This document shows positions 1 to 64,000 of a stretch of DNA of 64,000 bases, piece after piece (within the stretch, counting starts at the first letter, position 1; every line of letters begins with the position of its first letter). The notes beneath the pieces are model-generated. The model ran no database searches. It was given only the letters and a program-made list of their open reading frames with translations, and was not told the origin of the DNA. The translations under genes were made by a program, and so were the position numbers. Location of the stretch: sequence record MH791409.1, one strand, 5' to 3'. The stretch comes from Escherichia phage EcWhh-1.

Positions 1-195
1 AAGCTTATTAAACTGGGCTGCATCCATCATCAAGTTAACTTCCTCTGGACGCCAGAAGAAACTCAACTGCTTTTCACAAAGCTCTTCGAATACTTTATGG
101 CGTTGGATATCGTAACGAGCAATACCCAAACCTGAACCAAAGAACATCGGTTCGGCTAAAACATCAACTGGGGTAGTATTAAAAACTGTAGACAT
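1..195 (-). CDS. nrdB: ribonucleotide reductase small subunit NrdB, N-terminal part only (gene continues beyond window start)
   Basis: Minus-strand translation from ATG at 195-193 reads MSTVFNTTPVDVLAEPMFFGSGLGIARYDIQRHKVFEELCEKQLSFFWRPEEVNLMMDAAQFNKL, matching the recalled T4 NrdB N-terminus; lies downstream of nrdA as in T4. Confidence 0.85.
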   Translation of the reverse strand, partial: MSTVFNTTPVDVLAEPMFFGSGLGIARYDIQRHKVFEELCEKQLSFFWRPEEVNLMMDAAQFNKL

Positions 196-248
196 ATTAT
201 TCTCATTTGTTAGTGACTCATCCATGAGTCAATTATAATCAGATTTTA

Positions 249-2504
249 TTAAAGCTTACAAGCTGCACAATCATCGGCTTTAGGAGTTTCGATTTCGTAA
301 TCGTCGGTACCAGAGCCGTCACGGGTGTTATGGTAGTAAAGGTTCTTACCACCAAAGTACCAGAAATATAACAGGTCATCAAGCATTACTGACATAGGAA
401 CTTTTCCTTTCTCATAGTTCTGAGGGTCGTAATACGTATTCGCTGATGCTGATTGGCAAACCCATTTCAACATAATTGCTACTTGGGTAAGATAAGGTTT
501 ATTACCTTTCTTAGCGAGGCTCCAAGCGTAATCATAAAGGCCTTGGTTATGTTCTACATTAGGAACTACCTGTCGGAAGTTACCTTCTTTAGATTCTTTA
601 ATACTTACCGGGCCGCGCGGAGGTTCGATACCGTTTGTAGAGTTGGAAACCTGGCTGCTTGATTCACACGGCATAAGTGCTGATAATGTGCTATTACGGA
701 TGCCATGTTTAGCCAAGTCTTCCCGCAACGACGCCCAGTCACAAACATAGTTAGGGGCTGCGATTTGGTCAATCTTTTTATTGTACCAGTCGATAGGAAG
801 CTCGCCTCGAGACCATTTAGTGTCTGAATAATACTCGCAAGGTCCTTTTTCTTCGGCCAACTTGATTGATGCTCTGATAAGTCCATACTGTAATCTCTCA
901 AACAGTTCATGAGTTAAATCGTTTGCGTCTTCATAAGAAGCAAAGTTGCTTGCCAGCCATGCTGCGTAGTTAGTAACACCGACACCCAAGTTACGACGTT
1001 TCTTAGCCTTCAGAGCTTCAGGAACAGGATAATCTTGGTAGTCTAACAAGTTATCAAGTGCACGTACCTGTACTTCAGCAAGTTCGTTGATTTTGTCTTG
1101 GTCTTGCCAATCAAAGTTATCTAATACGAATGCAGACAGAGTACACAACCCGATTTCGGCGTCAGGACTATTCACATCGGTAGTCGGGATAGCAATTTCA
1201 CAACACAGGTTACTCTGGCGAATAGGAGCCTTTTCACGAATAAATGGTGTGAAGTTGTTAGTGTTATCAACGAACTGAGGATAAATTCGTGCAGTGCCTG
1301 AACGTTCGGTCATAAACAATTCGAAGAGGTCGCGTGCTTTAATACGTTTCTTACGAATACTAGGGTCTTTTTCAGCAGCTTCATACAATTCACGGAAACG
1401 TTCTTGGTCTTCGAAATAAGAATAATAAAGCTCGCCACCCATTTCATGAGGACTAAACAGGGTAATGTAATCATTTTTACCGAAACGTTCCATCATCAGG
1501 TCGTTTAACTGGATTCCGTAGTCCATATGACGAATACGGTTCTCATCGACACCTTTGTTGTTTTTCAGAACGAGCAGATTTTCAACTTCCAAATGCCAAA
1601 TAGGATAATAAGCAGTAGCAGCGCCGCCACGGATTCCACCTTGTGAACATGATTTAACAGCAGTCTGGAAATGTTTCCAGAATGGAATAACACCGGTATG
1701 TTTGACTTCACCCATGCCAATACGAGAACCTTCAGCACGAATCATACCAACGTTAATACCAATACCTGCACGTTTAGAAATGTATTCAATTATTGAGTTT
1801 GCAGTTTTGTTAATAGATTTCAGTGAGTCACCTGCTTCAATAACAACACAAGAACTAAATTGACGGGTTGGAGTACGTGCACCAGCCATAATAGGAGTAG
1901 GCAACGAAACCTGACGAGTACTTACAGCGTCATAAAAACGAATAATATGTGCTAAACGGTTACCCGGCTCATCTTGGTGTAAGGCCATACCAATACACAT
2001 GATAGCGAACTGAGGAGTTTCATAGATTTTACCGGTTGTTTTATCTTTAACCAGATATTTCTCTTTCAGCTGCATTGCGCCAGCATAAGTCAATTCGAAA
2101 TCGCGTTCATGCTTGATATGAGATTCTAAGAAAGTAATTTCTTCTGCAGAATATCGAGATAGCAATTCTGGGTCATATTTACCTTCGTTAACACAATAGG
2201 AAATATGGTCGATAAAACTACGTGGTTCAAACTGACCGTAAACTTCTTTACGCAGCGCAAACATCAATTCTTTTGCTGCTACATATTGGTAATCAGGTTC
2301 TTCAACTGAAATAAGGTTAGCCGCAACTTTAACAGTCAGATTCTGGATATCTTTGGTAGTCATACCATCACGAAGGTGGGGTTTAATTTCTTCGTATAAT
2401 TCATAAGGGTCGATTTGGGTTCCTTCACAGCCCCAAGTCAGAACTTTAATAATTTTTTGTGCGTCAAAATCTTGGGATACACCACTACTCTTTTGTACTT
2501 GCAT
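249..2504 (-). CDS. nrdA: ribonucleotide reductase large subunit NrdA (class Ia)
   Basis: 751-aa ORF with ATP-cone N-terminus and C-terminal redox cysteine tail (CAACKL); T4 gene order nrdA-nrdB. Confidence 0.96.
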   Translation of the reverse strand: MQVQKSSGVSQDFDAQKIIKVLTWGCEGTQIDPYELYEEIKPHLRDGMTTKDIQNLTVKVAANLISVEEPDYQYVAAKELMFALRKEVYGQFEPRSFIDHISYCVNEGKYDPELLSRYSAEEITFLESHIKHERDFELTYAGAMQLKEKYLVKDKTTGKIYETPQFAIMCIGMALHQDEPGNRLAHIIRFYDAVSTRQVSLPTPIMAGARTPTRQFSSCVVIEAGDSLKSINKTANSIIEYISKRAGIGINVGMIRAEGSRIGMGEVKHTGVIPFWKHFQTAVKSCSQGGIRGGAATAYYPIWHLEVENLLVLKNNKGVDENRIRHMDYGIQLNDLMMERFGKNDYITLFSPHEMGGELYYSYFEDQERFRELYEAAEKDPSIRKKRIKARDLFELFMTERSGTARIYPQFVDNTNNFTPFIREKAPIRQSNLCCEIAIPTTDVNSPDAEIGLCTLSAFVLDNFDWQDQDKINELAEVQVRALDNLLDYQDYPVPEALKAKKRRNLGVGVTNYAAWLASNFASYEDANDLTHELFERLQYGLIRASIKLAEEKGPCEYYSDTKWSRGELPIDWYNKKIDQIAAPNYVCDWASLREDLAKHGIRNSTLSALMPCESSSQVSNSTNGIEPPRGPVSIKESKEGNFRQVVPNVEHNQGLYDYAWSLAKKGNKPYLTQVAIMLKWVCQSASANTYYDPQNYEKGKVPMSVMLDDLLYFWYFGGKNLYYHNTRDGSGTDDYEIETPKADDCAACKL

Positions 2505-2570
2505 AATTTCCTCAATATGTTAGGTTCTACATCTATAATAACATAGAACCTGTTAAGCATGGACTGATAT

Positions 2571-2990
2571 TTATAGGTCTTCTAATGAGAACGTATCTTT
2601 GAAAAGTTTGTTAACAACCAGGGCTATCACATCCCCATGACAGTCCTTAGGTTTACAGGTGCACGCTATTCGCATACCTCTAAGGGTTTCAAGGTGTTCT
2701 CTTTTAATTTCACCCGATTTTATTTTAGCAATAAAGTATTCTTTAAAGTTCTTGATGTTTTCCTCACGGGTCCCATCTTTAAATGGATTACCCCACATGG
2801 TCCCGCGTTGGATATTGACATCAAAATCTTCTTTATACTTGTTAACAACTCTGCAGACTCTCATTATAACACCAAATTCAGTCCGACCATAATAACCAAA
2901 AACAGAGTACAGATTATTTGAATTTTCATACAGCCATTTTAGCCTTAATGGTAGGGTGTGATTCGTAACCAATGAGTTTAAAATCTTCAT
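2571..2990 (-). CDS. hypothetical Cys/His-containing protein; start uncertain (an internal Met at 2864 would avoid overlap with td)
   Basis: 139-aa ORF between nrdA and td; contains GNPF and CTCKPKDCHGDV motifs suggesting a small metal-binding fold; its 5' end overlaps the 3' end of td by about 65 nt if the first ATG is used. Confidence 0.45.
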   Translation of the reverse strand: MKILNSLVTNHTLPLRLKWLYENSNNLYSVFGYYGRTEFGVIMRVCRVVNKYKEDFDVNIQRGTMWGNPFKDGTREENIKNFKEYFIAKIKSGEIKREHLETLRGMRIACTCKPKDCHGDVIALVVNKLFKDTFSLEDL

Positions 2991-3785
2991 GGACCATATG
3001 CTCTGTTACCCAATGAAGCTGTAATGTCGTGCTCCAATCAGAGAATCCTTCAGGCCAATTAATTTCCAGTTCACAAAGCTCTTTAGGCTCACGACGAAGA
3101 ACTTCTTGACATTGTTCAACGTGGTTAGAATAGATGTGCGTATTGCCGCCTGAGAACACTAAATCGCCAGGAATAAGATTACACATCTTAGCTACAATAT
3201 GCACAAGAGCGGCGTAAGAGGCGATATTAAATGGCAATCCTAAGAACACGTCAACAGAACGCTGATACCACTGGAGGTCAAGATGGCCGTTACGAACGTT
3301 GAACTGGTAAAAGCAATGGCAAGGCGGAAGAGCCATCCGGTTGATTTCAGCCGGGTTCCATGCAGATACGATTTGACGACGGTCGTTAGGCATCTTTTTA
3401 ATGCGGTCGATAATTTCTACAACCTGGTCGACACCACCAAAATCTCGCCATTGTTTACCGTATACAGGACCCAGTTCGCCGCTATGATAGCCAAGGTCTT
3501 TAGCTTGGTTTTCATAGTTTTCGTCCCAAATAGTTTTACCACCAATTAATGAACCGTGAGTACGTAAACGAAGGTCGTTAACGTTTGTTGAACCCGAAAG
3601 GAACCAAAGGAGCTCAGCAATGCAGGCTTTCCATGCTAATTTTTTAGTTGTTACTGCAGGAAAGCCTTTAGTTAAATCAAAACGTAATTTAGTACCGAAC
3701 AGTGCAATTGTACCGGTGCCGGTACGGTCGTCGGTTTCGTAGCCATTTTCCAGGATATCTTTAATTAAAAATTGGTATTGTTTCA

Positions 3786-3798
<13 letters not shown>
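2926..3798 (-). CDS. td: thymidylate synthase
   Basis: 290-aa ORF with the ThyA fold signature (catalytic Cys in PCH context, FNIASY); single uninterrupted reading frame. Confidence 0.95.
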
Positions 3799-4908
<1,110 letters not shown>

Positions 4909-4918
4909 TATATTTTCC

Positions 4919-5158
4919 TCACGCTTTCTTAGCAACTTTCCAGTCGGCTTTAAATTGGTCAATATCAGAATGGTGAATCCAGAAACCAGATGAGCTACCA
5001 TCTTCATAAAGAGGACAACCATCACACTCATCTTTCCAACCCATTTCACACAAAGCTTGTTCGGCTTTTTCCAGAGCTTCCGGATTGCTACCTTGGATTG
5101 TGAAGTACCATTTGCCTTTAACTTCAGAATCTTTAATTGATTCGCGTTGTAATTTCAT
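4919..5158 (-). CDS. hypothetical Cys-containing small protein
   Basis: 79-aa ORF preceded by a conserved early-promoter element at 5185-5214. Confidence 0.5.
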   Translation of the reverse strand: MKLQRESIKDSEVKGKWYFTIQGSNPEALEKAEQALCEMGWKDECDGCPLYEDGSSSGFWIHHSDIDQFKADWKVAKKA

Positions 5159-5184
5159 TTTATTCTCCTCAAGTTGATAAGGCT

Positions 5185-5214
5185 ATAGTATCACTACCAT
5201 AGCCTTAGGTAAAC
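5185..5214 (-). promoter_or_regulatory. early promoter, conserved family (-35 GTTTAC, -10 TACTAT)
   Basis: Minus-strand GTTTAC-N18-TACTAT followed by the conserved AGCCTTATCAACT leader and RBS. Confidence 0.6.
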
Positions 5215-5216
5215 AC

Positions 5217-5444
5217 TTATTTTTGAATTAAGCCCATATAAAATTTATTGTCTTCTGGGTGCATACCATCGCAATATTCATCAGCCATAAAGCGGGTAAG
5301 GTCTTCAAGAGGACCTTGGACTTCAATTTGCATACTACAGAATTGTGTGTCTTTGATATAAGTCATAGTCAAAGAAGGATAACGATTACGGATAACTTCG
5401 TAAGTGTATTCAAAATCAACGATATCAATATTAACCTTAGCCAT
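5217..5444 (-). CDS. hypothetical protein
   Basis: 75-aa ORF preceded by a conserved early-promoter element at 5473-5501. Confidence 0.5.
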
Positions 5445-5472
5445 TTTATTTTCCTCATTAGTTGATAGGTCT

Positions 5473-5501
5473 ATAGTATCATGCCTATAGACCTTGTAAA
5501 C
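5473..5501 (-). promoter_or_regulatory. early promoter, conserved family
   Basis: GTTTAC-N17-TACTAT; the -10 lies inside the perfect inverted repeat GGTCTATAG-N8-CTATAGACC. Confidence 0.6.
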
Positions 5502-5503
5502 AC

Positions 5504-5764
5504 TTATTTTTGAATTTTATCTAGCCATTTACCAAGTTTAATCATTTCCTTGGTGGCTTTTTCCATACTTCTGAATTTAACCAGTAAAGGTTGGGCATCA
5601 ACACCCATAACTAAGCTGGTTACAAGACTATGTTCACCTACAAGCCATAATGAATACGTTTGGATATCAAGACCGTAATTTCGGTCTTTATGAACTCGTA
5701 CACCCATCACTTCAAATTTCTCACTGGCTTTTTCTACTGCATCCAGGAAATCATCTTTAGTCAT
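5504..5764 (-). CDS. hypothetical protein; start taken at internal Met MTKDDF
   Basis: ORF-track frame 5504..5827; ATG at 5764 abuts the stop of the upstream ORF. Confidence 0.45.
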
Positions 5765-5765
5765 G

Positions 5766-6161
5766 TTAGGCCTTAAAAGTTTTTTGCAAAAGTTCAATAA
5801 TTTGGTCGACGTTCTGTTCAGTGACAATGCAATGGATTTGGGTCACACCGGTCTTAGTAACAGGTTTGTCAACTTCATCTTCGTCATATTCACGGAAGCA
5901 ATAGAACTCATCTTCATGCAATTCAAAATATTCCTCTAGTGTTCCGTCCGAACTAAAAATCTTGCCATTAGCACATTTGATTTTAGTTACAAATTTATCC
6001 CCATCTGTGGTCATTGTATCCTTTACTTCAAACCACCCACCGTTTTCTTGGATAATATCGACCATATCATTATTATTGATAGGGGTGATATTAATAAAAG
6101 CTTTGATACACTCAGGGCGAAGTTCGTATTTTTTACCAATTTTCATTTTTTTAAATTCCAA
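5766..6161 (-). CDS. hypothetical protein, paralogue of 6151..6516
   Basis: 131-aa ORF; shares motifs with the neighbour (EEYFELHEDEFYCF vs DEYFELGEWEFCHF; TQIHCIVTEQN vs TQTIHVQVNHKN). Confidence 0.55.
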   Translation of the reverse strand: MEFKKMKIGKKYELRPECIKAFINITPINNNDMVDIIQENGGWFEVKDTMTTDGDKFVTKIKCANGKIFSSDGTLEEYFELHEDEFYCFREYDEDEVDKPVTKTGVTQIHCIVTEQNVDQIIELLQKTFKA

Positions 6162-6516
6162 AGGTAGCTTTAATCAAGGCAACAACTTCTGCCGCATTTT
6201 TGTGGTTTACCTGTACATGGATAGTTTGGGTATCAACGGCAGGAGCATCGCCATCAACTTCCAGGAAGTGACAGAATTCCCATTCACCGAGTTCAAAGTA
6301 CTCATCAGAATCACCCATACTATTCAGGATGGTGCCATCTTTCATTTCAACTTTTTCAACAAAATAATCACCTTCAATATAACGCATATCCAAGACTTTG
6401 AAGGAATTGCCATGTTGTTCCATCAACCTGACCATGCACGAATTATCATCAGGACTAAAAGCGATGAATTGTTTTTTAGCAGCAGGGTCTAATACGTAAA
6501 ATTTACCAATTTCCAT
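6151..6516 (-). CDS. hypothetical protein, paralogue of 5766..6161
   Basis: 121-aa ORF; tandem duplicate of the downstream gene; RBS GAGGAAA before the ATG. Confidence 0.55.
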   Translation of the reverse strand: MEIGKFYVLDPAAKKQFIAFSPDDNSCMVRLMEQHGNSFKVLDMRYIEGDYFVEKVEMKDGTILNSMGDSDEYFELGEWEFCHFLEVDGDAPAVDTQTIHVQVNHKNAAEVVALIKATFGI

Positions 6517-6545
6517 TTTTATTTCCTCATGTAGTTGATAGGTCT

Positions 6546-6574
6546 ATAGTATCATGTTTAAAGGCATTGTAAAC
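6546..6574 (-). promoter_or_regulatory. early promoter, conserved family
   Basis: GTTTAC-N17-TACTAT-AGACCTATCAACTA upstream of ORF 6151..6516. Confidence 0.6.
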
Positions 6575-6583
6575 CATTAAATG

Positions 6584-6610
6584 CCAAAAAGGGAAGACCG
6601 AAGTCTTCCC
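6584..6610 (-). terminator. rho-independent terminator downstream of gene 32
   Basis: Minus-strand hairpin GGGAAGAC-UUCG-GUCUUCCC followed by a U-run (plus strand 6591-6610 with aaaaa at 6586-6590). Confidence 0.7.
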
Positions 6611-6626
6611 ATTATAAATCAATAAC

Positions 6627-7532
6627 TTATAGACCAGCTAACAGGTCGTCCAGACCATCGTCATCAGAAGGACTTACTGATGGTTCAGGAGTAGTGGAAC
6701 GGGCCGGTGTAGACGGTTTGGAATCATATGCATCAAGGTCTGCACTGAATGCGTCCAGGTCATCACCAATCTTATCAGCAGCTGCAGAAGCTTTAGCGGC
6801 AGCACCACCAAGAGCAGCAGTACCAACAACTTTCTTAAACTTGGCTTCGTTAGTTTCAAAGGATTTGAACTCGAGCAGTTTAGAAAGGTCGTGCATTTCT
6901 TCCATCAATTTAGCTTGGTAAGCTTCATCATTGATGTTAGGAATTTCAGACTGACCCATGAATTTGGAATCGTCGTAGTTTTTGAAGTCGCCAACTTTCT
7001 TAGATTTCAGTACGAAGTTAGCACCATCAAACGGACATGTTACGTCAACCGGCACTTCACCGATATCAGTATCAACTTCAACCATCTGGTTGATTTTATC
7101 CATAATTTTCTGACCGAAACGGAATTTAAACACTTTACCTTCGTTAGCAGGCACTGCACTATCCTTAATAACAAGGATGTTAGCCCAGAAGGAAGTTTTA
7201 CGTTTCATCAGTTTGTATTCGGCGTTATTAGTATTATACGTATCGTTCTGGTTCATGTATTTACATACAGGACAAGAATCGAAATCGCCGTGAGTAGACG
7301 TACAGTTTTCAATGTACCATTGACCATTTTTCTTAAAGCCGTGGTTAACGAGCTTAACGAATGGAGATGGATTTTCTTCGTTTTTCGAAGGTAGGAAACG
7401 AATTACCGCAGTACCAACACCATTGTCATCTTTCAATTTCCATTCAGCTTTATCATCGGAAGAGAAAGAAGAACCACCTTTCATTGCAGACAGTTGAGCA
7501 GCCAGTTGGGAAGGGTCTTTACGTTTGAACAT
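6627..7532 (-). CDS. 32: single-stranded DNA-binding protein gp32
   Basis: 301-aa [17 protein letters not shown]...[11 protein letters not shown]...CPVC zinc site, acidic C-terminus; closely matches recalled T4 gp32. Confidence 0.96.
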
Positions 7533-7600
7533 ATTATTTACCTTAGCAGATTTTAGCAGTTGTATTTTATTAACAGTTTTTAACAGATTGAGTTAGTATA
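7533..7600 (-). promoter_or_regulatory. gene 32 5' leader; candidate autoregulatory translational operator
   Basis: A/U-rich leader carrying four direct heptamers CTG(T/C)TAA on the minus strand immediately upstream of the gene 32 start. Confidence 0.5.
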
Positions 7601-7622
7601 TTAACACATTTGATATGAAGCA

Positions 7623-8276
7623 TTAAAACTTACAAGATTTGATAGTTTCAATGAACAATTTACGAGCTTCTAAATTATCGATTATAAGAATTTTCTTATA
7701 AGCATTTAATTTAGTCGAATACTTAGACCACACTAAATCGTTGGTCTGTTCATCATGTTTATTTATTATGTCCATAAATGAATCAAGCAAAATAAACGTT
7801 TCGAACGAAATAACATTCGATTGAAGGAGCTTAAAAATATAGCTCGAGTTAACTTTTTTATTATAATCAAAAATTTCAGAAAGCGCTTTAACTTCCACTT
7901 TCTTACTGAAATAATAGATGTTTTTGATATCGTCCTCAAAAACTTGTTTTATTCTTTTAAGTCTACCAATATATTCTCGGTAAAAGACTAAGGCGTCAGC
8001 ATCACTGATGTCGCCAATCCATGCGTCTTGGTTAGCCACCAAGTTACTCATGAAGATAAGAGCAAGCTCTTTCAAAGTGTATTTATCACTCAATTTCTCG
8101 AAGAAATATTTGTCACGACGTTTTTGGTAAGCCGTATCAGAGATTCGCATGACCCAGTTATATTTTATAACGTCGTATTTGGCGTTGAAGTGATGTTTGA
8201 GCATTAAGTATAGTGAATATACGCTCTTACCATTCACCATACGATTATTGTTTGGTGGCATGCGAATCTTAATCAT
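7623..8276 (-). CDS. 59: helicase loader gp59
   Basis: 217-aa ORF starting MIKIRMP...GKSVYSLYLMLKHHFNAKYDVIKYNW, matching recalled T4 gp59. Confidence 0.93.
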   Translation of the reverse strand: MIKIRMPPNNNRMVNGKSVYSLYLMLKHHFNAKYDVIKYNWVMRISDTAYQKRRDKYFFEKLSDKYTLKELALIFMSNLVANQDAWIGDISDADALVFYREYIGRLKRIKQVFEDDIKNIYYFSKKVEVKALSEIFDYNKKVNSSYIFKLLQSNVISFETFILLDSFMDIINKHDEQTNDLVWSKYSTKLNAYKKILIIDNLEARKLFIETIKSCKF

Positions 8277-8575
8277 AACAAGAAATCCAGGGTATTAGTT
8301 TTTTGCGTTCGTGCCATTGAAGGACGAAGCAAGTTATCATCAATGGCCTCGTTCATAATTTTATCAATAATTCCTGCAGGCAAATAACGAGCAAAGTTAC
8401 CTTCAGGGATGCTGTTCTCTTCCAACCATGTGGTGGCCGCTTCGAGATAGCTACATCCTTCAGCCTCAACAAAGGCCTCAATATCAAGGCCATTCTGTTG
8501 TTTATTTACCAATACATGGACAGGTTCAGAAGCGGTATTAACCGCTCCATCAAAATCATTCAAAGATTGTGTCAT
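8273..8575 (-). CDS. 33: late transcription co-activator gp33
   Basis: 100-aa acidic ORF in the T4 gene 33 position between 59 and dsbA. Confidence 0.85.
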   Translation of the reverse strand: MTQSLNDFDGAVNTASEPVHVLVNKQQNGLDIEAFVEAEGCSYLEAATTWLEENSIPEGNFARYLPAGIIDKIMNEAIDDNLLRPSMARTQKTNTLDFLL

Positions 8576-8834
8576 ACAGTTCTACCACTTCAGTTTTTTC
8601 GTCTTCGAAACGTTCACGAGTGCCTTTATGATACAAGGAGAACAGCTGGTTAAACATTTTACCGTCTACACCAAGTTCAGTCTTAGCACGGTCTTTGATA
8701 TCTTTAATTTCGTCACCATATGCTTCCATTTTTAATTTGGTATCGGAAGCAGTTTTAATCAACTGGGCTAGGGTATTACCATGTTCTTCTTGGTTGAATT
8801 CAACTTTCACTTTTTCTTTAGCCATTATATTCAC
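8556..8834 (-). CDS. dsbA: dsDNA-binding protein DsbA
   Basis: 92-aa ORF in the T4 dsbA position; overlaps the gp33 start. Confidence 0.8.
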   Translation of the reverse strand: MNIMAKEKVKVEFNQEEHGNTLAQLIKTASDTKLKMEAYGDEIKDIKDRAKTELGVDGKMFNQLFSLYHKGTRERFEDEKTEVVELYDTIFE

Positions 8835-8835
8835 C

Positions 8836-9783
8836 TTAATAAAAATCAGCTACTGTAGCAGTTAGTTTAGACAAACCCGATTTAACGAAATAAGGATAAA
8901 CTTTAGATTTCGAAGGTTTGTTATACGTATTATATCTTTCAGTAATTAAAGCAACAATATCATCTGGAATAAAGTCCATATCAATTAAGATTTGGTTTTC
9001 ACAGAAACGTTCATATTGTTCCTCAGTAAGAAGTGTTTTAATTATATCATGGTCATAATAATTCAGAGCAATTGCTTCAAGTTCCTTAGCACGAGTGCTA
9101 GGAGTACGTTCACCTTCAACCATTGTCAACCAATAATCACCACGAACTTTAATACTTGCAACGTTATCCTTGCGGTCACCTTTAATAACCTTAGTCACAC
9201 AATCAAGCAGAGCATCACCAGATTTTGTTTTGACGAATTTTTTCTGCATTGGAGACCATTGTTTTACACCAGGGAATTTATGAAGTTGGGTAAAGTCACC
9301 ATCAGAAGAACCAATCATAACCGGATGGCCTTTAGCCGTAAGGATACGAGTCAACACAGCAATATGGTCATCGGCCTCGATTGTATCGATATTCATAACA
9401 ATATAAGGCATATTTTGTTCCAGTTCATCCACAATAATATGCATTGCAGTGAATAAGCCTTCCCAATCAAATGGTGATTCGTCACGTGCCTTAGCACGGT
9501 TTTTCTTATAATAAGAAGAATAACGACGACGCCAATAACCTGATTTAGAGTTATCAACACAAATGATTAGTTGGTTGTAACCTTGTTTTTTAAAGTCTTT
9601 AATGTTTTTCTTGATTGAATTCAAGACGAGATGTCGAAGCATTGCTGTTGTTACTTTAGGAAATCCAGCGTTTTCACCAAATTCTTGGAAGGCTGCCGCC
9701 ATAATGATTTGGCTGAAATCCAGGAGTAAAAATCCATCTTTTTGTTGGTCTTCTTCAGGAAGTAAAAAATCTAAATCGTTCAT
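8836..9783 (-). CDS. rnh: RNase H / 5'-3' flap exonuclease
   Basis: 315-aa ORF with FEN-family motifs (ICVDNSKSGYWRR, EADDHIAV, SSDGDFTQL); matches recalled T4 Rnh. Confidence 0.94.
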   Translation of the reverse strand: MNDLDFLLPEEDQQKDGFLLLDFSQIIMAAAFQEFGENAGFPKVTTAMLRHLVLNSIKKNIKDFKKQGYNQLIICVDNSKSGYWRRRYSSYYKKNRAKARDESPFDWEGLFTAMHIIVDELEQNMPYIVMNIDTIEADDHIAVLTRILTAKGHPVMIGSSDGDFTQLHKFPGVKQWSPMQKKFVKTKSGDALLDCVTKVIKGDRKDNVASIKVRGDYWLTMVEGERTPSTRAKELEAIALNYYDHDIIKTLLTEEQYERFCENQILIDMDFIPDDIVALITERYNTYNKPSKSKVYPYFVKSGLSKLTATVADFY

Positions 9784-9850
9784 ATGAACCTCTGTCCAAT
9801 TAGTGTAGAAGGTTATTATATCATGGCCCTGGAAGAAGTAAACACTTTGC

Positions 9851-9858
9851 TATAAATA
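9851..9858 (+). promoter_or_regulatory. T4-type late promoter (TATAAATA) for gene 34
   Basis: Exact TATAAATA octamer 33 nt upstream of the gene 34 ATG. Confidence 0.8.
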
Positions 9859-9890
9859 GTTCTATACCCTGAAAACGAAAAGGAAATAAA

Positions 9891-12800
9891 ATGGCTGATA
9901 TTTTAAAACCTGCATTCCGTGCTACATCCGGACTCGATGCTGCGGGCGAGAAAGTTATCAATGTTGCCAAAGCCGATTACAATGTACTAGATGATGGCGT
10001 CAACGTTGAATTCTTTATAGATGAGAACACCATCCAGGCGTACGACGAGACGCGCGGATATAAGAAAGGGTTTGCAGTAATCCATGACCAACGTATTTGG
10101 GTTGCTCAACGTGATATCGCTGCACCAGCTGGAACTTTTGTACCTGGTTATTGGACCGCTACCCGTACTGACCCTAAATGGATTACAGTAGCATCTCCTA
10201 CACGCCAGCTGGCTTCCGGTGAATATATCGCAGTGGATTCTGCTGCTAGCTTTACTACATTTACCCTGCCTCCTAACCCTACTGATGGCGATACCGTCGT
10301 AATCAAGGATATCGGTGGCCGTGTAGGTTATAATGAAATCAAGGTTCAATCTAGTTCTGCTCCAGGCGGTGGTAATCAGAAAATTGTTCGATTTGGTAAC
10401 CAGTTCTCTGAAACTCTGATAACCAAACCTTTTTCTTATAACATGCTTATCTTTGCTAACCGCCTTTGGCATTTCTGGGAAGCCGGTAACGAAGAACGTG
10501 GTATTCGTGTAGAGCCTAACACTGCACAGTTCCAATCACAAGCAGGTGATAACGTTTTACGTCGTTATACTTCAGGTGCAGTAATTAAATTTACTCTTCC
10601 CAAGTATGCGAACCAAGGTGACATGGTTAAAACCGTAGATATCGATGGTCTTGGAAGTAAGTTCCACTTAATCGTTGAAACCTTTGATGCATCGTCTTCA
10701 TTAGGTAAGCCTGGCCAGCATAGCATGGAATTCCGTACCTCTGGTGATGGGTTCTTTGTTTATAACTCTGTTGAAAAAATGTGGTATGTTTGGGACGGCG
10801 ACCGCCAAACTCGTCTGCGTGTTATTCGTGATGACGTAGAACTTTTGGCTAACGAAAGTATTATTGTTTTTGGTGAGAACAATTCCACACCTCAAACAAT
10901 TAATATCACGTTACCTACCGGTGTAGCTATTGGTGATACTGTTAAGATTGCTCTGAACTATCTTCGTAAAGGCCAGACTGTAAATATCAAGGCAGTTACT
11001 GGTGATAAAATTGCATCTTCTGTTCAGTTGCTTCAGTTCCCTAAACGTTCGGAATATCCACCAGACACTGAATGGGTATTGGTTGATTCATTAACCTTTA
11101 ATGGTAATATCAGTTATACTCCGGTTATTGAGTTGAGTTATATCGAAGACCATGTAGAAGATAAAAACTATTGGGTTGTTGCTCAGAACGTTCCTACGGT
11201 AGAACGTGTGGATTCTAAGGATGATTTAACTCGTGCTCGTCTCGGTGTTATTGCCCTTGCGTCTCAGACCCAGGCAAACGTTGACCATGAAAATAATCCT
11301 GAAAAAGAACTTGCAATTACTCCGCAGACTTTAGCCAATCGTGTTGCCACTGAAACTCGTCGTGGTATTGCTCGTATTGCTACTACTGCTCAGGTGAACC
11401 AGGACACAACCTTCGCATTCCAGGACGATTTGATTATTTCTCCTAAGAAATTAAACGAACGTACTGCAACCGAAACTCGTCGTGGTGTAGCCGAAATTGC
11501 TACGCAACAGGAAACTGATTCCGGTGTTGACGATACCACCATTATTACTCCTAAGAAGCTACAGACGCGCCAGGGCACTGAAAGTCTTTCAGGTATTGTA
11601 AAATATACCTCTACGGTAGACACCACTCCTGCGACTGCTAGGGACACTGTAGGTACTAACGTTTATAATAAGAACGTAGGCAATTTGGTTATTTCTCCTA
11701 AAGCTTTAGACCAATATAAAGCTACTCAAGCCCAACAAGGTACGGTATATCTTTCTACCCAGTCAGAAGTTAATACCGGACAATCTGCTAGCGGATTTGC
11801 TAACAGTGCAGTTTCTCCTGAAACGTTGCATGCCCGTGTGGCTCTTGATACTCGTACAGGGTTAATTGAAATTGCTACGCAAGTAGAGACCGATACTGGA
11901 ACAGATTATACTCGTGCGGTAACGCCTAAAACGTTAAATGATAGGAAAGCTACGGAAGGATTGACTGGTATTGCTAGAATTGCAACCCAAGCAGAATTTG
12001 ATGCAGGCACGTTAGATAATGTTATTTCAACTCCGTTGAAAATTAAAACAAGACTTAATGATACTGCTAGAACTTCTGTCTCAGCAGCCAGTGGTTTGAT
12101 TGAATCAGGAACCTTATGGAACCATTATACACTAGATATTAGAGAAGCAAATGAGACCCAACGTGGTACCGCTCGTCTGGCTACCCAGACCGAAGTCAAT
12201 GTTGGCACCGATGACAAAACCATCATCACTCCTTTGAAATTACACTCTAAAAAATCTACTGAAAGTTCTGAAGGTATTATTCGTGTTGCAACGAATACCG
12301 AAACCACTGCAGGAACTTCTAAAGTTCTGGCTGTAAGCCCTTCTGGTTTAAAATATGTAGTACAGACCGAAACCACTTGGGAAGCTACTGCACTTCGTCG
12401 TGGATTTGTTAAATTGACCGAAGGTGCTTTGACTTACTCAGGAAATAAAGTTACCGGTTCTGGTGTTAAATTTAACTCAGGTACAGGCCTTTATGAGAAC
12501 GACGATACTGTTCTGAATGCAGCCAACTATCCTAAAACAGGTTATGCGGTTTCATCTTACGAGATGAATAAAACTTTACAGAACTTTTTACCTATAAATG
12601 CTACGGCTGTGAACTCTGAGAAATTGGATGGTCTGGATTCACTTCAGTTCATTCGTAGAGACGTCGACCAAACGGTTAATGGTTCTTTAACCCTGACCAA
12701 ACAATTGAACCTGGCAGCCCCTCTGGTGTCTTCTAGTACTGCTACATTTACGGATGTTACAGCTACTAATTCTACCTTTGGTACAGTGAACGTTGTTAAC

Positions 12801-13862
12801 GGAACCAATAAATGGAAAATAACATCTCCATCTACCGGAACTACATTAACGATTGGCGATACTACTAACGTATTGACATTAAACACTGCTACAGGTAATG
12901 TTGCTGCACTTAACAACCTTAGCGCTGGTAATGATGTTCAAGCCAAAAATAACTTTGTGTTAAATGGAAGAACTATCGCAACCACCACTGGTGAAGCTTC
13001 TGGTGCTACATTGACTTTAGGCGATAACTCACAGAATTTAGTGCTCAAAACTCTTGATGCTGGTAATATCATAGCAAATGGCGGTGGTGCATTTAAAGTT
13101 CTTACCGAGAAAAACGCAGTAGAAATTGTAGACAGAAACTTTGTTAACCAAGCAGGTGATACAATGTCCGGTGTACTCCGTGTGAATGCTCCGGTTCGTG
13201 TATTTGGTACTAAGCCTACATTAGCTTCTCAGGTTCCTACGGCAGAGACAGTTGGCTTCTGGTCTGTTGATATCAATGACGAGGCCACTTATAGTAAGTT
13301 CCCTGGGTATCATAGAATGATATTACGTCGTCATATAACTATTGATACAATTCAGACCAAGCCACCTTCGGTGACGGATGAAGTTTGGAAAGCCTCAGGC
13401 TGGTTGACGTTAGATGGAACTTTTAGTTCGCCTGAAATACATTATCTGAATGAGGATGGTACTGAAGGAGCCCCAGTTTTAGGCTCTAATGATGAAAAGC
13501 TTAGAGGCCAATGGTTTGATTTCTTTGATAGAGATAAAAACGAAATTAAATACCCTGGTACGTTAACCCAGTTTGGTAATACATTGGATTCGTGTTATCA
13601 AGATTGGATTTGTTATCCTGTAGGTTTGAATGGTGGTACCATTCGTTATACCCGTACTTGGCAGAAAAATAAAAATGAGTGGACGGATTTTGCTATGGTT
13701 TATACAGCAGCTAACCCGCCTACAGCCAATGACGTTGGTGCTTTACCTGCAGATAATGCCACCATGAAAAACATTACAATCCTTGATTGGTTACGTATTG
13801 GTAATGTTCGTATTATCCCTGACCCAGTCACTAAATCCGTTAAGTTTGAGTGGATTGAATAA
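9891..13862 (+). CDS. 34: long tail fibre proximal subunit gp34
   Basis: 1323-aa ORF; conserved blocks (ATETRRGIARIATTAQVN, ITPKKLNERTATETRRGVAEIATQQETD, final IGNVRIIPDPVTKSVKFEWIE) match recalled T4 gp34. Confidence 0.96.
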   Translation: MADILKPAFRATSGLDAAGEKVINVAKADYNVLDDGVNVEFFIDENTIQAYDETRGYKKGFAVIHDQRIWVAQRDIAAPAGTFVPGYWTATRTDPKWITVASPTRQLASGEYIAVDSAASFTTFTLPPNPTDGDTVVIKDIGGRVGYNEIKVQSSSAPGGGNQKIVRFGNQFSETLITKPFSYNMLIFANRLWHFWEAGNEERGIRVEPNTAQFQSQAGDNVLRRYTSGAVIKFTLPKYANQGDMVKTVDIDGLGSKFHLIVETFDASSSLGKPGQHSMEFRTSGDGFFVYNSVEKMWYVWDGDRQTRLRVIRDDVELLANESIIVFGENNSTPQTINITLPTGVAIGDTVKIALNYLRKGQTVNIKAVTGDKIASSVQLLQFPKRSEYPPDTEWVLVDSLTFNGNISYTPVIELSYIEDHVEDKNYWVVAQNVPTVERVDSKDDLTRARLGVIALASQTQANVDHENNPEKELAITPQTLANRVATETRRGIARIATTAQVNQDTTFAFQDDLIISPKKLNERTATETRRGVAEIATQQETDSGVDDTTIITPKKLQTRQGTESLSGIVKYTSTVDTTPATARDTVGTNVYNKNVGNLVISPKALDQYKATQAQQGTVYLSTQSEVNTGQSASGFANSAVSPETLHARVALDTRTGLIEIATQVETDTGTDYTRAVTPKTLNDRKATEGLTGIARIATQAEFDAGTLDNVISTPLKIKTRLNDTARTSVSAASGLIESGTLWNHYTLDIREANETQRGTARLATQTEVNVGTDDKTIITPLKLHSKKSTESSEGIIRVATNTETTAGTSKVLAVSPSGLKYVVQTETTWEATALRRGFVKLTEGALTYSGNKVTGSGVKFNSGTGLYENDDTVLNAANYPKTGYAVSSYEMNKTLQNFLPINATAVNSEKLDGLDSLQFIRRDVDQTVNGSLTLTKQLNLAAPLVSSSTATFTDVTATNSTFGTVNVVNGTNKWKITSPSTGTTLTIGDTTNVLTLNTATGNVAALNNLSAGNDVQAKNNFVLNGRTIATTTGEASGATLTLGDNSQNLVLKTLDAGNIIANGGGAFKVLTEKNAVEIVDRNFVNQAGDTMSGVLRVNAPVRVFGTKPTLASQVPTAETVGFWSVDINDEATYSKFPGYHRMILRRHITIDTIQTKPPSVTDEVWKASGWLTLDGTFSSPEIHYLNEDGTEGAPVLGSNDEKLRGQWFDFFDRDKNEIKYPGTLTQFGNTLDSCYQDWICYPVGLNGGTIRYTRTWQKNKNEWTDFAMVYTAANPPTANDVGALPADNATMKNITILDWLRIGNVRIIPDPVTKSVKFEWIE

Positions 13863-13870
13863 GAGGTATT

Positions 13871-14992
13871 ATGGAAAGATTTATGGCAGAATTTGGACAA
13901 GGATATGTCCAGGTTCCTACATTATCTGAAAACAATGCTGTAAGGTATAAACTTAGTATAGCAGGTAGTTGTACTAAGTCTACCACAAAAGCATATGTTA
14001 AATTTCAAGATGGGGACTTTGGTCCCCAGAATTTTCAAAATGGACTAAACCTTATAGAAATTGATGTTAGTGCCGAACCTAAAGTGGTGGCTAACAAAAC
14101 TTATAGCTTTACAAAAGATTTTGATGTTATCTCTGAAGCTTTTATTACTTACATAAGTTCAATACCGGCCAATAGAATAGTTTGTTTAGTATCTTCCGGT
14201 AGATTAAATGCTTCGCAAAATCTTATTGATTGGTTCCGTGCAGCAGGAAGTACCGCATTTCCATCTAAATGGCTAATAGACCGCTTCGAGCCGTCTTATT
14301 CGGCCTTTTACGTGTCTGGTAGAAATACTATAGTGATGGAACATGTCCTTTATAATGACGGGGTGTTTGTTGAAGATGTTTCTACCCCGTTAGAAGTTGT
14401 TTTTGACGATATCAGTGATGTTGGCGGCACCGGGTATCCTATAAGAATAGTGGAAGATGAAAACACTTATCTAAGTAATGATGGAGAGGAAATAAAACGT
14501 TTCCCTACTGAATCTCCTACTACTCCTTGCGCCGATTATAATATGAAGCCTGGAGAATTCTTTTATCTTAAATTCCAAATGATGTGTGACCAGGAATTAA
14601 AAGATTTAGGGACCTCTCAGATGTCTGTTAGATTTTTTAATGCCTCAGGTGCTTTAACAGGGTCGGTTAATATGGAAGTTCCACCTAATGTCCCTGCTGG
14701 GTCTTGGATGACTTTTGAGCGGGTAATTGAAGTTCCTGCTAATACTGAAACATTTACATTGTATGCAAGAAAAACAGTGGCCGATGGAGTCGGTGGTGTA
14801 CGTAATGTGATGTTCGGGGAAGTATCAGAGCCAGAATCTCAACCTAAATTGGCCGAATTTGGTGTAAATGGTATTCGTATGAATTTCGGTACCGAAACAA
14901 AGAATATGGGTACTACCATAGCCCAGTTATACGATAAAACAGGTACTAAACCAGGACAGGTTTGGGTGTCTGAATTTAGAGAAAAATATTAA
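13871..14992 (+). CDS. 35: long tail fibre hinge connector gp35
   Basis: 373-aa ORF directly after gene 34 in the late operon. Confidence 0.85.
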   Translation: MERFMAEFGQGYVQVPTLSENNAVRYKLSIAGSCTKSTTKAYVKFQDGDFGPQNFQNGLNLIEIDVSAEPKVVANKTYSFTKDFDVISEAFITYISSIPANRIVCLVSSGRLNASQNLIDWFRAAGSTAFPSKWLIDRFEPSYSAFYVSGRNTIVMEHVLYNDGVFVEDVSTPLEVVFDDISDVGGTGYPIRIVEDENTYLSNDGEEIKRFPTESPTTPCADYNMKPGEFFYLKFQMMCDQELKDLGTSQMSVRFFNASGALTGSVNMEVPPNVPAGSWMTFERVIEVPANTETFTLYARKTVADGVGGVRNVMFGEVSEPESQPKLAEFGVNGIRMNFGTETKNMGTTIAQLYDKTGTKPGQVWVSEFREKY

Positions 14993-15020
14993 GGAACCTT
15001 CGGGTTCCTTTTTCGTTTTC
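14993..15020 (+). terminator. rho-independent terminator after gene 35
   Basis: GGAACC-TTCG-GGTTCC hairpin followed by TTTTTCGTTTTC. Confidence 0.75.
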
Positions 15021-15068
15021 TACGGCCATAAATATATAAAAGGCTATAACTCCCAAAGGAAACTCAAA

Positions 15069-15716
15069 ATGGCAGATTTAAAATTAGGTTCTACAGCAGG
15101 AGGTTCGGTATTATGGCACCAAGGTAATTTCCCCTTAACGCCTGTATCAAATGACCTTCTTTACAAAACATATAAAGTTTACACCGAGTATAATAAACCT
15201 CAAGCAGTTGATAACGATTTCGTTTCAAAAGCTAACGGCGGTAATTATAAGAACAACGTGTATTTTGAAAAAGGTTTGACCTTTAATGATACTAATGGAT
15301 ATGGTATTAAATTAGGAGCAAGAACCGGCGGGGCTCCGTTCACAGCTTCTTTCCGTATTAAAGGTGCTTTTGGATATGAAACGGAAGATGGTACTCCGTT
15401 TGTGATATTTGACCCAAGTAAAGTAGTGGGTGCTAAACGTCTTACCGTAATGGGTGATTCATTATTCCGCCAAGTATATGATGAATCGGGCCGCGTATTC
15501 AGCCCTGGCAACACCCCTACTAAGGCCCAAGTTGGATTGTCATTAGTAGATAACGCAAAACAGGTCCAAATAAATAATACTGACATGCAAATAATGGATG
15601 GAGTGCTAGCGGCTCCTAACTTTATTTCACGGAATCCGGCCTCTGGTGCAGGACACGTTCCTCGCTTTGACCAGATTGTTCAAAAAGATTCTATTCAAGA
15701 TTTTGGTTATTATTAA
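15069..15716 (+). CDS. 36: long tail fibre distal connector gp36
   Basis: 215-aa ORF between 35 and 37; gene order. Confidence 0.85.
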   Translation: MADLKLGSTAGGSVLWHQGNFPLTPVSNDLLYKTYKVYTEYNKPQAVDNDFVSKANGGNYKNNVYFEKGLTFNDTNGYGIKLGARTGGAPFTASFRIKGAFGYETEDGTPFVIFDPSKVVGAKRLTVMGDSLFRQVYDESGRVFSPGNTPTKAQVGLSLVDNAKQVQINNTDMQIMDGVLAAPNFISRNPASGAGHVPRFDQIVQKDSIQDFGYY

Positions 15717-15724
15717 GAGGCATT

Positions 15725-18700
15725 ATGGCTACTTTAAAACAGATACAATTTAAAAGAAGTAAAGTAGCTGGTGTACGTCCTACGCCAGCGCAGTTGGCTG
15801 AAGGCGAGCTGGCTATTAACTTAAAAGACCGTTTGTTATTTACCAAAGATGACACTGGAGCGATTATCGACCTTGGCTTTGCTAAAGGTGGTAATATCGA
15901 CGGAAACGTTATTCATAACGGTAACTACAACCAGACCGGCGATTATGCCCTGAAGGGTGCTTTTACCCAAACAGGTAGTTATACGACATCCGGAAGTATA
16001 ACAGCAAATGGCGATATCACAGCAAAATCTCGCCTAATGACAGATAACGGTGAAGTTCTTGTACGGGGTGCAGGAACTACCCACGTTCGATTCCAGGATT
16101 TGGCTGATGCGCGTGAAAGAGGCATAATTTATTCTCAAAACCGTGCTGGGGATACCAAGCAAATCTTAAATGTTCGTGTTCAGGATTACACTAATTCAAC
16201 ATCTAATATTTTTGCATTCAACGGTGACGGTTTATTTTATGCTCCATCTATTTCTGGTGGAACATCGGTAAAATCTCCAATAATTTATACTAATAAAGTT
16301 ATTACCGACGGTAAAGCCGCCGGCGATTACGATATATCTTCATTATCAAATAACACTCCATTGGCAGAAAGCGAAACGGCTATTAACCACCTCCGTGTTA
16401 TGCGAAATGCTGTAGGAGCAGGTATTTTCCACGAAGTTAATGTTAATGACGGAATAGCCTGGTATTCCGGAGATGGCTTAGACACTTATCTTTGGTCGTT
16501 TACCTGGTCCGGTGGATTGAAAGCCGGTCATTCTATTTCTGTAGGTCTTCCAGGTGGCCCTAAAGGATATTCTGAATTAGGGACGGCTTCAATTGCTCTT
16601 GGTGACAATAACACAGGTTTGAAATGGAAACAAGACGGCCAGTTCCATACAGTTAATAATGGAGCTTATACTTTACTTACAACTCCGACTGAAGTTACAA
16701 GCCTTAAACAGTTAGTTGCTGGTTATTCAACCAACGGTTCTGATTTAATTCTTCCTACAGCTCAAAACTATCCATTAGTTATTGTTAATACTACTAATGA
16801 TAAAAACGGCTTTGGTGATGGACAGACTCTTTTAGGTTATCATCAGAGTGGTAAATACCACCATTATTTCCGTGGTAAAGGTGTAACAAACGTTAACACT
16901 GATGGTGGGTTGTTGGTTACTCCTGGTAACGTTGAAGTCCGTGGTGGTTCGGTTAATATTGACGGTCGTGGTAACGCTTCCACTGTGATTTTTAAAGGAA
17001 GTACCACAGGATATAGTTCAGTTGATAATATAGAGCTCAAAGGTTGGGGTGACACTTTTAATACGGTAGGTGGTTCTCGTAAAAACGTATTGGAAACATC
17101 TGATGCTACCGGCTGGATGCACTATATTCAACGAACTACAGCAGGTAAAGTCGAATCTTATTTAAACGGCACGATGAACATCGTCGAAGGATTGTCTGTC
17201 AGTCAAGATACATCCTTAAAACGCAATCTGTATGTTTCCAATGAAATTAAAGTCCGCGCTGCTAGTGGTCTTCGTATTTGGAATGATAAGTATGGTGTTA
17301 TTTTTCGAAATTCAGAAGACCAGCTGCATATTATCCCAACCAATGCTAATGCTGGTGAAAGTGGCGGATTGGGTCCATTACGCCCATTAAGTATTATGTT
17401 AGACACTGGTCGGGTTAAAATCCCTAACTTAGAAGCTAAGCAGGTTTCAGGTGTATTGGAATTCATCACCACTCACGGCTCCTCTTATGCCAACCAGAAT
17501 ACGACTAAAGCCCCGTTGTATCAAACATTAGATTCTGCGTCTGCTCAAGCATTCTATCCTATTACTAAGCAGAAAAATACTGTTTCGAATGTAACTGTTA
17601 CTCAAGGTATGGACCGAACTACAAGTGAATACCGAATTGTTGCTCAAGGTGATTTGCTTGATGATGGTGATGATACAGGATTAAAATATTGGCGCTTTAC
17701 CAAAGAAGGTAACTTCATGGCTCAGAACCGCTTATATGCCGGTACAGCTTTCATGGATACCGAGGGTAATATTGTTGGTTCTATTTGGAACAAGTATAGC
17801 GGTGCTACTAACCTTGACGCAGCGGTGAATACTCGTGTTGGTAAAGGCGGGGACACAATGACAGGCCGCTTAACTCTTAAAACCAATTCAGACGCTATTG
17901 TTATTGATTATCCGGCAGATGAAGCGGGTTATGTTAAGGGTAAAAAAGGTGGTGTTGATAACTGGTATATAGGTAATGGTGGTGCTGATAACGGTTTAGC
18001 CTTCTGGAGCTTCCAATCCCAAGGTGGTATCAATATTAACCCGAATGGCGAGGTTATTTTATCTCCACAAGGTGCTTCAGTATTCAATGTAAACCGAGAC
18101 CGTATTTATATGAACGGTTCCAACTGGATTGCACATAAATCTGGTGCATGGGGTGACCAATGGGGTTTAGAAGCACCTTATTTCCTTGAGTTTGGTAGTG
18201 TGGGTGAAGACAGTTATTATCCTATTATTAAAGGTAAATCAGTAATTACTGGTCAAGGATATACTACTTCTGTTGAGCTTGGTATTAGACGTACACCTCA
18301 AGCATGGGGACAAGCGATAATTCGTGTAGGTAATGCCGAGCGCGGCGACGGTCCTGTAGGTATTTTCGAATTCCATTCTAGCGGACTATTCTACAGCCCT
18401 ACTATGGTTCAAACTCCTGCAATCGGTGTTGGTACTGTTAACGGATTAGGTGCTCCTAGTATTGCAATTGGTGATAATGATACAGGCTTATCACACGGTG
18501 GTGACGGCCGAATCAATATGGTTGCCAATGGGATTCATATTGCGTCATGGTCCAGCTCATACCATATCCATCAAGGTCTTTGGGATACCACTGGCGCTTT
18601 ATGGACTGAGCAAGGAAGAGCTATTATGTCTTATGGTCATCTTGTTCAGGCAAACGACAGCTATTCTACATATGTCCGTGACGTTTATGTCCGTTCTGAT

Positions 18701-19030
18701 ATTCGTGTTAAAAAGGACCTCGTTAAATTTGAAAATGCTTCTGATAAGCTTTCTAAAATTAACGGTTACACTTATATGCAGAAACGTGGAATGGACGAAG
18801 AAGGTAATCAGAAATGGGAACCTAACGCTGGTTTAATTGCTCAAGAAGTTCAAGCTATTTTACCAGAATTAGTTGAAGGTGACCCTGACGGTGAAGCTTT
18901 ACTTCGTTTGAACTACAACGGTGTAATTGGTTTAAATACAGCTGCAATCAACGAGCATACTGCAGAAATTGCAGAACTCAAATCAGAGATTGAAGAGCTT
19001 AAAAAATTGGTTAAATCATTGTTGAAATAA
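15725..19030 (+). CDS. 37: long tail fibre distal subunit gp37, with C-terminal intramolecular-chaperone-like domain
   Basis: 1101-aa ORF; the C-terminal ~110 aa (SDIRVKKD...[35 protein letters not shown]) resemble the self-cleaving chaperone domain of endosialidase and tail-fibre proteins. Confidence 0.93.
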
Positions 19031-19034
19031 TAAG

Positions 19035-19050
19035 AGGGGCTTAGGCCCCT
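19035..19050 (+). other. intercistronic hairpin between genes 37 and 38
   Basis: AGGGGC-TTAG-GCCCCT perfect 6-bp stem directly before the gene 38 RBS (GGAGG); no T-run, so not called a terminator. Confidence 0.5.
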
Positions 19051-19061
19051 TGGAGGTTTAT

Positions 19062-19835
19062 ATGGCAGTTGAAGGACCGTGGGTAGGATGGTCTGCAAGG
19101 GTACAAACTGGAGACCCTTGGATGGCAGGAGCAGCCGTAAGATTAAGAATGGGTGTTCCGTTTTGGATGAGTAATATGATAGGTCGATCTGTTGAAGTAA
19201 TTCACACACTTGGGGCAGATCATAACTTTAACGGACAATGGTTTAGAGACCGTTGTTTTGAAGCCGGTGGTGCTCCTATCGTGTTTAACATAACTGGGGA
19301 CTTAGTATCTTATACTAAAGACGTTCCATTATTCTTTATGTATGGAGATACCCCTAACGAATATGTTACTTTGAATATTCATGGTGGTGTTCATATGTGG
19401 GGCCGAGGTGGCAACGGTACAGTAAATGGAAACCCAGGCACTAATGGTGGTGACGTAATCCAAAATGATATTGGTGGACGACTTCGCATTTGGAATTATG
19501 GTGTGATAGCCTCCGGTGGTGGCGGCGGCGGTGGCGTATCATTACAGAATAGTTGGCCTGCAAATTCTACAGCAGGTGGTGGAGGCGGCAGACCATTTGG
19601 TCTCGGCGGCGGTGGTGTTAATTGGCCAGGCGGCAATGCTAGTTATGTTGGTCCAGGTGGCGGTGGTAATGCAAGCCAATTTGGCGGTGGCAATGGTGGT
19701 GATGCTGGAGGTTGGGGCGGAGATGGATGGGGTAAAAACTTATCCAGGTCAGGTGGTGGTGCTCCTGGTAGAGCAGTATTCGGTTCCTCCCCATCATGGG
19801 GCGCTACAGGCACTATCTACGGCTCTTGGTTATAA
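19062..19835 (+). CDS. 38: long tail fibre tip adhesin gp38 (T2-type, glycine-rich motifs)
   Basis: Begins [10 protein letters not shown]; poly-Gly runs ([24 protein letters not shown]) separated by variable segments. The ORF track starts at a TTG at 19050; the ATG at 19062 with GGAGG 5 nt upstream is the likelier start. Confidence 0.88.
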
Positions 19836-19851
19836 TACGAAAGTATTAAAT

Positions 19852-19859
19852 TATAAATA
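19852..19859 (+). promoter_or_regulatory. T4-type late promoter (TATAAATA) for holin t
   Basis: Exact TATAAATA 18 nt upstream of the t ATG. Confidence 0.8.
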
Positions 19860-19877
19860 TCTTTAAAGGAGAAAAGT

Positions 19878-20531
19878 ATGGAACCAAAAGTAGGATTTTC
19901 ATTATCAGACCTACTTTTTGGACTTCTTGATAGAATTTTTAAAGATACTTCTTCCGGGAAAGTAGTTTTTTCCCGGGTCCTAGTCGTAATATTATTGTTC
20001 TTTATGGCATTAGTTTGGTATAAAGGCGAGTATATTCTAAACTTTTATAAAGAGACAACTTATGCCTCTTATACTGAAATGATTAGACAAGACCAGGACA
20101 ATAGATTTAAAATTGCGGCTATCGAGCAGCTCCGAATAGTGCATTCTTCTTCAGGCGCAGACTTCACAGCAATATATTCTTTTAGACCAACCAACATGAA
20201 TTATTTTGTGGACATGGTTGCTTATGAGGGTAAATTACCGGAAACGGTAGACGCAAAAAATACGGGAGGGTTTCCAATTGACAAAACGTCAGTAGAATAT
20301 ATGGCGGGAGTTAACGGGAACTATTTTGAATCAAGTACCGAAACTGTATTCCTTCCTACAAAGAAGAAAACACAATTCACGTATATGTTTTCATGCCCGT
20401 TTTTTAATTTGGATAACATCTATGCCGGCTCGATATCATTATATTGGTATGATATCAAACCGGATTTAGGATTTCCTAGACTTTCGTCTATGTGTGGTCA
20501 GGCTGGGAGAACATTAGGTCGAACTCGTTAA
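19878..20531 (+). CDS. t: holin T
   Basis: 217-aa ORF with one N-terminal TM segment and a large periplasmic domain; conserved YSFRP.NMNYFVDM.AYEGKLP and FLPTKK...YMFSCPFFNLDNIYAG blocks match recalled T4 holin. Confidence 0.94.
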   Translation: MEPKVGFSLSDLLFGLLDRIFKDTSSGKVVFSRVLVVILLFFMALVWYKGEYILNFYKETTYASYTEMIRQDQDNRFKIAAIEQLRIVHSSSGADFTAIYSFRPTNMNYFVDMVAYEGKLPETVDAKNTGGFPIDKTSVEYMAGVNGNYFESSTETVFLPTKKKTQFTYMFSCPFFNLDNIYAGSISLYWYDIKPDLGFPRLSSMCGQAGRTLGRTR

Positions 20532-20803
20532 AAATTGGAGGTATACATCATTAGATAACGATGTATATCTTCATACCCTTCATTAAATTGCTCAATAAGA
20601 GTATCACGTTCATCTTCAGTTAAAGACTTAAAGAGTTTATTAAAAGATAGGCCGTTAAGTTCCTTTCCATGTTCATTACGAATACCCAACTCATTCAAAA
20701 AGGCAATAAACTCATCACGGCGCTGCATGATGTCTTCACAATCCGTTTTAATCAAAATGGAAACAATAGTAGCAATTTCGGAAACGATTTCAATTTTAGT
20801 CAT
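20528..20803 (-). CDS. asiA: anti-sigma70 factor AsiA
   Basis: 91-aa ORF; IAFLNELGI...LIEQFNEGYEDIHRYLMMYT matches recalled T4 AsiA; convergent with t as in T4. Confidence 0.88.
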   Translation of the reverse strand: MTKIEIVSEIATIVSILIKTDCEDIMQRRDEFIAFLNELGIRNEHGKELNGLSFNKLFKSLTEDERDTLIEQFNEGYEDIHRYLMMYTSNF

Positions 20804-20843
20804 AATATTCTCTTCAATTCAGTACGACATTATCTGATAAGGC

Positions 20844-20872
20844 TATAATAACATATCCTTATGGATTGTAAA
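20844..20872 (-). promoter_or_regulatory. early promoter upstream of asiA
   Basis: GTTTAC-N17-TATTAT on the minus strand. Confidence 0.6.
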
Positions 20873-21106
20873 CATGTTCTTCGTTCTTTTTAACATATTC
20901 CTGATACATTTCTTCAATAGGTTCCTGGAACTTAAAATCAGCTCCTAGGAATTCCTCAAAGCACTCCTGCTCACGAGTACGCATACCTGTTACGGTATTC
21001 TCTAAGTTATGACTCATACCCTTTACCCTTATGTTTCTGCTTACGCTTGGACTCTTTAAAATTTTTCTTCTTGTCCTTATGGACCGAAGCCTTATTGAAA
21101 TCGTGC

Positions 21107-21388
21107 TTAGCTACAAGATTGTTCACGTAATTTCCTTAATTGATATTCAAGAGAACTGATAATTTCTTTATTAGTTGCAATATACATATCACGTAGGAAC
21201 GGCTTCAACCCTTCCATATTCCCATGAATTGTCTTAGAACTAATATTCTTTATATATTCATGGTCTAATGCATCCCAAGCCGGCTGGTTGACATAAGTTC
21301 CCCAGTTGTCTTCAACCATAACATTCAGACGTTTAATGTGGTTGATATGGGCTTCGATTGCATCAATCTGGAGTTGTTTAAGATTCAT
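21107..21388 (-). CDS. hypothetical protein (arn/motA.1 region)
   Basis: 93-aa ORF between asiA and motA. Confidence 0.45.
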   Translation of the reverse strand: MNLKQLQIDAIEAHINHIKRLNVMVEDNWGTYVNQPAWDALDHEYIKNISSKTIHGNMEGLKPFLRDMYIATNKEIISSLEYQLRKLREQSCS

Positions 21389-21885
21389 TAGTAAAGGTCC
21401 TCAGAGTAAAGTTCTTTTTCACTACCACCACGTTCAATACGAACTTGATTAGCATATGTTGCAATAATCATTGCTTCTTCGCGAGTCCAATAGTTTGAGT
21501 ATTGGTCGATAAATCCTTGGTCATCACCGCAAACATGCTCTGACACAAGTTTATCACTTACTTGGTCAAGCACTTCTGCCATATCTTTTGAATAATGACG
21601 AGCTCCTGGAATAACCAGAGTCCCACCGTCTTTTAACTTAAAGCGATTGGCTGCGCATACAATTCGACGTTGGTATTTTTCATTGTTATTCCAATGAGCA
21701 ATCTGCCAACAGATTTCAGGAACCTCTTCCAAAACATCCTCTTCCGAATATTCAGCGTAATCACCGTAGGCCTGTAATTTAGCTGCTAGACTTTTAGGAG
21801 TCTCACGAGAAAGGGCTTTATCTAATAAAGCCAATTGGGCTTTAAAAGACAATTCTTTAGCTTTTAATGGGTTCATTTGAACCAT
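21388..21885 (-). CDS. hypothetical protein
   Basis: 165-aa ORF; start overlaps the upstream ORF end. Confidence 0.5.
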
Positions 21886-22202
21886 CCTTTAACACGTTGC
21901 CATAAAGTTTTCTGTTGAGCTTTATTAACACCAATTGAACGAATAACCGGTTGTGATTCCTGGTATTCTTTGTAGTCGGCTTTATAGACTTCATAAGCGG
22001 CAGGAACAAAGGTGCTGATTGCGGCCATGAAATTCTTGCGGATTCCCATAGAAGCTTCAGAACCGCCACGGATGATTAAGTATTTACCAGCTTTAATCTT
22101 AACAATAGTGCCGAGATAAGCACCATGGTACCAAATATCCCAACCTTCTTGAGTAGGTTCTGCACAACGACGAAGTTCATTAACAATATTCAGCTTGTTC
22201 AT
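21873..22202 (-). CDS. hypothetical protein
   Basis: 109-aa ORF immediately downstream of motA. Confidence 0.5.
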
Positions 22203-22216
22203 AATAATTTCCTCAG

Positions 22217-22852
22217 TCAGTTAATTGCGTTGGTTACGGTTTTGATAACTTCAGATGATACGTTTTGGAAGTCGATATAAGTATTCTTACCACCAGTCTT
22301 AATCTTAACATCAAGATTCAAAGAAGTAAACACTTGTTTTTCTTTATCGGTCATATTATAACCGAAGATACGCATCATTCCGTCACGACGGACTTCAATT
22401 TGACGAATGCCATTGGTACGTTTAGCGAACCGAACTTCAAGGTTGCTACGGTTTTCAGCAATTTCACGAATCTCGATACGGTCTTCTAATAAAGCTTTAA
22501 CTTCATCAGCCAATACCACCATTTCAGGAGTAACACCACGTGAACTGCGTGTTTTACGTTTTTCCAACATCTCTGGAGCATTTTCAGAAGCGAACAGATC
22601 AGCAGCTTTTTGAACTAAGTCCATTGCTTCACCTGTAGCCACCAGTCCATCACCAGATTTTTCGATGAATCCTTTCTTAATCAATACACCAATGTTAGAG
22701 TTAACTACCGCTGCACTAAATTGTTCACTCAGGGCTTCACGGACTTCGCCTGAAGTGATGAAGTTGTTCTTGATGATATGTACTAAGATAGAAGCCGTTT
22801 TTTCATTCAGGACGTCTTCAGAAGCTTTGATGATATAAGTAATTTTAGACAT
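22217..22852 (-). CDS. motA: middle-transcription activator MotA
   Basis: 211-aa ORF starting MSKITYIIKASEDVLNEKTA, highly similar to recalled T4 MotA. Confidence 0.92.
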   Translation of the reverse strand: MSKITYIIKASEDVLNEKTASILVHIIKNNFITSGEVREALSEQFSAAVVNSNIGVLIKKGFIEKSGDGLVATGEAMDLVQKAADLFASENAPEMLEKRKTRSSRGVTPEMVVLADEVKALLEDRIEIREIAENRSNLEVRFAKRTNGIRQIEVRRDGMMRIFGYNMTDKEKQVFTSLNLDVKIKTGGKNTYIDFQNVSSEVIKTVTNAIN

Positions 22853-22886
22853 TTTAATCTCCGATAACCATTTATTTGATAGGTCT

Positions 22887-22915
22887 ATAGTATCATGTTT
22901 AAAGCAGAAGTAAAC
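22887..22915 (-). promoter_or_regulatory. early promoter upstream of motA
   Basis: GTTTAC-N17-TACTAT-AGACCTATCAAATAA. Confidence 0.6.
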
Positions 22916-22954
22916 TTTATTTTGAGCTCTTTTTCAAGAGCTCTAATAAAGTAC

Positions 22955-23182
22955 TTACTTAATGTTCAGATTACGAACTTCGATTTCGTCTTCAGGGGCA
23001 AAATCAAACTGTTTGAATTCTGTGTCACCTTTAAATTTAAAAATCATTGTGAAGAAAGTCAGAACACCGGGTTTTTCTTCACGAACTCCACATATATCAT
23101 ATTCAATACCATCTACAACCAGTTTGTTAGCAGTCAGAGCATTTTTAGCTTTAACGATTTCGTTTTCGATTTTAAATTTCAT
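22955..23182 (-). CDS. hypothetical protein
   Basis: 75-aa ORF flanked by two conserved early-promoter elements. Confidence 0.5.
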   Translation of the reverse strand: MKFKIENEIVKAKNALTANKLVVDGIEYDICGVREEKPGVLTFFTMIFKFKGDTEFKQFDFAPEDEIEVRNLNIK

Positions 23183-23230
23183 TTTTGTATCTCCGGGTTG
23201 TTTGTTTCAGTTCATTTATTTGATAGGTCT

Positions 23231-23259
23231 ATAGTATCATGTTTAAAGCAGATGTAAAC
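23231..23259 (-). promoter_or_regulatory. early promoter upstream of ORF 22955..23182
   Basis: Near-identical copy of the motA promoter. Confidence 0.6.
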
Positions 23260-23278
23260 ACTTTTTTGCACTAAACCC

Positions 23279-23299
23279 AAAAAGGAACCCGAAGGTTCC
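23279..23299 (-). terminator. rho-independent terminator after gene 52 and its trailing peptide gene
   Basis: Minus-strand GGAACC-UUCG-GGUUCC hairpin followed by UUUUUGGG. Confidence 0.7.
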
Positions 23300-23404
23300 T
23301 TACTTTTTAAAGTGGGCCGCTATTAAACCTATAGCTAAGCCTGTTGCCAGGCCTAGGATAACAGCAAAGATACAGAGTAGCAAGAACTCGACTCCAAGGC
23401 TCAT
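23300..23404 (-). CDS. 34-aa hydrophobic peptide (single predicted TM helix)
   Basis: ATG overlaps the gene 52 stop (ATGA); translation MSLGVEFLLLCIFAVILGLATGLAIGLIAAHFKK; below the ORF-track size cut-off. Confidence 0.5.
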   Translation of the reverse strand: MSLGVEFLLLCIFAVILGLATGLAIGLIAAHFKK

Positions 23405-24780
23405 AGAGCCTCCAAATCTTTAACATACTCAGTTACAACATCAGTGGTTTTCCAGTATTGATGCTCTTCTTTCTTAGCCTTGGCTTCCAAAGCCAGTTTC
23501 TTAGCTTCATCGGACGTGATATGGAAAATATTCATTGCTACGAGTTTATCAGCGTATTCGCCGTAGACTTTATTACCGGCTAATTCTTCGGTTAAAACCT
23601 TACGGGTCTTACCTTGGATAACCACTACACCATCAATAACATCTTTGATAAATGTGGCTTTAGCCAATGCCAGTTTGAAAGCTTCTTCGGTTTCGATGAT
23701 TTTACCATCAATACGTTTTTGTACAAAGGTCTTACGGACCTCAACGAAATCACGAATCAATTCAACTACATCTTCGTAAACCTTAAGTTTACCTTTCTCA
23801 TTAATGACTGTCAGGTTTTGCGAACGACGTTCGATTAACCCGAAGTCCTTCATGATTTTCTCATGCTTCTTATTTTCTTCAGTAGGCAATTCGTATTCTT
23901 TACGAATTTTAACCTTGAAGCCGAAACCATTCTCGTCACAGTCATCATCATACGTGATGTACCCTTTGTCTTCTAAAGGGTCCAACACCTTAGCCACATA
24001 CGTTTCACGGTCGTATTTGTACGGGATTTCTATGATATGCATTTGGGTTCGAGATGTGAACTTATACGTGCCTCGTAGTTCATAACTACCCGGTTCAATC
24101 TCAACCACATCACCACGGAATTCCGGATAAGCCACCTTAGGCTTGGTTACGCGTTTTTCTTGAAGAACCTGCAATACAGCTTTCTTAACAGAATCAAAAC
24201 TATGAGGAAGAATATTAGTTGCATAACCAGTTGCAATACCGGAAATACCATTAAGAAGAACAGTAGGAATAATAGGCAGATAAAAAGCTGGTGGCTTATG
24301 TTCGACATCCGCATGAACCGGAGCATATTCTGTATCCTTATAAACTTTGGCAAAGTTACTTCCGATACGAGCAAAAATATAACGAGATGCCGCTGCTTTT
24401 TGAACCAAACGAGAACCAAAGTTACCTTGGCCATCCAACAGTGGGAAGTTGTTGTTCCAAGTGTTAGCCATCAGAGCACCTGCTTCTTGAGCAGAGCCTT
24501 CACCATGGTGATATCCAAGGTCGGCTACACCACCTGCAATAGAAGCCAGTTTGTGGAATTTTTCTTTATTACCACGAGCCATATCAAGACAACGAGCAAC
24601 TACAAAACGTTGCACTGGTTTAAAGCCGTCAATCATATTTGGAATGGCGCGGTTTTCGACAGTATACATTGCGTAAGCCAGCGCTTCATTGTCGATAATG
24701 CTTTTTAAGTCACGACGAGTAAAAGCATCATCGTAAACATCTAAGGATTGTTTAAAAAGGGTATCAATTACATCAGCCAT
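23401..24780 (-). CDS. 52: DNA topoisomerase II medium subunit gp52 (GyrA-like)
   Basis: 459-aa ORF with GyrA/ParC-type motifs (AYAMYTVENRAIPNMIDGFKPVQR); T4 order motA-52. Confidence 0.92.
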   Translation of the reverse strand: MADVIDTLFKQSLDVYDDAFTRRDLKSIIDNEALAYAMYTVENRAIPNMIDGFKPVQRFVVARCLDMARGNKEKFHKLASIAGGVADLGYHHGEGSAQEAGALMANTWNNNFPLLDGQGNFGSRLVQKAAASRYIFARIGSNFAKVYKDTEYAPVHADVEHKPPAFYLPIIPTVLLNGISGIATGYATNILPHSFDSVKKAVLQVLQEKRVTKPKVAYPEFRGDVVEIEPGSYELRGTYKFTSRTQMHIIEIPYKYDRETYVAKVLDPLEDKGYITYDDDCDENGFGFKVKIRKEYELPTEENKKHEKIMKDFGLIERRSQNLTVINEKGKLKVYEDVVELIRDFVEVRKTFVQKRIDGKIIETEEAFKLALAKATFIKDVIDGVVVIQGKTRKVLTEELAGNKVYGEYADKLVAMNIFHITSDEAKKLALEAKAKKEEHQYWKTTDVVTEYVKDLEAL

Positions 24781-24784
24781 AATT

Positions 24785-24925
24785 TTACCATACTAGTGAA
24801 TGAATAACCATAATAACATCGGAAATAAAAAGCACAACTTGGATAAGACCGAATATTACTCCATAATACAGTGCTACCAATAAAGCAGCAAGGGCCACCG
24901 AGTAGCCCAAGATTTTCTTAATCAT
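24785..24925 (-). CDS. 46-aa hydrophobic peptide
   Basis: Translation [46 protein letters not shown]; start overlaps the stop of the upstream peptide gene. Confidence 0.5.
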   Translation of the reverse strand: MIKKILGYSVALAALLVALYYGVIFGLIQVVLFISDVIMVIHSLVW

Positions 24926-25079
24926 TTTTAATCATCTTAAGTAAACCGACAAAAGTAGAAAGAACCCAGCCAATAAACAGAAAACTTAAGAATACCGGAC
25001 CAGGGGTCCACACACCTAAAAAGAAGCAAACCGAACAGACTATAGCCGTAATAAGTTCAATAAAAACTATGATAATCAT
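24918..25079 (-). CDS. 53-aa hydrophobic peptide (two predicted TM segments)
   Basis: Translation MIIIVFIELITAIVCSVCFFLGVWTPGPVFLSFLFIGWVLSTFVGLLKMIKND. Confidence 0.5.
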   Translation of the reverse strand: MIIIVFIELITAIVCSVCFFLGVWTPGPVFLSFLFIGWVLSTFVGLLKMIKND

Positions 25080-25089
25080 ATTTTCCTCA

Positions 25090-25228
25090 TTAGCGTCCGA
25101 AGACGCCTTTAGTTTTAAGATTGTTACGATAGAACTGCATCACATGTTCGTTATGGGAATTACTCCGTAATACAGTGTTACTAATAAAGAAGAAAGGGCT
25201 ACCGAGTAACCCAAGATTTCTTAATCAT
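25090..25228 (-). pseudogene. decayed duplicate: truncated small-peptide ORF (MIKKSWVTR-stop) fused to an stp-like frame lacking a start codon
   Basis: About 75 bp near-identical to 24850-24925 but with a 1-nt deletion (frameshift); followed by a reading frame encoding [25 protein letters not shown] that matches recalled T4 Stp, with CGG where the ATG should be. Confidence 0.55.
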
Positions 25229-25374
25229 TTTTTGGTAAAGGCCTGTAGAATCAGAACAAATGCCAATATGAATTGTGGAATGGCCTGAGAAATGACCGAA
25301 GTTTCACCCGTAGTAATAGTCCAAATACCTAGATAAGTCCAAATACCCGCAGCAAAACCTTGTAAAATATTCAT
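25225..25374 (-). CDS. 49-aa hydrophobic peptide (ac-position small membrane protein)
   Basis: Translation MNILQGFAAGIWTYLGIWTITTGETSVISQAIPQFILAFVLILQAFTKK. Confidence 0.5.
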   Translation of the reverse strand: MNILQGFAAGIWTYLGIWTITTGETSVISQAIPQFILAFVLILQAFTKK

Positions 25375-25381
25375 ATTTTCC

Positions 25382-25462
25382 TCAAGGGCGTCCGAAGACA
25401 CCAGTTAATTTCAGATTATGACGGTGCCATTGCATCACATGTTCGTTATGGAAATTACTCAT
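25382..25462 (-). CDS. stp: Stp-like 26-aa peptide
   Basis: ATG overlaps the ndd stop by 1 nt (TAATG); translation [26 protein letters not shown]; N-terminal 11 residues identical to recalled T4 Stp. Confidence 0.7.
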
Positions 25463-25911
25463 TAGTAAGCCTGCAGAACGAATTTGAAGTTATCGGCCAA
25501 CATACGGTTCATTTCTTCCAGTGTCTGAAGGTCTGAACTATGATTGCGAGTGAAAGCCATTGCAATTTGACCTTTACCAAAGCCTGTAGTCAGAGGTTTC
25601 ATTTTAGAAGCTGGCACATAAAGAACTTCATACACCACACCATTCACTGCCATAGTGCGAGCTGATTGAGAACGTTTCTTACGGATGTTAGCCACAATAC
25701 CATCAAGACCTTGAGCTGAACGTTGGTTACCGACATAAAAGCGAGCGGCTACGACACGAGAATCTGCTTCACCTTTAACAAAGAAGTAGAAGCCTGGCTG
25801 AGCTGAGATTTCTTTAGAAGGCTTACCATTTTGGTATTCGCCATTCTTAACATAAGCAACAGTAGTAGCACCAGCAGACAGAACGTTACCGCGAGTCATA
25901 TAAGTATTCAT
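25462..25911 (-). CDS. ndd: nucleoid disruption protein Ndd
   Basis: 149-aa ORF; C-terminal half ([10 protein letters not shown]...[13 protein letters not shown]...AFTRNH...[21 protein letters not shown]) nearly identical to recalled T4 Ndd. Confidence 0.92.
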
Positions 25912-25960
25912 ATCAATTTCCTCAGTAGATTAATGTTTTGTTATCCAGTCAACGAGAACC

Positions 25961-25989
25961 ATTATAACATGATTCTCGAGGTTGTAAAC
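25961..25989 (-). promoter_or_regulatory. early promoter upstream of ndd, with dyad symmetry over the -10
   Basis: GTTTAC-N17-TATAAT; the -10 is embedded in CGAGAACCAT-TATAAC-ATGATTCTCG (1 mismatch). Confidence 0.6.
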
Positions 25990-26333
25990 TATTTTTGTAG
26001 CTGTTCTAAAATAAATCCGCTCGTATAAAAGGACGCATTATATACCTTATTCAGTGGGTTCAAAGCGCGTCCATAGGTATCACGTAATTCTTTGATAACA
26101 TTTTCGTAACTCACATAGTAAGCACTACGATAGTCAGGGTCCATGCTCATACGGAATTTGATGAATCGATAAAACCCTGTATCCGGGTCTTGAACGAAAA
26201 CGAAATCCGCGCTTGCCATAGTTTTTGAATCTAACCCAGTAACCAGTTCTTGATTAAAGGCTGCCAATGCCTCTTTAAGACTGAGTTGCTCAAAGAACAT
26301 AACCTTAGCATTACCAAAAAATACTTTAGACAT
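25989..26333 (-). CDS. hypothetical protein
   Basis: 114-aa ORF upstream of ndd. Confidence 0.5.
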   Translation of the reverse strand: MSKVFFGNAKVMFFEQLSLKEALAAFNQELVTGLDSKTMASADFVFVQDPDTGFYRFIKFRMSMDPDYRSAYYVSYENVIKELRDTYGRALNPLNKVYNASFYTSGFILEQLQK

Positions 26334-26347
26334 AATAATTTCCTCAA

Positions 26348-26614
26348 TTATTCAGAGTCGACTTCTTCTGATAATTCCATCAGTTCATCAACCGTGAAAC
26401 ACTCGGTATTATTTTCAATAGCAAAACGCTTTTGATAAAAAGGATAATCCAAACAGTTTTCAGTACGAATGGGACGCTCACTATTATCCATCAAAGGAGA
26501 AATGCGAATCAATTGTTGGCCGTTACCTAATACAAATTTTTCACCAACTGCGACATCTTTAAAAAGTTTCATAATATTTTCCTCAGAAGTTAAAGAATAC
26601 ACGTACATGGTCAA
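26348..26614 (-). CDS. hypothetical protein
   Basis: 88-aa ORF. Confidence 0.5.
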   Translation of the reverse strand: MTMYVYSLTSEENIMKLFKDVAVGEKFVLGNGQQLIRISPLMDNSERPIRTENCLDYPFYQKRFAIENNTECFTVDELMELSEEVDSE

Positions 26615-26719
26615 TCATAAAAACTATTGGGAAAATGCTCAATACCATTAACAACACAAACATGTTCCAAATTGCTTTAAGTAAGTTTTTCATAATCATC
26701 TCCATTAGTTGATAGGTCT

Positions 26720-26748
26720 ATAGTATCATGTCTAATGGAGATGTATAC
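26720..26748 (-). promoter_or_regulatory. early promoter variant (-35 GTATAC)
   Basis: GTATAC-N17-TACTAT-AGACCTATCAACTAA upstream of ORF 26348..26614. Confidence 0.5.
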
Positions 26749-26838
26749 TGATTTATGCCAATTTCCACAACAATAAACTAAAACATACGCAAATCACTGG
26801 GATACAGGCTATCCAAATAAGGCACCACATTTTGCTAC

Positions 26839-27099
26839 TCATAATACTATCTCTTTTATTTCCATAAACCCATCATTCAGTGCATGGCGGAGTTCATAAT
26901 GGATATCTATACCATCGACATTATCTAATTTACCGTCGATAAGTTTTTGTAAATCTTTTTTTGACGCTATCAAAGGACGAAGAAATCTACAATTAGAAAG
27001 GGATAATTCCGTAATAACATCTTCACCTGATGCATCGTACATTGCGGCAACAACTTTACCTGTAACTTTGTGTTTAGCGTAATATAATTTGATATCCAT
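26839..27099 (-). CDS. hypothetical protein
   Basis: 86-aa ORF preceded by a conserved early-promoter element. Confidence 0.5.
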   Translation of the reverse strand: MDIKLYYAKHKVTGKVVAAMYDASGEDVITELSLSNCRFLRPLIASKKDLQKLIDGKLDNVDGIDIHYELRHALNDGFMEIKEIVL

Positions 27100-27130
27100 T
27101 TTGTTTTCCTCTCATGTAGTTGATAGGAAG

Positions 27131-27160
27131 ATAGTAACACCATCCATGGTGTATGTAAAC
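27131..27160 (-). promoter_or_regulatory. early promoter, conserved family
   Basis: GTTTAC-N18-TACTAT upstream of ORF 26839..27099. Confidence 0.55.
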
Positions 27161-27174
27161 ACTTATTTTAAAAA

Positions 27175-27654
27175 TTATAAGGCGAGATACCAGCCGTTGT
27201 AATTACTCTTACGGACTAGCTTTTTGATGGATTCTCTGTCACCAGAGAACTTAGGAGTGAACAGGACGTCGCCTGCCTCATTTACTGAAGTGTCGAATAT
27301 AATTATACAGTCTGCAACTTTATGATTCAAGAGCGGTCCCAGGTTAATCCCTGTTCCATAAGGGAAGTCACCCGAGTATCCTGTAGTGCAGGAAATCCAC
27401 TTAGAATCAGATTGGTGGGTCTTGACCTCTACACGTAGTCCACAGTACATAGGATGGGCTAAAACATCCCAGGCGTAGGTATAAGGGTCGTCATGGTCTT
27501 CCAGACCACTGTTGACGTATCCTTTCAACCAATCAGCAACCATGTACTCTGCATACGTTGCAATAACACATCGAGTCAATACTTCTTTCTTATCTTGGGA
27601 TGGGTCTTGGCCTAAGGAATACAATACGGTATCCTTAATCTTGACCTTCATTTC
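27175..27654 (-). CDS. hypothetical protein in the denB position; start uncertain
   Basis: ORF-track frame 27175..27795; start placed at an internal Met to avoid overlap with the upstream ORF. Position matches T4 denB but I could not confirm any nuclease motif. Confidence 0.4.
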   Translation of the reverse strand, partial: EMKVKIKDTVLYSLGQDPSQDKKEVLTRCVIATYAEYMVADWLKGYVNSGLEDHDDPYTYAWDVLAHPMYCGLRVEVKTHQSDSKWISCTTGYSGDFPYGTGINLGPLLNHKVADCIIIFDTSVNEAGDVLFTPKFSGDRESIKKLVRKSNYNGWYLAL

Positions 27655-27664
27655 ACCTGTTAAA

Positions 27665-27991
27665 TCAGATGTCTTCAGGGTAAATGTCGGCATCTTCGAC
27701 AGTCGAACTAGTCCCGGATTTGACGGATTCATAATCACCACCAATATACAATTCTTCGACGTGGACATTACCAAAATAGATACGAGAGTTTTCACTCAAT
27801 TTACTATGGTCTAATTTTTTAAGGTTTTCAACTGAATCGAAAATCACATCTGTTGCAAAAAGATGGCCTGTAGCTTTATCAGATTTGATTACATCTACAC
27901 AATAAACCTTATCGGCCACATGATTACCTTGGAGATAACTATCTTTGATATCTTCGTCGCCGACGTTCATGTAATTAATCATTTTACTCAC
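27665..27991 (-). CDS. hypothetical protein
   Basis: 108-aa ORF. Confidence 0.45.
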   Translation of the reverse strand: MSKMINYMNVGDEDIKDSYLQGNHVADKVYCVDVIKSDKATGHLFATDVIFDSVENLKKLDHSKLSENSRIYFGNVHVEELYIGGDYESVKSGTSSTVEDADIYPEDI

Positions 27992-28181
27992 CGAAATAAG
28001 AAATACGAACCTCTAAACAATGAACATATGCACCCATCGCATCCAGTTGGGCAATCAGTAACCCTTGTTGACGGATATCAAGAGTTTCAAAAATAGCACC
28101 TTTAATAAACTCTTCAAGAGCGTTAATTTTCAAGACCAGTTGGGCGTATTCATCAATTACACGTGCTTGGAAACCTAACAT
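27984..28181 (-). CDS. hypothetical protein
   Basis: 65-aa ORF with RBS GAGGAA, directly downstream of rIIB. Confidence 0.45.
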   Translation of the reverse strand: MLGFQARVIDEYAQLVLKINALEEFIKGAIFETLDIRQQGLLIAQLDAMGAYVHCLEVRISYFGE

Positions 28182-28219
28182 AATTCCTCATTAGGAGGCC
28201 GGAGCCTCCGTTTATTGAT

Positions 28220-29188
28220 TTAGTATTTGTATTCGTTTGCGAACTGTTCAGTGACGTCTTCCAGAACTTCATAATAACATACACGCATTTTAGCATCACC
28301 GTAATCGACCGGGATACTAACAACATCACGCGGGTTAACTTTGCATGAAACTACTTTACAGTTAGAGTTACCAAAATGACCAATATAGCTACGAGAGCAA
28401 ACATGCAGACCTGTTGAACAAGTTACTTCGTCGTCATCATTTACACGTGAACGTGGCATTTTAACTGGCTTACCTGGCGAGTTATCAAACGTGCCGGTAC
28501 GGCAGTCAGTATAATCAGAGTTAACAACTTTCCATGTGATAAAGTGGCCGTCTTCAGTGATTTTGATATCGTTCGCGACCAGGAAGTCGAACAGACGCTG
28601 TACAGCTTTTTCGCTTGGGTTTTCTAACAGATTCTCAAGGAACGGCAGGTAGAATTCGAAGTCTTCGCCATTTTCCATTGAGGTGATAATACGGTCAATC
28701 AACCCTGAACGCAATTCGATACCTTGATAAACCAGACGTCCACCTTCAATACGAACGTTACCTTTAACGAAAGCCTTAACAGCTTCTTTAATGGAAATCA
28801 GTTTAATCGCGTCATCAAAACGGGATTCTTTAAGGGCCTGTACGATGGCATCAAAATGTTTGTTCTTATTAGTGGTGTTCCATACTGTACGACCTTCAGT
28901 GATGGATACGAATTTAGAACTGGCGTTCCAGATAATTTCCGGACGAGAACCACCAATAGTAACTTCAACCGGAACTGCACGAGGCTCGTTAGGAACCGTT
29001 ACTTTAATATTTCCGGTAATAACCACTTGTGAACGTTTAGCTTCTTCAGCATTTTTCAGAACTTTACGGACCGTATCAACCGAGATACCAAAATCTTCAG
29101 CCAGATCAGATTGGGTATAATTACCTGAAGCATACATAGAAGTAATTAAGGTTTGTTCGTATTCAGAGACACATTTAATATTGTACAT
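28220..29188 (-). CDS. rIIB: rIIB protein
   Basis: 322-aa ORF starting MYNIKC...SGNYTQ..L.....GVSVDT.R.VLKNAEEAKR with conserved C-terminal blocks; matches recalled T4 rIIB. Confidence 0.93.
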   Translation of the reverse strand: MYNIKCVSEYEQTLITSMYASGNYTQSDLAEDFGISVDTVRKVLKNAEEAKRSQVVITGNIKVTVPNEPRAVPVEVTIGGSRPEIIWNASSKFVSITEGRTVWNTTNKNKHFDAIVQALKESRFDDAIKLISIKEAVKAFVKGNVRIEGGRLVYQGIELRSGLIDRIITSMENGEDFEFYLPFLENLLENPSEKAVQRLFDFLVANDIKITEDGHFITWKVVNSDYTDCRTGTFDNSPGKPVKMPRSRVNDDDEVTCSTGLHVCSRSYIGHFGNSNCKVVSCKVNPRDVVSIPVDYGDAKMRVCYYEVLEDVTEQFANEYKY

Positions 29189-29202
29189 AATATTTCCTTA
29201 GA

Positions 29203-31413
29203 TTAAGCCGCTTCCACGGCTTTCATGAATTTAACGATTTGAGCTACAGAAGCCTCGGTAATGGATGTTCCACGACGATACATGTAGTCCGAAACTAAAT
29301 GGTAATCAGATTCAAACTGTACAGTCATTTTATCATTGTTACTTGAAGCATTATTGGTTAACGTATTGAACGTGGTGTTACAGATTTTCTTGATAACAGA
29401 AAGTTTGTCATCAGTTATATACCCATGGAAATTCATATAACGGAATATATCATAGAAATTGCTCAGACGAGTATATGCTTCAGACACCGGCTTATCACTG
29501 AAATATTTAGTCATAAAACCAAGCTCAGGGAACTTAGCAATGATTTCAAGATAATACCTTGCACGGGTATTACTACCAATATAATCATCGATATCTACAG
29601 CATCTAATGCTTCGGCATAAGCTTCTAACGTGGTTTCCATCAAGCATTCACATTGGCCCAACTTTTTAATCTTTTTGGCAATCTGAGGGCGAATGATATG
29701 GAATTCGGTAGCACCAATCAAATTAGCCATACGACACATAGTAGTGGTATTGATGTCAAAGATACCATAAGCTTCATCCATTCCCATGATATCAGAACGA
29801 CTACCAAACAATACGTACCCTGTAATTTCTTCTGCTTCTGCAGCAGTTAAGTATAAGGTCTCTTGTTGCCAACGTCCATCTTTAATGAACCAACGATAAG
29901 CACTTGGTGTTTTAGGACGAGGTTCTGATGAACGGACAGTAACCGGAATCCATGGCTTAACAATTTTATTCAGTTCAGAGACTTTATAAAAATGAATAGT
30001 ATCACCTTTAAAAAGTTCTTTAACCTTTTCAAGTTGTTGCATTTGCAGCATTGAATTTGGGTCGACAAAAATAAGGTCAGTTCCATATTTAGGAATATTG
30101 TTCTCTTTAACAATTTTCTTAGCCGAAGCACTGTTGTCCATTGCCAGAGCCCAAAGTCCTCGAACTAATGGCACACGACCCTTTTCATCATCAAAAACAA
30201 TATGGATTTCTTTATTATTAATGCCTAATAAACTACTAAGTCCTGCTACCGAAGAAGTATTACTACTTGGCTTAATTCGTTTCAAACGTGGGTCTGAAAC
30301 GATTTCGTAAACCACACCTAAATTAATAAGGTCGTTTTGAAGTGTGTAACGTTGGTATAATTTCTCATATGTCAATTTTTCTGTAGTAAACAGGCTAGTC
30401 CCACCTTTTTTGGTAAGATAGTCACGAGCACTGTAACCAAGGTTAGAAAGGTCGCGATAAACATGGCGTGGATTATCAGATTCAACCCATTCTTGTGTAT
30501 CGTTTTTAAAGACCACTGCATCCAGTGCTTCGATACGGGTTGCAATATTTTCCATCGTACGTTTATCAAGAGACAACACTTCACGAGACGGAGCAATATC
30601 CAGCGAGCCCATAGGGAACTTAATATAAACTACATCATGGCGAGTACGCATCCATGTGCCTTTATTATAAGCAGAATCCAATGGATAAACAATACCACCA
30701 TAAACTGCATAAAGTCCTGAACGTTCGAAGCTGCCATAATTTGTAGTGGTTACAGGATAGTAGTCTTCAAATTCAGGGAAATAATCAACTTCAACACCGT
30801 CAACATCACCAAGTCCAATGAACGGACGCATGATATATCGAACTTCAGTTTCAAACTTACGGAAATCTTCTTCATCGACAGGAACCGTGATTTCGATACC
30901 TGTTTTATCACCTGGCTGCATAGGTTCTACGAAAGTAGGTTTAATCTGCGGCCCATCACCATCCATATATGCCACATAACCGCGAACTTCACCATTATGC
31001 CATGAGGTAATGTTGAAAGTTTCGGTATAACTGAACGGAGATTTTGAACCAAGGCCAAAGCCACCGATGAAATCGTTAGAAGCGGTTTTGGATGATGCGA
31101 AATAAGAGTTATACAAACCGGTTTCGTTTTCATCGCCACGAATCTGGAAATCACTCATGCCTGGTCCGAAGTCACGGCACACAAAGCGAGGGTCGAGCTT
31201 ACCAGGAACCTGTACTTTCCAACGTTCTTTATTACCATTCAGAATATGAGCATCAATCATGTTGGTAATTAGTTCACGAACTACGGCACGTACCTTATTA
31301 CTATAAAGGTCTGATGAAAGAATTTTAAAGACCTTAGGCGAGGCCTGGATAGTAAATCCTGTGGACTTAGAGCCGTTGCCAATGATTTGTTCTTTTTCGG
31401 TTTCAATAATCAT
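29203..31413 (-). CDS. rIIA: rIIA protein
   Basis: 736-aa ORF immediately upstream of rIIB in the same orientation; ATPase-like N-terminal region. Confidence 0.92.
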   Translation of the reverse strand: MIIETEKEQIIGNGSKSTGFTIQASPKVFKILSSDLYSNKVRAVVRELITNMIDAHILNGNKERWKVQVPGKLDPRFVCRDFGPGMSDFQIRGDENETGLYNSYFASSKTASNDFIGGFGLGSKSPFSYTETFNITSWHNGEVRGYVAYMDGDGPQIKPTFVEPMQPGDKTGIEITVPVDEEDFRKFETEVRYIMRPFIGLGDVDGVEVDYFPEFEDYYPVTTTNYGSFERSGLYAVYGGIVYPLDSAYNKGTWMRTRHDVVYIKFPMGSLDIAPSREVLSLDKRTMENIATRIEALDAVVFKNDTQEWVESDNPRHVYRDLSNLGYSARDYLTKKGGTSLFTTEKLTYEKLYQRYTLQNDLINLGVVYEIVSDPRLKRIKPSSNTSSVAGLSSLLGINNKEIHIVFDDEKGRVPLVRGLWALAMDNSASAKKIVKENNIPKYGTDLIFVDPNSMLQMQQLEKVKELFKGDTIHFYKVSELNKIVKPWIPVTVRSSEPRPKTPSAYRWFIKDGRWQQETLYLTAAEAEEITGYVLFGSRSDIMGMDEAYGIFDINTTTMCRMANLIGATEFHIIRPQIAKKIKKLGQCECLMETTLEAYAEALDAVDIDDYIGSNTRARYYLEIIAKFPELGFMTKYFSDKPVSEAYTRLSNFYDIFRYMNFHGYITDDKLSVIKKICNTTFNTLTNNASSNNDKMTVQFESDYHLVSDYMYRRGTSITEASVAQIVKFMKAVEAA

Positions 31414-31420
31414 ATTTTTC

Positions 31421-31624
31421 TCAATTCAGGTTACGTTTAAAAATATCTGCTACTTCAAGGAGCTCTTCCTTAGTAGCGATGTCGTTGAGTATTTTATATC
31501 TGATTTCTTTAAAGCGTTCTTTAAAATCTTCAGCTGCATTGATATCAAAAAATCTCTGGATTAGCCGGAATTCTTTGTGGACAGCTTTATCAAACAAATC
31601 AATGTTGACTTTAAAGTTTGTCAT
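31421..31624 (-). CDS. hypothetical protein (rIIA.1 position)
   Basis: 67-aa ORF. Confidence 0.45.
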   Translation of the reverse strand: MTNFKVNIDLFDKAVHKEFRLIQRFFDINAAEDFKERFKEIRYKILNDIATKEELLEVADIFKRNLN

Positions 31625-31934
31625 TTTTAACTACCTCATGTTGAACATATTCTCTGGTAGAACCCAGTTCAGCCAGAATTCTTCTCATAGAACCCATTGT
31701 ACTTTTGTGCTCTCTGTGGCGATACAATATCTCTAGAACCTTTTCCTGGACAATAGGAGAGAGCGCCTGGTTATCTTTAATCTTTAAGGCAATAGATTTT
31801 ACAGCCTTGAGATATTCTAGTCCCTTGCCGCTTGTAATCACTACTCCTTCGTCTTTACAATTGCGAATTGCCGTCTCCATAAAAGACAAAGCCAAGTTGT
31901 CAGTGTTCACTATACTATTATCTTGCATAATCAT
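31611..31934 (-). CDS. hypothetical protein
   Basis: 107-aa ORF. Confidence 0.45.
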   Translation of the reverse strand: MIMQDNSIVNTDNLALSFMETAIRNCKDEGVVITSGKGLEYLKAVKSIALKIKDNQALSPIVQEKVLEILYRHREHKSTMGSMRRILAELGSTREYVQHEVVKNDKL

Positions 31935-31980
31935 ATTCTCACCTCTTAGAGAATCGTATCACACTTTTAATCTGTTGTAA

Positions 31981-32006
31981 ACCCCGAAAAGGGCCTTGCG
32001 GCCCTT
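31981..32006 (-). terminator. rho-independent terminator downstream of gene 39
   Basis: Minus-strand AAGGGCC-GCAA-GGCCCUU hairpin followed by UUUCGGGGUUU. Confidence 0.6.
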
Positions 32007-32212
32007 AATTAGTTGCTTGAATCGACTCTATAAACTTGACCACGGGTTTGGTAAACTTCGCCGTCCCATGTTTCAACTGTGATAGTAACGTACTCGGCAA
32101 AAAGAGGACGTGTATCTGTCCAGAGATAACCATATTCACCTGTGACGAGCGTAACCCAGTACTTTCTCATAAAGTCTCCTTTTATACGGTACTCATGTAC
32201 CGTACGTATTTA

Positions 32213-34033
32213 TTATGACATCCAAGCCTTACGCAGCTGTGGGTCGTTTCCAAGGAGCATTTCGAACTGGTCTTTCCAATCTTCAGGTAATTGAACTACA
32301 TCGAATTTAGGGTCTTGAATCATTCGACGGTATTCAGCCTTCTCAAGAGAACCGAGTCCTTTAATATAACGAATAGAATGCTTAGGTAGAGAGTCCTTAG
32401 CTTTGGTATAACTAGGTACATCATAGAACCATTCCTGTTCTTTACCAACCTGAGCAATGATTACAGGAGTCTTACAGAAACGAATTCGTCCCTGTTCAAA
32501 CAATTCCGGCCACTGACTAAAGAAAGCTAATAACGAAGGATAAATCGAACCAGTACCATCCACATCGGCGTCAGTCATGATAGCGATATTACGATAGTTG
32601 GTTTTATCTGCAGGTTCACCAATAACCAGTCCAGTGATTGCACAGATATCAAACAATTCTTTGTTCTTCATGATATCGGCAGCAGTCATACCCCAGGTAT
32701 TCATAACCTTTCCGCGTAACGGATAACCACCTTGGAGGTCTTTATTACGAACTTCAATGAAAGGACCCATTGCAGAATCACCTTCCGTAAGGAATAAAGT
32801 CGTATCAGCATCTTTGCCATACATATTGGCTTTAATATGCTTATGGACCTTGGCTTTCAAAGCTTTCTTAGCAGCTTTTGTTTCGGCAGCCTTTTCAGCA
32901 GCGAGCTTACGTGCTAATGCAGCCTCAATAATAGGCATCAACACAGCTTCATTAGCTAATATGGATTTAGCTAGTTTTTTAGAATCTAACTGAATATGCG
33001 AACGAATTTCACCATACGGCGATGTTAGACGTTCTTTAGTCTGGGAATCGAATCGCATATTTTTCATGCTTCGCACAAACATCAGCATCGTTAAACATTC
33101 TTTAATACGGGCTTTGGTTACTTCAATTTTAAACTTACGCTTAATTTGTGGGATAAGCTCGTCACAAATATCATCCATAACACATTCAACGTGGTGACCA
33201 CCGTTTTTAGTATGAATATTGTTCACGTACGTTAATTGTCGGAATCCATCAGGAGAGCGTCCTATAGATATCGAACAATTGTCCTGTTCTTGGATAATGC
33301 ACTCTTCGTCGAACTGTTTGGCGTATTTTTTAAACGACCCTTGGATTTTCTTACCATTAAATTTAAATTCAATATCAGGATAAATGACTGCTAAGGTTTG
33401 AAGTCGGTCAATGGTAATATCTTGATAAATTTTTTCAAATTGGTTCATTTCAAAGTGGCTAAAATCAGGTACAAATTCTACTTTGGTTCCATTAGTTTTA
33501 GATGGCTTTGATTTCCAAGAAACGTTTTCAGCGTTATTAGAGCAGTTAACAATAAGTTCAGATTTACCATCAGAAGTTGTGCCTGTAAACATCACAGAGA
33601 ATATATTTGTTAAACTGGAACCGACACCGTTTTGACCACCGGTAACACGTTCAGAGTCATCACCAAAGTTACCGCCTGCCTTGGTTTTTGTCCAAGCCGC
33701 GACGGGTCCTGGGATTTCTTCACCTTCAGGAGTAACCACTAGAGCTTGAGGAATACCACGGCCATTATCTTCTACAGTAACCTTATTAGAACTTAAATCA
33801 ATGCTTACTGAAATTTTGTTGGCAAACTTAAAATTAGTACGAATAGCTTCATCAACTGAGTTATCGATGATTTCATCAACTAATTTAAGAACACCCGCTA
33901 CATACCGTACTTTGGTAAACTCGCCGAAAAGAAATCGTTCATGGTCTTCAAATGATACACTTCCGATGTACATTCCAGGACGCTTAAGAACGTGTTCCTT
34001 ATCTGAAAGCATTTCAATTTTATTATCAATCAT
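32213..34033 (-). CDS. 39: DNA topoisomerase II large subunit gp39 (GyrB-like), full-length single ORF
   Basis: 606-aa ORF with HATPase_c and TOPRIM motifs; about 90 aa longer than T4 gp39, consistent with fusion of the gene 39 and gene 60 coding regions. Confidence 0.93.
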   Translation of the reverse strand: MIDNKIEMLSDKEHVLKRPGMYIGSVSFEDHERFLFGEFTKVRYVAGVLKLVDEIIDNSVDEAIRTNFKFANKISVSIDLSSNKVTVEDNGRGIPQALVVTPEGEEIPGPVAAWTKTKAGGNFGDDSERVTGGQNGVGSSLTNIFSVMFTGTTSDGKSELIVNCSNNAENVSWKSKPSKTNGTKVEFVPDFSHFEMNQFEKIYQDITIDRLQTLAVIYPDIEFKFNGKKIQGSFKKYAKQFDEECIIQEQDNCSISIGRSPDGFRQLTYVNNIHTKNGGHHVECVMDDICDELIPQIKRKFKIEVTKARIKECLTMLMFVRSMKNMRFDSQTKERLTSPYGEIRSHIQLDSKKLAKSILANEAVLMPIIEAALARKLAAEKAAETKAAKKALKAKVHKHIKANMYGKDADTTLFLTEGDSAMGPFIEVRNKDLQGGYPLRGKVMNTWGMTAADIMKNKELFDICAITGLVIGEPADKTNYRNIAIMTDADVDGTGSIYPSLLAFFSQWPELFEQGRIRFCKTPVIIAQVGKEQEWFYDVPSYTKAKDSLPKHSIRYIKGLGSLEKAEYRRMIQDPKFDVVQLPEDWKDQFEMLLGNDPQLRKAWMS

Positions 34034-34703
34034 TATGTTTTCTCTCGAATTGTTTTAAAATATTTTTATAGGACCCTTCAGGAAATCCACGTTTAATACT
34101 TTCTTTCATGAATTTAGCCAGTTTAGGTTTATCTAATTCTAACCATAAATCTTCTAAAGCGGATTCATATTCCCAAACAGGGCTTTTACGATTTTTAAGA
34201 CCGCATTTGATTAAGGCCTCGTCTGTATGTTTCTTACCAAAGAAAGGGTTGTTTTCTTTAGCCATTGCTTTGGAATGTTCAGGGCGTTTAATCCCATACA
34301 TAGGGTTAAGTTCACCTAATTTAAGGCCTGATTGGATTTTTATAGTTTCATGAGAATGATGTTTGTTAAAGAAAGGATTGTTTTCTTTACTAACGTCGGA
34401 GCCGAAAAATCCTTTAGGTGCTGCAGTTGCTCTATTAAAAAATAAATCAGATTTAGCCGCATTATTAAGGACTTGATACTTATACTCCGCTTTAGTAGCT
34501 TCTTCTCTTGTCTCGAATTCTTCAACTATCAAACTATCGAAAAGCTCAGGATGGGCAGCCAATTCAGACTTGTAAATCTCTTGGTACTTTTTAGATTTTA
34601 CGGAGCCGTGGTATCCGTTTAAATGTTTTTCTAGGCTAGTCGAACCTATATAAAATGGAGGTAATTTGTCTCCGGAATAAATCGTCAAGTAAACTATAAA
34701 CAT
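34026..34703 (-). CDS. GIY-YIG homing endonuclease (Seg-like) with NUMOD-type DNA-binding repeats
   Basis: N-terminus IVYLTIYSGDKLPPFYIGST is a GIY-(10)-YIG module; C-terminal repeats NNPFFNKHHSHETIKIQSG and LNPMYGIKRPEHSKAMAKENNPFFGKKHTDEALIKCG resemble NUMOD3 motifs; stop overlaps the gene 39 start by 8 nt. Confidence 0.8.
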   Translation of the reverse strand: MFIVYLTIYSGDKLPPFYIGSTSLEKHLNGYHGSVKSKKYQEIYKSELAAHPELFDSLIVEEFETREEATKAEYKYQVLNNAAKSDLFFNRATAAPKGFFGSDVSKENNPFFNKHHSHETIKIQSGLKLGELNPMYGIKRPEHSKAMAKENNPFFGKKHTDEALIKCGLKNRKSPVWEYESALEDLWLELDKPKLAKFMKESIKRGFPEGSYKNILKQFERKHND

Positions 34704-34775
34704 ACATCCTCCTTTAATTTATGAAGATTATATCATGGCTTTATTGGAGCGTAAACAAAAAAAGGGCCGAAGCCC

Positions 34776-35036
34776 TTATTCGAATCGAATAGTAGAGTTT
34801 TTAAACAGTAATCCTGAGCACACGGTACCCTTAACAGTTTTACCTGTAGGACCTACAGCAATGAATCCTGTACGTTGGAAGTCATCTTCAGAACATCCAA
34901 ACAAGCTATAACCTGTGATTTGGACCTGATCGAACCCGTTTGCATTCAAAACTTTAACAGCATTATCAGCATCAGTACAACCAACCAACGAAACTGCTAG
35001 TACAAGAGCCGCAATAGAACGATTAACATATTTCAT
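34776..35036 (-). CDS. putative small lipoprotein
   Basis: 86-aa ORF with signal peptide and lipobox (LAVSLVGC). Confidence 0.55.
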   Translation of the reverse strand: MKYVNRSIAALVLAVSLVGCTDADNAVKVLNANGFDQVQITGYSLFGCSEDDFQRTGFIAVGPTGKTVKGTVCSGLLFKNSTIRFE

Positions 35037-35042
35037 AATTTC

Positions 35043-35219
35043 TCACTTAGTTAGCAGGTCATAGAACCCGCCGTTAACATGTTTAGGAGCTGAAACTAGC
35101 CGAACAGCCGGCCGATGGCAATCAGGGCAAACATCATTATCTCTTTCAGAGATTTTCTTGATTTTTTCGTATTCTTTTGCACAGTCTTCGGATTGGCATT
35201 TGTAATCATAAAGTGGCAT
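35043..35219 (-). CDS. 58-aa zinc-ribbon protein
   Basis: Translation MPLYDYKCQSEDCAKEYEKIKKISERDNDVCPDCHRPAVRLVSAPKHVNGGFYDLLTK with CxxC...CxxC spacing; below the ORF-track cut-off; read manually. Confidence 0.5.
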   Translation of the reverse strand: MPLYDYKCQSEDCAKEYEKIKKISERDNDVCPDCHRPAVRLVSAPKHVNGGFYDLLTK

Positions 35220-35220
35220 A

Positions 35221-35658
35221 TTATTCCTTAAAGTGCGCTTTCAGCATCTGGTAAACAGTCCAGGCTTCAGAATTATTAGAGATAGTGATTTTAGTCAAAG
35301 GGAAATCACTCGGTTCAGATGGGGCTGCATCTTCAGACTGGTCTTCGTCTTCAGAAAAACCATCTTCGGCCCATTCGTCTTCACTGTCAACTACAACCAT
35401 TTCCGTAAAGAATTTACGCTCGCTTGGATATAAAACCATATCAATGTTATCACCATAAGCCAAGTCCACGTTCATCACATAACCTGCCGCTAATCTAACA
35501 GGGCAAAACCCTTCAGCATTGACAATAATATCGGCTAAGCTAGAATTATCAGGATTCCTAATATTATGGGCATTCAGCTTACGGAATTCAGCTTCTGCAG
35601 CGTCATCTTTAAAATAGTACCATTTACCTTTTTCAAATTCGAGTTCTTGATTAAGCAT
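35221..35658 (-). CDS. hypothetical protein with acidic C-terminal tail; start at internal Met MLNQEL
   Basis: ORF-track frame 35221..35751; Asp/Glu-rich stretch near the C-terminus. Confidence 0.45.
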   Translation of the reverse strand: MLNQELEFEKGKWYYFKDDAAEAEFRKLNAHNIRNPDNSSLADIIVNAEGFCPVRLAAGYVMNVDLAYGDNIDMVLYPSERKFFTEMVVVDSEDEWAEDGFSEDEDQSEDAAPSEPSDFPLTKITISNNSEAWTVYQMLKAHFKE

Positions 35659-35869
35659 TGTAAGTTTCCTTCCAGAAGTCGGTGCCTTCAGCAGTGATTT
35701 CACGGAACACTGCATAGATAGGGTTTTTATCACCTTGATTTTCGTATACATAAACCGACGATAAATGAGAAAACGTATCAGAATGTTCCTTTTGAACCAC
35801 GATTAAATCAGGGTTGAACAGAACATCTTCAAATTCTTCACGAGTCGAGTTCACAGTAACTTTAGCCAT
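35651..35869 (-). CDS. hypothetical protein
   Basis: 72-aa ORF preceded by a conserved early-promoter element. Confidence 0.5.
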   Translation of the reverse strand: MAKVTVNSTREEFEDVLFNPDLIVVQKEHSDTFSHLSSVYVYENQGDKNPIYAVFREITAEGTDFWKETYNA

Positions 35870-35900
35870 TTTATTTTCCTCTCATTTGTTGATAGGGTAA

Positions 35901-35930
35901 ATAGTATCACTACCCTACCGTATTGTATAC
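35901..35930 (-). promoter_or_regulatory. early promoter variant (-35 GTATAC)
   Basis: GTATAC-N18-TACTAT upstream of ORF 35651..35869. Confidence 0.5.
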
Positions 35931-35943
35931 TATTTTTTAAACT

Positions 35944-36510
35944 TTATGCACGGTGAATGTTAGCATATTCAACAATAAAGCTTTCAGGAACAACCTTAAA
36001 GGTTCCAAGGAACACGATGTTATAGAGCTTAACGCCACCTTCAACCCACTGGTCTGTGATGTAACCAGACATGCTACTGGTTTCGTAAGTACCAAAAGGT
36101 TCGTCAACATATTTGAACGGTTTAGGAGTATTAAAACACACTCCTCGACCTAATTTCCATTTGAAATCAACGCCAACATGGGACTGGTCGATAGTTTCAA
36201 CGTCTTGAGCTACTACGCCACGGATATCATTGCTTTCACATACATACCCATCATGGGATTCAACTTCTTCAACTACAGGAGCGATGTACCCGGTAAATTC
36301 AGTCGATTCCAAGAATTTAGCACGCACATAACCGAATTGAGTTTCAGTCTGGCGATTTTTAGGAATGATACGAACTTTTACTTCATAATTTTCTTCACTG
36401 ACACCTTCTTTAAGTTGGATGCTAACAACTTCAACTAAACTGCCCGCAGCTTTTGAACGAGACTTTTTGGATACACGAACGATACTGCCGATATCGGAAA
36501 TAGTAATCAT
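35944..36510 (-). CDS. hypothetical protein, paralogue of 36584..37132
   Basis: 188-aa ORF; C-terminal block GYITDQWVEGGVKLYNIVFLGTFKVVPESFIVEY matches CGWVTDQWIEDGVELLNVVHAGDFSIVPRSAVVN in the neighbour. Confidence 0.55.
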   Translation of the reverse strand: MITISDIGSIVRVSKKSRSKAAGSLVEVVSIQLKEGVSEENYEVKVRIIPKNRQTETQFGYVRAKFLESTEFTGYIAPVVEEVESHDGYVCESNDIRGVVAQDVETIDQSHVGVDFKWKLGRGVCFNTPKPFKYVDEPFGTYETSSMSGYITDQWVEGGVKLYNIVFLGTFKVVPESFIVEYANIHRA

Positions 36511-36552
36511 AATTTTTCTCTCTTGGTTAAAGGTTTATAATCCATGAGAGCC

Positions 36553-36581
36553 ATTATAACATGGCTCTCGATAAAGTAAAC
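36553..36581 (-). promoter_or_regulatory. early promoter with perfect 9-bp inverted repeat flanking the -10
   Basis: GTTTAC-N17-TATAAT; GAGAGCCAT-TATAAC-ATGGCTCTC palindrome at plus 36546-36569. Confidence 0.6.
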
Positions 36582-36583
36582 TA

Positions 36584-37132
36584 TTAATTCAATACGTTAA
36601 CCACTGCACTACGAGGTACTATGCTAAAATCACCAGCATGTACAACGTTCAGGAGTTCAACACCATCTTCAATCCACTGGTCTGTTACCCAACCACAGAT
36701 AGGATTATCAAAAGGACGACGGATAGCCACAGCAGCACACAACAGGTCGGTAGGGCCTTGTTCTTCAACTTCTTGGAACAGGATGAACTCATCTTCATAA
36801 ACCAGGTTTTTCTCTATTTTGTTATTATCTAACCGGCGACCGTGGATGACGTAAGATTTGTCAAACCACTCACTTTTGGCGAATTCTTCAACAATAAATT
36901 CGCCTTCGCCAAAAACATCAGTCAGAGTTTTATAACCAGAAATCAAGGCCTTAGTTTTAATTTCAGGTTCAACCAGTTTGTAGGTTTTGCCGATTTCGAT
37001 AGTCTGAGTAGTCATAGTGGTTTCCTTAATTTCCAGTGGTTTAACAGGGCATACATAAGTGCTTAAAACATCAAAATCAATCAGTTTAGCTGCCGGATTC
37101 GGGGTGTATTTAGGGTTGTAATTAAATTTCAT
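36584..37132 (-). CDS. hypothetical protein, paralogue of 35944..36510
   Basis: 182-aa ORF; shared C-terminal domain. Confidence 0.55.
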   Translation of the reverse strand: MKFNYNPKYTPNPAAKLIDFDVLSTYVCPVKPLEIKETTMTTQTIEIGKTYKLVEPEIKTKALISGYKTLTDVFGEGEFIVEEFAKSEWFDKSYVIHGRRLDNNKIEKNLVYEDEFILFQEVEEQGPTDLLCAAVAIRRPFDNPICGWVTDQWIEDGVELLNVVHAGDFSIVPRSAVVNVLN

Positions 37133-37638
37133 ATTGTTCTCAATTCAATAAAATCTACGAGTTCGGCATAGGATTTGCGGAACATTACTTGGCGGCCACC
37201 AATGACAACCTCATCTTCAGGTATTTCGTAAACAGCAAGATAGAATCCTTTAGAAGATAATTCTTTACGCTCTTCACGAGTGAACCAGCGCATCATATCA
37301 TACTCACTGGCAAAAGCAAAATGGTAGAGGTTAACAAACCAGCCTGGAATATAATCGTCGCAGCCTTCATAATCAGGTCGTTTCCACTTAGTTCTAATGG
37401 TTTTATTAGAATTTTCTACCAGCAACTTATCTTGACTTGGTAGTGGGATATTTTTATTAATGCTATGATGATGTCTAAAAATAGGTCTGTCTAAACCTAC
37501 TTCTAATAACCAGCCTTCACTCCATGAGTCTGTTGTACTTCTATACGGGGTCATTTGGGTACAGAGGTCTCGTCGTATTGTGATAGCGTTTCCATCATCT
37601 AAGATACTGAACGATGACTCAACTCGATAAATTTTCAT
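37129..37638 (-). CDS. hypothetical protein
   Basis: 169-aa ORF with overlapping stop/start to the downstream paralogue. Confidence 0.5.
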   Translation of the reverse strand: MKIYRVESSFSILDDGNAITIRRDLCTQMTPYRSTTDSWSEGWLLEVGLDRPIFRHHHSINKNIPLPSQDKLLVENSNKTIRTKWKRPDYEGCDDYIPGWFVNLYHFAFASEYDMMRWFTREERKELSSKGFYLAVYEIPEDEVVIGGRQVMFRKSYAELVDFIELRTI

Positions 37639-37665
37639 TTTGTTCTCCTCATGTTGATAGGGTAG

Positions 37666-37694
37666 ATAATATCATGTCATGAGGAGAAGTAAAC
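37666..37694 (-). promoter_or_regulatory. early promoter upstream of ORF 37129..37638
   Basis: GTTTAC-N17-TATTAT. Confidence 0.55.
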
Positions 37695-37698
37695 ACTT

Positions 37699-38373
37699 TT
37701 ATCGATTTTTTACACTTAATGGGTCTGGATTCTCAGGAACATCTTCCAGGTTTAAAGCATATCGTTGGGCATATTTCAGCATCAAGATATCCTTAGCACA
37801 GTCATGGATAGAGTCATGGGCTACAAAGCCATTCAATGTTCCGTTAGGCAGAGGGCACATGCTTAATCCACGCGTCAGTGAATAGGCTTCAATGGCCGTG
37901 CGGATATCACGTTGGTTCCAGAATTTAACCGGTTCCAACTTAGTGGTATCGATTTCGTTCTCAGGAACACCTTCAGAACGATAAGCATCGCGAATAAGGT
38001 CCACTAAGATTGGAAAGTCAAAGGACATTCCGCGGCACCACATCTGCGATTTCCATTGGTCCACTTCGTTTTTACGGCAGTATTCCAGGAAATTACCAAT
38101 GCCGATAGAAGTACTCACATCAATTTCGGACGGAGCCAGGTTTTTACGTGCTTCGGGTCCTTGTTCTTTCCACCACTGCAATGTGCTTTTAGAGAACAGA
38201 CGTTTATCGCGTTGAGAAGCCAAATCGAATTTAATACGAAGGCCACGTTGAGTAAGCTCTTCAAACGATTCTACTACCTCTGGATTAGGGTCATAAGCAA
38301 TTACGGCGAGGTCGATAACTGCTGCATTTTGGGTAGTGGCAAAGGTTTCGAAGTCAATAATTATATCTTTCAT
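37699..38373 (-). CDS. dexA: exonuclease A (DnaQ-like 3'-5' exonuclease)
   Basis: 224-aa ORF; N-terminal IIIDFETF motif and C-terminal H..D motif; T4 dexA position next to dda. Confidence 0.85.
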   Translation of the reverse strand: MKDIIIDFETFATTQNAAVIDLAVIAYDPNPEVVESFEELTQRGLRIKFDLASQRDKRLFSKSTLQWWKEQGPEARKNLAPSEIDVSTSIGIGNFLEYCRKNEVDQWKSQMWCRGMSFDFPILVDLIRDAYRSEGVPENEIDTTKLEPVKFWNQRDIRTAIEAYSLTRGLSMCPLPNGTLNGFVAHDSIHDCAKDILMLKYAQRYALNLEDVPENPDPLSVKNR

Positions 38374-38609
38374 TTAACGTACCTCATAAGGTCTCGGATT
38401 TGGCCAACAGTATAGTCTTCAATATAAACCGAAGAGATATTGTCGTCCATCAGTTTTTGCACTGCAATAAAATCACTTTCAATCTCTTTAAGTGAATGCA
38501 AGACCTTATGAGCCTTGCCACGGATATTTGTATCGTCTGGGTTGACCTTAATAATATATTCCGTCTCGAATTTCAACTTATAAAATTGGTCTTTAGTTAC
38601 TTTAATCAT
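38370..38609 (-). CDS. hypothetical protein; start at internal Met MIKVTK
   Basis: ORF-track frame 38370..38660; the ATG at 38609 has a GAGGAAAA RBS and avoids overlap with dda. Confidence 0.45.
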   Translation of the reverse strand: MIKVTKDQFYKLKFETEYIIKVNPDDTNIRGKAHKVLHSLKEIESDFIAVQKLMDDNISSVYIEDYTVGQIRDLMRYVK

Positions 38610-38616
38610 ATTTTCC

Positions 38617-39948
38617 TCAAACATAATAGGCATCAGTACGAGCACGGGTAATACTAACATAAGCCAGCTGTGAAGCTAAATTGGCATCTGCCATGTGCAT
38701 GCACGGAGTATAGATGAAACTGTTTTGGACAGTAAGACCCTGTGATTTATGAACAGTGCTCACCGGAAGAGCTCGAACCTTAGTGAACATTCGCTTAGCT
38801 TTCCAGAAATCAGCCCACTTAGGTTTCTTACCAGTTCCACGCATAGCCTTGTACTCAGTAGCCACCTTAGCCAAGAAATAATGGAACTTCTCAACTGAAG
38901 CCTCATCAATAACTTTCAAGTGTTCTACATAGTACTCGTCATCCTCATCAACAGATTCAACCTGGAGGTCCCAGTAATTAATCATCTGGCGAGTGCCTAC
39001 ATCCTTGGCAGACAAGAACAATGAGGTGTGGTTCACATCTAAAATACGAACCATCTGGCCGTTATTAAAAATGGTTTCAGAGAATTTCTTACCGTCGTAT
39101 TCAAGTTCCTTAATAAAAGGCTCTTGCATCACGAGGATTTCGCCCTTGATATAAGGCGCATCGGTTTCATAAAGCTTTTTACGAATAATACTATTCAGTT
39201 TTTCAACTGATTTATTTGTATAAGCAAACATCCTATTCTCAAACAAGGCATCGGCATCTTTTACGATGGAAAAATAATTCATCATAAAATCTTTTAAAGC
39301 CGTTTGAGATTTAAAACCATGGACACCGTGACCTTCGAATATACAATCTCGGAACCATCCACCATTACGGATTTCAGTAGCAACCTCAATGATGGGAGCA
39401 TTACTACGCATTACTTCAGTAAGGTGCAGCTGTTTAATTTTAGGATGAGTAAAGAATGGAGACAACTGAGGGCTTCCATCACTTCCTGGTTCTACAGGTT
39501 GTAACTGTGCTCGGTCGCCAATCCCTAGTACAGTGCACCATGGTGGAACCGAAGCTTCGATAATCTTAAACAGCTTGCCGTCAATCATTGAGCCTTCGTC
39601 GACCACAAGAACATTACATTTGCTCAAGTCAGGAGCTTCACGTTGTTCAAAAATATCCTGGTCTTCGTATGTAGTCGGGTTAATCTTTAAGATTCGGTGG
39701 ATTGTCGATGCTTCTTGGCCTGCGAGTTTCGACAATACCTTCTTGGCCGCGTGTGTAGGTGCGGTCAAAATAACTCCGAGTTCGCCATTCTTGACTAAGT
39801 GGTCAAGGATAAATTTAGTAAGGGTCGTTTTACCTGTACCCGCAGGACCATTCAATGTAATCCATTCGCCCTTACGTCGTTTAATAGCTTCAATGATTTC
39901 TTTAAAGGCCGTCCGTTGCCCAATATTCAAGTCTTCAAATGTAATCAT
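38617..39948 (-). CDS. dda: SF1B DNA helicase Dda
   Basis: 443-aa ORF; Walker A GPAGTGKTT, then LTAPTHAAKK, VVDEGSM and other helicase motifs; closely matches recalled T4 Dda. Confidence 0.94.
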   Translation of the reverse strand: MITFEDLNIGQRTAFKEIIEAIKRRKGEWITLNGPAGTGKTTLTKFILDHLVKNGELGVILTAPTHAAKKVLSKLAGQEASTIHRILKINPTTYEDQDIFEQREAPDLSKCNVLVVDEGSMIDGKLFKIIEASVPPWCTVLGIGDRAQLQPVEPGSDGSPQLSPFFTHPKIKQLHLTEVMRSNAPIIEVATEIRNGGWFRDCIFEGHGVHGFKSQTALKDFMMNYFSIVKDADALFENRMFAYTNKSVEKLNSIIRKKLYETDAPYIKGEILVMQEPFIKELEYDGKKFSETIFNNGQMVRILDVNHTSLFLSAKDVGTRQMINYWDLQVESVDEDDEYYVEHLKVIDEASVEKFHYFLAKVATEYKAMRGTGKKPKWADFWKAKRMFTKVRALPVSTVHKSQGLTVQNSFIYTPCMHMADANLASQLAYVSITRARTDAYYV

Positions 39949-40244
39949 GCCAATTTTACTCGCTTAACATATAAAGTATCTAAAATCAATTTTAATTCTC
40001 GGGCCCGTTCTTTGGTAGGAAAAACTGTTTTAGTTTCCCACTTATCAAACCACCACTTTCTTGGCGTGCACACTGTTTCAAGGCGTCCAAGCCGAAGATA
40101 TCTTTTTGTTGAGATTTCATAAGCCTCTAAAGCAGTGTCAGCCCCAATCTTTGTCGAATACAAAGTCACTTCACCGGCATCTTCTAACGGAATTTCATAC
40201 CCGTCTTTGTCCTTGTGAACCAATACGTATGCATAGTACATCAC
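39945..40244 (-). CDS. hypothetical protein (dda.1 position)
   Basis: 99-aa ORF. Confidence 0.5.
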   Translation of the reverse strand: MMYYAYVLVHKDKDGYEIPLEDAGEVTLYSTKIGADTALEAYEISTKRYLRLGRLETVCTPRKWWFDKWETKTVFPTKERARELKLILDTLYVKRVKLA

Positions 40245-40245
40245 G

Positions 40246-40995
40246 TTAACCTCTAATCAGTGAAAAAATTGAAGCATTCAGCGGAAGACCTTTTTTCAAC
40301 TTCAATTTGTCAATAAAAGAAAGGTGTTCTAAACGCTCCAGACCTTGAATAATTTTATCATACATATCGTAACGCGTTTCTGCTTCAGACAATTTAAACT
40401 TGACACGCCAGTCAGGTCCACCAATTAAAGATTTAAGACCTTTTTCCATAGTACCGATTGAAGCATTAGAACCGTGGATACGGGCCTTAACTGCGATAAC
40501 AGAAGGAGTCTTATCAGTAGCTCCTGATTTAATAAGGTCTTTAAGACGTTTTTCACGTTTTTTAAGACCTCTTTGGGTATCTTTTATATTTTTAACGATT
40601 TTACGGATTTTATAATAATTATCAGGGGTAACTTTAAAACTATTAGGCATTTTAGAACTACCTGAAATACGAACTGCTAAACGAGTCTGAGCACGTTTCA
40701 GTTCATCAAGGGACAAATCGGCACGTAAGCTGTTATACTTAACTTTAACTGGGATTACATTACCCTCAATATAGCCGATATCGTTGTTAAAACGTTCAAA
40801 TGAAATCTTATCATTAACTGAATTTTCATCAAAGTACTCGCCTGAATAAGCGCACACTTTTTGTTCGAGAAGTCTACGAACATATTTACTAGACAGATTG
40901 AAGTCCTTACCACGTTTATAAGCAGAAGCTTTGGTGTGTTTGCGGCGGTTGTAAACCTTTAACTCAAATTCATCGTTAGTTTTAATAGTAGGCAT
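40246..40995 (-). CDS. hypothetical basic protein in the T4 srd position
   Basis: 249-aa Lys/Arg-rich ORF; assignment is by position between dda.1 and the Mod-like genes only. Confidence 0.45.
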   Translation of the reverse strand: MPTIKTNDEFELKVYNRRKHTKASAYKRGKDFNLSSKYVRRLLEQKVCAYSGEYFDENSVNDKISFERFNNDIGYIEGNVIPVKVKYNSLRADLSLDELKRAQTRLAVRISGSSKMPNSFKVTPDNYYKIRKIVKNIKDTQRGLKKREKRLKDLIKSGATDKTPSVIAVKARIHGSNASIGTMEKGLKSLIGGPDWRVKFKLSEAETRYDMYDKIIQGLERLEHLSFIDKLKLKKGLPLNASIFSLIRG

Positions 40996-41035
40996 GATAT
41001 TTTTCTCATCTTACGGACGATTAGTTGATAGGTCT

Positions 41036-41064
41036 ATAGTATCATGTTGCTTGATAAAGTAAAC
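41036..41064 (-). promoter_or_regulatory. early promoter upstream of the srd-position gene
   Basis: GTTTAC-N17-TACTAT-AGACCTATCAACTAA. Confidence 0.6.
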
Positions 41065-41133
41065 ACTTTTTTGCTTTAAATTTTCAACGGTATAATGAAT
41101 CAAGGACTTTGCCTTTCAATTAAACCGGGTGGT

Positions 41134-41748
41134 TCAGTAAGAAAGAACGGAAAGATTCCAAATGGTGTAATTATTCCATTTAGGATTTCTCTCAATAGAG
41201 TCTACGCGCAGCGTAGTTCCCGCAGGGAACATCATCTCATCTTCATCATTAATTAATTGTAAGTTTGCTACACGTGTAGATTCAGGAAATGCGCCTGGGA
41301 ACTCTTCAGGGGGCGCAGCACATAACATTTTAAAGATTTCTTCCTGATAATTGTACACAAATGGCGCATCATTAATACAAAAGATATTAAATGTGCCGTA
41401 GAAGTTATAAGATGCGAAATTCCTTGCTACGTTGAAGTCTTTAGAGAAGCTCATCACACGGTCGAATTCAATTACCGCACCCACACACATTGTGGACTCT
41501 AGATACTTCAGGGTCTTTTTAGATATACCGCGATAGAGCTTATCAGGCACTACAGAAGTCAGGTTCTTACGAATAATTTTGTTCAGAGTTTCCTGGATAG
41601 AATCAGGTTTATTTTCCATACACTGCCAGAGCGTGCTCTGTTCTAAATCAGAATACACCTCATCAATTTCTATCTGAGTATTCTCACGGAAATCATCGCA
41701 TTTGGCATTGTTGATAAATTCTGCTAATTTATGGCTTGGATATAACAT
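41134..41748 (-). CDS. mono-ADP-ribosyltransferase, ModA/ModB-like (R-S-E class)
   Basis: 204-aa ORF with Arg (LYRG), S-x-S (MSFSKD) and Glu-rich (DEDEMMF) motifs in ART order. Confidence 0.7.
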   Translation of the reverse strand: MLYPSHKLAEFINNAKCDDFRENTQIEIDEVYSDLEQSTLWQCMENKPDSIQETLNKIIRKNLTSVVPDKLYRGISKKTLKYLESTMCVGAVIEFDRVMSFSKDFNVARNFASYNFYGTFNIFCINDAPFVYNYQEEIFKMLCAAPPEEFPGAFPESTRVANLQLINDEDEMMFPAGTTLRVDSIERNPKWNNYTIWNLSVLSY

Positions 41749-41802
41749 ATTATTCTCCTCAGTTGATAGAAAGATAGTAACATAAGCATCCTTGCCTGTA
41801 AA

Positions 41803-42372
41803 CTAAAAATCTAACATTTTTAAATGAATTGTTTTATACTCGATTTCGTATGGATCCCTTTTGACGGTTTCGATTGCAACAATCTCAAATCGCGATAGAC
41901 TAGAGACCATGAACTCACATTCAGTTTCAACCATATCATAGAGGTCGATACGAGATTCATCTATTTCAAGCTCATCCACATTCCCTGCAAGAACAAGGTC
42001 GATAGCATGATTGTAGTAGTCGAAAATGAACGGTGCATTCCTGAGACTTAAAATGGTTTTGGTTCCATACTCCCATGCCCCTGCGAACTGACGAGCCTGA
42101 GAGTATTGTGTACTAAAAGAAGTAACTCGACCAGGAGACCATTGACACCCTACTGAAAGGAGCTCTAATTGCTCAAGTTCTCTGGTGGTAATCCCACGAT
42201 ACAACTCTACTGGAACCGCTGAAGTAACATGCTTGCGAACCAGTTTGTCGAGGTCGTAATGGAAGTTAGGGTCTTTTTTGGCGTCCAGACATTTCTCTAA
42301 CAACGCTTGTTCAGATTTTGAAAATTTAGAATTGATTCGGTCTTGATAAAGACATTTTTGTTCGATGTTCAT
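41803..42372 (-). CDS. mono-ADP-ribosyltransferase, ModA/ModB-like paralogue
   Basis: 189-aa ORF with LYRG, TSFSTQ and ECEFMV motifs; tandem with 41134..41748. Confidence 0.7.
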   Translation of the reverse strand: MNIEQKCLYQDRINSKFSKSEQALLEKCLDAKKDPNFHYDLDKLVRKHVTSAVPVELYRGITTRELEQLELLSVGCQWSPGRVTSFSTQYSQARQFAGAWEYGTKTILSLRNAPFIFDYYNHAIDLVLAGNVDELEIDESRIDLYDMVETECEFMVSSLSRFEIVAIETVKRDPYEIEYKTIHLKMLDF

Positions 42373-42424
42373 ATGACCTCCAGTGATTTAGAGGTCATTA
42401 TAACATGAAGGGAGGGGGTGTAAA

Positions 42425-42679
42425 CTACTTAAACACACCAAGTGGGACGCCAAACACTGCAATGTCGGCAGCCATGCCTAATGAGGATTGGGTATATGAA
42501 GTATAGGAGCTTTTTGATTCATAAGAGCTTTTTGTTTCTGGCTTCTCAGCTTCAATCTTAGGAGCTTTTGCCTGAATATTTTTTTGCTCGGTTTCCTTAC
42601 GAGCTTGTTTACGGTCGATATCCAACGCCGATGTAGGTATATTAGTTAGCCAATTCATTATTTTACCCAAGGGGCCCAA
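42425..42679 (-). CDS. hypothetical protein
   Basis: 84-aa ORF. Confidence 0.45.
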   Translation of the reverse strand: MGPLGKIMNWLTNIPTSALDIDRKQARKETEQKNIQAKAPKIEAEKPETKSSYESKSSYTSYTQSSLGMAADIAVFGVPLGVFK

Positions 42680-42846
42680 GGTGGAGGGTCTTGATAGTAA
42701 GAAGCTAGGTCACTAAGGACCTCTTTAGGCAACTTAAAACCGTGCTTCTGTATAATCATATCAAGTTCGTTGACAAGGTCAACAGGCGGCTCCTGAGTTG
42801 TTTCAGGCTCAGGGTCCGGAATGACAAACATATCAAATAAGTCCAT
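42658..42846 (-). CDS. hypothetical protein
   Basis: 62-aa ORF. Confidence 0.4.
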   Translation of the reverse strand: MDLFDMFVIPDPEPETTQEPPVDLVNELDMIIQKHGFKLPKEVLSDLASYYQDPPPWAPWVK

Positions 42847-43337
42847 TAGTAACCACCGATAGGACCATAACCATACATACGAGCTCGTAACTTAGCATCA
42901 CGAATAGCTTCTTCGGTCGGGGTAAAACGCAAACCAATATCAAAGTGTTTCCAAATCTGACATTCTACCTCCGTCAGGTCTTCGACGGTAGAAATCAGAT
43001 AAGTACGACCTTTAAGACGTTCAGTAGCCATTCTATCTCTATCTTTATAGAAAATATCCATTGTTCCATCGGCATACGGGTCTGCCGGGTAACGATAGCC
43101 TTTGATATGCAAGGCTTGAGCCACACTAAAAGGGCACCCCTCAGCGACATCAACATTTTTGTTATGGTAAGCCTTCATCAGAATATTTTCTGGCAGCTTA
43201 ATATCTTTTAATCTTGTTTCTAACTGGGTTATAGAATTCATACCATTGTCGACAAAGATAAGACACGCCGTAGCATCATAAGGACGCGTTTGGCCTGATG
43301 AATCACGTACATGGAATTCGAGTTCATAGACTTTCAT
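42846..43337 (-). CDS. hypothetical protein
   Basis: 163-aa ORF. Confidence 0.5.
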
Positions 43338-43487
43338 TATGTTTTCCTCTTTTTAGTTTACCTACTAAAGGACCATCCGGAATTTTATTTTCCTGGATGT
43401 ATTTCTCGTTTTCTTCCATCATTTTACTACCAATTTTAAGAAGCAAATCCATTGCCTCTTTAGTACGTGCTTCAGCTTCTTCAATAG

Positions 43488-43688
43488 TCATGATTTATCC
43501 CCATAGATATCACGCATAATCCTAAGGGCCTCGCGTTCTAATTTCTTTTCGCGTTCGTCACGGATGCCTTTAAGAATCCATTCCTCTGATTCACGTTTCA
43601 TTTCTGCATTAGCTTGGTCTAACCAACCGTCATCAAGATAATCACCGGGACGGTCTAGCCAATCTTTAAGCCATGATAAAGGTTTCAT
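43488..43688 (-). CDS. hypothetical protein
   Basis: 66-aa ORF. Confidence 0.45.
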
Positions 43689-44023
43689 TAATCACACGAG
43701 CCGGACGATGAGTCACAGCTTCCTGAGTCAGAATAAGACGAATCGCCGGTCCAAGAACTAACGGCAGCCGCTACTACAATAGGAGTGGTATCAATATAAT
43801 TTTGCCTTTGCGCTCGCTCGTCTTTTAATTTTTCTAAACGGGCTTTTAATTCGTCGGCATTTAAGCTCGAAGCGTGAGACCCAACATTGCCTGCTTTTTC
43901 AGGCTGACGGATAACTTCTTCCATCATACCGTCGCCTACATAAACATATTCCTTCGGGCCTGAGATAGGAACTACACCTTCGCCAGGAGTGGTCTTGAAA
44001 AAATTCTTAAGCCACTGAATCAT
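43688..44023 (-). CDS. hypothetical protein with Ser/Cys/Asp-rich C-terminus
   Basis: 111-aa ORF ending SSYSDSGSCDSSSGSCD. Confidence 0.45.
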   Translation of the reverse strand: MIQWLKNFFKTTPGEGVVPISGPKEYVYVGDGMMEEVIRQPEKAGNVGSHASSLNADELKARLEKLKDERAQRQNYIDTTPIVVAAAVSSWTGDSSYSDSGSCDSSSGSCD

Positions 44024-44253
44024 AGGAAACCTCGTTTAAATTCAACTTTATCAATATCATCAGTCTCGTGACGGATTTCGGCGTTAAATTCGATAGAACC
44101 GTCTTCATGCATCATAAATGAATGGACAATAACTTCGGTATACCAAGGAGTATAGAAATACTTTTTCAATACGTGATTAGCGATAATTTCATCCAAAGTT
44201 TTATTTGGTTTAATCCAACGATTTAACATAGTGTTCTCCTCTATAAGATACAT
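44020..44253 (-). CDS. hypothetical protein
   Basis: 77-aa ORF preceded by a promoter-like element. Confidence 0.45.
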   Translation of the reverse strand: MYLIEENTMLNRWIKPNKTLDEIIANHVLKKYFYTPWYTEVIVHSFMMHEDGSIEFNAEIRHETDDIDKVEFKRGFL

Positions 44254-44293
44254 CTATCTTAACATGGCCTACTCGTAAAGTAAACTACTAAAA

Positions 44294-44317
44294 CGAAAAA
44301 AGGAACCCGAAGGTTCC
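44294..44317 (-). terminator. rho-independent terminator after soc
   Basis: Minus-strand GGAACC-UUCG-GGUUCC hairpin followed by a U-run. Confidence 0.7.
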
Positions 44318-44323
44318 TTATAA

Positions 44324-44557
44324 TTAAACAATATCGGTAGGCGTAAACATCGCCGCGTTCTTAGTTCGCCAATCGGCTGCATCAGTCACTACAGTAGTAT
44401 AGGCTGCAACGGCCGAAGGGAAAGTCTGATAATGAGCATTAGCAATACGATGCTCATTTGAATAGATTTCAAACGGAACTGAAACCTCAGTACCTTTAAC
44501 TTCTTTACCTTCACCAGCTGGATGCGTAAAGGTTTTGATATTAACGAAACCACCCAT
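44324..44557 (-). CDS. soc: small outer capsid protein Soc
   Basis: 77-aa ORF; G.VNIKTF...EGKEV.G.EVSVPF.IYS..HRI..AHYQTFPS..AAY.TV matches recalled T4 Soc. Confidence 0.85.
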   Translation of the reverse strand: MGGFVNIKTFTHPAGEGKEVKGTEVSVPFEIYSNEHRIANAHYQTFPSAVAAYTTVVTDAADWRTKNAAMFTPTDIV

Positions 44558-44588
44558 AATTAACTCCTTTGTTGTTTAATTACAGGTG

Positions 44589-44596
44589 TATTTATA
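44589..44596 (-). promoter_or_regulatory. T4-type late promoter (TATAAATA on minus strand) for soc
   Basis: Plus-strand TATTTATA is the reverse complement of TATAAATA, about 30 nt upstream of the soc ATG. Confidence 0.7.
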
Positions 44597-44598
44597 AC

Positions 44599-45138
44599 TT
44601 AATAACCTCGGTCTTGACGAGCAAAGTTCTCGGCATTTTTCAGGTAATACAGTTTAAAGATTTCTTCAGCGGTCAGTCCAAGACCCTGGAACATATTCAG
44701 AACAAAGTGCAGAATATCAATCATTTCGAATTTAATTTCGAGCTGGTCTTCAGGAGACAAATCGTTAATCAGGGTTTCACGACGTTCAGCATGTTGAGCT
44801 TTCCAAGGCTTCCATACTGCAGATGCATCTTTTTCACCATTGCTCATACCACCAAGAGAAGTCAGAAGTTCACGGAATTCGTCATCAATATAATCTTTCT
44901 GGTTGCGAAGCCAATCGACAACTTCACCCGCAGTGGCCAAATCATCAGGATGACGATTATATTCAGGCTTATCTTTAGCTAAACGAACCTGCAAAGATTT
45001 CTGCATATCAAGCATAACCTGCAGAGGGTCTTTATCTTCGTGAATCAGAGCATTAAAATAAGCTTCTTCAGCTTTATCGGCACCGGCAATCAGTTGAGAA
45101 CATTCATTAAAATGAGCCATTATATTTTTCCTTATCAA
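44599..45138 (-). CDS. 56: dCTP pyrophosphatase gp56 (MazG-like)
   Basis: 179-aa ORF; from MAHFNECSQLIAG the sequence matches recalled T4 gp56 through the C-terminal FKLYYLKNAENFARQDRGY. Confidence 0.92.
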   Translation of the reverse strand: MIRKNIMAHFNECSQLIAGADKAEEAYFNALIHEDKDPLQVMLDMQKSLQVRLAKDKPEYNRHPDDLATAGEVVDWLRNQKDYIDDEFRELLTSLGGMSNGEKDASAVWKPWKAQHAERRETLINDLSPEDQLEIKFEMIDILHFVLNMFQGLGLTAEEIFKLYYLKNAENFARQDRGY

Positions 45139-45214
45139 TTCATTTGTTAGTAAGTTAGATAATTATAAACTGCTAGATTAAAGCGAATAAATATTAATTT
45201 AACAGGAGGATAAC

Positions 45215-45415
45215 ATGGGTAGTATTTTTTACCAAATCTGGAAATTGGCTGAAAAGAAAGACAAGAAAATGATGTTAGGTTTTCTTGCGCTAGACGTATT
45301 CCTTTGGAATCTTTTAGTAGTTCCTGTAGCCGCTAGCCAAGGGGTAATTTTACCAGCGGTTACAATGGAACACGTATTAAGCATAATTGGATTCTTTAGC
45401 GGAGTTCCTGTCTAA
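45215..45415 (+). CDS. hypothetical small membrane protein on the opposite strand
   Basis: 66-aa plus-strand ORF with RBS AGGAGG 7 nt upstream; hydrophobic; convergent with gene 61. Confidence 0.5.
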   Translation: MGSIFYQIWKLAEKKDKKMMLGFLALDVFLWNLLVVPVAASQGVILPAVTMEHVLSIIGFFSGVPV

Positions 45416-46440
45416 ATTTTAGAATATTTTGAAAGCCTCATTTTTGCCATTAACCCTTGGGCTATATTAGCTTTCATATACGCCAATATATCATTTATAT
45501 CAGCTTTATCTTTCATAACCATATCATTTATATCTTTAGAAGGCCATGGAGCCTTGTCCCAGAATAGGACCCTTTCGCCGGCATCAACTAATCGTTGCAT
45601 ACGCTTAATTGTGTCAGGATGACGGGGTTCATTGTCCATTACCCAAGCACGAGTTTCTTTACATGGAACCATAGCCAAGTCCAACGACCCACCAGTAATT
45701 GCTATTGCATTAGGTACGAATAATGAATCAATAGGACCTTCCATTACCCACACCAATTGACGTTCGTCAACTGTATCCATTCCATATATTTTTGTAGCTT
45801 GGTCATGAGCTTTTATTGTAATATATTTTTGTGGAGCATCTTTACGCAAGGCTCGGCCCTGAAAACTTTCAATTTGTTTATTCTTATTGAAAATTGGAAT
45901 AACCAAACGTGGTTCAGGCATTTCTTTGGAATAGGTCCCCGGATTAACAGAATTCACCAATGCAGGCCATTCTTTAGTAAACCATAACCGATTCCATTTA
46001 TTTTCAGGAATGCACCGCAGAGTTACATACTTAATAATAGGATGGTCCTTAGGCATTCTATCTAATCGTTCACAGAAATTAAGCTTTTCGATGACAGGCA
46101 TCTTAGCTTTAATTTTTTCAGATATCTCCACCTTAGGTGCAGCTTGTCTCCCAAACGATTGCTCTTTATGTTTCTCAAGAATATATTCGCGATATAAATC
46201 AGGCTCATATTCGTATAGGTACTTCTTAATTCCTGCCGAATAATCACAGTTAAAACAGTGTAGCATTACAGAGCCGTCATTGGCCGGATAGGCCCAGAAT
46301 CGAGCTTTGTTCTCATCCTTTTGGGAGTCGCCACATACACGACAACGACAGTTTAATTTAAAATCACTACCAGTTACTTGTCTGAATTTAGGTTGGTAAT
46401 TCAAGGCACGTACAGCAAATTCTCTATCGACATATGACAT
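45412..46440 (-). CDS. 61: DNA primase gp61
   Basis: 342-aa ORF with N-terminal zinc-binding Cys cluster (CRCRVCGDS...CFNCDYS) and TOPRIM-like C-terminal domain. Confidence 0.92.
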   Translation of the reverse strand: MSYVDREFAVRALNYQPKFRQVTGSDFKLNCRCRVCGDSQKDENKARFWAYPANDGSVMLHCFNCDYSAGIKKYLYEYEPDLYREYILEKHKEQSFGRQAAPKVEISEKIKAKMPVIEKLNFCERLDRMPKDHPIIKYVTLRCIPENKWNRLWFTKEWPALVNSVNPGTYSKEMPEPRLVIPIFNKNKQIESFQGRALRKDAPQKYITIKAHDQATKIYGMDTVDERQLVWVMEGPIDSLFVPNAIAITGGSLDLAMVPCKETRAWVMDNEPRHPDTIKRMQRLVDAGERVLFWDKAPWPSKDINDMVMKDKADINDILAYMKANIAQGLMAKMRLSKYSKI

Positions 46441-46656
46441 TATTTTTCCTTGGGCTCTAAATTAATAGAGCCATTATATCATTCGTTTTCGGATTTTTCT
46501 TTACGCTTTTTGGATGGGATTTGTTCAGGCCCTTTGTTGACGACTGCACCTGAGGTAGTTCCGGAGGCAATATTAGATGGGTTTCCACCTGCATCGCCTG
46601 CGACCATATCTTCGTTCATAACTTCTTTAAAAGATTTCATAGGCTCCTGGCCTTAT

Positions 46657-46848
46657 TTATATTACGAAAATAGCTTTGTCACCGTTGGCGTCAGTGACTT
46701 CGTACGTATCTTCGTGGTAAAGTGGGATAATCCAGGTCACACCATCATCAGCAATAACATGGATAGCTTCTTGGTCTTTTGATACGATTTCATATTCTTC
46801 GAACAACTCGAATACAGAAATCTTAGAGCCCGTACACATTGCACTCAT
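46657..46848 (-). CDS. hypothetical protein
   Basis: 63-aa ORF. Confidence 0.45.
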   Translation of the reverse strand: MSAMCTGSKISVFELFEEYEIVSKDQEAIHVIADDGVTWIIPLYHEDTYEVTDANGDKAIFVI

Positions 46849-47044
46849 ATTGTTCCCTTCTTTTAATCAGTTGACGATGGGCCTTTTTAAGTTTACGAAG
46901 CTGGCGCTTAGTTGGCCGTGCAACATAAGCTTGAGTAGTTACTCGTCCAAAAACACCATACTTAGGTGAAGGAGAATCAATAAAGACTTCCCACTGGCAG
47001 GAGTAACCATATACCGCTTTAGAGAATTGAGTTAAAACAAACAT
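46823..47044 (-). CDS. hypothetical basic protein, paralogue of 47866..48129
   Basis: 73-aa ORF; shared RPTKRQ(L/I)R..KKA.R motif. Confidence 0.5.
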   Translation of the reverse strand: MFVLTQFSKAVYGYSCQWEVFIDSPSPKYGVFGRVTTQAYVARPTKRQLRKLKKAHRQLIKRREQYECNVYGL

Positions 47045-47045
47045 A

Positions 47046-47486
47046 TCAACCTCGATTCATAAAGGCATTAAAAATCTGGTCGTCAATTGAATAAACCGGA
47101 GCTTCCAGAATTTTCAACAGGCTATTTTTGATATACTTGCTAGGGATATCCATATTAACGCAGTCGTTCAATTCATTGTCCGGGAGGATATCTTTAAATT
47201 CGAATCCTTCAAATTCAACCTTGTCAGGAAAACCATCAGCGAAAAAATAAACCAATTGGTGTATTGTATTGCGCGAAAATAATTTAGACTTAACAGCAAT
47301 AAGTTCTTGCCAGTGGTTTAATTCTCTATTAAGAAGTTTATGGGCAAATACAATCCTATCATCGCTATCAACAATAAAATAACCCAGGTATTGATGGTCG
47401 TCGCTCCAATACATTCTGTATGCCTGGGCATTTGGATTTTTACAACGAAGTTTTTTGATAACCAAATTTCTGTTAATCTTATTCAC
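47046..47486 (-). CDS. hypothetical protein
   Basis: 146-aa ORF. Confidence 0.5.
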   Translation of the reverse strand: MNKINRNLVIKKLRCKNPNAQAYRMYWSDDHQYLGYFIVDSDDRIVFAHKLLNRELNHWQELIAVKSKLFSRNTIHQLVYFFADGFPDKVEFEGFEFKDILPDNELNDCVNMDIPSKYIKNSLLKILEAPVYSIDDQIFNAFMNRG

Positions 47487-47772
47487 CTGTCACCTCTTTA
47501 ACGATATTTTTGTTATCGAAATTAGCATCACAGTACAGAACATAGTTATACTGCATAACACCGCTAGAAGCCAATTGGTCAGATACTTCTTTAACCATAT
47601 CAGGACGGTCACGTTTAGTGATGTTCATGATATCGGCATAAATCTGATGCTCAACTGCTTCTTGATCGGCAGTCATAGACCACTCACAAAGGTCTGCGTC
47701 ATAACCGGCCGTTACCGGAGCCGTGCCACATGATGCTACTGTAAGGATTGCTGCGATTAATAACTTTTTCAT
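47479..47772 (-). CDS. sp: secreted/lipoprotein, Spackle-like (candidate superinfection-exclusion protein)
   Basis: Start at internal Met MKKLLIAAILTVASCG (signal peptide and lipobox), giving about 97 aa; GYDADLCEWSMTADQ and YNYVLYCDANF blocks resemble my recollection of T4 Sp. Confidence 0.6.
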   Translation of the reverse strand: MKKLLIAAILTVASCGTAPVTAGYDADLCEWSMTADQEAVEHQIYADIMNITKRDRPDMVKEVSDQLASSGVMQYNYVLYCDANFDNKNIVKEVTGE

Positions 47773-47800
47773 TTTTAACTCCTCGTTAGTTGATAGGTCC

Positions 47801-47830
47801 ATAGTATCATTACCATAGACCATTGTAAAC
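47801..47830 (-). promoter_or_regulatory. early promoter upstream of the Spackle-like gene
   Basis: GTTTAC-N18-TACTAT-GGACCTATCAACTAACGAGGAG. Confidence 0.6.
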
Positions 47831-47865
47831 ACTTATTTTACTTTAGCGTAATCTAAAGTTACTAA

Positions 47866-48129
47866 CTATGATTCCATTATCAGACGACGTTGACGACGGA
47901 GAACCTCACCGCCGACATAAGCACGAAAAGCTTTTTTGCACTGACGAATCTGGCGCTTAGTAGGACGAACAGTAAATTCGTAGAACTCTACAAAATCCAT
48001 TTCACCTTTAGTTTCCTGAGAAAGGACAAGTTCCCAGCGACTGTTAATACGATCTGCATAAATCTTATGCTTACCGAAAGACCGGTCCCAAAAGCCACTT
48101 TTAACAGGCTTCATAATTTGGATATTCAT
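47866..48129 (-). CDS. hypothetical basic protein, paralogue of 46823..47044; start at MNIQIM
   Basis: ORF-track frame 47866..48180; ATG at 48129 has RBS GAGGAA. Confidence 0.5.
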   Translation of the reverse strand: MNIQIMKPVKSGFWDRSFGKHKIYADRINSRWELVLSQETKGEMDFVEFYEFTVRPTKRQIRQCKKAFRAYVGGEVLRRQRRLIMES

Positions 48130-48130
48130 T

Positions 48131-48271
48131 TTATTCCTCGTCTTCATGTTTATGAGCAATTTCTTCGAATTCACTGTCACAGTCTAAACAGGTTGCGTTG
48201 TCCCAAGCATCAAATACCGCTTGCTCTTCACAAACTGAACAGCCGCACACTACACATTCTACTTCTTCCAT
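48131..48271 (-). CDS. 46-aa Cys-rich acidic protein (possible zinc finger)
   Basis: Translation MEEVECVVCGCSVCEEQAVFDAWDNATCLDCDSEFEEIAHKHEDEE; read manually. Confidence 0.45.
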   Translation of the reverse strand: MEEVECVVCGCSVCEEQAVFDAWDNATCLDCDSEFEEIAHKHEDEE

Positions 48272-48478
48272 TTAGATTTCCTCAATGCGGGCATCATATT
48301 CAAAAACTTTATTGTCATTAACAAAGGCTTTCACCAGCGCATTATTCACTTCTGCATACTGCACCGTAACCCATTCAATCATATTTTGGTCACTAACATC
48401 CAGCGCAGTTTCTTTGGTAAACATATTACCATTTTCAAACCAACCAATAAACACTACGATCTCTTCTAATTTACGCAT
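48272..48478 (-). CDS. dmd: Dmd-like antitoxin (discriminator of mRNA degradation)
   Basis: From internal Met MRKLEEIVVF; FIGWFENGNMFTKE...VQYAEVNNALVKAFVNDNKV resembles recalled T4 Dmd. Confidence 0.7.
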   Translation of the reverse strand: MRKLEEIVVFIGWFENGNMFTKETALDVSDQNMIEWVTVQYAEVNNALVKAFVNDNKVFEYDARIEEI

Positions 48479-48479
48479 T

Positions 48480-48809
48480 TTAGATTTCCTCACAGAAGGC
48501 CCATTCAGCATGATAAACCGTGGCGCCTTTAGTATCATTTAAACAAACCACATCTACCGGAGCAATTACACGATAAAGACGAGGTTCTCCTCCCACTGAA
48601 CGAGCAGCTCGTCCAGCATAAATCTTAGCCAAACCGATATCTTCAGTAAAGAATACACGATTCAGGTTTTTCTTACGACCAGTTTCAGACAGAACTCCTG
48701 TTTCCTCAGGAGGACAAAGCATATTACCAATATTAGCCACACTACAACTTCCGTGATAATACACTTTATATTCTGCTTTACAGTCGATGGTTTTCATTTT
48801 GTTCTCCAA
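48480..48809 (-). CDS. hypothetical protein with N-terminal Y-H-G-S motif
   Basis: 109-aa ORF between gene 41 and dmd; preceded by a conserved early-promoter element. Confidence 0.5.
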   Translation of the reverse strand: MENKMKTIDCKAEYKVYYHGSCSVANIGNMLCPPEETGVLSETGRKKNLNRVFFTEDIGLAKIYAGRAARSVGGEPRLYRVIAPVDVVCLNDTKGATVYHAEWAFCEEI

Positions 48810-48821
48810 GTTGATAGGTCT

Positions 48822-48850
48822 ATAGTATCATGCCTATAGGAGATGTAAAC
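48822..48850 (-). promoter_or_regulatory. early promoter upstream of ORF 48480..48809
   Basis: GTTTAC-N17-TACTAT-AGACCTATCAACTT. Confidence 0.6.
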
Positions 48851-48856
48851 CCTTAA

Positions 48857-48879
48857 AACAAAAAAGGAGCCGAAGCTCC
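48857..48879 (-). terminator. rho-independent terminator after gene 41
   Basis: Minus-strand GGAGC-UUCG-GCUCC hairpin followed by UUUUUUG. Confidence 0.65.
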
Positions 48880-50319
48880 TTAAAATTTGATAGATGCTGC
48901 TAAATCGTCTAAATCACTTCTATTAACACGCGACTGGCGATTGACCTCTGCTTGGCGGTTCATTTCACCTGTAGCCTCACGAACAGTGTTCACTGGACCT
49001 GGGTTAAAATCGTCTTCAACTTCATACCAACGCTGGTTTCCTTTCTTAACACCAATCTTAAATTTGTTGTAGTAGCTCTTATCACCATAACGAGATTTAA
49101 GCTGCTTAACCATCTGCATACCCATCTGAGCAAACTCTTCTGTCTCGACCACACCTAACATGAAGTCTGCAGTATGTGCAATACCAAAGGATTCAGCGAT
49201 ATCAGCCATATCGATTTCGGCGGCAACGTTCGCACCACGAGTAGTCTGGGCTGCAGTCCACAACAATAATTTCTTCTCTACTGCAAGTCCACGTAGTTCT
49301 TCGGCAACCATCTTAATCAATCCATAACTGTTTTCAGAGAAAACTTTCGTACGGGATGAAGCACAGATAGCCAAGTAGTCGACGATAACGACCTGTGGGA
49401 CAAAGTTTTGTTTGAGCTTGTATTCGTTTAATAATGCACGGAATGTATCGGCATTAGCACCACCAGTAGGGTACTGTTTAATCTTTAAACGACCTAAAGT
49501 AGCAGTTGAACGCCACTTATCCATCTTAGCTTTATATTCAGGCCATGAGACGTGACCATCATCGATATCATCCAGTGATACATCCAGAAGGTTAGCATCG
49601 ATACGCTTAGCACATACTTCCTCTGCCATCTCCATAGAGATATAAAGAACATCATAACCGGATTGAAGGTAATCAGCAGCCAATGAACACAGTCCAAGAG
49701 ACTTACCTACGTTTGTTCCTGCCAACAATACGTTTTCAGTACCAAACTCTGCTCCACCCTTAGTAATCTTGTTCAGAATATTAAGACGGAATGGAACCTT
49801 ACGTGCTTTATCGGAATAACTTTTGAATCGTTCTTCATAGTCATCCATCCAGTCATGACCTAATTCGGAATCGAAACAAATCGATAATGCATCACGCATG
49901 ATATCTGGAATAGCACCAATACCTGGAAGTTTTCTATTTTGTTGCTCAACCGGAAGGTCGGCATTAGTTTGGATTTCAATGATTTTTGAAGTTGCATTAT
50001 ACATCGCTGCTTTCTGAACGTATTTCTCCGTTTCTTTAACCAACCATTCTTGGTCTTCGGGTCCAGCATTCAGTGAGCTTAAAAGCTCTTTAGCTCCTTG
50101 ATGTTCAACTTCTGAAAGCGTACTGTTATCTAATGCAATGCTCAATGCGTTCTTAGAAGGCACTGCATTATATTCATTGACGTGTTTTTTAATTTCTTTG
50201 AAAAGGGTCTTTGCAGGACCCTGGTCAAAATATGAATCATTCATATAAGGCCAGACCTTAGTGAAATAATCACTATTGCCTAGCAGTTGAGCCAAAATAG
50301 TTTCTACCACTTCCACCAC
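48880..50319 (-). CDS. 41: replicative DNA helicase gp41 (DnaB-like)
   Basis: 479-aa ORF with Walker A (GTNVGKS) and RecA-like core; T4 order uvsX-40-41. Confidence 0.94.
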   Translation of the reverse strand: MVEVVETILAQLLGNSDYFTKVWPYMNDSYFDQGPAKTLFKEIKKHVNEYNAVPSKNALSIALDNSTLSEVEHQGAKELLSSLNAGPEDQEWLVKETEKYVQKAAMYNATSKIIEIQTNADLPVEQQNRKLPGIGAIPDIMRDALSICFDSELGHDWMDDYEERFKSYSDKARKVPFRLNILNKITKGGAEFGTENVLLAGTNVGKSLGLCSLAADYLQSGYDVLYISMEMAEEVCAKRIDANLLDVSLDDIDDGHVSWPEYKAKMDKWRSTATLGRLKIKQYPTGGANADTFRALLNEYKLKQNFVPQVVIVDYLAICASSRTKVFSENSYGLIKMVAEELRGLAVEKKLLLWTAAQTTRGANVAAEIDMADIAESFGIAHTADFMLGVVETEEFAQMGMQMVKQLKSRYGDKSYYNKFKIGVKKGNQRWYEVEDDFNPGPVNTVREATGEMNRQAEVNRQSRVNRSDLDDLAASIKF

Positions 50320-50633
50320 CTCTTAGATTTAATTTTATCCAGTTCTTCTTGTATTTGCATTGTAACACATTTTTCTACATGAAGCGCTAGCTCTTCTTTT
50401 CGGTCTTCGGAAGGTGTTCCGAAATCAACCGACACTTTTCCATCTTTCTCAATAACAATATTCATCACATAAACGATGTGAGCAGTGCCATCGGGTAAAG
50501 TAAGCATAATTTCCTGCTTAACAGAACCCATTGACTTACGGATTATATCTAATGATTTCTCATAATAACGAGGGTCACTAGGACCCTCTTCGGTATCTTT
50601 AACAAAATTATCTAAATCAGATAAATCAGTCAT
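50304..50633 (-). CDS. 40: gp40-position protein (head assembly factor)
   Basis: 109-aa ORF between uvsX and 41 as in T4; assignment mainly by position. Confidence 0.6.
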   Translation of the reverse strand: MTDLSDLDNFVKDTEEGPSDPRYYEKSLDIIRKSMGSVKQEIMLTLPDGTAHIVYVMNIVIEKDGKVSVDFGTPSEDRKEELALHVEKCVTMQIQEELDKIKSKRWWKW

Positions 50634-51807
50634 GGTCGCTCACAAAATTCATGTTTTCTAAATCGCTTTCGATGTCAGCAGCGCTTTGGGTATTTCCACC
50701 TAATTTAACAGAAACGTTCTTAGAGACACGAGAGTTAATAAGGTCGTTCACTGCATCGTCAACTTCTTTAATAGAATTAATTGCACCGAGCTTATACTTA
50801 TTCTCGATTGCTTCACGGAACGGAGCATGTTTAAACAGTGGTCCCCAGAACTCAACACAATCGGTAGCTTTAGCACGCCATGCTTTTTCTTCTTGAACCA
50901 TTTCACCTGTGGTTTCGTCAAGGAATGCACGATTATACCACCCAGCTTTAGGTTTCACGACAAAGCCGATATCAGTAGCCATTTCAAGCAATCCACTGAA
51001 TGGGTCGATACCGCCTTCAAAGTTAACGGTGATAGGGAACGTTGACTTCTCTTTAACCGTACGAGATTTCTCAGCCTTAAGTGTGAAGTCATAACCAGTG
51101 AGCTCAGTACCATCTTTAACCTGGCGTTTAGAGATAAAGAACACGGTAGAAGCAGAGTACAGAATACCAGTACCACCACCCATAATCTCTTTAGGATACA
51201 TTCCACCAATTTCCATAGCCGTGTGGTTAATTGCTACACAAGGGATATCCTTGATGGTCAGATAAGGTGTTACGATACGGAACAGAGATTTCAGTGACTT
51301 AGCACGAGTCATATCACCTACAACTTTCTCGTTCAAAGCATCTTCGGTTTCTTTCTTAGAAGCAGTGTTACCAATGGAGTCGATAAAGATAATAACCTTT
51401 TCGCCACGAGTAATTTCTTCTAACTGGTTGGTCATATCAACTTTAAGCTGTTCGACTGACTGGATTGGTGTATGAACCACACGTTCCAAATCAACACCCA
51501 TCGAACGGAAATAAGATTCTGAAGCACCGAACTCAGAGTCATAGAACAAGCAAATTGCGTCTGGATATTTCTTCATATATGCCGCAACCATAGTTAATCC
51601 AAACAACGTTTTAAAGTGTTTAGACGGTGCAGCAAAGATTGTCAAACCTGATTGTAAGCCTGCATTCAACGCACCACCCAATGCAATATTAAGCATAGGA
51701 ATACGAGTAGGAACTTCGTCACGACCATTAAACAATTTAGATTTGGTCAGGTCGGCAGTCATTTTAGAAGTAGAAGCTTTAATCAAACGGGATTTTAAAT
51801 CAGACAT
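50626..51807 (-). CDS. uvsX: RecA-like recombinase UvsX
   Basis: 393-aa ORF; MSDLKSRLIKASTSK... nearly identical to recalled T4 UvsX over long stretches. Confidence 0.96.
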   Translation of the reverse strand: MSDLKSRLIKASTSKMTADLTKSKLFNGRDEVPTRIPMLNIALGGALNAGLQSGLTIFAAPSKHFKTLFGLTMVAAYMKKYPDAICLFYDSEFGASESYFRSMGVDLERVVHTPIQSVEQLKVDMTNQLEEITRGEKVIIFIDSIGNTASKKETEDALNEKVVGDMTRAKSLKSLFRIVTPYLTIKDIPCVAINHTAMEIGGMYPKEIMGGGTGILYSASTVFFISKRQVKDGTELTGYDFTLKAEKSRTVKEKSTFPITVNFEGGIDPFSGLLEMATDIGFVVKPKAGWYNRAFLDETTGEMVQEEKAWRAKATDCVEFWGPLFKHAPFREAIENKYKLGAINSIKEVDDAVNDLINSRVSKNVSVKLGGNTQSAADIESDLENMNFVSDHD

Positions 51808-51884
51808 TATATTTTTCCATAGGCATCATTATATTTTTCTCACGTTTTAAGATAGGGTAATTATATCACTTCACAGCTACAGCA

Positions 51885-52016
51885 TTACTTAATTCCTCGG
51901 TTGATAGCCTTATCGACTATCTTCCGAACTTCTCGTTTCTCGAGCCACACTAATAATAGCAAGCCTCCGAAAGAGAATAATAACAAACCTATAAAAAGCA
52001 ATAGAGGACCTAGCAT
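51885..52016 (-). CDS. 43-aa hydrophobic peptide
   Basis: Translation MLGPLLLFIGLLLFSFGGLLLLVWLEKREVRKIVDKAINRGIK; start overlaps the stop of the upstream gene. Confidence 0.45.
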   Translation of the reverse strand: MLGPLLLFIGLLLFSFGGLLLLVWLEKREVRKIVDKAINRGIK

Positions 52017-52903
52017 ACTACGTCCTCATAACGTGGCATTTCGTATTCAGAATGAATATTGGCACCGAAATAAATGAATTCAGCCAGACCAGGATGGAAT
52101 ACTAAACCTGGGTTCTCATGATAAATGATATGTGGTCTTGATTTCAGAATTTGATAATATTCAACCTTACTCGGTTTGAATTTAATAATCTCTACATCAG
52201 GACGATAGTCTTCGCGCTTAAATGAATCATTAGGGTCGGTGATATAAAGACGAGCACCTTCAGCGGCAGCTTGGTCTACAACTCTTTCGAATTGATAACA
52301 CTTATCCGAAATACGGAATGGATGGAAAATACCATCAATTTTAATAGGCGCTAGACCTTCAGAGTAACGCTCAATTACTGCAGGATTAATTACCTTTTGG
52401 TCTACAAAAATCTTATCAGAGGATGCACCTCGTGACATCAGGACGTCTTTCTGGCATTGATTCAAGACTGTAGTATAAAGTGAACGTTCAACTGAAGCCA
52501 CATCAATATCAATGAACTCGTCGATATAATAACGAGGAACTTCAGGGTCCATTGTGATATTAAAGTTGAATTGTACAGTATGAGCACCATCATAACCGGT
52601 GATATCGGTCACCAGTCCTGAGCAATCATAGTATTCGATTAGTGAATCGACTACAAACTCATTTTCAGACCAGAAATGTTTACGGGTTTCATAAGCATTT
52701 TCTTTATACCAAAGTGGTACGAAATTCAGTTCTGGGAATAATTCAATGCATTCTTTGATATCGCTCGAATTTCTAGGATAAGCCAGATAATCACCTGGAC
52801 GAGCACGATTTAAATGGAGTTGAAAATTACCGTCCTTAAGGACGGCATATTCACCTGTTTCGTAACTACGCATACTGAAAATAGGAACGATAAACAAACT
52901 CAT
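52010..52903 (-). CDS. hypothetical protein in the T4 bgt position; candidate DNA-modification transferase
   Basis: 297-aa ORF, translationally coupled to the upstream hydroxymethylase; no motif I can assign by eye. Confidence 0.5.
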   Translation of the reverse strand: MSLFIVPIFSMRSYETGEYAVLKDGNFQLHLNRARPGDYLAYPRNSSDIKECIELFPELNFVPLWYKENAYETRKHFWSENEFVVDSLIEYYDCSGLVTDITGYDGAHTVQFNFNITMDPEVPRYYIDEFIDIDVASVERSLYTTVLNQCQKDVLMSRGASSDKIFVDQKVINPAVIERYSEGLAPIKIDGIFHPFRISDKCYQFERVVDQAAAEGARLYITDPNDSFKREDYRPDVEIIKFKPSKVEYYQILKSRPHIIYHENPGLVFHPGLAEFIYFGANIHSEYEMPRYEDVVC

Positions 52904-53598
52904 TTCAGGAAACCTCGGACGTAGTCAAAATCACGTTCAAACACGTGTGCACTTACCATGGTGTGGGAATATGTACCTAAACCGACACCACACTGTTCAG
53001 CAATAAATGCCATCAGTTTACCCTGCAGATAGAAATCCAGCTGCATAACAACGGCGCAGTTTTGTGAACGCATATGAGTGTGTGCATACAGACGTCCATC
53101 ACGAATATAATATGTTACCGAATCGGTACACGGATATTCTAGGGATTCGTCAGAATCAAGGAGGGCTTGGTCTTGTTCTTGGAGAATTTGGAACACAACT
53201 CGTCTCGAGTTAGGCTTTTCTTTAAGCTCTTTAAGTAGGGCTGGGAGTTGGGCCACAATTCGAGGGCCATAGAAAGTGTTGAAGTTTGCAGGCAATACGT
53301 CACTTTTCGGCTTATCAATGAACTTAGCAACATTAGGGTATTCCTTAAATGCTTCGGCAGCGTCAGTACCACCAGAAATCATAAATTTCCAAAAGGATTC
53401 GGCATATTCATAACTAATACGATTGATACGTGGGTCGGTGAATTTATAGGTGCTTGCATCCAGTACTTCTACCGAAGCAGAACCAATTTCATAACAACGT
53501 CCGATACGAGAATCAACTGCAAACTGTGGAGCTTCCAGGATTTCTTCGTTCATTTGTTTAAATGCATTTTCAAAACTAACAGCGGTAATGTGTTTCAT
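52900..53598 (-). CDS. 42: pyrimidine hydroxymethylase of the thymidylate-synthase family, dCMP-hydroxymethylase-like (gp42 homologue)
   Basis: 232-aa ORF; SRR, PCTD (catalytic Cys), YYIRD and MRS blocks align with recalled T4 gp42; Asp 31 residues after the Cys (QLDFY), where thymidylate synthases carry Asn. Confidence 0.8.
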   Translation of the reverse strand: MKHITAVSFENAFKQMNEEILEAPQFAVDSRIGRCYEIGSASVEVLDASTYKFTDPRINRISYEYAESFWKFMISGGTDAAEAFKEYPNVAKFIDKPKSDVLPANFNTFYGPRIVAQLPALLKELKEKPNSRRVVFQILQEQDQALLDSDESLEYPCTDSVTYYIRDGRLYAHTHMRSQNCAVVMQLDFYLQGKLMAFIAEQCGVGLGTYSHTMVSAHVFERDFDYVRGFLK

Positions 53599-54131
53599 TT
53601 ATTCACCTTATTTTCAATATATTCGTTCAGACGTTTTAATTCTACCATATCAACATTAAGCAAATTATTATGGCCGTCATGATTTAAGATTTTAAACACG
53701 TTTTCAAAACATGTTTCGTATTGCCGGATAGTTAGGTTGAACTCATCTTTGGTTAATTTAATAAGGTCGTCTTCGAAGTCTTCGTCTAATGGATTGCGAG
53801 TTAAAATAACCTCGATAACGTTAAATTCGGATTTAAACCCTTTCCAATCTTCCAGTTCTACATAAGGGTCCATTTCACCACGAAGGAATCCTGAGTAAAC
53901 AATATTACTTGGATAACCACGGTCAAGGATATAAACGAAATTAGGGTCTAAAAACTTATACAGAGTTTCAACTAAAGCCTTATCGTTATCAGTTCCTAAT
54001 GAAATACACTTGCCATTAATCTTTTTAGGAAAATCAATAAGGCGGTATTTCTTATTGGATAACAGATTTTTAATTAAAGTGGACTTCCCGGAATTATCCG
54101 GGCCGTCTATAACAATGATTTTTGGATTCAT
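53595..54131 (-). CDS. P-loop kinase (nucleotide/nucleoside-kinase-like)
   Basis: 178-aa ORF with N-terminal Walker A IVIDGPDNSGKST. Confidence 0.65.
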   Translation of the reverse strand: MNPKIIVIDGPDNSGKSTLIKNLLSNKKYRLIDFPKKINGKCISLGTDNDKALVETLYKFLDPNFVYILDRGYPSNIVYSGFLRGEMDPYVELEDWKGFKSEFNVIEVILTRNPLDEDFEDDLIKLTKDEFNLTIRQYETCFENVFKILNHDGHNNLLNVDMVELKRLNEYIENKVNK

Positions 54132-54526
54132 GGATGATAGGCCTTATAACTATCAAGAGTTCCTTCACGAACCATTTCTTTAAAGTGGTCAGGACGGATT
54201 GCTCGGTCATCGATGATAAAAGTATAACTCGGCTTATGCGTAAGCAGATTATGATATTTCAATCCAATCTTTTCAAGGTTCTTAACCAATGCAGGAACTA
54301 CTTCAACCAAGATTCGACCTGGGCCACATGAAGTCATGCCACGGGCAGTGAATAATGTAATCTCGTACCCTTCATCATAAAGCTTATTAATCATGGACAC
54401 CATTTCGGTGTCCGGTTTAAAGTTCTCATAATCACGGTCATGGTTCCAAATCGTGATTGTGTTATCGATATCAAAACATAAATGTGGCTTATTTTCTACT
54501 CGATGCGACATTAAATTTTCTTCCAT
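54128..54526 (-). CDS. HAD-superfamily phosphatase (small, capless)
   Basis: 132-aa ORF with motif I CFDIDNTIT (DxDxT) and C-terminal IIDD motif IV. Confidence 0.7.
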   Translation of the reverse strand: MEENLMSHRVENKPHLCFDIDNTITIWNHDRDYENFKPDTEMVSMINKLYDEGYEITLFTARGMTSCGPGRILVEVVPALVKNLEKIGLKYHNLLTHKPSYTFIIDDRAIRPDHFKEMVREGTLDSYKAYHP

Positions 54527-56184
54527 TGTTTGTGGAGTTCAGTAGAACCTGTAGGTTTATATTTTACACCAGTTTCCTGGTCAAGCAAAACCCACTTATC
54601 AGGACAACGAGTAATAATTTGAGCCGTGATAGGGTCACGAACTTCATCGACAAATTCACCAGTAATAAGCTTACGCTTATGAGGATGCCGCTTCAGCAGC
54701 ACACTCAGTTGATACAAACCGTTATAATAAGCACCCAGAGCTTTCAGAGGGTTATTCTTAAAGTAACCTGCCAGCGCCATCCAAATAACAGCAATCCAGA
54801 GCTTGTGCTTAAATGTGCACATAGGAATATCGTCTAAAGGCATAACCTTTTCGATATCAACGAATACACGAGTTCCGTTACGAGTTAATCCACCCCATAG
54901 AGGGTCTGAGTTAAATTTGTCATAGCCATCGATAGAATAAAGCACCTTAGCTTCATCATAAATCGCAGGGCCTTTAGAACTATTACCGAAATAACCACGT
55001 GGGTCGATGATTTTAATATCACCTTCGTCCGACAGCATAATATTACTGTAGTGCGGGTCGCCATGAATAAGTTGGTACGGTTCTTTATGTTCAGACAGAA
55101 TTTCTAGTGCATGGCGGAGAAGTTTTTCGGGGTCGCCTACTTTGAAATCGTTAACATAGGTAATGCCCTGTGGAGCAAAGCCTTCAATCAATCCGGCAAT
55201 AGAAGCATTACGAATAAGGACCTTGTCCAACACTTCTTTCTTAACATCGGAATACCATTGCTCATCGGACGGGTTATCGATAGTTCCACCGAATGAACGT
55301 AATGCACTAATGACCTTATAAACCATGAGGACTTTAGTTTCTTTGGACATAAACCGGTAGGCATCTGCCATGGTACGACCAAAGATACGTTCCATTTTAA
55401 TGAATTCGCCTGGAGAAAAGTCTACAATGCTAGGAACGAATTCAGAATCAATAGAATTATACCAATTGATTTCTTTAGATTGAATTTCTTTACCTAATTC
55501 GTTAGTTGGTACTTTAATAGCCAGATTCTCGGTGAACTCTAATTTATTAAATTCACGGTTAATTTCAGAATCTTCATGGGCCTTGGCAAGTTTCAATTTG
55601 TCACCGACATCAACTACAAAATCCAGTTTACGTTCAGTCAAATAGACCATTGAATCCAGGTTATCAGCAAGGTCTTCGCCATAATTAGAACGGTCGAAAC
55701 CTGTCCAATTGGCTACCTGATACAAACCAACTACACCGCCACCGGTACCAATTTCACGTAAGTACGGTTCTTCAAATGTAAAGCGACAGTCAGTTCCATA
55801 GGTATAACAATAGTCGTTACCCCATTCAACTTTATGACCGATAGGAATGATGTCACACCAGTTAAACAGGACATTATGGCCAATGATATCTTCGGCAATG
55901 CAATCGATAGCATGAGCTGAACCATTAGCAACATCAACGTTACGAATAGTGAATTTAGGCTTATCACCAGTAATCATGTTAATGGATTTAATATAGCCTT
56001 TAACGAGGTCGTTAAATTTGCTGTGAATAACCAGAATAATTTCATCTGATTGGTTACTATACAAATCATACAAATGTTTTAATACCGTATGTTGTTTGTA
56101 GTTAACCAATACCTTTGGGATTTCGTTAGTAATTGGATACAACCGTGAGCCAAGACCTGCGCCTAAAATAACAACCTTTTTCAT
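54511..56184 (-). CDS. bifunctional protein: N-terminal sugar-1-phosphate nucleotidyltransferase domain fused to C-terminal APH/choline-kinase-like kinase domain
   Basis: N-terminus MKKVVILGAGLGSRLYPITNEIPKVLV matches the RmlA/GlmU G-x-G-x-R-L-Y-P-I-T...PK signature; C-terminal region has Brenner motif LIHGDPHYSNIML plus IIDPRGY. ORF-track start is 56214; the ATG at 56184 has a GAGGAA RBS. Confidence 0.75.
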   Translation of the reverse strand: MKKVVILGAGLGSRLYPITNEIPKVLVNYKQHTVLKHLYDLYSNQSDEIILVIHSKFNDLVKGYIKSINMITGDKPKFTIRNVDVANGSAHAIDCIAEDIIGHNVLFNWCDIIPIGHKVEWGNDYCYTYGTDCRFTFEEPYLREIGTGGGVVGLYQVANWTGFDRSNYGEDLADNLDSMVYLTERKLDFVVDVGDKLKLAKAHEDSEINREFNKLEFTENLAIKVPTNELGKEIQSKEINWYNSIDSEFVPSIVDFSPGEFIKMERIFGRTMADAYRFMSKETKVLMVYKVISALRSFGGTIDNPSDEQWYSDVKKEVLDKVLIRNASIAGLIEGFAPQGITYVNDFKVGDPEKLLRHALEILSEHKEPYQLIHGDPHYSNIMLSDEGDIKIIDPRGYFGNSSKGPAIYDEAKVLYSIDGYDKFNSDPLWGGLTRNGTRVFVDIEKVMPLDDIPMCTFKHKLWIAVIWMALAGYFKNNPLKALGAYYNGLYQLSVLLKRHPHKRKLITGEFVDEVRDPITAQIITRCPDKWVLLDQETGVKYKPTGSTELHKQWKKI

Positions 56185-56244
56185 TATCTGTTCCTCAAGT
56201 GAATGTAGGTACATTATACACTATTTTTAATAAATTTCTATTGC

Positions 56245-56745
56245 TTAAATCTTATCTTTACCGTATTCCATGCACTGTTCTACTGCAGCAGGCACTTTGG
56301 TCTTAAGCTTGTTGATTTGTTTCTTATAATCACGAGCCTTATCGAAGCTCTCGGTTTCGAGCATTTCGTAATAACGAGCCTCGTGGACAGAAATCTGTAG
56401 ATTGATATGGTTTACACACATGGCATACAGTTTCTGCTTTTTGTACAAATCATCTTGGCGCTTCATTTCTGCCTGGTGTTTGGCTAGTACCGCTTCACGC
56501 TTAGACTCTTGTTCACGTTGGAATTCGATTTCCCTTTGAGCATATTTTGCACAGTTATTACCACATTGATTATTAGCTCGGGTGTACACAAGTCCAGAAC
56601 CGGCACGGAATTTCATTTCGCCGTCGAATTGTTTCTGTTCAGCTGCGATACGAGCTTTACCAACTTCATCAGCAGAAACTGCATCACCGTATTGGACTGC
56701 GCAACCTGATAGGAGCATACTCATTGCGATAATTAACTTTTTCAT
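56245..56745 (-). CDS. putative lipoprotein with coiled-coil region
   Basis: 166-aa ORF with signal peptide and lipobox (LLSGC). Confidence 0.55.
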   Translation of the reverse strand: MKKLIIAMSMLLSGCAVQYGDAVSADEVGKARIAAEQKQFDGEMKFRAGSGLVYTRANNQCGNNCAKYAQREIEFQREQESKREAVLAKHQAEMKRQDDLYKKQKLYAMCVNHINLQISVHEARYYEMLETESFDKARDYKKQINKLKTKVPAAVEQCMEYGKDKI

Positions 56746-56752
56746 AATATCC

Positions 56753-56890
56753 TCAATTAAAACAGTTATACTTAATTTGTGCTATAAGAATAATCCATCC
56801 CATGATTAATGTTGGAATCATTGGAGGAATTGCCACTGCCCAATAAACGGTAAAGGCAGCCATTATAAGAAATAAAATAATTATCTTCAT
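56753..56890 (-). CDS. 45-aa hydrophobic peptide
   Basis: Translation MKIIILFLIMAAFTVYWAVAIPPMIPTLIMGWIILIAQIKYNCFN; ATG overlaps the imm stop. Confidence 0.45.
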   Translation of the reverse strand: MKIIILFLIMAAFTVYWAVAIPPMIPTLIMGWIILIAQIKYNCFN

Positions 56891-57123
56891 TGTTTAACGA
56901 TAATGATTTGTGCGTTTGATTTATGTTCAGCGACTATAGCCCAGATTAAAGCCACTACCCAACCAATCATCGTCCACCCTAACAGGAGATTAAGGAAGAA
57001 GATTCCGACATTGCTACGAGTGCCTCGCAGAAGGGCCAGAATCCATGGTAAAAAGTAACCAATGAACATAATAACCAGAGAACCGAATCCTAAAACACCA
57101 GCACTAACGATTAAAGCTTCCAT
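56887..57123 (-). CDS. imm: superinfection immunity protein Imm
   Basis: Start at internal Met MEALIVSAG; two TM segments and a YFLPWILAL motif typical of the Imm family; T4 position next to gene 43. Confidence 0.75.
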   Translation of the reverse strand: MEALIVSAGVLGFGSLVIMFIGYFLPWILALLRGTRSNVGIFFLNLLLGWTMIGWVVALIWAIVAEHKSNAQIIIVKQ

Positions 57124-57154
57124 TGTAATTTCCTCTAAGTAGTTGATAGGAAGG

Positions 57155-57184
57155 ATACTACCACGTTCCTTGTGGTATGTAAAC
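57155..57184 (-). promoter_or_regulatory. early promoter upstream of imm
   Basis: GTTTAC-N18-TAGTAT followed by the conserved CCTTCCTATCAACTA leader. Confidence 0.55.
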
Positions 57185-57186
57185 AC

Positions 57187-59898
57187 TTAAAAGTCGAACA
57201 TATCAAATAATGTTGCTTTTTTCTCGTAGTCGATTTTAGCAGACTCGGTAAAACCAGTTAGAGGCTTGATAAAGGTCTTTTGGAACAGTACGTTGTAGTC
57301 CATCCAACGGAGGACTTGGTCACGAATCTGAACTGGGAGTTCAATACCTGACGGCCATGCCATACAGGCTTCACCAAACGGGTTGCCTTCTTTAAGTGGC
57401 AGTACATATACCTTTTCACCGTCAACGATACGAGGCATAGTCAAATCACCAGCAGAAGCACGCATGTAAGCTAAGCAACCTTTGATGTGGTACGGGCATT
57501 TAGAACCAGGGAATCCGCCTTCATTATATTTCTCGATGTTGTTAGCACTGGATACTGCTGCAATGCTTACATAGTCCAGTTCGTTAAATTCCTTATTAAA
57601 CTGTTTGAAATATTCTTGCAAAGACGCCTCGCCTTCTTGAAGCATACGACGGATACATTCTTTCAGAGCTTTCTGAACAGCTTTAGGTGTACTTGATTTC
57701 TGAGTTTCGAGACCCATGATTTTCAAGTGTGGTTCGGCATAACGAGTGCCTTCCATGTCCCAAACGTTCAGTGCATAACGTTTCTTGCCTGTCCAGAATC
57801 CACCAAGACCTTTAGAACCAAGTGGAGGACCTGCGATAGCTTCTCGGTCCATGAACATCAAGTGTTGTTTGTTGTTCATGTATTCGCACATCTCACGGAA
57901 GCCTGCATCAATAGTCGGTTCCATACGTTCACGTGCAAATTTATCTAAGAAGTCGACCCAGTGGTTAGTGTCACGGAATTTATCTTCGCCTACTTTATTG
58001 ATGATTGCATCTGCCTTAACATAAATGGAGTCAGTATCACCATAGAGCACGAACTTCTGGTTTTCAGTCTTACACACGCTATTCAGATATTCGTTAACCT
58101 TACGTTCAATCCATTGGAGAGCCATTTGACCAAACAGTGTGATTGCAGTTGCGTTCCTGAGGTCGTAATAACGAAACCATACGTTACCAAGTGCACCATA
58201 AAGGGAGTTGATAAGCAACTTACGGTTAATCTGAGCAGTGTTACCTGCAACTTCGGTACGTTCAGCTCTGAACAACATTTCTTTTAAAGAAGAGGCCGAC
58301 AGTTTTTTAATCTGGGCTTTTATTTCATCAGAGAAGTCGAAACGGTAATCGATATCCAGTGGACTATCAACAGACAGATTAGGATTTTCCAATGCTTCTT
58401 TAATTAACTCGCCATTACGTTGGGCTGCAAGCATATAACCTTTATGTTCTTTACGTTGTAAGAACACCTTCGTGATTTCTGTAGGAATCACACCATCACG
58501 GTCTTTATAGTACATCATGCCGTTAGGAGAGCAACTGTAGGTGTCGCTAGGACGCGGAGCAGTTCCGGCAATATATTCATGTATCGGTGCGTTGGCGAAT
58601 GTGCCTGCGATGGTCTCTGGGCTTATATTCACTTGTCGAATGATACTCGGGTACAGAGATGTAAGGTCGAAACTCATTACATATTTGTACGCGTTAGGAA
58701 TAGGTTCCTTAACGAAAGCACCTGGATAAGGTTGAACCGCATGCGATTTGGCCTGAGGAATAACTTTACCCTGTTCTTTAAGGCTATTAAAGATAATAGC
58801 GTCCCAAGTCTTAATTGGACTGAACACCGACTGAATCTGCATCTTAGCATAATAACCCATGTCCAGACTAAGAAGAATGAACTGGCGTTTCATATCAATC
58901 TGCACAACACGATATACGTCGATAATGTTATAGGAAATATATCGTTGGTGGTTCGTCTCACGTAACTTGGAGATAGGACCATCATATTTCAACTTACCTA
59001 CTTTCAATTCATATTCAGAAACATAATCCAGAGAATAAGAAGGCTGGTTAGTAAAGCTGAATTTTTTATAAAGGTCGATATAATCCAGAACAGAGATACC
59101 GAACAGTGTAATAATTTCGCGAACACCGTACATATTCTCGATAACTTTAACACGAGTCTTACGATGTGGGCTTAATCGCTTAGCAGTGTTCTCACCAAAC
59201 AGATTTTTCAGACGGTTATAAACGTATGGCACGTCAAATGATTCAACGTTCCATCCAGTCAAAATCACAGGAGTTTTCTGTTGCCAGAAATTCAGATACT
59301 CAAGCATCATTTCTTCTTCAGAATTAAACGGAAGATAAACGATTTTGTCAATGATTTCTTGTGGAACTTCGTCACCACCTTCGTCTTGGAGTTTCTCAGC
59401 GATTTTAATCGACCACTCTTCGACCGTACCATAAGGTGAAACTAAAAGGTCAAATACATAGAATTTATCATCAATCGAGTCGTAGTGAGTAATGGCATCG
59501 ATAGGATGTTTAGCCTGGGCAGGTTCAGGGAATCCATCAGGGGATGTTACCTCGATGTCGAAGTTAGCAATACGAATCTTGGAAGAATCATACTTGATTT
59601 CTTTACGATAGGTATCAGACAAATAGGCTAATTTATAGTCGTCCATACCAAGGGCTTCGAGACCCATATCGTCCATGCGCTTCATCCACTGAGAAGCATC
59701 GCGCATTGAATCGAATTCTTTCTTAACACAACCCTTACCGTAGATGTCAATATATTTTACGGCTTGCTCTGGGTTAGCGTGCATAAACATTGTAGGCTTG
59801 TAAGGAACTTCACGACTACGTTCGTTACCATTTTTATCGATGTAACGTTCGAGAATATTATCACCGATTTGTTCGACTGTCAAATAGAATTCTTGCAT
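57187..59898 (-). CDS. 43: DNA polymerase gp43 (family B)
   Basis: Exo and pol motifs (FDIEV, YGDTDS, KILINSLYGALG); start taken at MQEFYLTVEQIGDN (ATG 59898), matching recalled T4/RB69 gp43 N-termini; the ORF track extends 20 codons further upstream. Confidence 0.95.
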   Translation of the reverse strand: MQEFYLTVEQIGDNILERYIDKNGNERSREVPYKPTMFMHANPEQAVKYIDIYGKGCVKKEFDSMRDASQWMKRMDDMGLEALGMDDYKLAYLSDTYRKEIKYDSSKIRIANFDIEVTSPDGFPEPAQAKHPIDAITHYDSIDDKFYVFDLLVSPYGTVEEWSIKIAEKLQDEGGDEVPQEIIDKIVYLPFNSEEEMMLEYLNFWQQKTPVILTGWNVESFDVPYVYNRLKNLFGENTAKRLSPHRKTRVKVIENMYGVREIITLFGISVLDYIDLYKKFSFTNQPSYSLDYVSEYELKVGKLKYDGPISKLRETNHQRYISYNIIDVYRVVQIDMKRQFILLSLDMGYYAKMQIQSVFSPIKTWDAIIFNSLKEQGKVIPQAKSHAVQPYPGAFVKEPIPNAYKYVMSFDLTSLYPSIIRQVNISPETIAGTFANAPIHEYIAGTAPRPSDTYSCSPNGMMYYKDRDGVIPTEITKVFLQRKEHKGYMLAAQRNGELIKEALENPNLSVDSPLDIDYRFDFSDEIKAQIKKLSASSLKEMLFRAERTEVAGNTAQINRKLLINSLYGALGNVWFRYYDLRNATAITLFGQMALQWIERKVNEYLNSVCKTENQKFVLYGDTDSIYVKADAIINKVGEDKFRDTNHWVDFLDKFARERMEPTIDAGFREMCEYMNNKQHLMFMDREAIAGPPLGSKGLGGFWTGKKRYALNVWDMEGTRYAEPHLKIMGLETQKSSTPKAVQKALKECIRRMLQEGEASLQEYFKQFNKEFNELDYVSIAAVSSANNIEKYNEGGFPGSKCPYHIKGCLAYMRASAGDLTMPRIVDGEKVYVLPLKEGNPFGEACMAWPSGIELPVQIRDQVLRWMDYNVLFQKTFIKPLTGFTESAKIDYEKKATLFDMFDF

Positions 59899-59930
59899 TT
59901 CATTTCCTTTATAGACGAGTGATTGTCTTT
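59899..59930 (-). promoter_or_regulatory. candidate gp43 autogenous translational operator
   Basis: Minus-strand hairpin AGAC-AAUCACUC-GUCU (8-nt loop) immediately 5' of the gene 43 RBS AAGGAAA. Confidence 0.5.
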
Positions 59931-59952
59931 TGTTTGTTGATGAATCATTATA

Positions 59953-59976
59953 CTCCAAAAAGGGACTTCGGTCCCT
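59953..59976 (-). terminator. terminator hairpin between the regA-proximal ORF and gene 43
   Basis: Minus-strand AGGGAC-CGAA-GUCCCU followed by UUUUUGG, then a TATAAT hexamer. Confidence 0.6.
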
Positions 59977-59980
59977 TTGC

Positions 59981-60195
59981 TTAAATTTCTATTGTCAAGC
60001 GTTTAATAGTCGGATTGCCATCTTCGTCTTTAGTTTTAATCATAGCCTGGAAGACTTGCTGACCTGGATGTAGTAACTTATGGAGGTCCTTTTGAAATTC
60101 TATTTGGAGCTCTTCGGAAAGGTCAAAAACAGTTTGAGTTGGTGAAAGCCCATACACCTCTTTAAGACGTTCGCACGTTTCAATTTCAAGAATCA
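59981..60195 (-). CDS. hypothetical protein; start at MILEIETCE
   Basis: ORF-track frame 59981..60262; ATG at 60195 overlaps the regA stop. Confidence 0.45.
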
Positions 60196-60197
60196 TA

Positions 60198-60560
60198 TTA
60201 ATTACCAATCGTATACTTAGACAATAGTTCCCAGTCATTTTTCTGTTTAAAGGAAATGACACGGAAATTATTAGTAATTTCGAACAATTCAGAATCGTCT
60301 ACTATATCAATAAGTCCCCAATCCTTAAGAAGCTGGGCGATAGAATCACGACGTTGGTAGTCTTCACCATCGATATCTACCTGGCGGCCATCCATACGCA
60401 ACATCTCTTTAAAGTGGACAATATAATACCGTCCTTGCTTTTGCAAAATGTGACAGGATTGATATAGTTTCTTTTCTTTATTATTAGCGATACCCATACG
60501 AGTCAGGGTCTCTTTCACTTTCAAAAAGTCTTCAGGTTGTTTCAGAGTAATTTCAATCAT
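60198..60560 (-). CDS. regA: translational repressor RegA
   Basis: 120-aa ORF MIEITLKQPEDFLKVKETLTRMGIANNKEKKLYQSCHILQK..., near-identical to recalled T4 RegA. Confidence 0.95.
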   Translation of the reverse strand: MIEITLKQPEDFLKVKETLTRMGIANNKEKKLYQSCHILQKQGRYYIVHFKEMLRMDGRQVDIDGEDYQRRDSIAQLLKDWGLIDIVDDSELFEITNNFRVISFKQKNDWELLSKYTIGN

Positions 60561-60566
60561 TTTAAT

Positions 60567-61139
60567 TTACCATTCCAATGCTTTCTTTTTCAAGTCTTTT
60601 TGTTCTTTCACATTTTTAGTTACGGATTTCAGGAACTCGTCCGTAACCAACCCTTTCATCTTCTTAAGCATTGCTGGAAGATGGCCTTTAATTTTATAAG
60701 TCTCGAGATAACGATAAGCGTCATCATTATTAATTGAATGGTATTTCATCAATAAACGAGTAATAAAAACTACACTAACTTCATCATCATGGGCCTTAGC
60801 CCATTTACCAAATCTCTTACCCTTAGGAACGGCATGTAAAAGATAATTGAAGTGACTTTGGTCGTCAAGTTTAAGACAGTTAACCATCGCGGCTTGCATA
60901 ATACAATCTACGTGTTGGCTCAAACTATTATCTAGCCAAAATTGATTATAGTTTTCTGATTGAGCCAAGTTACGTTGTTTTTTACCGTATGTGATATCGT
61001 TCATAATGGCAAACAATTCGTTTTCAGCCTTTTCTTTAAATGAATCGGCTAAGGCTTGAATAGCAGCGTCGTTACGTTGTTTCCAAGCAACTTCATGTTC
61101 ATTCAGTTCAACGTCATCATCAAAAAGACTTATAGCCAT
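60567..61139 (-). CDS. 62: clamp loader small subunit gp62
   Basis: 190-aa ORF between regA and 44. Confidence 0.88.
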   Translation of the reverse strand: MAISLFDDDVELNEHEVAWKQRNDAAIQALADSFKEKAENELFAIMNDITYGKKQRNLAQSENYNQFWLDNSLSQHVDCIMQAAMVNCLKLDDQSHFNYLLHAVPKGKRFGKWAKAHDDEVSVVFITRLLMKYHSINNDDAYRYLETYKIKGHLPAMLKKMKGLVTDEFLKSVTKNVKEQKDLKKKALEW

Positions 61140-62089
61140 TGGAGCTCCAGAGCAAGTTGGATAAACAGATAAGTCAGGTGAATTTCTGGGTTAGCAGCAA
61201 TACCATGGTATTGGTTATTTTCACCGACGATTTCATACATTCTAACAATGCTTGGTCCAGGCAATTTACCATAGAGTTCATTAGCCAATGTCATAATAAA
61301 GTTGGCATAATCATTGACATGACGTGGAGCTAATGCACGGAGTTCTTTAAAGTTTTTATCTTTCAGTGCAGCCACTACTTCATCAATAGGCGAATTGGTA
61401 TTCATTACAATACTCAAAATGCCTGTATCGATTTTACCACTTGAGGAATAACGGTCTAGTTGGTTAACTGTTTTACGGAAGTCAGGGAAGTTTTGTTTAA
61501 CCAAAGCAGCAATAACTTTAAGGTCTTCGACTTCGATATTTTCGTTTTTACAAATTGCTACGGCACGATGAATCATTTCTTTCATCATGGCTGTTTGGTC
61601 AGCTGGAGTGGCTTCACCAAATTTAATTACACGACAACGGGATTGAAGTGGACCGATGATACCATCAATATTGTTTGCTGTAATAATTACAGAACAGTTT
61701 GAGGAATAGGCCTCTAAGAATGAACGAAGGTGGCGTTGAGCTTCAGCAACACCAGCACGGTCGAATTCGTCAATAACAATTACCTTACGTTTACCTTCGA
61801 TAGATTTAGAAGATGCAAAACGAGTAAGTTCGTTACGAACGAAATCAATACGACAGTCGGAACCGTTAACAAACAACATGTCTGAATTTGTATCAGCACA
61901 CAATGCTTTAGCCACGGTAGTTTTACCTGTGCCTGGTGAAGCAGAGACTAGGATAATGTTAGGGATTAGGCCCTTATTAACAATGGCTTGGAGGGTTTCT
62001 TTATCATGTGCAGGCAGAATACACTCAGATAAAGTACCTGGACGATATTTCTGTTCGAACATGAATTCATTATTGTTTACTGTAAGCAT
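61130..62089 (-). CDS. 44: clamp loader large subunit gp44 (AAA+)
   Basis: 319-aa ORF with Walker A SPGTGKTT, Walker B VIVIDEFD and SRC motif. Confidence 0.94.
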   Translation of the reverse strand: MLTVNNNEFMFEQKYRPGTLSECILPAHDKETLQAIVNKGLIPNIILVSASPGTGKTTVAKALCADTNSDMLFVNGSDCRIDFVRNELTRFASSKSIEGKRKVIVIDEFDRAGVAEAQRHLRSFLEAYSSNCSVIITANNIDGIIGPLQSRCRVIKFGEATPADQTAMMKEMIHRAVAICKNENIEVEDLKVIAALVKQNFPDFRKTVNQLDRYSSSGKIDTGILSIVMNTNSPIDEVVAALKDKNFKELRALAPRHVNDYANFIMTLANELYGKLPGPSIVRMYEIVGENNQYHGIAANPEIHLTYLFIQLALELQWL

Positions 62090-62150
62090 ATTAATTTCCT
62101 CAGGTTTGTTTTTACATTATACTCCAAGGGAGGAATTTCCTCCCTATGCT

Positions 62151-62849
62151 TTAGAACGAGTGGCTTGAGCCTGCTTCCATAGCTAATACATAAGAAGCTT
62201 GTGTACCTTCAAACTTAGCTGCAAATCGAGCATCCTGACCTTCACCGCGCGCCCATAACAACACATGATAATCAGCAGGCATCATTTTCATATTGGTTTT
62301 GTTAATGATGAACTTAAAGTCAGGACCATCATGGTCGGCCACGACCAGAGAATACAATGGGCGAGTTAATTCTTTATCGTCGACTTGTTTATAACCGTTG
62401 ATAACAATTTTACCATCGTCTACAGTGATTGCAAATGTATCAATACTCAGACCAGAGGACACACGCATCAACTGTTGATAATCTTCGGCTTTCAGGTCGA
62501 AAATAACTTCGGCCACAGGGAACGGAATAGCTTTACTTGGGAATGCGATTGTGCTTGGGTCGGCAATAGGCCACTTAATTGTTGAACGTTGGTCTTTAAT
62601 AATTAATGTTGTTTGGTCTTCACTTACCGAAACTTCAGCACTTTCCGATACCAAAGACAGAATACTTAAGAAGCCATTCAAATCATAGATTGCTGCTTCG
62701 ATATCGAAGGTATCACTTACAGTAGCTTCACCATAACTTGCACCGGTAACAGATCGGGTCAGAATGGTGTTACCTGGTTTAAGCATAATGCCTGGGTTAA
62801 TACCAGAGAAGTTTTTAAGAATGTTCAGGGTTTCTTTAGAGAATTTCAT
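62151..62849 (-). CDS. 45: sliding clamp gp45
   Basis: 232-aa ORF; MKFSKETLNILKNF...FIINKTNMKMMP matches recalled T4 gp45. Confidence 0.94.
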   Translation of the reverse strand: MKFSKETLNILKNFSGINPGIMLKPGNTILTRSVTGASYGEATVSDTFDIEAAIYDLNGFLSILSLVSESAEVSVSEDQTTLIIKDQRSTIKWPIADPSTIAFPSKAIPFPVAEVIFDLKAEDYQQLMRVSSGLSIDTFAITVDDGKIVINGYKQVDDKELTRPLYSLVVADHDGPDFKFIINKTNMKMMPADYHVLLWARGEGQDARFAAKFEGTQASYVLAMEAGSSHSF

Positions 62850-62874
62850 AATGTTTCCTTATCAAGTCAAATTA

Positions 62875-63309
62875 TTAAGCAATTACGATCATTTGTTTAC
62901 GGATTGATTCAGGCAGAGATTCAATATACTCTGGAATCTTGGAAGCAATAATAGAACCGGCTTCAAGCAACTGCTCATCAGGGTCGACGCAATAATCATC
63001 TTCTAAACGTTCAGAACCGTCGCGGTCGATAACAAGTTTAGCACCTGCAGCCAAAGAATCTTTAAAGTGTTTACGCATGATTTCAATCCACTTATCAGAT
63101 ACATCATTATCGATGATACTGTACAGCATAAACTTGGTTTCTTGTGGAAGAGACTGCAGTCGGCGTGCAGAGTCGGTATCAATATTCAGTACCCATGATT
63201 TACGGATACGGTTCTGATTATGTGGGTTGGAATCAGTACGGATGGTTTTAACTTGGATATCTTTAACGGTAACGCCATTAGAAGTAGCAAACATAATATT
63301 TTCTCTCAT
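62875..63309 (-). CDS. rpbA: RNA polymerase-binding protein RpbA; start may be the internal Met at 63294
   Basis: 144-aa ORF directly upstream of gene 45 as in T4. Confidence 0.7.
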   Translation of the reverse strand: MRENIMFATSNGVTVKDIQVKTIRTDSNPHNQNRIRKSWVLNIDTDSARRLQSLPQETKFMLYSIIDNDVSDKWIEIMRKHFKDSLAAGAKLVIDRDGSERLEDDYCVDPDEQLLEAGSIIASKIPEYIESLPESIRKQMIVIA

Positions 63310-63350
63310 TTAGTTGGTAAATGTATTATAAATCAATATTTTAAAGCAAT

Positions 63351-63542
63351 TTAATCAAAGTACTCATAGACAAACCATGCTGGATTTCTATTTGACATGA
63401 TTGTAACATATTCTGACTTAAAAGCATTTTGGAGATAATCTTCAGTAACAAGATGTTCGTCTCCAGAGAAGTTGTTAACTAAAACATATCTCTTTATTTC
63501 TGGAACGGCCAACAAATGCTGGCCTGTTATAAAATCACTCAT
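63351..63542 (-). CDS. hypothetical protein (45.2 position)
   Basis: 63-aa ORF between rpbA and 46. Confidence 0.5.
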   Translation of the reverse strand: MSDFITGQHLLAVPEIKRYVLVNNFSGDEHLVTEDYLQNAFKSEYVTIMSNRNPAWFVYEYFD

Positions 63543-64000
63543 TCTAACACCGTGAATCGCCCAACTTTCTTCATTTGAAGATGTTGGCCATAAGCTTGTG
63601 GGTCATGGTCTCGGTGAGAGATAATGAACACGTTCGTATCCTCAAGGCTATTCAAGATGGTTGCAATGCTCTTAACGCCTTCAGAATCCGTGGCACTGTC
63701 AAATACCTCATCAAGAATCAGTGTGGATATATTAACACCTGATACCCTAGAAGCAATATCACGCCATGTAAAAAGTAGTGCGATATCAATACGTGCTTTC
63801 TCACCCTGTGAAAATGAAGCATAACTAAAGTCTTCACGTCCACGTGATTTAATCGTCTCATTGAATTCTTCGTCTAGGGTAAAGACGTAGTCCGCTTCCA
63901 TAATCTTCAAATAAGAATTAATCTGCTTATTAAAGATAGGAATGTATTTCTTAATAATGGAACCTTTAATACCTGTATCCTTCAACATTTCTGTCAGAAT
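63539..64000 (-). CDS. 46: recombination endonuclease subunit gp46 (Rad50/SbcC-like), C-terminal part only (gene continues beyond window end)
   Basis: C-terminal ABC-ATPase motifs: signature FSQGEKARIDIALLF, Walker B LILDEVFDS, H-loop FIISHR. Confidence 0.85.
   Translation of the reverse strand: MLTEMLKDTGIKGSIIKKYIPIFNKQINSYLKIMEADYVFTLDEEFNETIKSRGREDFSYASFSQGEKARIDIALLFTWRDIASRVSGVNISTLILDEVFDSATDSEGVKSIATILNSLEDTNVFIISHRDHDPQAYGQHLQMKKVGRFTVLE

Follow-up and report, generated by a model that had tools for sequence, protein, structure and literature searches.

Probable early promoter copies in the EcWhh-1 window

The window analysed here, a stretch of 64,000 nucleotides from Escherichia phage EcWhh-1 (MH791409.1), belongs to a mosaic, T4-like Dhakavirus (JS98/IME281-like Tevenvirinae), and carries a recurrent promoter module upstream of minus-strand genes (Table 1). 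The -35 hexamer of this module is GTTTAC in 19 of the 22 copies and GTATAC in two (1.3-2.4 bits per position) and is followed by A or T, the spacer measures 17 or 18 bp in every copy, and the extended -10 has the consensus cATGaTAcTAT, with 1.7-2.4 bits at the TG. Directly 5' of the -35, around -40 to -44, lies an A-rich UP-like tract with the consensus aaaTAagt (0.3-0.9 bits), which is less conserved than the core elements and follows the same pattern as in T4 promoters. The discriminator and start-site motif reads CCT-A-TCAAC, with the inferred start at the A located 7 nt after the -10, and the leader AGACCTATCAACTA is exact in four copies and present with at most one mismatch in eight. A Shine-Dalgarno sequence (SD), strong and often GGAG, and an ATG-initiated ORF follow all 22 copies, the distance from inferred start site to ATG being 12-43 nt.

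Table 1. Promoter copies and associated features in the window (positions counted from its first nucleotide)
Feature	Position	Strand	-35	-10	Start	ATG	Remarks
Early promoter copy before frd.1 (DUF5417)	5159..5228	-	5214-5209	TACTAT 5190-5185	5178	5158	Embedded hairpin TAAGGCTATGGTA/TACTATAGCCTTA; -35 begins 2 nt after upstream stop TAA
Early promoter copy before frd.3	5445..5515	-	5501	5478-5473	5466	5444	Exact AGACCTATCAACTA; hairpin AGGTCTATAG/CTATAGACCT
Early promoter copy before first frd.2 paralogue	6517..6588	-	6574		6539	6516	Exact leader; no embedded hairpin
Terminator-like hairpin GGGAAGACTTCGGTCTTCCC + T-run	6591..6610	-					Immediately 5' of copy 6574; follows gene 32
Early promoter copy before rnh (RNase H)	9784..9857	-	9843	TATAAT	9808	9783	Divergent region, opposite gene 34
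Early promoter copy before asiA	20804..20887	-	20873	TATTAT	20838	20803	
Early promoter copy before motA	22853..22929	-	22915		22880	22852	Preceded by stem-loop AGAGCTCTTGAAAAAGAGCTC
75-aa ORF	22955..23182	-					Between copies 23259 and 22915
Early promoter copy before 75-aa ORF	23183..23273	-	23259		23224	23182	
Intrinsic-terminator-like hairpin AAGGAACCTTCGGGTTCCTT + T-run	23282..23301	-					Directly upstream of copy 23259; recurs at 44291-44320
Early promoter copy before ndd	25912..26003	-	25989	TATAAT	25954	25911	Upstream stop TAG overlaps G of -35; -10 enclosed by hairpin CGAGAATCAT/ATGGTTCTCG
Early promoter copy before 36-aa membrane-like ORF	26694..26762	-	GTATAC 26748		26713	26693	Spacer TCTCCATTAG complementary to CTAATGGAGA, which includes the SD
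Early promoter copy before 86-aa ORF downstream of denB	27100..27174	-	27160		27124	27099	Hairpin confined to the spacer itself (ACACCATGGATGGTGT)
Marginal copy before 107-aa ORF	31935..31996	-	31982	TACGAT			Score 10.6
Early promoter copy before inserted HNH endonuclease gene	34704..34777	-	34756	TATAAT		34703	Adjoining terminator hairpin 34762-34777
Early promoter copy before cef	35870..35944	-	GTATAC 35930				Hairpin GGTAGGGTA/TACCCTATC
Early promoter copy before motB	36511..36595	-	36581	TATAAT		36510	Hairpin GAGAGCCAT/ATGGCTCTC, loop 6 nt
Early promoter copy before motB.2	37639..37708	-	37694			37638	Spacer TTCTCCTCATG pairs with CATGAGGAGAA (= SD)
Early promoter copy before srd	40996..41078	-	41064			40995	Exact leader
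Early promoter copy before modA	41749..41817	-	41803			41748	-35 overlaps modB stop TAG
Early promoter copy before modB	42373..42439	-	42425	TATAAT		42372	GACCTC at -6..-1 complementary to SD GGAGGTC
Early promoter copy before mrh.2	44230..44320	-	44285	TAAGAT		44229	Terminator hairpin at 44291-44320
Early promoter copy before sp (spackle)	47773..47844	-	47830			47772	Hairpin GGTCTATGGTA/TACTATGGACC, two G·U pairs
Early promoter copy downstream of gene 41	48798..48881	-	48850			48797	Terminator hairpin AAGGAGCTTCGGCTCCTT at 48864-48881
Early promoter copy before imm	57124..57198	-	57184	TAGTAT		57123	Leader displaced 1 nt; gene 43 stop 2 nt before -35

The sequence-only reading of this DNA had described at least 16 near-identical early promoters between 5185 and 57184, several of them identical over more than 25 bp, and had proposed a weight-matrix scan as a check; the observation was confirmed. 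The pattern GTTTAC-N15-20-TAYWAT has 17 matches in the whole window, exclusively on the minus strand (the first at 5185-5214, the last at 48822-48850), against 0.65 +/- 0.74 in shuffled sequences (maximum 3). A weight matrix of two blocks (UP/-35 and TGn/-10, with the leader left out) returned 23 hits on the minus strand of the window and 0 on the plus strand; one, at 22331, was discounted as lying inside motA with a poor -10, leaving 22 usable copies. Those at 57184 (-10 TAGTAT) and at 26748 and 35930 (-35 GTATAC) were recovered by leader or weight-matrix search, and copy 31982 is marginal, since its matrix score of 10.6 compares with a best shuffled score of 11.8. Strict matches lie at the positions implied by the proposed extent, whose far end is set by copy 57184. 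The strand bias is also observed in 1.13 Mb of related phage DNA, with 257 sense and 4 antisense hits. The leader motif alone, allowing up to three mismatches, was found 15 times versus 6.6 expected, which is weakly above chance, so the significance stems from the whole module. Exact runs of at least 25 nt are common to 10 copy pairs, involving 7 copies; the longest, of 40 nt, is shared by copies 23259 and 22915, and the repeat families D1-D3 and D6 consist of such promoter-copy runs.

Correspondence with T4 early promoters

The early promoters of T4 carry GTTTAC at -36..-31, an A-rich upstream tract, a 17-18 bp spacer and a TGn-extended -10 (PMC1524935; PMC2988021), and these promoters (Pe) are known as the 'uber' UP/-35/TGn/-10 class (Liebig and Ruger; Wilkens and Ruger; Hinton 2010, PMC2988021; Nolan 2006, PMC1524935). 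The earlier assignment of the module to this sigma70-dependent class appears sound, as all sequence features of the published class are present. Run on T4, the window-derived matrix yields about 30 sites, all of them on the early strand, and the inferred start of one coincides with 'Pe133295' of the T4 record. At least 12 window copies precede orthologues of T4 genes carrying such a promoter, the T4 counterparts being those of motA, asiA, modB, srd, motB, motB.2, cef, sp, mrh.2, frd.1, frd.3 and imm/imm.1. T4 promoters also share with the window copies TGn plus TAnnnT, the start region CTATCAAC, the early-gene strand and the gene positions. The conserved leader is likewise T4-wide rather than particular to EcWhh-1: T4 has TACTAT-acaaCTATCAACTAC, and its denV promoter carries the exact AGACCTATCAACTA and is identical to window copies over TGATACTATAGACCTATCAACTAC. 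On the other hand, the discriminator is ACAACT in most T4 copies and AGACCT in the EcWhh-1 consensus, and the 18-bp spacer dominates in T4 whereas 17 bp is commoner among the predicted EcWhh-1 promoters.

A different identity, as MotA-dependent middle promoters or as chance sigma70-like matches, is extremely improbable. Copies 22915 and 23259 do have the heptamer TGCTTTA in their spacers, but it lies 7 nt from the -10, whereas the MotA box, (a/t)(a/t)(a/t)TGCTTtA, is located 11-13 bp upstream of the -10 in promoters that lack a -35 (PMC1524935), an element that all copies keep; chance, for its part, would account for just 0.65 matches. As T4-type early promoters, the copies would each be recognised by host sigma70 RNA polymerase in its unmodified form as soon as infection begins, with no need for phage protein synthesis. 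Promoter strength and timing in EcWhh-1 are predicted from these sequences and from T4 orthology, and the copies with a weak -10 or -35 (31982, 44285, 57184 and 35930) may be poor promoters.

Cassette exchange and the origin of near-identity

The promoter repeats had also been proposed as recombination substrates, a suggestion that is upheld in part. One clean cassette swap is seen between copies 23259 and 22915, where relatives carry two other ORFs or none between the same cassettes. Moreover, JS98-like relatives lack a 707-bp segment whose end, at 34751, falls within the -35 of copy 34756, a 233-bp segment missing from five relatives begins exactly at 42425, the -35 of the modB copy, and a further insertion border lies at 47841, in the sp copy. 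Nevertheless, gene starts that carry a promoter copy show no excess of breakpoints (8/19, against 21/56 other gene starts; p=0.79). As for the stp region, placed by the same reading beside promoter copies, its duplication is real, but no copy adjoins it, the nearest (25989) being about 520 bp upstream.

These observations bear on the idea that near-identity is mainly historical, with cassettes copied or exchanged by PeSL-type shuffling or gene conversion and serving as portable homology for gene swapping, the promoter role being secondary. The 40-nt exact run in the two copies that flank the swapped 75-aa ORF, the insertion borders at -35 elements, the composite of terminator and promoter repeated at 23259 and 44285 (repeat D9) and the mini-circles between PeSLs demonstrated in RB49/phi1 all speak for it. 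However, the absence of breakpoint enrichment speaks against it, each copy has a spacer of its own, which covaries with that copy's leader, and the consensus, including the start-site motif, is kept in T4 and in 91 diverged promoters, so that constraint alone explains much of the similarity. A mainly historical origin is possible but rather doubtful, and near-identity reflects constraint on an information-rich promoter class shared with T4, plus some inter-cassette copying.

Predicted hairpins embedded in the promoters

In many copies, the promoter spacer is complementary to the copy's own -10/start region or own SD. Own pairing averages -10.2 kcal/mol in the window copies, against -7.45 +/- 0.55 for mismatched combinations; the corresponding values are -12.6 and -7.8 kcal/mol in T4 promoters (z=-10.9) and -12.3 and -7.6 kcal/mol in a set of 91 non-redundant promoters (z=-18), with composition controls for the pairing energy at -6.8 and -7.4. 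Stems of at least 7 bp are found in 44 of the 91 promoters versus 14 expected, and are missing from about half. The pairing covaries: at fixed register the covariation score is 0.232, compared with 0.167 +/- 0.010 when shuffled and 0.07-0.12 when slid. Orthologous promoters have either different stems or G·T-compatible single changes, as seen for motB, whose orthologues show G·T-compatible changes or a wholly different stem (GGGACC/GGTCCC in T4), and for modB, whose T4 promoter has the covarying pair AGCTTCT/GGAGGCT.

The strands are also unequal. Within the 91-promoter set, internal G·T and A·C mismatches on the sense strand stand at 29:5 (controls 7.8:7.2), an excess that points to read-through RNA; strand-specific mutation bias could inflate it, but a ratio of 6:1 seems too large for bias. 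The same asymmetry would not be selected by a function in duplex DNA, such as cruciforms or palindromes bound by a dimeric regulator to shut off early promoters. Such a role would suit repeats centred on the -10 and the still unexplained shut-off of T4 early promoters, yet it is very unlikely, because stems that differ and covary between copies leave no common operator. In about half of the promoters of this class the 5' arm lies in the untranscribed spacer, so that the hairpin would be possible only in RNA arriving from an upstream promoter. For the motB.2 copy, computed folds give -19.4 kcal/mol for the read-through RNA and 0 for its own transcript.

Promoters preceded by a terminator tend not to contain an embedded hairpin (p=0.0008), and such hairpins are commoner where the upstream stop codon lies against the -35 (69% vs 26%, p=0.0001). 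In the window, a terminator-like hairpin directly precedes 7 copies, and about 10 carry an embedded hairpin, inside the promoter or over it. This mutual exclusivity and the location after the upstream stop codon would fit attenuators or terminators of upstream transcription, as proposed for the phi1/RB49 PeSLs, rather than translational or stability elements; in that system, stem-loops sit between -35 and -10 or over the -10, and one of them is reported to have reduced lacZ expression downstream to the same degree as a strong terminator (Arbiol 2010, PMC2839356). Intrinsic (Rho-independent) terminators were rejected, since none of 31 hairpins has a U-tract (5 or more T among the 8 nt that follow the stem) and the stems average just 41% G+C; hence these are not classical terminators. 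Additionally, 11 of the 44 stems cover the SD and have 16-28 nt loops, a geometry typical of ribosome-binding-site masking rather than termination. An attenuator role for the stem-loops as a whole is accordingly judged unlikely.

Each copy is very probably a T4-type early promoter (Pe) cassette, and for about half of the class a hairpin layer is predicted that forms only in read-through RNA. If the SD lies within the 3' arm, as in motB.2, the 36-aa ORF at 26693 and modB, read-through RNA would be translationally masked, while the copy's own transcript would stay open. The other hairpins (25 of the 44 do not touch the SD) probably serve the upstream gene as its intercistronic 3' hairpin, acting in attenuation or in protection from 3'-exonucleases; tight gene packing may have brought them into the promoter. 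These effects at the RNA level, like transcription and its timing, are predictions.

Relation to known stem-loop systems

Hairpins that sequester the ribosome-binding site and enclose an internal promoter are known for T4 e, soc, 49 and I-TevI (McPheeters 1986; Gott 1988; reviewed PMC3014915). There, the 5' arm precedes the start site of the proximal promoter and the SD falls within the 3' arm, so that masking affects the long transcripts and leaves those from the proximal promoter open, an arrangement also predicted for EcWhh-1. This geometry is present in copies 37694, 26748 and 42425, in contrast to the other window hairpins, and likewise in T4 denV, motB.2, upstream of ndd.5 and elsewhere. 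Unlike the known internal promoters, which are late (or middle) and delay expression, the internal promoter in EcWhh-1 is of the early class, and only about a quarter of early-promoter hairpins reach the SD, with a predicted effect on translation.

The PeSL (promoter-early stem-loop) cassettes of phi1/RB49, T4/PST and KVP40/nt-1 (Arbiol 2010, PMC2839356; Comeau 2014, PMC4122927) are the other close parallel. They too are repeated composites of stem-loop, early promoter, SD and ATG, with stem-loops upstream of, within or over the promoter and G-T pairs included, and the ORF exchange at the 23259/22915 locus resembles theirs, although breakpoints in EcWhh-1 show no statistical enrichment at cassettes. 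For T4/PST, the published figure legend puts the stem-loops upstream of the promoter, whereas many of those found here in EcWhh-1 and T4 span from the spacer to the start site or SD. The module is an ordinary element of an already published kind (T4 Pe; PeSL cassettes), and, as a further difference from the PeSL reports, the present analysis puts numbers on the strand asymmetry, on the covariation and on the trade-off between embedded hairpins and upstream terminators.

Genomic context of the window

The window is a mosaic, JS98-like T4-type coliphage sequence, because it is 100% identical to vB_EcoM_IME281 (Dhakavirus, Tevenvirinae) by megablast at 20000-28000 but only 96.8% identical to it at 40000-58000 (UP19, 98.4%; JS98, 96.6%), and because probes show indels between the two. 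This weaker match over 40-58 kb, a stretch closer to UP19, and the indels rule out IME281 coordinates as a stand-in for those of the window. The orientation is the reverse complement of the usual map, with the gene order nrdA ... frd, 32, rnh, a plus-strand late tail-fibre block (34-38 plus t), then asiA, motA, 52, ndd, denB, rIIB, rIIA, 39, motB, dexA, dda, srd, and finally modA/B, mrh, 56, 61, sp, 41, uvsX, 43, regA, 62, 44 and 45; the early and middle genes occupy the minus strand. The G+C content is about 39%, and neither Rfam matches nor tRNA or tmRNA genes were found over the whole window. A direct repeat of 68 nt (72% identical, 120-nt spacing; 11316-11503, plus strand) lies within gene 34, the proximal tail fibre gene, probably because gp34 contains a recurring structural motif.

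A family of T4-type early promoters

The minus strand of the window holds all 17 matches to the motif GTTTAC-N15-20-TAYWAT, where shuffled sequences give 0.65 +/- 0.74, and the aligned copies share the module aaaTAagt-GTTTAC-(17/18)-cATGa-TAcTAT-agaCCTATCAACTA-...-GAGG-...-ATG. Searching with the leader added copies whose -35 (GTATAC; 26748, 35930) or -10 (TAGTAT; 57184) departs from the motif. The position weight matrix scan proposed in the sequence-only reading was run with a two-block matrix that excluded the leader, and returned 23 hits on the minus strand and none on the plus strand. The hit at 22331 is discounted, as it lies inside motA and has a poor -10, and that at 31982 is marginal; each of the 22 remaining copies is followed by an ORF with a Shine-Dalgarno (SD) sequence, 12-43 nt separating the inferred start from the ATG. 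The recurring module of roughly 55 bp in at least 16 copies is thus borne out (17 strict matches, 22 usable copies), as is the identity of several copies over more than 25 bp, with exact runs of at least 25 nt common to ten pairs and a longest run of 40 nt. The repeat finder recovered the family independently (repeat families D1-D3 and D6), and the exact 14-mer AGACCTATCAACTA occurs 4 times in the window, or 8 times with at most one mismatch. TGCTTTA, the MotA box core, is present in the spacers at 22887-22915 and 23231-23259, where a MotA-dependent middle promoter is ruled out by spacing, since 7 nt, not 11-13 nt, separate the core from the -10.

T4 early promoters (Pe) carry GTTTAC at -36..-31, an A-rich UP-like tract at -40..-44 and an extended -10, with C preferred at -3..-1 in some relatives, and have been predicted genome-wide for RB69, RB49, 44RR, RB43 and Aeh1 (Nolan 2006, PMC1524935); they were described as "uber" UP/-35/TGn/-10 promoters with further consensus regions (Hinton 2010, PMC2988021). 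Scanning about 150 kb of T4 with the window-derived matrix gave 32 hits, on the early strand only, and the inferred start of one, 7 nt past the -10, falls at 133295, the position labelled "Pe133295" in the T4 record (the T4 'Pe' names in PMC6024815 follow map units other than the coordinates used here). The T4 sites precede motA, asiA, modB, srd, motB, motB.2, cef, sp, mrh.2, frd.1, frd.3, imm.1 and dmd, and window copies stand at the same places. The family is strand-specific and highly non-random, and agrees with T4 early promoters in every sequence feature and in gene positions, which supports its earlier assignment to the sigma70 early class of T4.

The conserved leader claimed earlier is present in the copies but is not a local feature. 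T4 promoters mostly read TACTAT-ACAACTATCAACTAC, and the denV promoter, TACTAT-AGACCTATCAACTAC, is the same as the window consensus; conservation of CCTATC (-3..+3) amounts to 0.4-0.9 bits per position in a set of 91 non-redundant promoters drawn from about 25 phages. Because T4 promoters carry the leader and CCTATC is conserved in the 91, the leader is the discriminator and first transcribed bases of the promoter class, superfamily-wide, and no separate element of the EcWhh-1 genome. Applied to related phage DNA (1.13 Mb), the matrix gave 257 sense and 4 antisense hits. The window set consists of textbook T4-type early promoters, unannotated, in a JS98-like phage, which is not surprising, the class being long known for T4 and also described as promoter-early stem-loop (PeSL) cassettes.

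Copy-specific pairing between spacer and leader

The spacer between -35 and -10 pairs with the downstream region of its own copy (-10, start and SD) more stably than with that of another copy (deranged pairing). The energies for the window copies are -10.18 versus -7.45 +/- 0.55 kcal/mol, with none of 7387 derangements as low; for T4 they are -12.58 versus -7.76 +/- 0.44 kcal/mol (z=-10.9), and for the 91 promoters, less than 80% identical to each other, -12.28 versus -7.55 +/- 0.26 kcal/mol (z=-18). Stems of at least 7 Watson-Crick pairs occur in 44/91, with 14 expected. Local base composition is ruled out as the cause of this excess, because shuffling or reversing the own downstream sequence gives only -6.75 and -7.43, respectively.

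Internal transition mismatches, counted on the sense strand in a strand-symmetric stem search, comprise 29 G·T and 5 A·C, against 7.8 and 7.2 in deranged pairs, and the sense fold is more stable than the antisense one in 57 promoters and less so in 32 (Wilcoxon p=0.0008). In a fixed-register helix applied to all 91 sequences (3' arm from -8, 6-nt loop), covariation reaches 0.232, against 0.167 +/- 0.010 in shuffles (0/500 reach 0.232) and 0.07-0.12 in slid registers. Orthologous genes carry different stems: motB.2 has TTCTCCTCATG / CATGAGGAGAA in the window, TTCCTCGGTTAGTTGTGG / ACCATAGCTACTGAGGAT in T4 and TTCTCCTCTGGTT / AACCAGAGGAGAA in another lineage, and motB has GAGAGCC / GGCTCTC versus GGGACC / GGTCCC in T4, while single stem changes in close relatives are G·T-compatible (GAGGGCC, GAGAGCT, GGCTCTT, GGTCCT).

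The complementarity is thus copy-specific, covarying and RNA-strand-biased. Covariation and the excess of G·T over A·C rule out a palindrome or operator acting as DNA, and the pairing excess, covariation, G·T bias and differing orthologous stems together argue for a hairpin selected on the sense single strand, of which RNA is the simplest reading. Since the 5' arm lies upstream of the start site, only read-through transcripts, which enter the cassette from an upstream promoter, can form the hairpin.

Hairpins, stem groups and stp copies (copies are named by the window coordinate of the -35 start; groups refer to the 44 stems)
Feature	Position	Strand	Description
Hairpin arms, copy 5501	5501		AGGTCTATAG / CTATAGACCT
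Hairpin arms, copy 5214	5214		TAAGGCTATGGTA / TACTATAGCCTTA
Hairpin arms, copy 36581	36581		GAGAGCCAT / ATGGCTCTC
Hairpin arms, copy 26748	26748		TCTCCATTAG / CTAATGGAGA
Hairpin arms, copy 37694	37694		TTCTCCTCATG / CATGAGGAGAA
Group A, 25/44 stems	3' arm -12/-7 to about +7		closes a 4-9 nt loop with TGn and part of the -10
Group B, 11/44 stems	3' arm +4..+20		3' arm covers the SD
Group C, 8/44 stems			intermediate
stp, intact	25382-25462	minus	26 aa
stp-like second copy	about 25090-25150	minus	5'-truncated; ~295 bp downstream of intact stp

Geometry and surroundings of the hairpins

Group B is represented in the window by motB.2 (copy 37694), a 36-aa ORF (26748) and modB (42425, with the 5' arm in the discriminator), whose read-through folds reach -19.4, -19.9 and -18.7 kcal/mol, respectively, with the SD paired, and whose own transcripts, beginning at the inferred start, fold at 0 to -0.9 kcal/mol. 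No T-run comes after any of the 31 stems in groups A and C, so they are no classical terminators, and the reading of embedded hairpins as intrinsic terminators is ruled out by this lack of U-tracts.

Embedded hairpins show an anticorrelation with terminator-like hairpins that immediately precede the promoter, the mean own-pairing energy being -8.2 where such a hairpin is present (n=20) and -13.4 where it is not (n=71; p=0.0008, Fisher p=0.02). The stop codon of the upstream ORF lies at most 12 nt from the -35 or inside the promoter in 48/86 promoters, and embedded hairpins are found in 69% of these versus 26% of the others (p=0.0001). In 28/86 non-redundant promoters (T4 loci and 60 IMG/VR loci, L003-L065) the stop has a fixed position within the cassette, as TAA-gt-GTTTAC (12) or TA-GTTTAC (16), upstream stops often being a TAG that overlaps the G of GTTTAC. 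The picture is of an intercistronic hairpin that sits before the promoter or, in tightly packed genes, inside it. GGAG, the RegB target motif, is present in 51/91 leaders.

Gene exchange at promoter cassettes

In T4-like phages, PeSLs have been described as recurring units that combine a stem-loop, an early promoter and an SD, and are reported to flank indels and to recombine into mini-circles (PMC2839356, PMC4122927). The earlier suggestion that the repeats are recombination substrates finds support at individual sites only. The interval between 52 and motA (22853-23404, loci L046-L053) is a swap site, with three unrelated small ORFs or none in Dhakavirus genomes: the window and IME281 have terminator, Pe(23259), a 75-aa ORF, stem-loop, Pe(22915) and motA; in JS98 and one other phage these two cassettes enclose a different ORF, in a third phage a further one, and two phages carry only one cassette, with no ORF. 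At one locus (L049), motA is fused to the leader that, in the window, belongs to the 75-aa ORF.

Borders coincide with some other copies. A 233-bp segment (42425-42657) missing in five of six close relatives has its downstream border exactly at the first base of the modB promoter -35 (42425), the end of a 707-bp HNH endonuclease insertion falls inside a -35 at 34751, and a 100-bp segment without match in relatives adjoins copy 47830. The 233-bp segment encodes the larger part of an ORF (42425-42679, at most 84 aa) with a TAG stop that overlaps the G of GTTTAC. The HNH gene (225 aa, 34026-34751) is equipped with an early promoter copy of its own, is flanked by 39.1 and gene 39, whose start it overlaps, and is missing in JS98 and four other relatives (707-bp gap). 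The tandem frd.2 paralogues follow copy 6574, as the sequence-only reading had it; they span 5766-6161 (131 aa) and 6151-6516 (121 aa), with an 11-nt overlap, and one relative lacks the first (gap 5769-6150) and another the second (gap 6151-6501).

No overall enrichment accompanies these cases: among six close relatives, 8/19 promoter-bearing and 21/56 promoter-less gene starts coincide with breakpoints (p=0.79), these being taken from blast gaps by listing window segments without match, a crude method that counts divergence gaps too. The cassettes can act as exchange points, yet they are not preferred over other gene boundaries in the data set examined. The window resembles the PeSL systems in the exchange of ORFs between two cassettes at one locus and differs in that breakpoints are not enriched; one gene-swap locus without general hotspots in this data set tempers the PeSL shuffling model for Dhakavirus.

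The stp duplication had also been placed next to a promoter copy, but no copy adjoins it. This tandem duplication (25072-25467, minus strand; repeat D4) has a 295-bp period and 101-nt arms that are 78% identical, a small, ac-like hydrophobic ORF comes after each stp copy, and one repeat unit is missing in two relatives (gaps 25166-25371 and 25174-25366). The second stp-like copy presumably resembles T4 Stp more than the intact copy does.

Consequences for annotation

The promoter set serves annotation, the prediction of immediate-early genes and the correction of start codons. The ORF behind copy 37694 (37129-37638) encodes 169 aa with a strong SD, T4 motB.2 having 166 aa, and the IME281 RefSeq record shows only a 98-aa 'MotB.2' there; the annotated gp008 begins at an upstream in-frame ATG (26705), which lies within the leader, rather than at the ATG behind the SD (26693). 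Such start codons could be corrected with the promoter map. A 34-aa hydrophobic ORF (MSLGVEFLLLCIFAVILGLATGLAIGLIAAHFKK; 23300-23404, minus strand) has an ATGA overlap with the gene 52 stop, ends just before the terminator at 23282-23301 and occupies the position of T4 motA.1; no CDS is annotated at this position in the IME281 RefSeq record (gap 8224 to 8443).

Proposed working and significance

Immediately after infection, sigma70 holoenzyme would initiate at the A of CCT-A-TCAAC, and the short unstructured leader with its strong SD would allow immediate translation, while RNA arriving from upstream promoters would fold on read-through. In group B, the fold would mask the SD, and translation would then be limited to own early transcripts or be coupled to translation upstream. 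The hairpins of groups A and C would probably attenuate incoming transcription; alternatively, once the leader has been cleaved, they may shield the upstream cistron from 3' exonucleases.

SD masking in long transcripts is established for T4 e, soc, 49 and I-TevI, where late promoters lie within the masking hairpins (PMC3014915), whereas group B in the window involves early promoters; the 2010 T4 reviews, including PMC3014915, describe RBS-masking hairpins for late-promoter genes only and leave early promoters unmentioned. The phi1/RB49 stem-loops, which lie between -35 and -10 or over the -10 and contain G-T pairs, were proposed to attenuate transcription (Arbiol 2010, PMC2839356), and those of T4/PST lie upstream of the promoter according to a 2014 figure legend (Comeau 2014, PMC4122927). 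No earlier account was found of the spacer-leader covariation in T-even-type promoters, the RNA-strand bias or the terminator trade-off in the T4 promoter, PeSL and T4 review papers compared, and these features, as quantified above, represent a modest extension of what is known.

It is possible, though we hold it only tentatively, that throughout the T4 superfamily, T4 included, about half of the early promoters are enclosed by RNA hairpins specific to each gene, with the untranscribed spacer as 5' arm, so that each such gene would have two mRNA forms, an open promoter-proximal one and a folded read-through one in which the SD is masked or the hairpin stands just after the upstream stop. This reading would go beyond the stem-loop positions of RB49/phi1 PeSLs and extend the e/soc/49/I-TevI principle from late to early promoters. 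The complementarity is statistically very strong, RNA-strand-specific, present in T4 itself and traded off with upstream terminators; it provides design rules for engineering T4-like genomes or reusing their promoters, and leads to a testable proposal for how packed early genes tell their own from read-through transcripts. If true, hairpins with two mRNA forms would be a general, previously unquantified layer linking promoter choice to translation or stability.

Follow-up and report, generated by a model that had tools for sequence, protein, structure and literature searches.

Reiterated copies of a conserved gene 32 leader motif in a Dhakavirus phage: a probable pseudoknot-less variant of the gp32 translational operator

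Autoregulation of gp32, the single-stranded DNA-binding protein of T4-like phages, is a textbook case of translational feedback. T4-type operators carry at their 5' end an H-type pseudoknot of about 28 nt that nucleates gp32 binding. The T4 operator combines this pseudoknot with UUAAA/UAAA repeats, both of which are essential for repression, and the footprint of T4 gp32 on its own RNA runs from +3 to -70 (PMC535899). The RB69 leader is chemically unstructured from A(-1) to A(-45) (PMC535899, Borjac-Natour et al. 2004), and RB69 gp32 leaves a strong footprint on it from U(-14) to G(-61) (PMC535899). Gene V protein of filamentous phages likewise is a ssDNA-binding protein that represses through an unstructured leader, that of gene II mRNA (PMC535899), although, with an unrelated protein, another gene's mRNA and a different target sequence, this is an analogy only. 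How gp32 discriminates its own mRNA from other single-stranded RNA is unclear, and diverse T4 relatives need study (PMC535899, PMC3014915).

Here, we describe the gene 32 leader in a 64,000-nt stretch of Escherichia phage EcWhh-1 (MH791409.1), hereafter the window. The 1.7 kb of the window that was tested is 100% identical to Enterobacteria phage vB_EcoM_IME281, whose short name, IME281, we use for the window's leader, and ~99% identical to JS98, JS10, and other Dhakavirus phages, the genus being taken from the ESCO10 record. According to the list of open reading frames, the minus strand carries, in order, rnh, dsbA, 33, 59, and 32. Gene 59 (7623-8276, minus strand), encoding the helicase loader, matches Pfam T4_Gp59_N and T4_Gp59_C and ends in ...KLFIETIKSCKF and a stop codon; gp33 is also Pfam-confirmed at this locus. 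Gene 32 (6627-7532, minus strand) encodes the presumed repressor, a gp32 of 301 aa that matches Pfam PF08804 at 1.2e-52, and is 100% identical to IME281 gene 32. The gp32 N-terminus is MFKRK, so that the cooperativity segment is kept, and the Zn site retains C77, C87, and C90, which are invariant in our gp32 alignment (A1) together with F2, R4, L10, and H64. Just downstream of gene 32 lie ORFs of 121 and 131 aa (6151-6516 and 5766-6161, both minus strand), tandem paralogues with 39% identity (E = 2e-25) and an 11-nt overlap at their ends.

Genes 59 and 32 are separated, from the stop codon (7625-7623) of the one to the ATG (7532) of the other, by a 90-nt spacer of 76% A+T that reads, on the minus strand, TGCTTCATATCAAATGTGTTAATATACTAACTCAAT-CTGTTAA-AAA-CTGTTAA-TAAAATACAA-CTGCTAA-AAT-CTGCTAA-GGTAAATAAT-ATG and includes the elements UUAAAAA, UUAAUAAAA, CUAAAA, and CUAAGG. 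A Shine-Dalgarno sequence, UAAGGU, can be read at 7540-7545 (minus strand), with 8 nt between its GG and the AUG. An earlier note on this DNA had placed four direct minus-strand heptamers in the gene 32 leader, inside 7541-7600 and about 10 nt apart. All four are present: heptamers 1 and 2, both CTGTTAA, at 7580-7586 (context AAUCUGUUAAAA) and 7570-7576 (context AAACUGUUAAUAA), and heptamers 3 and 4, both CTGCTAA, at 7553-7559 (context CAACUGCUAAAA) and 7543-7549 (context AAUCUGCUAAGG), the UAA of the last overlapping the Shine-Dalgarno sequence. The spacing holds within each pair (10 and 10 nt, start to start) but not between the pairs, where it is 17. A fifth copy with one mismatch, GTGTTAA at 7606-7600, overlaps the predicted -10 region discussed below. 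CTGYTAA occurs 37 times on both strands of the window, and if these copies were placed at random, four would fall within 44 nt with a probability of about 5e-6; when the spacer itself was shuffled by mononucleotides, a heptamer family of equal size, with one mismatch allowed, arose in 28 of 2000 cases (1.4%). No second pair of units 25 nt or less apart was found elsewhere in the window, and, gene 32 apart, none of its 77 putative genes has two or more units in the 60 nt upstream.

The unstructured, A/U-rich leader that the earlier note had supposed was borne out by structure prediction. Folding energies were -11.5 kcal/mol for the 121-nt region (z = -0.5) and -5.0 kcal/mol for 7592-7513, the leader predicted for the monocistronic mRNA (z = +0.05), no more stable than those of shuffled sequence, and the repeat block has a mean unpaired probability of 0.67. 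An Rfam scan of 7300-7900 returned chance-level matches only (E above 4). The pseudoknot was sought with a purpose-written H-type finder, which recovers one in T4, RB69-like phages, Escherichia phage vb_EcoM-VR5, and five further lineages, with a common architecture of a 4-5 bp stem 1, a one-A loop, and a 7-bp stem 2. Across nine lineages this structure is 100% paired and seven of its 11 pairs show compensatory changes, as against at most 50% pairing in slid controls. No candidate was found from -125 to -12 of the IME281 leader, even with stem 1 relaxed to 3 bp. Because the finder recovers covarying pseudoknots in the relatives and none here, the structure is real there and truly absent from IME281. 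The T4-style pseudoknot expected beside the repeats is therefore missing, and this leader is not simply the T4 arrangement.

What IME281 does share with the operators of T4, T2, and T6 is the gene, the position, and an unstructured A/U-rich stretch running into the Shine-Dalgarno sequence and AUG, along with a CAACUGUUAA-type unit and repeated UUAA(A)/UAA(A) elements, one of which ends each IME281 heptamer. T4 reads ...TCATAGCACC-AACTGTTAA-TTAAATTAAATTAAAAAGG...ATG and RB69 ...TCGTAGCAACC-AACTGTAAA-TAAATTAAATAATCTAAATAAAGG...ATG, and in each a single unit lies directly 3' of the pseudoknot (T4 ...GCACCAACTGTTAATTAAATTAAATTAAAAAGG..., RB69 ...GCAACCAACTGTAAATAAATT...). T4 thus has the nucleating H-type pseudoknot, one unit, and then three UUAAA, whereas IME281 has no pseudoknot and four CUGYUAA. 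T4 further differs in having segG between genes 59 and 32. Inside segG, on the minus strand of the T4 locus (L024, 3495-3513), a late promoter TATAAATA is followed 10 nt later by CAACTGCTAAA, a CUGCUAA variant of the unit ~135 nt upstream of gene 32 and upstream of the pseudoknot. RB69 resembles IME281 in its gene 59 tail and promoter-like segment; its AACUGUAAA unit, at -41 to -33 as numbered on the RB69 sequence, falls both within the segment reported as unstructured (-1 to -45) and within that protected by gp32 (PMC535899). The two differ in that RB69 has the late promoter TATAAATA with a pseudoknot between promoter and unit, while the IME281 promoter leads straight to the units. The likeness to the T4 and RB69 operator for which the earlier note had proposed a comparison therefore extends to the homologous unit (CAACUGUUAA/AACUGUAAA) that follows their pseudoknots, but not to the pseudoknot itself. 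RB49 is like IME281 in having no pseudoknot and in retaining UUAA/UUAAA units (PMC535899), but, unlike IME281, it is also without the A+U-rich sequence (PMC3014915).

We collected 80 gene 32 loci, which fall into 34 lineages at ~88% gp32 identity; these are phylogenetically non-independent, and those lacking the unit are, for the most part, the most distant ones. Over the 60 nt that precede gene 32, no hexamer is more strongly enriched than AACTGT, which is present in 21 of the 34 lineages compared with 2.8% of background 60-nt windows from the same gene 32 loci, and ranks above the Shine-Dalgarno hexamer AAGGTA (16 of 34). Anchored on the unit, the profile has A at -4 in 20 of 21 cases and at -1 in all 21, and the three bases after ACUGU are W, A (19/21), and A (18/21), so that conservation is limited to A-N-N-A-ACUGU-W-AA with flanks at ~0 bits. 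The CUGYUAA repeats pointed out by the earlier note are present in IME281, but the core conserved across phages is AACUGU. Only heptamer 2 has this full core (AAACUGUUAA) and, with it, the sense orientation, a position within ~60 nt upstream of the AUG, a single-stranded context, and the following W-A-A; heptamers 1, 3, and 4 are one-mismatch variants (AUCUGU, AACUGC, and AUCUGC). The unit follows pseudoknots in T4, RB69-like phages, L037, L044, L045, L054, and VR5, follows other hairpins, as ACCAACUGU, in L049, L055, and L088, and also occurs in leaders with no upstream structure. It stands in noncoding leaders in IME281, L061/L062, L054, T4, and RB69. Lineages with a pseudoknot have one unit each, except one with two, and those without have 0-4; a surplus of units where the pseudoknot is missing is a trend only (P = 0.09) and was not retained. 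The literature covered on gene 32 operators of T4-like phages came down to PMC535899 and PMC3014915, and in it we found no description of an AACUGU unit, which McPheeters (1988) or Shamoo (1993) may have noted. On this comparative evidence the heptamers represent additional copies of an ancient RNA motif, conserved in front of the gp32 gene in most T4-like phages, and the best explanation of the AACUGU unit is that it marks the single-stranded half of the gene 32 operator in most Tevenvirinae. At the start of gene 32 itself, tandem in-frame starts (ATG-TCN-ATG, giving MSMFK...) occur in L029-L032, L043, L048, L050, L052-L054, L061-L062, L090-L091, and ESCO10 (L227), and the hexamer TATGTC is enriched in 11 of the 34 lineages; IME281 has a single ATG.

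Elements at the DNA level, either phased protein sites or promoter-proximal elements whose 10-bp spacing puts them on one helix face, would fit the 10-bp spacing within each pair and the position of the block immediately downstream of the predicted promoter. We regard this as barely credible, as AACTGT is strand-specific (21 of 34 lineages in sense and only one of 34 in antisense), spacings vary from 9 to 19 across phages, and the units lie downstream of the predicted transcript start and, in many phages, inside coding sequence just before the gene 32 Shine-Dalgarno sequence. Nor was the 10-nt periodicity retained as evidence for a structural lattice: spacings of 10 nt are the most frequent, but they are non-independent because most of them come from one shared 15-mer.

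The end of gene 59 turned out to be informative about where the repeats came from. Several lineages have a gene 59 that ends 9-27 nt before the gene 32 ATG, with the tail ..(K/Q)LFI(E/K)TVKNCK(F/Y) before the stop and codons CTG-TTC ... ACT-GTn-AAA-AAC-TGT-AAA that supply three ACTGT. IME281, RB69, and other lineages whose gene 59 ends far from gene 32 have the tail ..KLFIETIKSCK(F/Y) without ACTGT, that of IME281 being RB69-like. The last 45 nt of gene 59 contain a mean of 1.36 ACTGT in abutting lineages versus 0.16 in the others (P = 0.002, the lineages not being fully independent), from which it follows that the unit tracks the gene 32 start and not the gp59 protein. Gene 59 overlaps the gene 32 initiation region in L033, L038, L043, and L057, where TVKNCK(F/Y) replaces TIKSCK(F/Y) and three ACTGT are found, and in L038 the Shine-Dalgarno sequence of gene 32 takes in the stop codon of gene 59 (TAT-TAA-GGTAA). 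The CTG Leu codon in K-L-F of these tails was considered as a mark of RNA-level selection and dropped, since 71% of all Leu codons in these lineages are CTG.

When the 181-nt junction was used as a blastn query, it split into two parts with different best matches. The gene 59 tail and promoter (7661-7598) match Mosigvirus (RB69-like) phages at 82.8%, and the repeats with the gene 32 start (7589-7504) match the Kanagawavirus gene 59/32 junction at 76-78%. Over its full length, the leader by itself aligns to the gene 59 tail, spacer, and Shine-Dalgarno sequence found in Enterobacter phage Q7622, Kosakonia phage 305, and L033, better than do dinucleotide shuffles (P ≤ 0.001). Heptamers 1 and 2 correspond there to ACT-GTT-AAA-AAC-TGT, heptamer 1 aligning to ACT-GTT-AAA (gp59 T-V-K) and heptamer 2 to AAC-TGT-AAA (N-C-K); heptamer 3 corresponds to the SD-proximal AACTGTAAA and is homologous to the relatives' SD-proximal AACUGUAAA unit; and heptamer 4 is an insertion relative to all three phages. 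Read at the sequence level, these alignments show a mosaic junction, with an RB69-like gene 59 tail and promoter fused to a Kanagawavirus-like gene 59 tail and short spacer, and show the now noncoding T-V-K-N-C codons to be the source of heptamers 1 and 2. Heptamer 4 looks like a local tandem duplication, of ~10 nt, of heptamer 3 (CTGCTAAAAT / CTGCTAAGGT). The idea that the repeats are a purpose-built lattice gives way to this history, in which two copies derive from the gene 59 3' end, one is the conserved SD-proximal unit, and one is a duplicate. The Kanagawavirus/Slopekvirus-type junctions (Q7622, 305, L033), whose spacer is ~25 nt long, also carry three to four ACUGU units and, like IME281, have no pseudoknot; they differ in that two to three of their units are coding (..LFIETVKNCKF and stop), whereas the four of IME281 are noncoding and include one extra duplication. 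The same design is found in noncoding form in the unrelated L061/L062, where a promoter-like GATATAAT is followed by CTGAATC-CTGTTAAAAACTGTAAATAA (P = 0.002). The leader illustrates that regulatory RNA may be recycled from the coding end of a neighboring gene when modules recombine.

The heptamers could be a neutral relic, left by the 3' end of a former gene 59 and by slippage that duplicated one copy, and tolerated as any unstructured A/U-rich leader would be and with no role for the heptamer. The alignment of heptamers 1-2 to gp59 T-V-K-N-C-K codons in Kanagawavirus-type phages, the insertion of heptamer 4, the loss of the UAA of heptamer 2 in ESCO10, the tracing of the commonest spacing to one shared 15-mer, and the standing of CTG as the major Leu codon are all compatible with this explanation. 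We nevertheless think it unlikely. The unit is kept in 21 of 34 lineages amid flanks of ~0 bits and persists in several independent noncoding contexts (L061/L062, L054, T4, RB69, VR5). The IME281 units, all CUGYUAA, are more uniform than their presumed source sequence, and the true gene 59 tails of IME281 and RB69 have no ACTGT, while as many as three are present in tails that overlap the initiation region of gene 32.

The T4 middle-promoter consensus is (a/t)(a/t)(a/t)TGCTTtA, 12±1 bp away from TAtaaT and often accompanied by TGn (PMC2988021). TAA-TGCTTCA-N12-(TGt)TAATAT at 7625-7598 fits this consensus. A predicted MotA box, TGCTTCA, lies at 7616-7622 (minus strand), reading TAATGCTTCA with the preceding TAA stop codon, and a predicted extended -10, TGtTAATAT, at 7598-7606 (minus strand), with TAATAT at 7603-7598. 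TGCTTNA-N11-13-TANNNT matches the window 11 times against 3.06 expected, and nine of the 11 matches, including that at 7622-7598, are on the minus, gene-rich strand. The others on that strand are at 2535-2559, 4029-4053, 8929-8953, 21548-21572, 24863-24887, 29327-29350, 53639-53662, and 63325-63348, and those on the plus strand are at 14650-14673 and 41072-41096. Both box and -10 are kept in IME341 and QL01, the spacer between them varying. We predict that 7622-7598 is a MotA middle promoter, which would put the gene 32 transcript start near 7591 (7589-7593), ~5 nt before heptamer 1; read-through transcripts from upstream would have additional 5' sequence. A generic sigma-70 and terminator scan of the minus strand gave nothing relevant. 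The exact late promoter TATAAATA was not found on the minus strand from gene 32 to rnh, where one-mismatch sites occur only inside gene 59, for example AATAAATA at 7767-7760.

Our main reading, at a probability of roughly 60%, is that the IME281 leader is a pseudoknot-less, unit-reiterated variant of the autogenous gp32 translational operator. Since the heptamers are copies of a conserved gene 32 motif, the phage probably represses its own gp32 synthesis through a T4-type operator without the pseudoknot. A monocistronic mRNA would start at ~7591 from the MotA-dependent middle promoter (7622-7598), with an unstructured, A/U-rich leader of ~58 nt holding little beyond the four units and then the Shine-Dalgarno sequence overlapping heptamer 4. 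Once free gp32 exceeds the available ssDNA, it would coat the leader cooperatively, with about eight monomers at ~7 nt each, covering the Shine-Dalgarno sequence (7545-7540) and AUG and so blocking 30S binding. In place of the missing pseudoknot, either the units themselves or the free 5' end would have to nucleate binding, and the reiterated units may stand in for the pseudoknot as nucleation site. Against the operator reading are the absence from IME281 of the pseudoknot that the literature finds essential for T4 repression, the degenerate heptamer 2 of ESCO10, and the 9-10 nt spacing of heptamers 3 and 4. The promoter and the transcript start are inferred, as are binding and repression by gp32 and any part that the unit's sequence may play, and the evolutionary description is on much firmer ground than the operator reading. 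The earlier operator proposal was broadly right about the unstructured leader and the homologous unit and incomplete in that it did not foresee the missing pseudoknot, the derivation from gene 59, or the AACUGU core. If it acts as supposed, the IME281 leader is a natural minimal operator, with no pseudoknot and reiterated units running into the Shine-Dalgarno sequence.

Lattice binding by gp32 is generally regarded as sequence-independent, and therefore the identity of the heptamers may not matter. More tentatively, and with the odds in our judgment against it, AACUGU(W)AA could be the sequence by which gp32 specifically recognizes its own mRNA or nucleates on it. If so, the pseudoknot would be an accessory that presents the unit, phages without it would compensate by reiteration (four units here), and an abutting gene 59 would have had its last codons and residues shaped accordingly (T-V-K-N-C, not T-I-K-S-C).

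The leader could also serve translation or message stability rather than repression, its A/U-rich units acting in ribosome loading (S1, a standby site) or in stabilizing gene 32 mRNA. gp32 is made in large amounts and the leader is unstructured right up to the Shine-Dalgarno sequence, and gene 32 mRNA, whose stability is raised by translation, is the most stable T4 message (PMC3014915). A sharp, strand-specific ACUGU core is not expected of generic A/U-rich S1 binding, and the cluster is confined to gene 32 among the 77 putative genes; as the main explanation we find this role quite improbable, while noting that it is compatible with operator function. Another RNA-binding regulator or a nuclease, namely RegA or, for read-through transcripts, RNase E acting on a processing signal, is a very improbable reader of the units. 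The 57 nt before the gene 32 AUG do hold seven UAA triplets that RegA might bind, but the CUG part of the unit would be left unexplained, and to our knowledge gene 32 has not been reported as a RegA target in T4. RNase E prefers A/U-rich RAUUW-type sites, which the unit does not resemble. UAA triplets were obtained in vitro by SELEX with RB69 RegA (cited in PMC3014915), and T4 relatives have kept the RNase E processing that takes place upstream of gene 32, although T4 cleavage is at -71, upstream of the pseudoknot and outside the unit segment (PMC3014915).

Within Dhakavirus the promoter spacer varies, and the box, -10, and units are kept. Heptamer 2 is degenerate in ESCO10 (CTGTGTA, with ACUGU retained), and heptamers 3 and 4 are 9 nt apart in IME341 and QL01 as against 10 nt in IME281. 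VR5 (L029 = L005) belongs to the same genus and has a 96% identical gp32, and a homing endonuclease gene separates its genes 59 and 32. The VR5 leader has a covarying, T4-like pseudoknot (ACCT-A-GTTATCA-AGGT-AAATG-TGATAAC) ~75 nt upstream of gene 32, followed by ACCAACTGTTAA and one unit only, and it seems that the mobile element carries the gene 32 leader along with it. Together with the AACUGU unit, the IME281/VR5 pair offers a direct test of what carries specificity, be it the unit, the pseudoknot, or the absence of structure.

A scan of IMG/VR for three-copy heptamers gave at least 120 unrelated contigs among the matches listed, about the chance expectation for a collection of that size. 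L113, L115, L126, L130, L144, L151, L154, L164, and L184, IMG/VR contigs of which several come from giant-virus MAGs, each have two adjacent matching blocks, with regular 54-nt offsets in L115, L130, and L144, and are probably tandem repeats unrelated to gene 32. Among the gene 32 loci, L068 has neither pseudoknot nor ACUGU but carries, from -45 to -8, three related units ~10 nt apart (AACUUUCAAA / AUCUUUUAAA / ACUUCCAAAGG), and the distant L079 and L082 have AACUUAAU / AACCUUAAUU / AACUAAAC. These units suggest a looser A-A-C-U...A-A theme.

Follow-up and report, generated by a model that had tools for sequence, protein, structure and literature searches.

Gene 37/38 locus of Escherichia phage EcWhh-1: a C-terminal intramolecular chaperone domain in gp37, a probable gp38 tip adhesin, and the RNA hairpin between their genes

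Introduction

In most T-even phages, host range is determined chiefly by the gp38 protein, which is also the part swapped in phage re-targeting. The locus studied here lies in a stretch of 64,000 nucleotides from Escherichia phage EcWhh-1 (MH791409.1; hereafter “the window”) and raises the question of how the distal tip of the long tail fiber is matured and which protein would meet the host receptor. Based on the sequence alone, an original prediction held that gp37 ends in a domain that cuts itself off and that the fiber is then capped by a separate receptor-binding protein, gp38. The analysis described below supports this reading, which corresponds to the published model for T2/S16-type tail fibers. 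The mechanism is already known, having been established for T2, S16, and PP01, and the exact gp38 adhesin has already been deposited in GenBank, so that nothing scientifically new follows from these assignments as such. What goes beyond the obvious is, firstly, a probable OmpF adhesin with a distinctive loop adjoining a reported porin-switch residue and, secondly, a conserved intergenic hairpin that corresponds to the one at gene 38 of T4 but has the Shine–Dalgarno sequence (SD) on the opposite side. A correct annotation is also useful, since the misleading T4 name “assembly catalyst” persists in public entries for the closest relatives.

Results

Layout of the locus and the junction between genes 37 and 38

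The source of the window is a Dhakavirus-like T-even coliphage, related to JS10 and IME281. Gene 37, identified from its ORF, phrog_1699, and Pfam matches, encodes the precursor of the long tail fiber distal subunit (positions 15725–19030, + strand) and is closed by tandem stop codons, TAA TAA (19028–19033, +). Gene 38, assigned as a T2-type tail fiber tip adhesin gene by Pfam and PDB homology, occupies positions 19062–19835 (+) and is followed by the holin gene t (19878–20531; Phage_holin_T, E 1.3e-66). The order 37–38–t is common to JS10, IME281, PP01, Bas47, STML-198, and CC31. With high likelihood, the region represents the distal-tip module of a long tail fiber of the T2/S16 type; the locus was placed in this class because the S74 HMM, the catalytic dyad, the predicted fold, the gp38 HMMs, the N-terminal tryptophans, and the start codon, all described below, agree.

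A pattern search located a T4-type late promoter box, TATAAATA, at 19852–19859 (+). This box, ahead of t, is the 3′ boundary of the 37–38 unit; the total number of TATAAATA occurrences in the window equals the chance expectation, and only the position is informative. The search returned no such box between genes 37 and 38, and a late promoter belonging to gene 38 itself was rejected, the TATAAATA of this locus being found only at 19852, before t. Because the box is absent between them, genes 37 and 38 would most likely be carried on one transcript.

The mechanical ORF call starts gene 38 at a TTG (19050) that coincides with the last base of the 3′ arm of an intergenic hairpin. An ATG 12 nt farther downstream, preceded by GGAGG, had been proposed as the more plausible start, and the evidence bears this out. 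The SD of this ATG (19062), GGAGG, lies at 19052–19056 (+) with a 5-nt spacer, and relatives have the same layout. Positions 1–40 of the Pfam Gp38_N profile align with residues 1–40 counted from this codon, the resulting N terminus (MAVEGPWVG) resembles that of S16 gp38 (MAVQGPWVG; PDB 6F45), and the GenBank records of JS10 and IME281 use the same ATG, giving a 774-nt CDS. The true start of gene 38 is ATG 19062, not the TTG.

The hairpin itself, which had been described as perfect, is indeed so over AGGGGC-TTAG-GCCCCT at 19035–19050, and a G·U pair extends it to 19034–19051 (+). It thus has 7 bp including the terminal G·U, six of them perfect pairs, and a UUAG loop. A GC-rich stem directly behind a stop codon could be an intrinsic terminator of gene 37, gene 38 then being expressed separately or by read-through, and a terminator consensus scan does call the hairpin terminator-like. 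However, the call is confined to the minus strand, on which the stem is followed by a T-rich tail; on the + strand, no U-tract was found 3′ of the stem, which continues as GGAGGTTTAT / GGAGGUUUAU, and a U-run after the hairpin is not conserved in relatives. A canonical Rho-independent terminator was rejected on these grounds. The lack of a late-promoter box between the hairpin and gene 38, the distance of only 0 to 1 nt between the end of the stem and the SD in most T2-type variants, and the position of the homologous T4 hairpin in the gene 38 initiation region further argue against the terminator reading, which we consider unlikely. The hairpin may nevertheless have a partial terminating or 3′-end-stabilizing role.

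gp37 ends in a Peptidase S74 chaperone domain

The gp37 precursor comprises 1101 residues (calculated mass, 118.5 kDa). It matches phrog_1699 from end to end and contains regions matching the Pfam families Gp34_trimer, gp37_trimer, and Peptidase_S74. The C terminus of gp37 is a Peptidase S74 domain, also referred to as a C-terminal intramolecular chaperone domain (CIMCD), which is delimited by PF13884, alignments, and the predicted fold to S991–K1101 (18695–19027, +). It makes up the last 111 of the 1101 residues (12.4 kDa), ends in a long C-terminal helix, and sits behind a part with tail fiber profiles and similarity to the β-helix of S16 gp37. The original prediction that the last ~110 residues are chaperone-like was thus confirmed by an HMM search, in which PF13884 matched residues 991–1050 with an E value of 8.9e-13 and 48.8 bits (cut-off 22), covering profile positions 1–57 of 58.

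The domain opens with SDIRVK, in which the Ser is the first residue and the Lys follows five residues on, as in the catalytic dyad of S74 proteins; the corresponding codons are located at 18695–18697 (Ser991) and 18710–18712 (Lys996). Neither of two alignments, one of 11 phages and one of 12 proteins, shows any variation at S991, D992, or K996, and the dyad is embedded in an S-D-x-R-x-K motif that is invariant across genera. The C terminus is homologous to that of S16 gp37 (6F45_A, E 3.9e-47), and a profile search with the chaperone domain matched the MyRF ICA domain (7DC3), a tail fiber (8JOV), and the GA-1 protein (3GUD). The GA-1 chaperone fragment starts at the Ser that aligns with S991, with SDERHK at residue 1.

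For S16, PMC7917993 (citing Dunne et al. 2018) describes how gp37 loses its last 113 residues by autocleavage at DLNVS^SDRRIKK, exposing the docking surface for gp38, and gp37 processing is reported for T2 and T6 in a passage of PMC3157838 (for T2 via Drexler 1986). Alignment with the S16 site (S^SDRRIKK) and with the start of 3GUD places the predicted autocleavage site of the present gp37 at R990^S991 (18692–18697, +). By analogy with S16, T2, and endosialidase, the C-terminal 111 residues would trimerize and template folding of the preceding triple β-helix, after which the domain would release itself by cleavage of the R990–S991 bond, with Ser991 and Lys996 as the catalytic dyad. Cleavage would leave a mature gp37 of 990 residues (106 kDa) with a newly exposed hydrophobic end; we infer this autocleavage in EcWhh-1 by homology. 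The predicted mature chain ends at R990 (...DVYVR), and its β-helical tip (18425–18694, +), delineated by alignment with 6F45_A, is the predicted docking end for gp38, a role adopted from PMC6851490. Relative to S16, the tip carries a 12-residue insertion immediately upstream of the cleavage motif.

The fold of the domain was predicted with AF2, using the C-terminal 130 residues of gp37. A word-index homology search with this segment retrieved just 13 short proteins, and the alignment underlying the model was therefore shallow. The resulting monomer model (12 sequences) had a pLDDT of 78 and a pTM of 0.60, with pLDDT values of 85 to 94 over residues 31–130 of the modeled segment, except for lower values at 81–90, and was of adequate quality across the domain. 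Foldseek searches of the PDB with this model gave the MyRF ICA domain (7DC3; E 4e-6, TM 0.65) as the best match, along with the endoNF chaperone (3GW6; probability 0.93–0.99), and nothing else of significance. The modeled domain thus matches the chaperone fold of the MyRF ICA and endosialidase chaperones, countering the possibility, named beforehand as refuting, that no such fold match would be found.

The rmsd between the model and 3GW6 is poor (17–19 Å), and cleavage of the present gp37 is predicted by homology, both of which would fit a degenerate S74 relic that serves trimerization only and is retained uncleaved. Yet the SDxRxK motif, including its Ser–Lys dyad, is wholly invariant from genus to genus; autocleavage at the aligned position is reported for the S16 domain, a close homologue; and 111 retained residues would occupy the end at which gp38 docks in the S16 structure. 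We consider a retained relic very unlikely and favor the self-cleaving domain.

gp38 has the architecture of a T2-type adhesin

From ATG 19062, gene 38 encodes a protein of 257 residues (26.1 kDa) that is 100% identical to IME281 AWD91035.1. PF21721 (Gp38_N) matches residues 1–40 (E 3e-19, 69.2 bits; cut-off 25) and PF05268 (GP38) matches residues 45–257 (E 7e-81, 271.6 bits; cut-off 25). Homologues in the PDB are PP01 gp38 (9V85, E 5.7e-76) and S16 gp38 (6F45_D, E 5e-49). As judged from these matches, gp38 is a full-length T2-type adhesin.

The N-terminal attachment domain (residues 1–44; 19062–19193, +) contains W7, W20, and W35, and a docking role for the N-terminal tryptophans is known from the description of the S16 structure (PMC6851490). 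W7 and W20 are kept in at least 90% of 11 aligned homologues, and W35 is conserved in most relatives. The attachment module is 100% identical to that of JS10 and only 52% identical to that of Bas47, because it matches its own type of gp37.

The receptor-binding domain, delimited by the conservation profile, spans residues 113–257 (19398–19832, +). Polyglycine runs alternating with variable segments had been noted in gp38, and an alignment of 11 phages substantiates this pattern: the Gly motifs do not vary, and conservation is lowest in the columns that separate them (roughly residues 120–128, 159–171, 186–197, 203–207, and 223–230). Gly accounts for 36% of residues 110–257, with six runs of three or more (residues 152–158, 172–176, 182–185, 199–202, 208–210, and 231–233).

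By the precedent of the S16 crystal structure, the cleaved end of gp37 would be capped by a single gp38 monomer, whose N-terminal helical bundle would dock through W7, W20, and W35. The conserved Gly-rich motifs would make up a polyglycine-II sandwich in the C-terminal domain, leaving the variable loops that separate them to contact an outer-membrane porin. The location of gp38 at the virion tip and its function in receptor binding are predicted from the S16 and PP01 structures and from OmpF-dependent relatives.

In GenBank, the JS10 and IME281 orthologue is labeled “distal long tail fiber assembly catalyst,” which would make gp38 a T4-type protein that is released after fiber folding rather than an adhesin. 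These names were carried over from T4 gene numbering, and similarity to T4 gp38 is undetectable: a T4-type identity was rejected since the best BLASTP match to T4 gp38 had an E value of 1.1 over 14 residues. In contrast, the two adhesin families cover the full length of the protein, and the S16 and PP01 adhesin structures match. Moreover, T4 gp37 lacks an S74 domain, whereas the present gp37 brings its own chaperone. We consider an assembly catalyst very unlikely, and an adhesin is the preferred assignment.

OmpF is the most probable receptor

The receptor domain of gp38 clusters with those of Bas47, RB51, and FL31, and its sequence identity is 91.7% to Bas47, 89% to RB51, and 94.5% to JS10. 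Bas47 uses OmpF (PMC8594841), as does RB51 (preprint 10.64898/2026.04.02.716166). OmpF is most probably the receptor, because the receptor domain is ~90% identical to the OmpF-dependent adhesins of Bas47 and RB51. A distinctive loop allele makes this prediction less secure: a loop of 13 residues differs from the YDAPGGAGYTSQF of OmpF phages, with five substitutions in residues 195–206 that are common only to IME281. The loop adjoins Q206, and one substitution at this residue reportedly redirects RB51 from OmpF to OmpW (preprint 10.64898/2026.04.02.716166). The GenBank translations of RB51 and RB68 gp38 are identical, and the reported RB68 Q206L difference is absent there; the comparison therefore serves only to locate the residue.

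The intergenic hairpin is conserved

RNA from the 37/38 intergenic region folds at −13.2 kcal/mol. In other T-even phages, from several genera, 15 distinct intergenic variants have a hairpin in the corresponding position, with a stem of 6 to 8 bp in which pairs 2, 4, 5, and 6 show double compensatory changes. In all 15 of these T2-type variants, GGAGG lies 3′ of the stem and 5 nt from the ATG. Column-wise counting of pairs in a MAFFT alignment was dropped, since loops of 3, 4, and 6 nt shift the stems out of register; instead, each sequence was folded individually, and stems were compared outward from the loop-closing pair. This procedure leans toward finding stems, hence the use of shuffled sequences as a check: of 1000 shuffled versions of the intergenic sequence, only 2 were as stable as the native one.

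A chance palindrome without function, to which the short stem of six perfect pairs and an unremarkable z-score of −1.28 in a 71-nt context might point, is very unlikely given the rarity of equally stable shuffles and the recurrence of the stem, with its double compensatory changes, in several genera and also at T4-type junctions. Based on these comparisons, the hairpin is a conserved RNA structure and more than a spacer between genes, with the shuffle statistics and the covariation speaking for selection. It would most likely shape the RNA of the 37/38 junction, whether to leave the SD exposed or to provide a 3′ stability barrier for the gene 37 mRNA.

T4-type junctions, represented here by T4 and two loci from an IMG/VR scan, also contain the hairpin, but with GGAG 5′ of the stem. 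The present hairpin and that of the T4 gene 38 initiation region are T2-type and T4-type counterparts. One tentative idea, which we regard as possible rather than probable, is that the hairpin is an ancestral RNA element linked to the gene 37 3′ end and kept across T-even genera whichever gene 38 cassette follows, that of an adhesin or that of a chaperone, the split ribosome-binding site (RBS) of T4 being a secondary re-use. If so, the T2-type hairpin might protect the gene 37 message or tune the output of gp38 relative to gp37, toward one gp38 monomer per gp37 trimer, and T4 would have re-used an older hairpin after the SD had moved to its 5′ side.

Comparison with known systems

The gp37–gp38 tip of S16 (PDB 6F45; Dunne et al. 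2018) resembles the present system in gene order (37–38–t), in the S-D-x-R-x-K motif at the reported autocleavage site of gp37, and in having an end-to-end gp38 homologue (~50% identity) with N-terminal tryptophans, a long central polyglycine run, and Gly motifs interspersed with variable loops. The systems differ in the residue preceding the scissile Ser, which is Arg here and Ser in S16, and in receptor, as S16 binds Salmonella OmpC whereas the present gp38 groups with OmpF binders. The adhesins of T2, T6, K3, Ox2, Bas47 (AlbertHofmann), and RB51 have the same modular architecture.

Among Dhakavirus relatives, IME281 (vB_EcoM_IME281, MH051913) matches the window nucleotide for nucleotide (100% identity) from ~18560 to at least 21000, and for JS10 (EU863409) nucleotide identity is 95.7% across the window's first 25 kb. 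JS10 has the same intergenic hairpin with a TTAG loop, and its gp38 differs in the variable loops. In the part of gene 37 that encodes the shaft (17900–18500), identity is 63 to 72% to IME281 and 83 to 99% to JS10. Gene 37 is apparently a recombinant of JS10 and IME281 types, because the shaft follows JS10 and the sequence downstream of ~18560 follows IME281; the shift in identity places the apparent joint at 18500–18560 (+).

The chaperone domains of endoNF (3GW6), the GA-1 neck appendage (3GUD), and the MyRF ICA (7DC3) have the Pfam family and the dyad spacing in common with gp37, as well as the C-terminal placement after a trimeric β-helix and the predicted fold. The carrier here is the distal tail fiber of a T-even phage rather than a tailspike, and, as a further difference, release of the domain from gp37 would open up the docking site of a second protein, gp38.

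Finally, the T4 gene 38 hairpin belongs to a translation initiation region with a “split” RBS (review, PMC3014915), and the gene that follows it encodes a protein unrelated to the present gp38. The two hairpins, GAGGGGC-TTCG-GCCCTTC in T4 and GAGGGGC-TTAG-GCCCCTT here, both stand immediately behind the gene 37 stop and have nearly the same stem. The T4 SD precedes its hairpin on the 5′ side and is brought by the stem to within 5 nt of the AUG, whereas here the SD lies on the 3′ side with normal spacing.

The distal tail-fibre block

The best match to the first 25 kb of the window is Escherichia phage JS10 (genus Dhakavirus, Tevenvirinae; 95.7% identity over 98%), followed by JS98, QL01, WG01, and other Dhakavirus phages. 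The ORFs surrounding the region of interest are the standard T-even distal tail-fibre block: gp35 (13871–14992), gp36 (15069–15716), gp37 (15725–19030; 1101 aa), gp38 (19062–19835), and the holin t (19878–20531), all on the plus strand, and asiA (20528–20803) on the opposite strand. Residues 57–130 of gp35 gave a weak Pfam match to ILEI (interleukin-like EMT inducer, PF15711; 28.8 bits vs a cut-off of 27), which probably reflects a shared small β-rich domain. A stem of 8 perfectly matched base pairs closed by a TTCG loop (14991–15010) comes directly 3′ of the gp35 stop, with TTTCGTTTTC behind it. A consensus scan flagged this stem as terminator-like on both strands; it has a coding-strand T-run of the kind absent at the hairpin between genes 37 and 38 and resembles a genuine terminator.

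The C terminus of gp37

The original prediction, to be checked by an HMM search, was that the last ~110 residues of gp37 resemble the self-cleaving chaperone domain of endosialidases and tail fibres. Pfam places Peptidase_S74 (PF13884, “chaperone of endosialidase”) on residues 991–1050 with E = 8.9e-13 and 48.8 bits, above the curated cut-off of 22 bits, and profile positions 1–57 of 58 aligned. The domain opens with S991 within the motif SDIRVK, K996 being five residues further, and runs to the last residue, K1101, giving 111 aa in close agreement with the predicted length. The Ser991 codon occupies 18695–18697, and the start first proposed for the domain, 18700, lies three bases beyond it. 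In an alignment of the last 130 gp37 residues from 11 phages of seven genera, overall column identity was 50% and the S, D, and K of SDxRxK were invariant, as they were in a second alignment with metagenomic proteins.

The last 201 residues of gp37 match the S16 gp37 fragment of PDB entry 6F45 (E = 3.9e-47). According to Dunne et al. 2018, as cited in PMC7917993, the last 113 residues of S16 gp37 are an intramolecular chaperone, and the protein is autocleaved between the two serines of DLNVS^SDRRIKK, uncovering the surface on which gp38 docks; the aligned position in the window reads DVYVR^SDIRVKK. A profile built from the 11 phages also matched the MyRF ICA domain 7DC3 (E = 7e-11), the tail fibre 8JOV (E = 4e-10), and the GA-1 neck-appendage chaperone 3GUD (E = 8e-5), whose crystallised chain begins at the aligned Ser (SDERHK). 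Modelled with AlphaFold2, the last 130 residues had a mean pLDDT of 78; the 17 residues preceding the S74 domain were disordered, and blocks over residues 31–130 averaged 85–94, with a dip at 81–90. The model had two significant PDB fold matches, 7DC3 (E = 4e-6, probability 1.0, TM 0.65) and, from endosialidase, the chaperone 3GW6 (probability 0.93–0.99), and no others; the lack of a chaperone fold, which would have contradicted the prediction, was thus not seen.

Family profile, catalytic residues, homology, and fold are four independent lines that agree on a self-cleaving chaperone. We infer that gp37 of this phage cleaves itself, which, by calculation, would turn a precursor of 118.5 kDa into a mature chain of 106.1 kDa (residues 1–990) and a released fragment of 12.4 kDa. 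In T4 gp37, by contrast, the 207 C-terminal residues showed Collar and Phage_fibre repeats without an S74 domain, consistent with the known reliance of T4 on a separate chaperone.

Three 170-aa proteins labelled “tail fiber domain-containing protein [Escherichia coli]” (P0001–P0003) are 93–97% identical to the gp37 C terminus and lie on contigs of about 166–167 kb. They appear to be shortened gene calls from T-even phage genomes that were deposited under the host's name.

Identity and start codon of gp38

The comparisons mark gp38 as a T2-type adhesin by sequence. As predicted, the protein is glycine-rich, with six runs of at least three glycines and 36% Gly over residues 110–257. The adhesin families PF21721 (E = 3e-19) and PF05268 (E = 7e-81) jointly span residues 1–257, as does phrog_2056 (“tail fiber protein; host specificity”). 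Its two PDB relatives are the receptor-binding domain of PP01 gp38 (9V85; E = 5.7e-76) and S16 gp38 (6F45_D; E = 5e-49, end-to-end alignment). In S16 gp38, an N-terminal bundle of helices attaches to the gp37 trimer via three conserved tryptophans; the other two parts are a central β-helix and a “polyglycine sandwich” with ten Gly-rich motifs, and the hypervariable loops joining these motifs are the proposed receptor site (PMC6851490). The window protein has W7, W20, and W35, of which W7 and W20 are near-invariant. Alignment of the variable segments, a check proposed with the original prediction, showed that the Gly motifs are invariant columns and that conservation is lowest between them, at about residues 120–128, 159–171, 186–197, 203–207, and 223–230.

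The start at ATG 19062, preferred over TTG from the outset, is well supported. The TTG at 19050 is merely the first start-like codon past a stop and starts on the last base of the 3′ arm of the hairpin, while GGAGG (19052–19056) precedes ATG 19062 at 5-nt spacing. Numbered from this ATG, residues 1–40 align with Pfam Gp38_N positions 1–40, the N terminus reads MAVEGPWVG vs MAVQGPWVG in S16 gp38 (6F45), and all 11 homologues compared share M1 and A2. JS10 and IME281 gp38 are annotated from the equivalent ATG. In the PST record, gp38 is annotated from MPPLEKIMAVVG, seven codons ahead of the true start.

An identity as “assembly catalyst” was rejected, direct comparison of the window protein with T4 gp38 having revealed no similarity. 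In the JS10 (L001, 1563–2336) and IME281 (L002, 2096–2869) records, the adhesin-type gp38 goes by the name “distal long tail fiber assembly catalyst,” the function of T4-type gp38; given the dissimilarity to T4 gp38, this product name is a carry-over from T4 gene numbering.

Modular exchange and the likely receptor

The gp38 protein is 100% identical to that of IME281 (AWD91035.1), and the window matches IME281 at every nucleotide (100% identity) from about 18560 to at least 21000, a stretch that takes in gp38, t, and asiA. In the gp37 shaft (17900–18500), identity is 63–72% to IME281 vs 83–99% to JS10, and this switch indicates that gene 37 is recombinant, with a joint near 18500–18560. Domain-wise identities indicate that gp38 is modular like gene 37: the attachment module (aa 1–44) is 100% identical to JS10, 52% to Bas47 (Mosigvirus), and 79.5% to PP01, and the receptor domain (aa 113–257) is 94.5%, 91.7%, and 53.8% identical, respectively. 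Modular exchange of this kind was described by Trojet et al. 2011 (PMC3157838) and in later work.

The receptor domain falls in a cluster of 86 phage records, and the host used to propagate IME281, whose adhesin is the same, was E. coli BL21(DE3); OmpF, and not OmpC, is produced by E. coli B strains. Two cluster members depend on OmpF: Bas47 AlbertHofmann, as established by ompF knockout and complementation (PMC8594841), and RB51, as assigned by genome-wide screens (preprint 10.64898/2026.04.02.716166). Because of this clustering and the host of IME281, OmpF is our best guess for the receptor, with the caveat of a distinctive loop allele at aa 195–207 (19644–19682), which, among 50,697 phage records, is common only to the window and IME281. 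Bas47, RB51, and RB68 read YDAPGGAGYTSQF there, and JS10 reads YDGPGGAGYTSQF. Within this loop, Q206L alone is reported to switch RB51 from OmpF to OmpW (preprint 10.64898/2026.04.02.716166); the window protein retains Q206.

The same preprint ascribes the OmpW specificity of RB68 to Q206L. The GenBank gp38 translations of RB51 (L054) and RB68 (L055; both 111–881) are identical and both carry Q206, so the deposited RB68 sequence may not be representative of the stock studied.

The hairpin between genes 37 and 38

The predicted perfect hairpin separating gp37 and gp38, AGGGGC-TTAG-GCCCCT, is present at 19035–19050 (19034–19051 with a closing G·U pair), directly 3′ of the tandem stops TAA TAA (19028–19033). 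Folding of the intergenic RNA gave −13.2 kcal/mol, a stability that only 2 of 1000 base shuffles matched. We compared T2-type junctions, i.e., those before an adhesin gene, from JS10, IME281, PP01, Bas47, Lutter, MX01, STML-198 (S16-like), TadeuszReichstein, CC31, PST, a Klebsiella Marfavirus phage, and IMG/VR contigs. The 27–36 nt from the gene 37 stop to the gene 38 ATG always hold a 6–8 bp GC-rich stem, and all 15 distinct junction sequences fold at −11 to −15 kcal/mol (1–24 of 1000 shuffles as good for each). Counted from the loop outward, two-sided changes that keep pairing occur at pair 2 (G–C/C–G), pairs 4 and 5 (G–C/A–U), and pair 6 (A–U/G–C/U–A). The loop is mostly UUCG, with UUAG in the window, JS10, and IME281, and the stem ends 0–1 nt before the Shine–Dalgarno (SD) sequence in most variants and 10–15 nt before the AUG. 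More distant relatives with overlapping genes 37 and 38 (TAATG) showed no hairpin at the junction.

The hairpin is no chance feature of this genome, and it reads most economically as a conserved structural element of the junction RNA. The stem may hold the adjacent SD clear of competing pairings; alternatively, it may serve as a 3′ barrier stabilising the gene 37 message.

T4 has a nearly identical stem in the corresponding position, even though the product of its gene 38 is an unrelated protein, a chaperone. The T4 junction (L053, 2321–2352) reads TAA GGAG AGGGGC TTCG GCCCTT CTAAAT ATG, and two T4-type IMG/VR loci (L056, 371–403; L057, 368–403) resemble it, one with compensatory changes. In the “split” initiation region of T4 gene 38, the structure cuts the SD–AUG distance from 22 nt to 5 nt and improves initiation (review PMC3014915). 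The T4 SD lies 5′ of the stem, whereas the window and all 15 T2-type variants have theirs on its 3′ side with normal spacing; this rules out the split-site role for the stem in the window, and this candidate was rejected. A Rho-independent terminator was likewise discarded, as no U-run lies behind the stem on the coding strand and a consensus scan found it terminator-like on the minus strand only. The TATAAATA box was not found between genes 37 and 38, its nearest plus-strand copy being at 19852, before t.

Comparison with known fibre tips

The original observation is confirmed in full and its interpretation is correct, with cleavage in this phage predicted from its relatives. All testable defining features of the S74 chaperone and gp38 adhesin families were found, and those of T4-type gp38 were not. 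The exact adhesin sequence is already public, and the gp38 copy is not new. Only two points are mildly new: how the 37/38 hairpins of T2-type and T4-type phages relate to each other, and the unusual loop allele carried by what is probably an OmpF adhesin. By function and family, the module is an ordinary T2/S16-type fibre tip, with a mechanism known for T2 since Drexler et al. 1986 (as cited in PMC3157838) and structurally resolved for S16 in 2018 (Dunne et al. 2018, as cited in PMC7917993).

Follow-up and report, generated by a model that had tools for sequence, protein, structure and literature searches.

The Stp peptide of bacteriophage T4 blocks restriction by binding to enzymes of type Ic, EcoprrI and EcoR124I among them, and in prr+ hosts it thereby unmasks the PrrC anticodon nuclease. 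As summarised in a review (PMC3014915) of the work of Penner et al. (1995), the N-terminal 18 residues of Stp matter for function and hardly vary among the eight T4 relatives known at the time, loss-of-function (suppressor) mutations fall mainly at residues 4-14, and the last eight codons are largely dispensable. In T4 the gene stands in the order ndd-stp-ac-52.1-52. Recombination at short repeats reshuffles the small non-essential genes found in the hyperplastic regions of T4-type genomes, and PeSL-mediated exchange has been described as a route (Arbiol et al. 2010, PMC2839356). Here we describe the ndd-to-52 interval in a stretch of 64,000 nucleotides, hereafter the window, from the JS98-like T-even Escherichia phage EcWhh-1 (MH791409.1), which holds two stp-family frames, one intact and one start-less. 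We consider it probable (roughly 0.85 by our own estimate) that a single unequal crossover, mediated by microhomology, joined two T-even genomes with different small-gene clusters and left this locus as its scar.

The cluster lies entirely on the minus strand, as do all features given below, and reads ndd, stpA, ac49, 52.1'::stpB', a 53-aa gene, 52.1 and gene 52. It opens with ndd (25462..25911; 149 aa, PF06591) and is anchored on the right by gene 52, the topoisomerase II medium subunit (23401..24780). Where the preliminary description had counted five tiny genes between these two, there are four intact ORFs and a chimeric remnant. The intact ORFs are stpA (25382..25462), ac49 (25225..25374), the gene for a 53-aa membrane peptide (24918..25079; phrog_9347, E 1e-25) and 52.1 (24785..24925; 46 aa, DUF7396, PF24129 at 78 bits), the last two overlapping by 8 nt. 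The remnant consists of the first ~22 codons of a 52.1 gene (52.1', 25166..25228), delimited by repeat comparison and MAFFT alignment, followed by a start-less, T4-type stp (stpB', 25090..25167), which matches both PF08133 and the stp of Dhakaviruses. The sole strong promoter candidate for the cluster, identified by consensus scan only, lies upstream of ndd at 25961..25988 (TTTACA, 16-nt spacer, TG, TATAAT; 11/12 consensus matches), and the scan returned no comparable site on the minus strand within 24785-25462.

The first of the two stp copies is an intact gene for a 26-aa Stp peptide, as had been proposed from the sequence, with a match to the Nuclease_act family PF08133 at 55.3 bits (cutoff 25 bits) and to phrog_6763 at E 2e-19. 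It resembles T4 Stp in its length and in its position right after ndd, where its ATG (25460-25462) overlaps the ndd TAA as TAATG, and its translation is presumably coupled to the ndd stop as in T4. Residues 1-11 of the two peptides are identical, and stpA departs from T4 Stp by F12W, Y13H, N15H, T19L, K20T and Q26P, the set that characterises the Gaprivervirus allele; over the N-terminal 18 residues, 15 of 18 are shared, the changes falling at 12, 13 and 15. The same peptide is encoded by the stp annotated in JS98 and by that of the Gapriverviruses UPEC01 and pEC-M719, and the DNA differences from the latter two are synonymous only. By tblastn the allele is present at 99% identity or more in 39 phage records, mostly Gapriverviruses, which include VR5, VR7, VR20, VR25, VR26, SP18, the TH series and the carriers of the junction discussed below. 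The stpA-type variant does not vary among the Gapriverviruses of the phage database.

The second copy has CGG in place of ATG as its first codon and matches PF08133 at 64.9 bits over residues 2-25 (cutoff 25 bits). The preliminary description had placed such a frame about 300 bp downstream of the first, had judged it closer to T4 Stp, and had seen it fused to a 5' piece, shortened by 1 nt, of a gene for a small membrane peptide. Each of these points holds: the two stp units begin 295 nt from each other, the gene that supplied the 5' piece is 52.1, and comparison with NC_000866 confirms both the T4 sequence used there and the closer likeness of the start-less copy to it. A stretch of 76 nt differs from the intact stp of JS10, KIT01, dhabil and dhaeg at a single position (75/76 identical, 98.7%), a change of TTC to TCC that gives F4S; stpB' is therefore the resident Dhakavirus allele.

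Two pairs of repeats run through the locus. The DNA of stpA and stpB' agrees at 77 of 95 positions (81%), or at 78% when the comparison is extended to 101 nt. The 52.1 repeat, previously put at 24850-24925 and 25152-25228 with about 85 percent identity, does exist, although its limits are better given as 24855-24929 and 25159-25232, where 67 of 75 positions agree (89%) and an A-run holds the single 1-nt gap. With local alignment scores of 108 and 96 against maxima of 33 and 24 in 500 shuffles, these repeats are far beyond chance. The gap is a 1-nt deletion in 52.1' (AAGAAATC as against AAGAAAATC in the full gene), and the fragment now encodes MIKKSWVTR* from its ATG at 25228 (25199-25228). The fragment also carries a Gaprivervirus-type TAC codon. 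A candidate terminator in it (hairpin GGGTTAC..GTAGCCC with a T-rich tail) was dropped, as the same hairpin occurs with equal stability in intact 52.1.

Two stp-family frames 295 nt apart and a repeated 52.1 5' end are what a tandem duplication within one genome would leave, one copy then diverging in an arms race and the conserved copy being silenced, and a duplicated locus with later-diverged copies had been the initial interpretation. Alignment across relatives overturns it. The window region is 99.9% identical to that of the Dhakavirus vB_EcoM_IME281 and 99.4% identical to those of Esco_phi_B-01 and UP19. Most Dhakaviruses (JS10, KIT01, dhabil, EcoM_005) are arranged ndd-stp-53aa-52.1-52, with a single T4-type stp of 25 aa. 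We aligned the ndd-to-52 interval of ten phages with MAFFT, and against JS10, KIT01 and dhabil the window shows exactly one extra block, of 295 bp (25166..25460), comprising stpA, ac49 and the 52.1' fragment, as the 295-nt repeat spacing also indicates; its flanks are 93-100% identical to these three genomes. The cargo of the two units belongs to different, non-homologous PHROG families (ac49 to phrog_2501, the 53-aa gene to phrog_9347), and each stp copy is nearest to the allele of another lineage. As both the stp copies and their cargo match different lineages or families, the two units are alleles of one slot joined end to end and not paralogues that arose in place. Moreover, stpA is not a novel divergent form, given the peptide-identical allele in 39 records, mostly Gapriverviruses, and it differs from stpB' by 19% in DNA, whereas the segments from stpB' to 52.1 differ by less than 1% between the window and JS98 and by 2-5% between the window and NC-G. 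Duplication in place is thus barely credible as the source of this locus.

The structure of the insertion itself points to an unequal crossover. It is a clean indel bounded by an 8-nt direct repeat, GAGTAATT, at 25453-25460 and 25158-25165, so that its exact position is ambiguous by the length of the repeat. The first copy coincides with stp codons 1-4 (ATG AGT AAT T) and the second with 52.1 codons 22-24 (GGA GTA AT) where these meet the resident stp, and the same short repeat is thus present in the stp start and in 52.1. In the crossover model, a left parent would have contributed a Gaprivervirus-type stp, an ac49 of the Ac family and a 52.1, and the right parent would have been an ordinary Dhakavirus with a T4-type stp, the 53-aa gene and its own 52.1. 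Strand exchange would have taken place where 52.1 codons 22-24 (TAC GGA GTA ATT) resemble the stp start (ATG AGT AAT T), giving the recombinant ndd-stpA-ac49-52.1'::stpB'(minus ATG)-53aa-52.1-52 with a gain of 295 bp. One crossover of this kind keeps both cassettes, truncates 52.1 and decapitates the resident stp, and the phage now indeed holds both membrane-peptide cassettes. The resident stp lost its ATG in the crossover itself, because of where the crossover fell, and has drifted since. A single crossover and an insertion by two exchanges are indistinguishable.

The order required of the left parent is that of the Gapriverviruses UPEC01 and pEC-M719, ndd-(57aa)-stp-ac-52.1-52. The specific combination of stpA, ac49 and an intact 52.1 was not found by blastn, by protein search or by two exact-pattern scans of JGI metagenomes. 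With the cassette as blastn query, identities of at least 90% were confined to carriers of the junction, the next best matches being at ~75% in the nearest Gapriverviruses, and in a scan of IMG/VR the junction was matched by JS98 and IME281 alone, with no genome in which ac49 is followed by an intact 52.1. Among publications naming JS98, stp and T4-like phages, none appears to be on this locus as judged by title and abstract.

The locus shares with PeSL shuffling the swapping of small genes between core genes via short repeats, and the cassettes likewise vary by relative. It is unlike that process in that the consensus scan shows no cassette of promoter and stem-loop at the junctions, and exchange of the PeSL type was rejected for want of a promoter there. 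Since the exchange point lies inside two coding sequences, a chimeric pseudogene is left. The preliminary description had also entertained recombination between repeated leader sequences; recombination is the right kind of explanation, with the crossover at an 8-nt microhomology inside coding sequence and not at a leader.

Could the polarity be reversed, with the tandem form ancestral in Dhakavirus and the JS10-type arrangement derived from it by deletion between the GAGTAATT repeats? Such a deletion exactly regenerates an ATG-initiated stp, and deletions between short repeats are frequent in T4. However, the single form is the rule, since only 7 of 569 matching records span the junction, and the single arrangement is also that of Tequatrovirus and Gaprivervirus. 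Furthermore, the 52.1' fragment must derive from a whole gene, and the F4S mark of stpB' occurs in no intact stp. Taken together these points render the reversed order highly improbable.

The same junction as in the window is present in the phage records IME281, Esco_phi_B-01, UP19, JS98 and NC-G and in the read-archive assemblies ERR11523140, ERR3179013 and ERR3179108, and its presence in independent isolates and assemblies means that it is not an assembly artefact. The carriers vary around it. A 57-aa ORF between ndd and stpA is present in JS98 and NC-G and absent from the window, and a further 31-nt deletion in the 52.1' fragment occurs in NC-G, ERR3179013 and ERR3179108. All four combinations of these two characters exist, and recombination must therefore have occurred within a few hundred bases; later homologous exchange would explain the carrier variants.

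The 31-nt deletion bears on another reading, in which stpB' is still translated, either from some non-canonical start codon (the window) or within an in-frame fusion (NC-G-type genomes), and some phages would make two Stp variants. In NC-G, ERR3179013 and ERR3179108 the deletion sets the 52.1' ATG, which overlaps the ac49 stop as ATGA, in frame with stpB', and the resulting fusion ORFs of 35 aa or 33 aa carry an 11-residue N-terminal extension, MIKKSWATVLR. Against this, a frame-restoring deletion has a one-in-three chance anyway, and the fusions carry either V9A and N15I or T19I and a premature stop, which is a drift-like pattern. None of the start codons ATG, GTG and TTG occurs ahead of codon 9 in the stpB' frame of the window. 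The 9-codon ORF upstream stops 32 nt before the CGG codon, and initiation at M10 would remove residues 1-9. Continued expression of the second copy is accordingly improbable. The substitutions tell the same way: the start-less copies across carriers show F4S, V9A, N15I, T19I and G24stop against 2 synonymous changes, whereas the intact copies of both alleles have 4 nonsynonymous and 16 synonymous variable sites in a hand tally of the aligned sequences (Fisher's exact p = 0.023, from seven changes in three haplotypes only). The numbers are small and the direction is clear: the start-less copies are decaying under relaxed constraint. F4S and V9A fall within residues 4-14, the sensitive segment according to the account of Stp in PMC3014915.

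Scars of the same architecture, stp-X-(52.1 5' piece::stp remnant)-Y-52.1, recur elsewhere. The Gapriverviruses TH40 and EAWsc9 read stpA-52aa-(52.1 5' piece::3' half of stpA)-ac-52.1, with a different breakpoint from the window, the stp remnant starting at codon 10-12. The Tequatrovirus REP4 and the metagenome contig L022 read stp-53aa-scar-ac-52.1, where the shorter scar, ATGATTAAGAAATCCTATATTTAATAATGAGGAAA, joins a 52.1 start to an stp tail; unlike in the window, nearly all of stp is deleted in REP4. In TH40, EAWsc9 and REP4 the cassette order is the reverse of that in the window, with the 53aa type first. The REP4-type scar is unique to REP4 in the phage database, and a scan of IMG/VR for it returned nothing. 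Wherever a sampled genome combines an Ac-family gene with one of the 53-aa family, a scar lies between the two, and no scar was seen in the sampled single-cassette genomes. Such recurrence is what unequal exchange between stp-X-52.1 units predicts. The 1-nt deletion in the A-run of 52.1' is also found in the REP4 and L022 scars despite their opposite cassette order, and represents either a recurrent slip or a shared history outside the simple model.

These recurring scars also inform the question of selection on Stp. The arms race with a host defence raised in the preliminary description would be a conjectural addition to the crossover, neither favoured nor disfavoured by these data. It is conceivable that the allele swap was itself selected, the Gaprivervirus-type Stp differing in its targets or in how it triggers (it might, for instance, act on other type Ic enzymes or activate PrrC less strongly) and silencing of the T4-type copy being advantageous on prr-like hosts. 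In keeping with this, stpA differs from T4 Stp at 12, 13, 15, 19, 20 and 26, three of these positions lying in the N-terminal 18 residues highlighted by the Stp section of PMC3014915; both alleles are under strong purifying selection, and Stp is a known double-edged trigger. Yet loss of the ATG follows automatically from the position of the crossover, and in TH40 and EAWsc9 the live and the dead stp are the same allele, from which it follows that scars form without any change of allele. T-even DNA is, moreover, generally shielded from type I restriction through base modification. A selected swap therefore seems unlikely, as do the particular target profiles named above, and the scars as a group argue that the common outcome is the gain of a second membrane peptide and not a change of Stp. 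The more specific proposal, that the JS98/IME281 lineage exchanged its Stp allele for selective reasons, that the W12, H13, H15 form has another type Ic or PrrC-like specificity, and that the locus holds standing variation in a defence-triggering peptide, is distinctly unlikely. On this view the silenced copy could be more than a relic: deletion between the GAGTAATT repeats would restore an ATG-initiated T4-type stp, and in NC-G-type genomes the 31-nt deletion has already rejoined the T4-type copy to a start codon.

Returning to the unequal crossover that we favour, the working Stp of the phage would be the imported allele, stpA. By analogy with T4 Stp, it probably inhibits type Ic enzymes and thereby triggers PrrC where this is present, and phage Pnk and Rnl1 would be expected to repair the resulting tRNA damage. 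In the 99.9%-identical IME281 the tRNA repair pair, RnlA and PseT, is annotated elsewhere in the genome; within the window neither a T4 Pnk nor an RnlA homologue was found. The locus is ordinary phage mosaicism, not a new system, and leaves the understanding of Stp and of mosaicism unchanged. Its value is as a well-resolved natural case of accessory-gene stacking in T-even phages, in which two versions of one slot become joined where they share a few bases, at the cost of the gene in which the breakpoint falls. Here the lost gene is stp, whose product is the classic peptide with two effects, inhibition of a restriction enzyme and triggering of an abortive-infection nuclease. Natural variants for tests of Stp residues are also provided by the locus and its relatives, namely the T4-type and Gaprivervirus-type peptides, F4S, V9A with N15I, T19I with truncation, and the N-terminally extended fusion.

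The cargo imported with stpA is ac49, a 49-aa membrane peptide of the Ac (acridine-sensitivity) family. Its true start is the ATG at 25374, behind GAGGAAAAT; a 58-aa ORF with a GTG start in the ORF list is an artefact of the first-start rule. The peptide matches phrog_2501 at E 3.9e-20, the family that also holds T4 Ac (51 aa), and it resembles T4 ac further in being placed right after stp behind the same GAGGAAAATATG start region. It is very diverged from T4 ac, and it stands in the window alongside the 53-aa peptide, which in most Dhakaviruses takes the place of ac. Direct BLASTP of ac49 against T4 Ac gave no alignment, so that homology is visible only via intermediates, such as the Ac-like protein of REP4 (BLASTP E 2e-8). 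Among 5.8 billion proteins one other relative was found, 73% identical and encoded on a contig of 931 bp whose cassettes stand in the opposite order. The 53-aa gene, which is the resident cassette in the slot held by ac in T4, occurs in JS10, KIT01, dhabil, AugustSocin and REP4, and its product likewise gave no BLASTP alignment with T4 Ac; the family assignment of both peptides rests on PHROG profiles.

A C(UUCG)G-type hairpin lies within the stpA codons for GVFGR (25387..25402; -8.9 kcal/mol), just 5' of the ac49 ribosome-binding site, and is retained in stpB' (25092..25107; -9.3 kcal/mol), where the sequence after it, TAATGAGGAAAATATG, supplies the 53-aa gene with its ribosome-binding site and start. 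Carriage of this hairpin and ribosome-binding site may partly explain why the 3' end of stpB' persists. For annotation, the 49-aa gene is best entered as an Ac homologue and the start-less stp frame as a pseudogene remnant; the live stp is itself missing from the annotation of IME281-like records.

Scars that join gene 52.1 to stp take more than one form among the relatives. A short scar, ATGATTAAGAAATCCTATATTTAATAATGAGGAAA, occurs in REP4 (L008, about 893-925) and in a metagenome contig (L022, ERZ27235398, about 744-780), where it is flanked by the 53-aa membrane-peptide gene and an Ac-like gene and is made up of the 52.1 start and the stp tail with a ribosome-binding site. The 1-nt A-run deletion in this scar is common to 52.1', the 5' fragment of gene 52.1 carried by the window, despite the reversed cassette order, and may reflect either shared ancestry or a recurrent slip. 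A 52.1'::stp' chimera unlike that of the window is found at about 1444-1550 in each of two Gapriverviruses, TH40 (L025) and EAWsc9 (L026). In these, 43-55 nt of 52.1 run into an stpA copy that retains its 3' half (from codon 10-12). The flanking genes are an Ac-like gene and one for a 52-aa peptide belonging to the 53-aa family.

The T4-type stp is itself bracketed by a 7-nt direct repeat, TAATGAG (sites in the window, minus strand: 25460-25466 and the 25382-25390 region at the ends of stpA, and also around stpB', the start-less T4-type remnant). In stpB', JS10 and REP4 one copy lies at the ndd stop/stp start and one at the stp stop/ribosome-binding site; the 3' end of stpA, the intact Gaprivervirus allele, has only TGAG in common with the repeat. 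These repeats could promote precise stp loss and may be the source of the REP4-type scar. Inside the 49-aa Ac-family gene ac49, an exact 12-nt repeat, AGTCCAAATACC (25318-25347, copies 18 nt apart), encodes the internal peptide repeat GIWT..GIWT.

The stp codons for the conserved C-terminal residues GVFGR form a C(UUCG)G-type hairpin, GGCGUC-UUCG-GACGCC (minus strand; window 25092-25107 and 25387-25402; T4, L005, about 5503-5518), of -9 to -11.5 kcal/mol in the window and T4, and the ribosome-binding site of the next gene lies directly 3' of it. Although the last 8 Stp codons are described as dispensable in a review (PMC3014915), RNA structure may explain this conservation. The same review places a mutation-sensitive stretch at residues 4-14, within which falls the H5Y substitution in the live stpA of NC-G (L004 1852-1932), a genome that also has an in-frame 52.1'::stpB' fusion ORF. 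P26L is seen in stpA of ERR3179013 and ERR3179108. Stp-like frames are not confined to T-even phages: a phage database search also returned them from, among others, Rtp-like siphoviruses, K1ind2 and ZCEC5, and a few of these frames are annotated there as PrrC activator.

Two alternative gene 52 N-termini occur among Dhakaviruses (window 24721-24784), a 459-aa form starting MADVIDTLF (window, JS10, dhabil, NC-G) and a 442-aa form starting MELTSRGLK (JS98, KIT01), and the gene 52 start is a further mosaic boundary. Many relatives, among them JS98 (L001 1879-2052), NC-G, dhaeg, UPEC01, TH40 and L022, have between ndd and stp a cysteine-rich membrane ORF of 57 aa, MRTFFVMGYLF...CFERLCKMCGIYE, which overlaps the stp start; the window lacks it, and ndd there directly adjoins stpA. 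Several records leave this ORF without annotation, as do those of IME281 (RefSeq, L003 1883-1963), UP19 and NC-G for the intact 26-aa stp, while the JS98 record annotates stp and omits the 53-aa gene.
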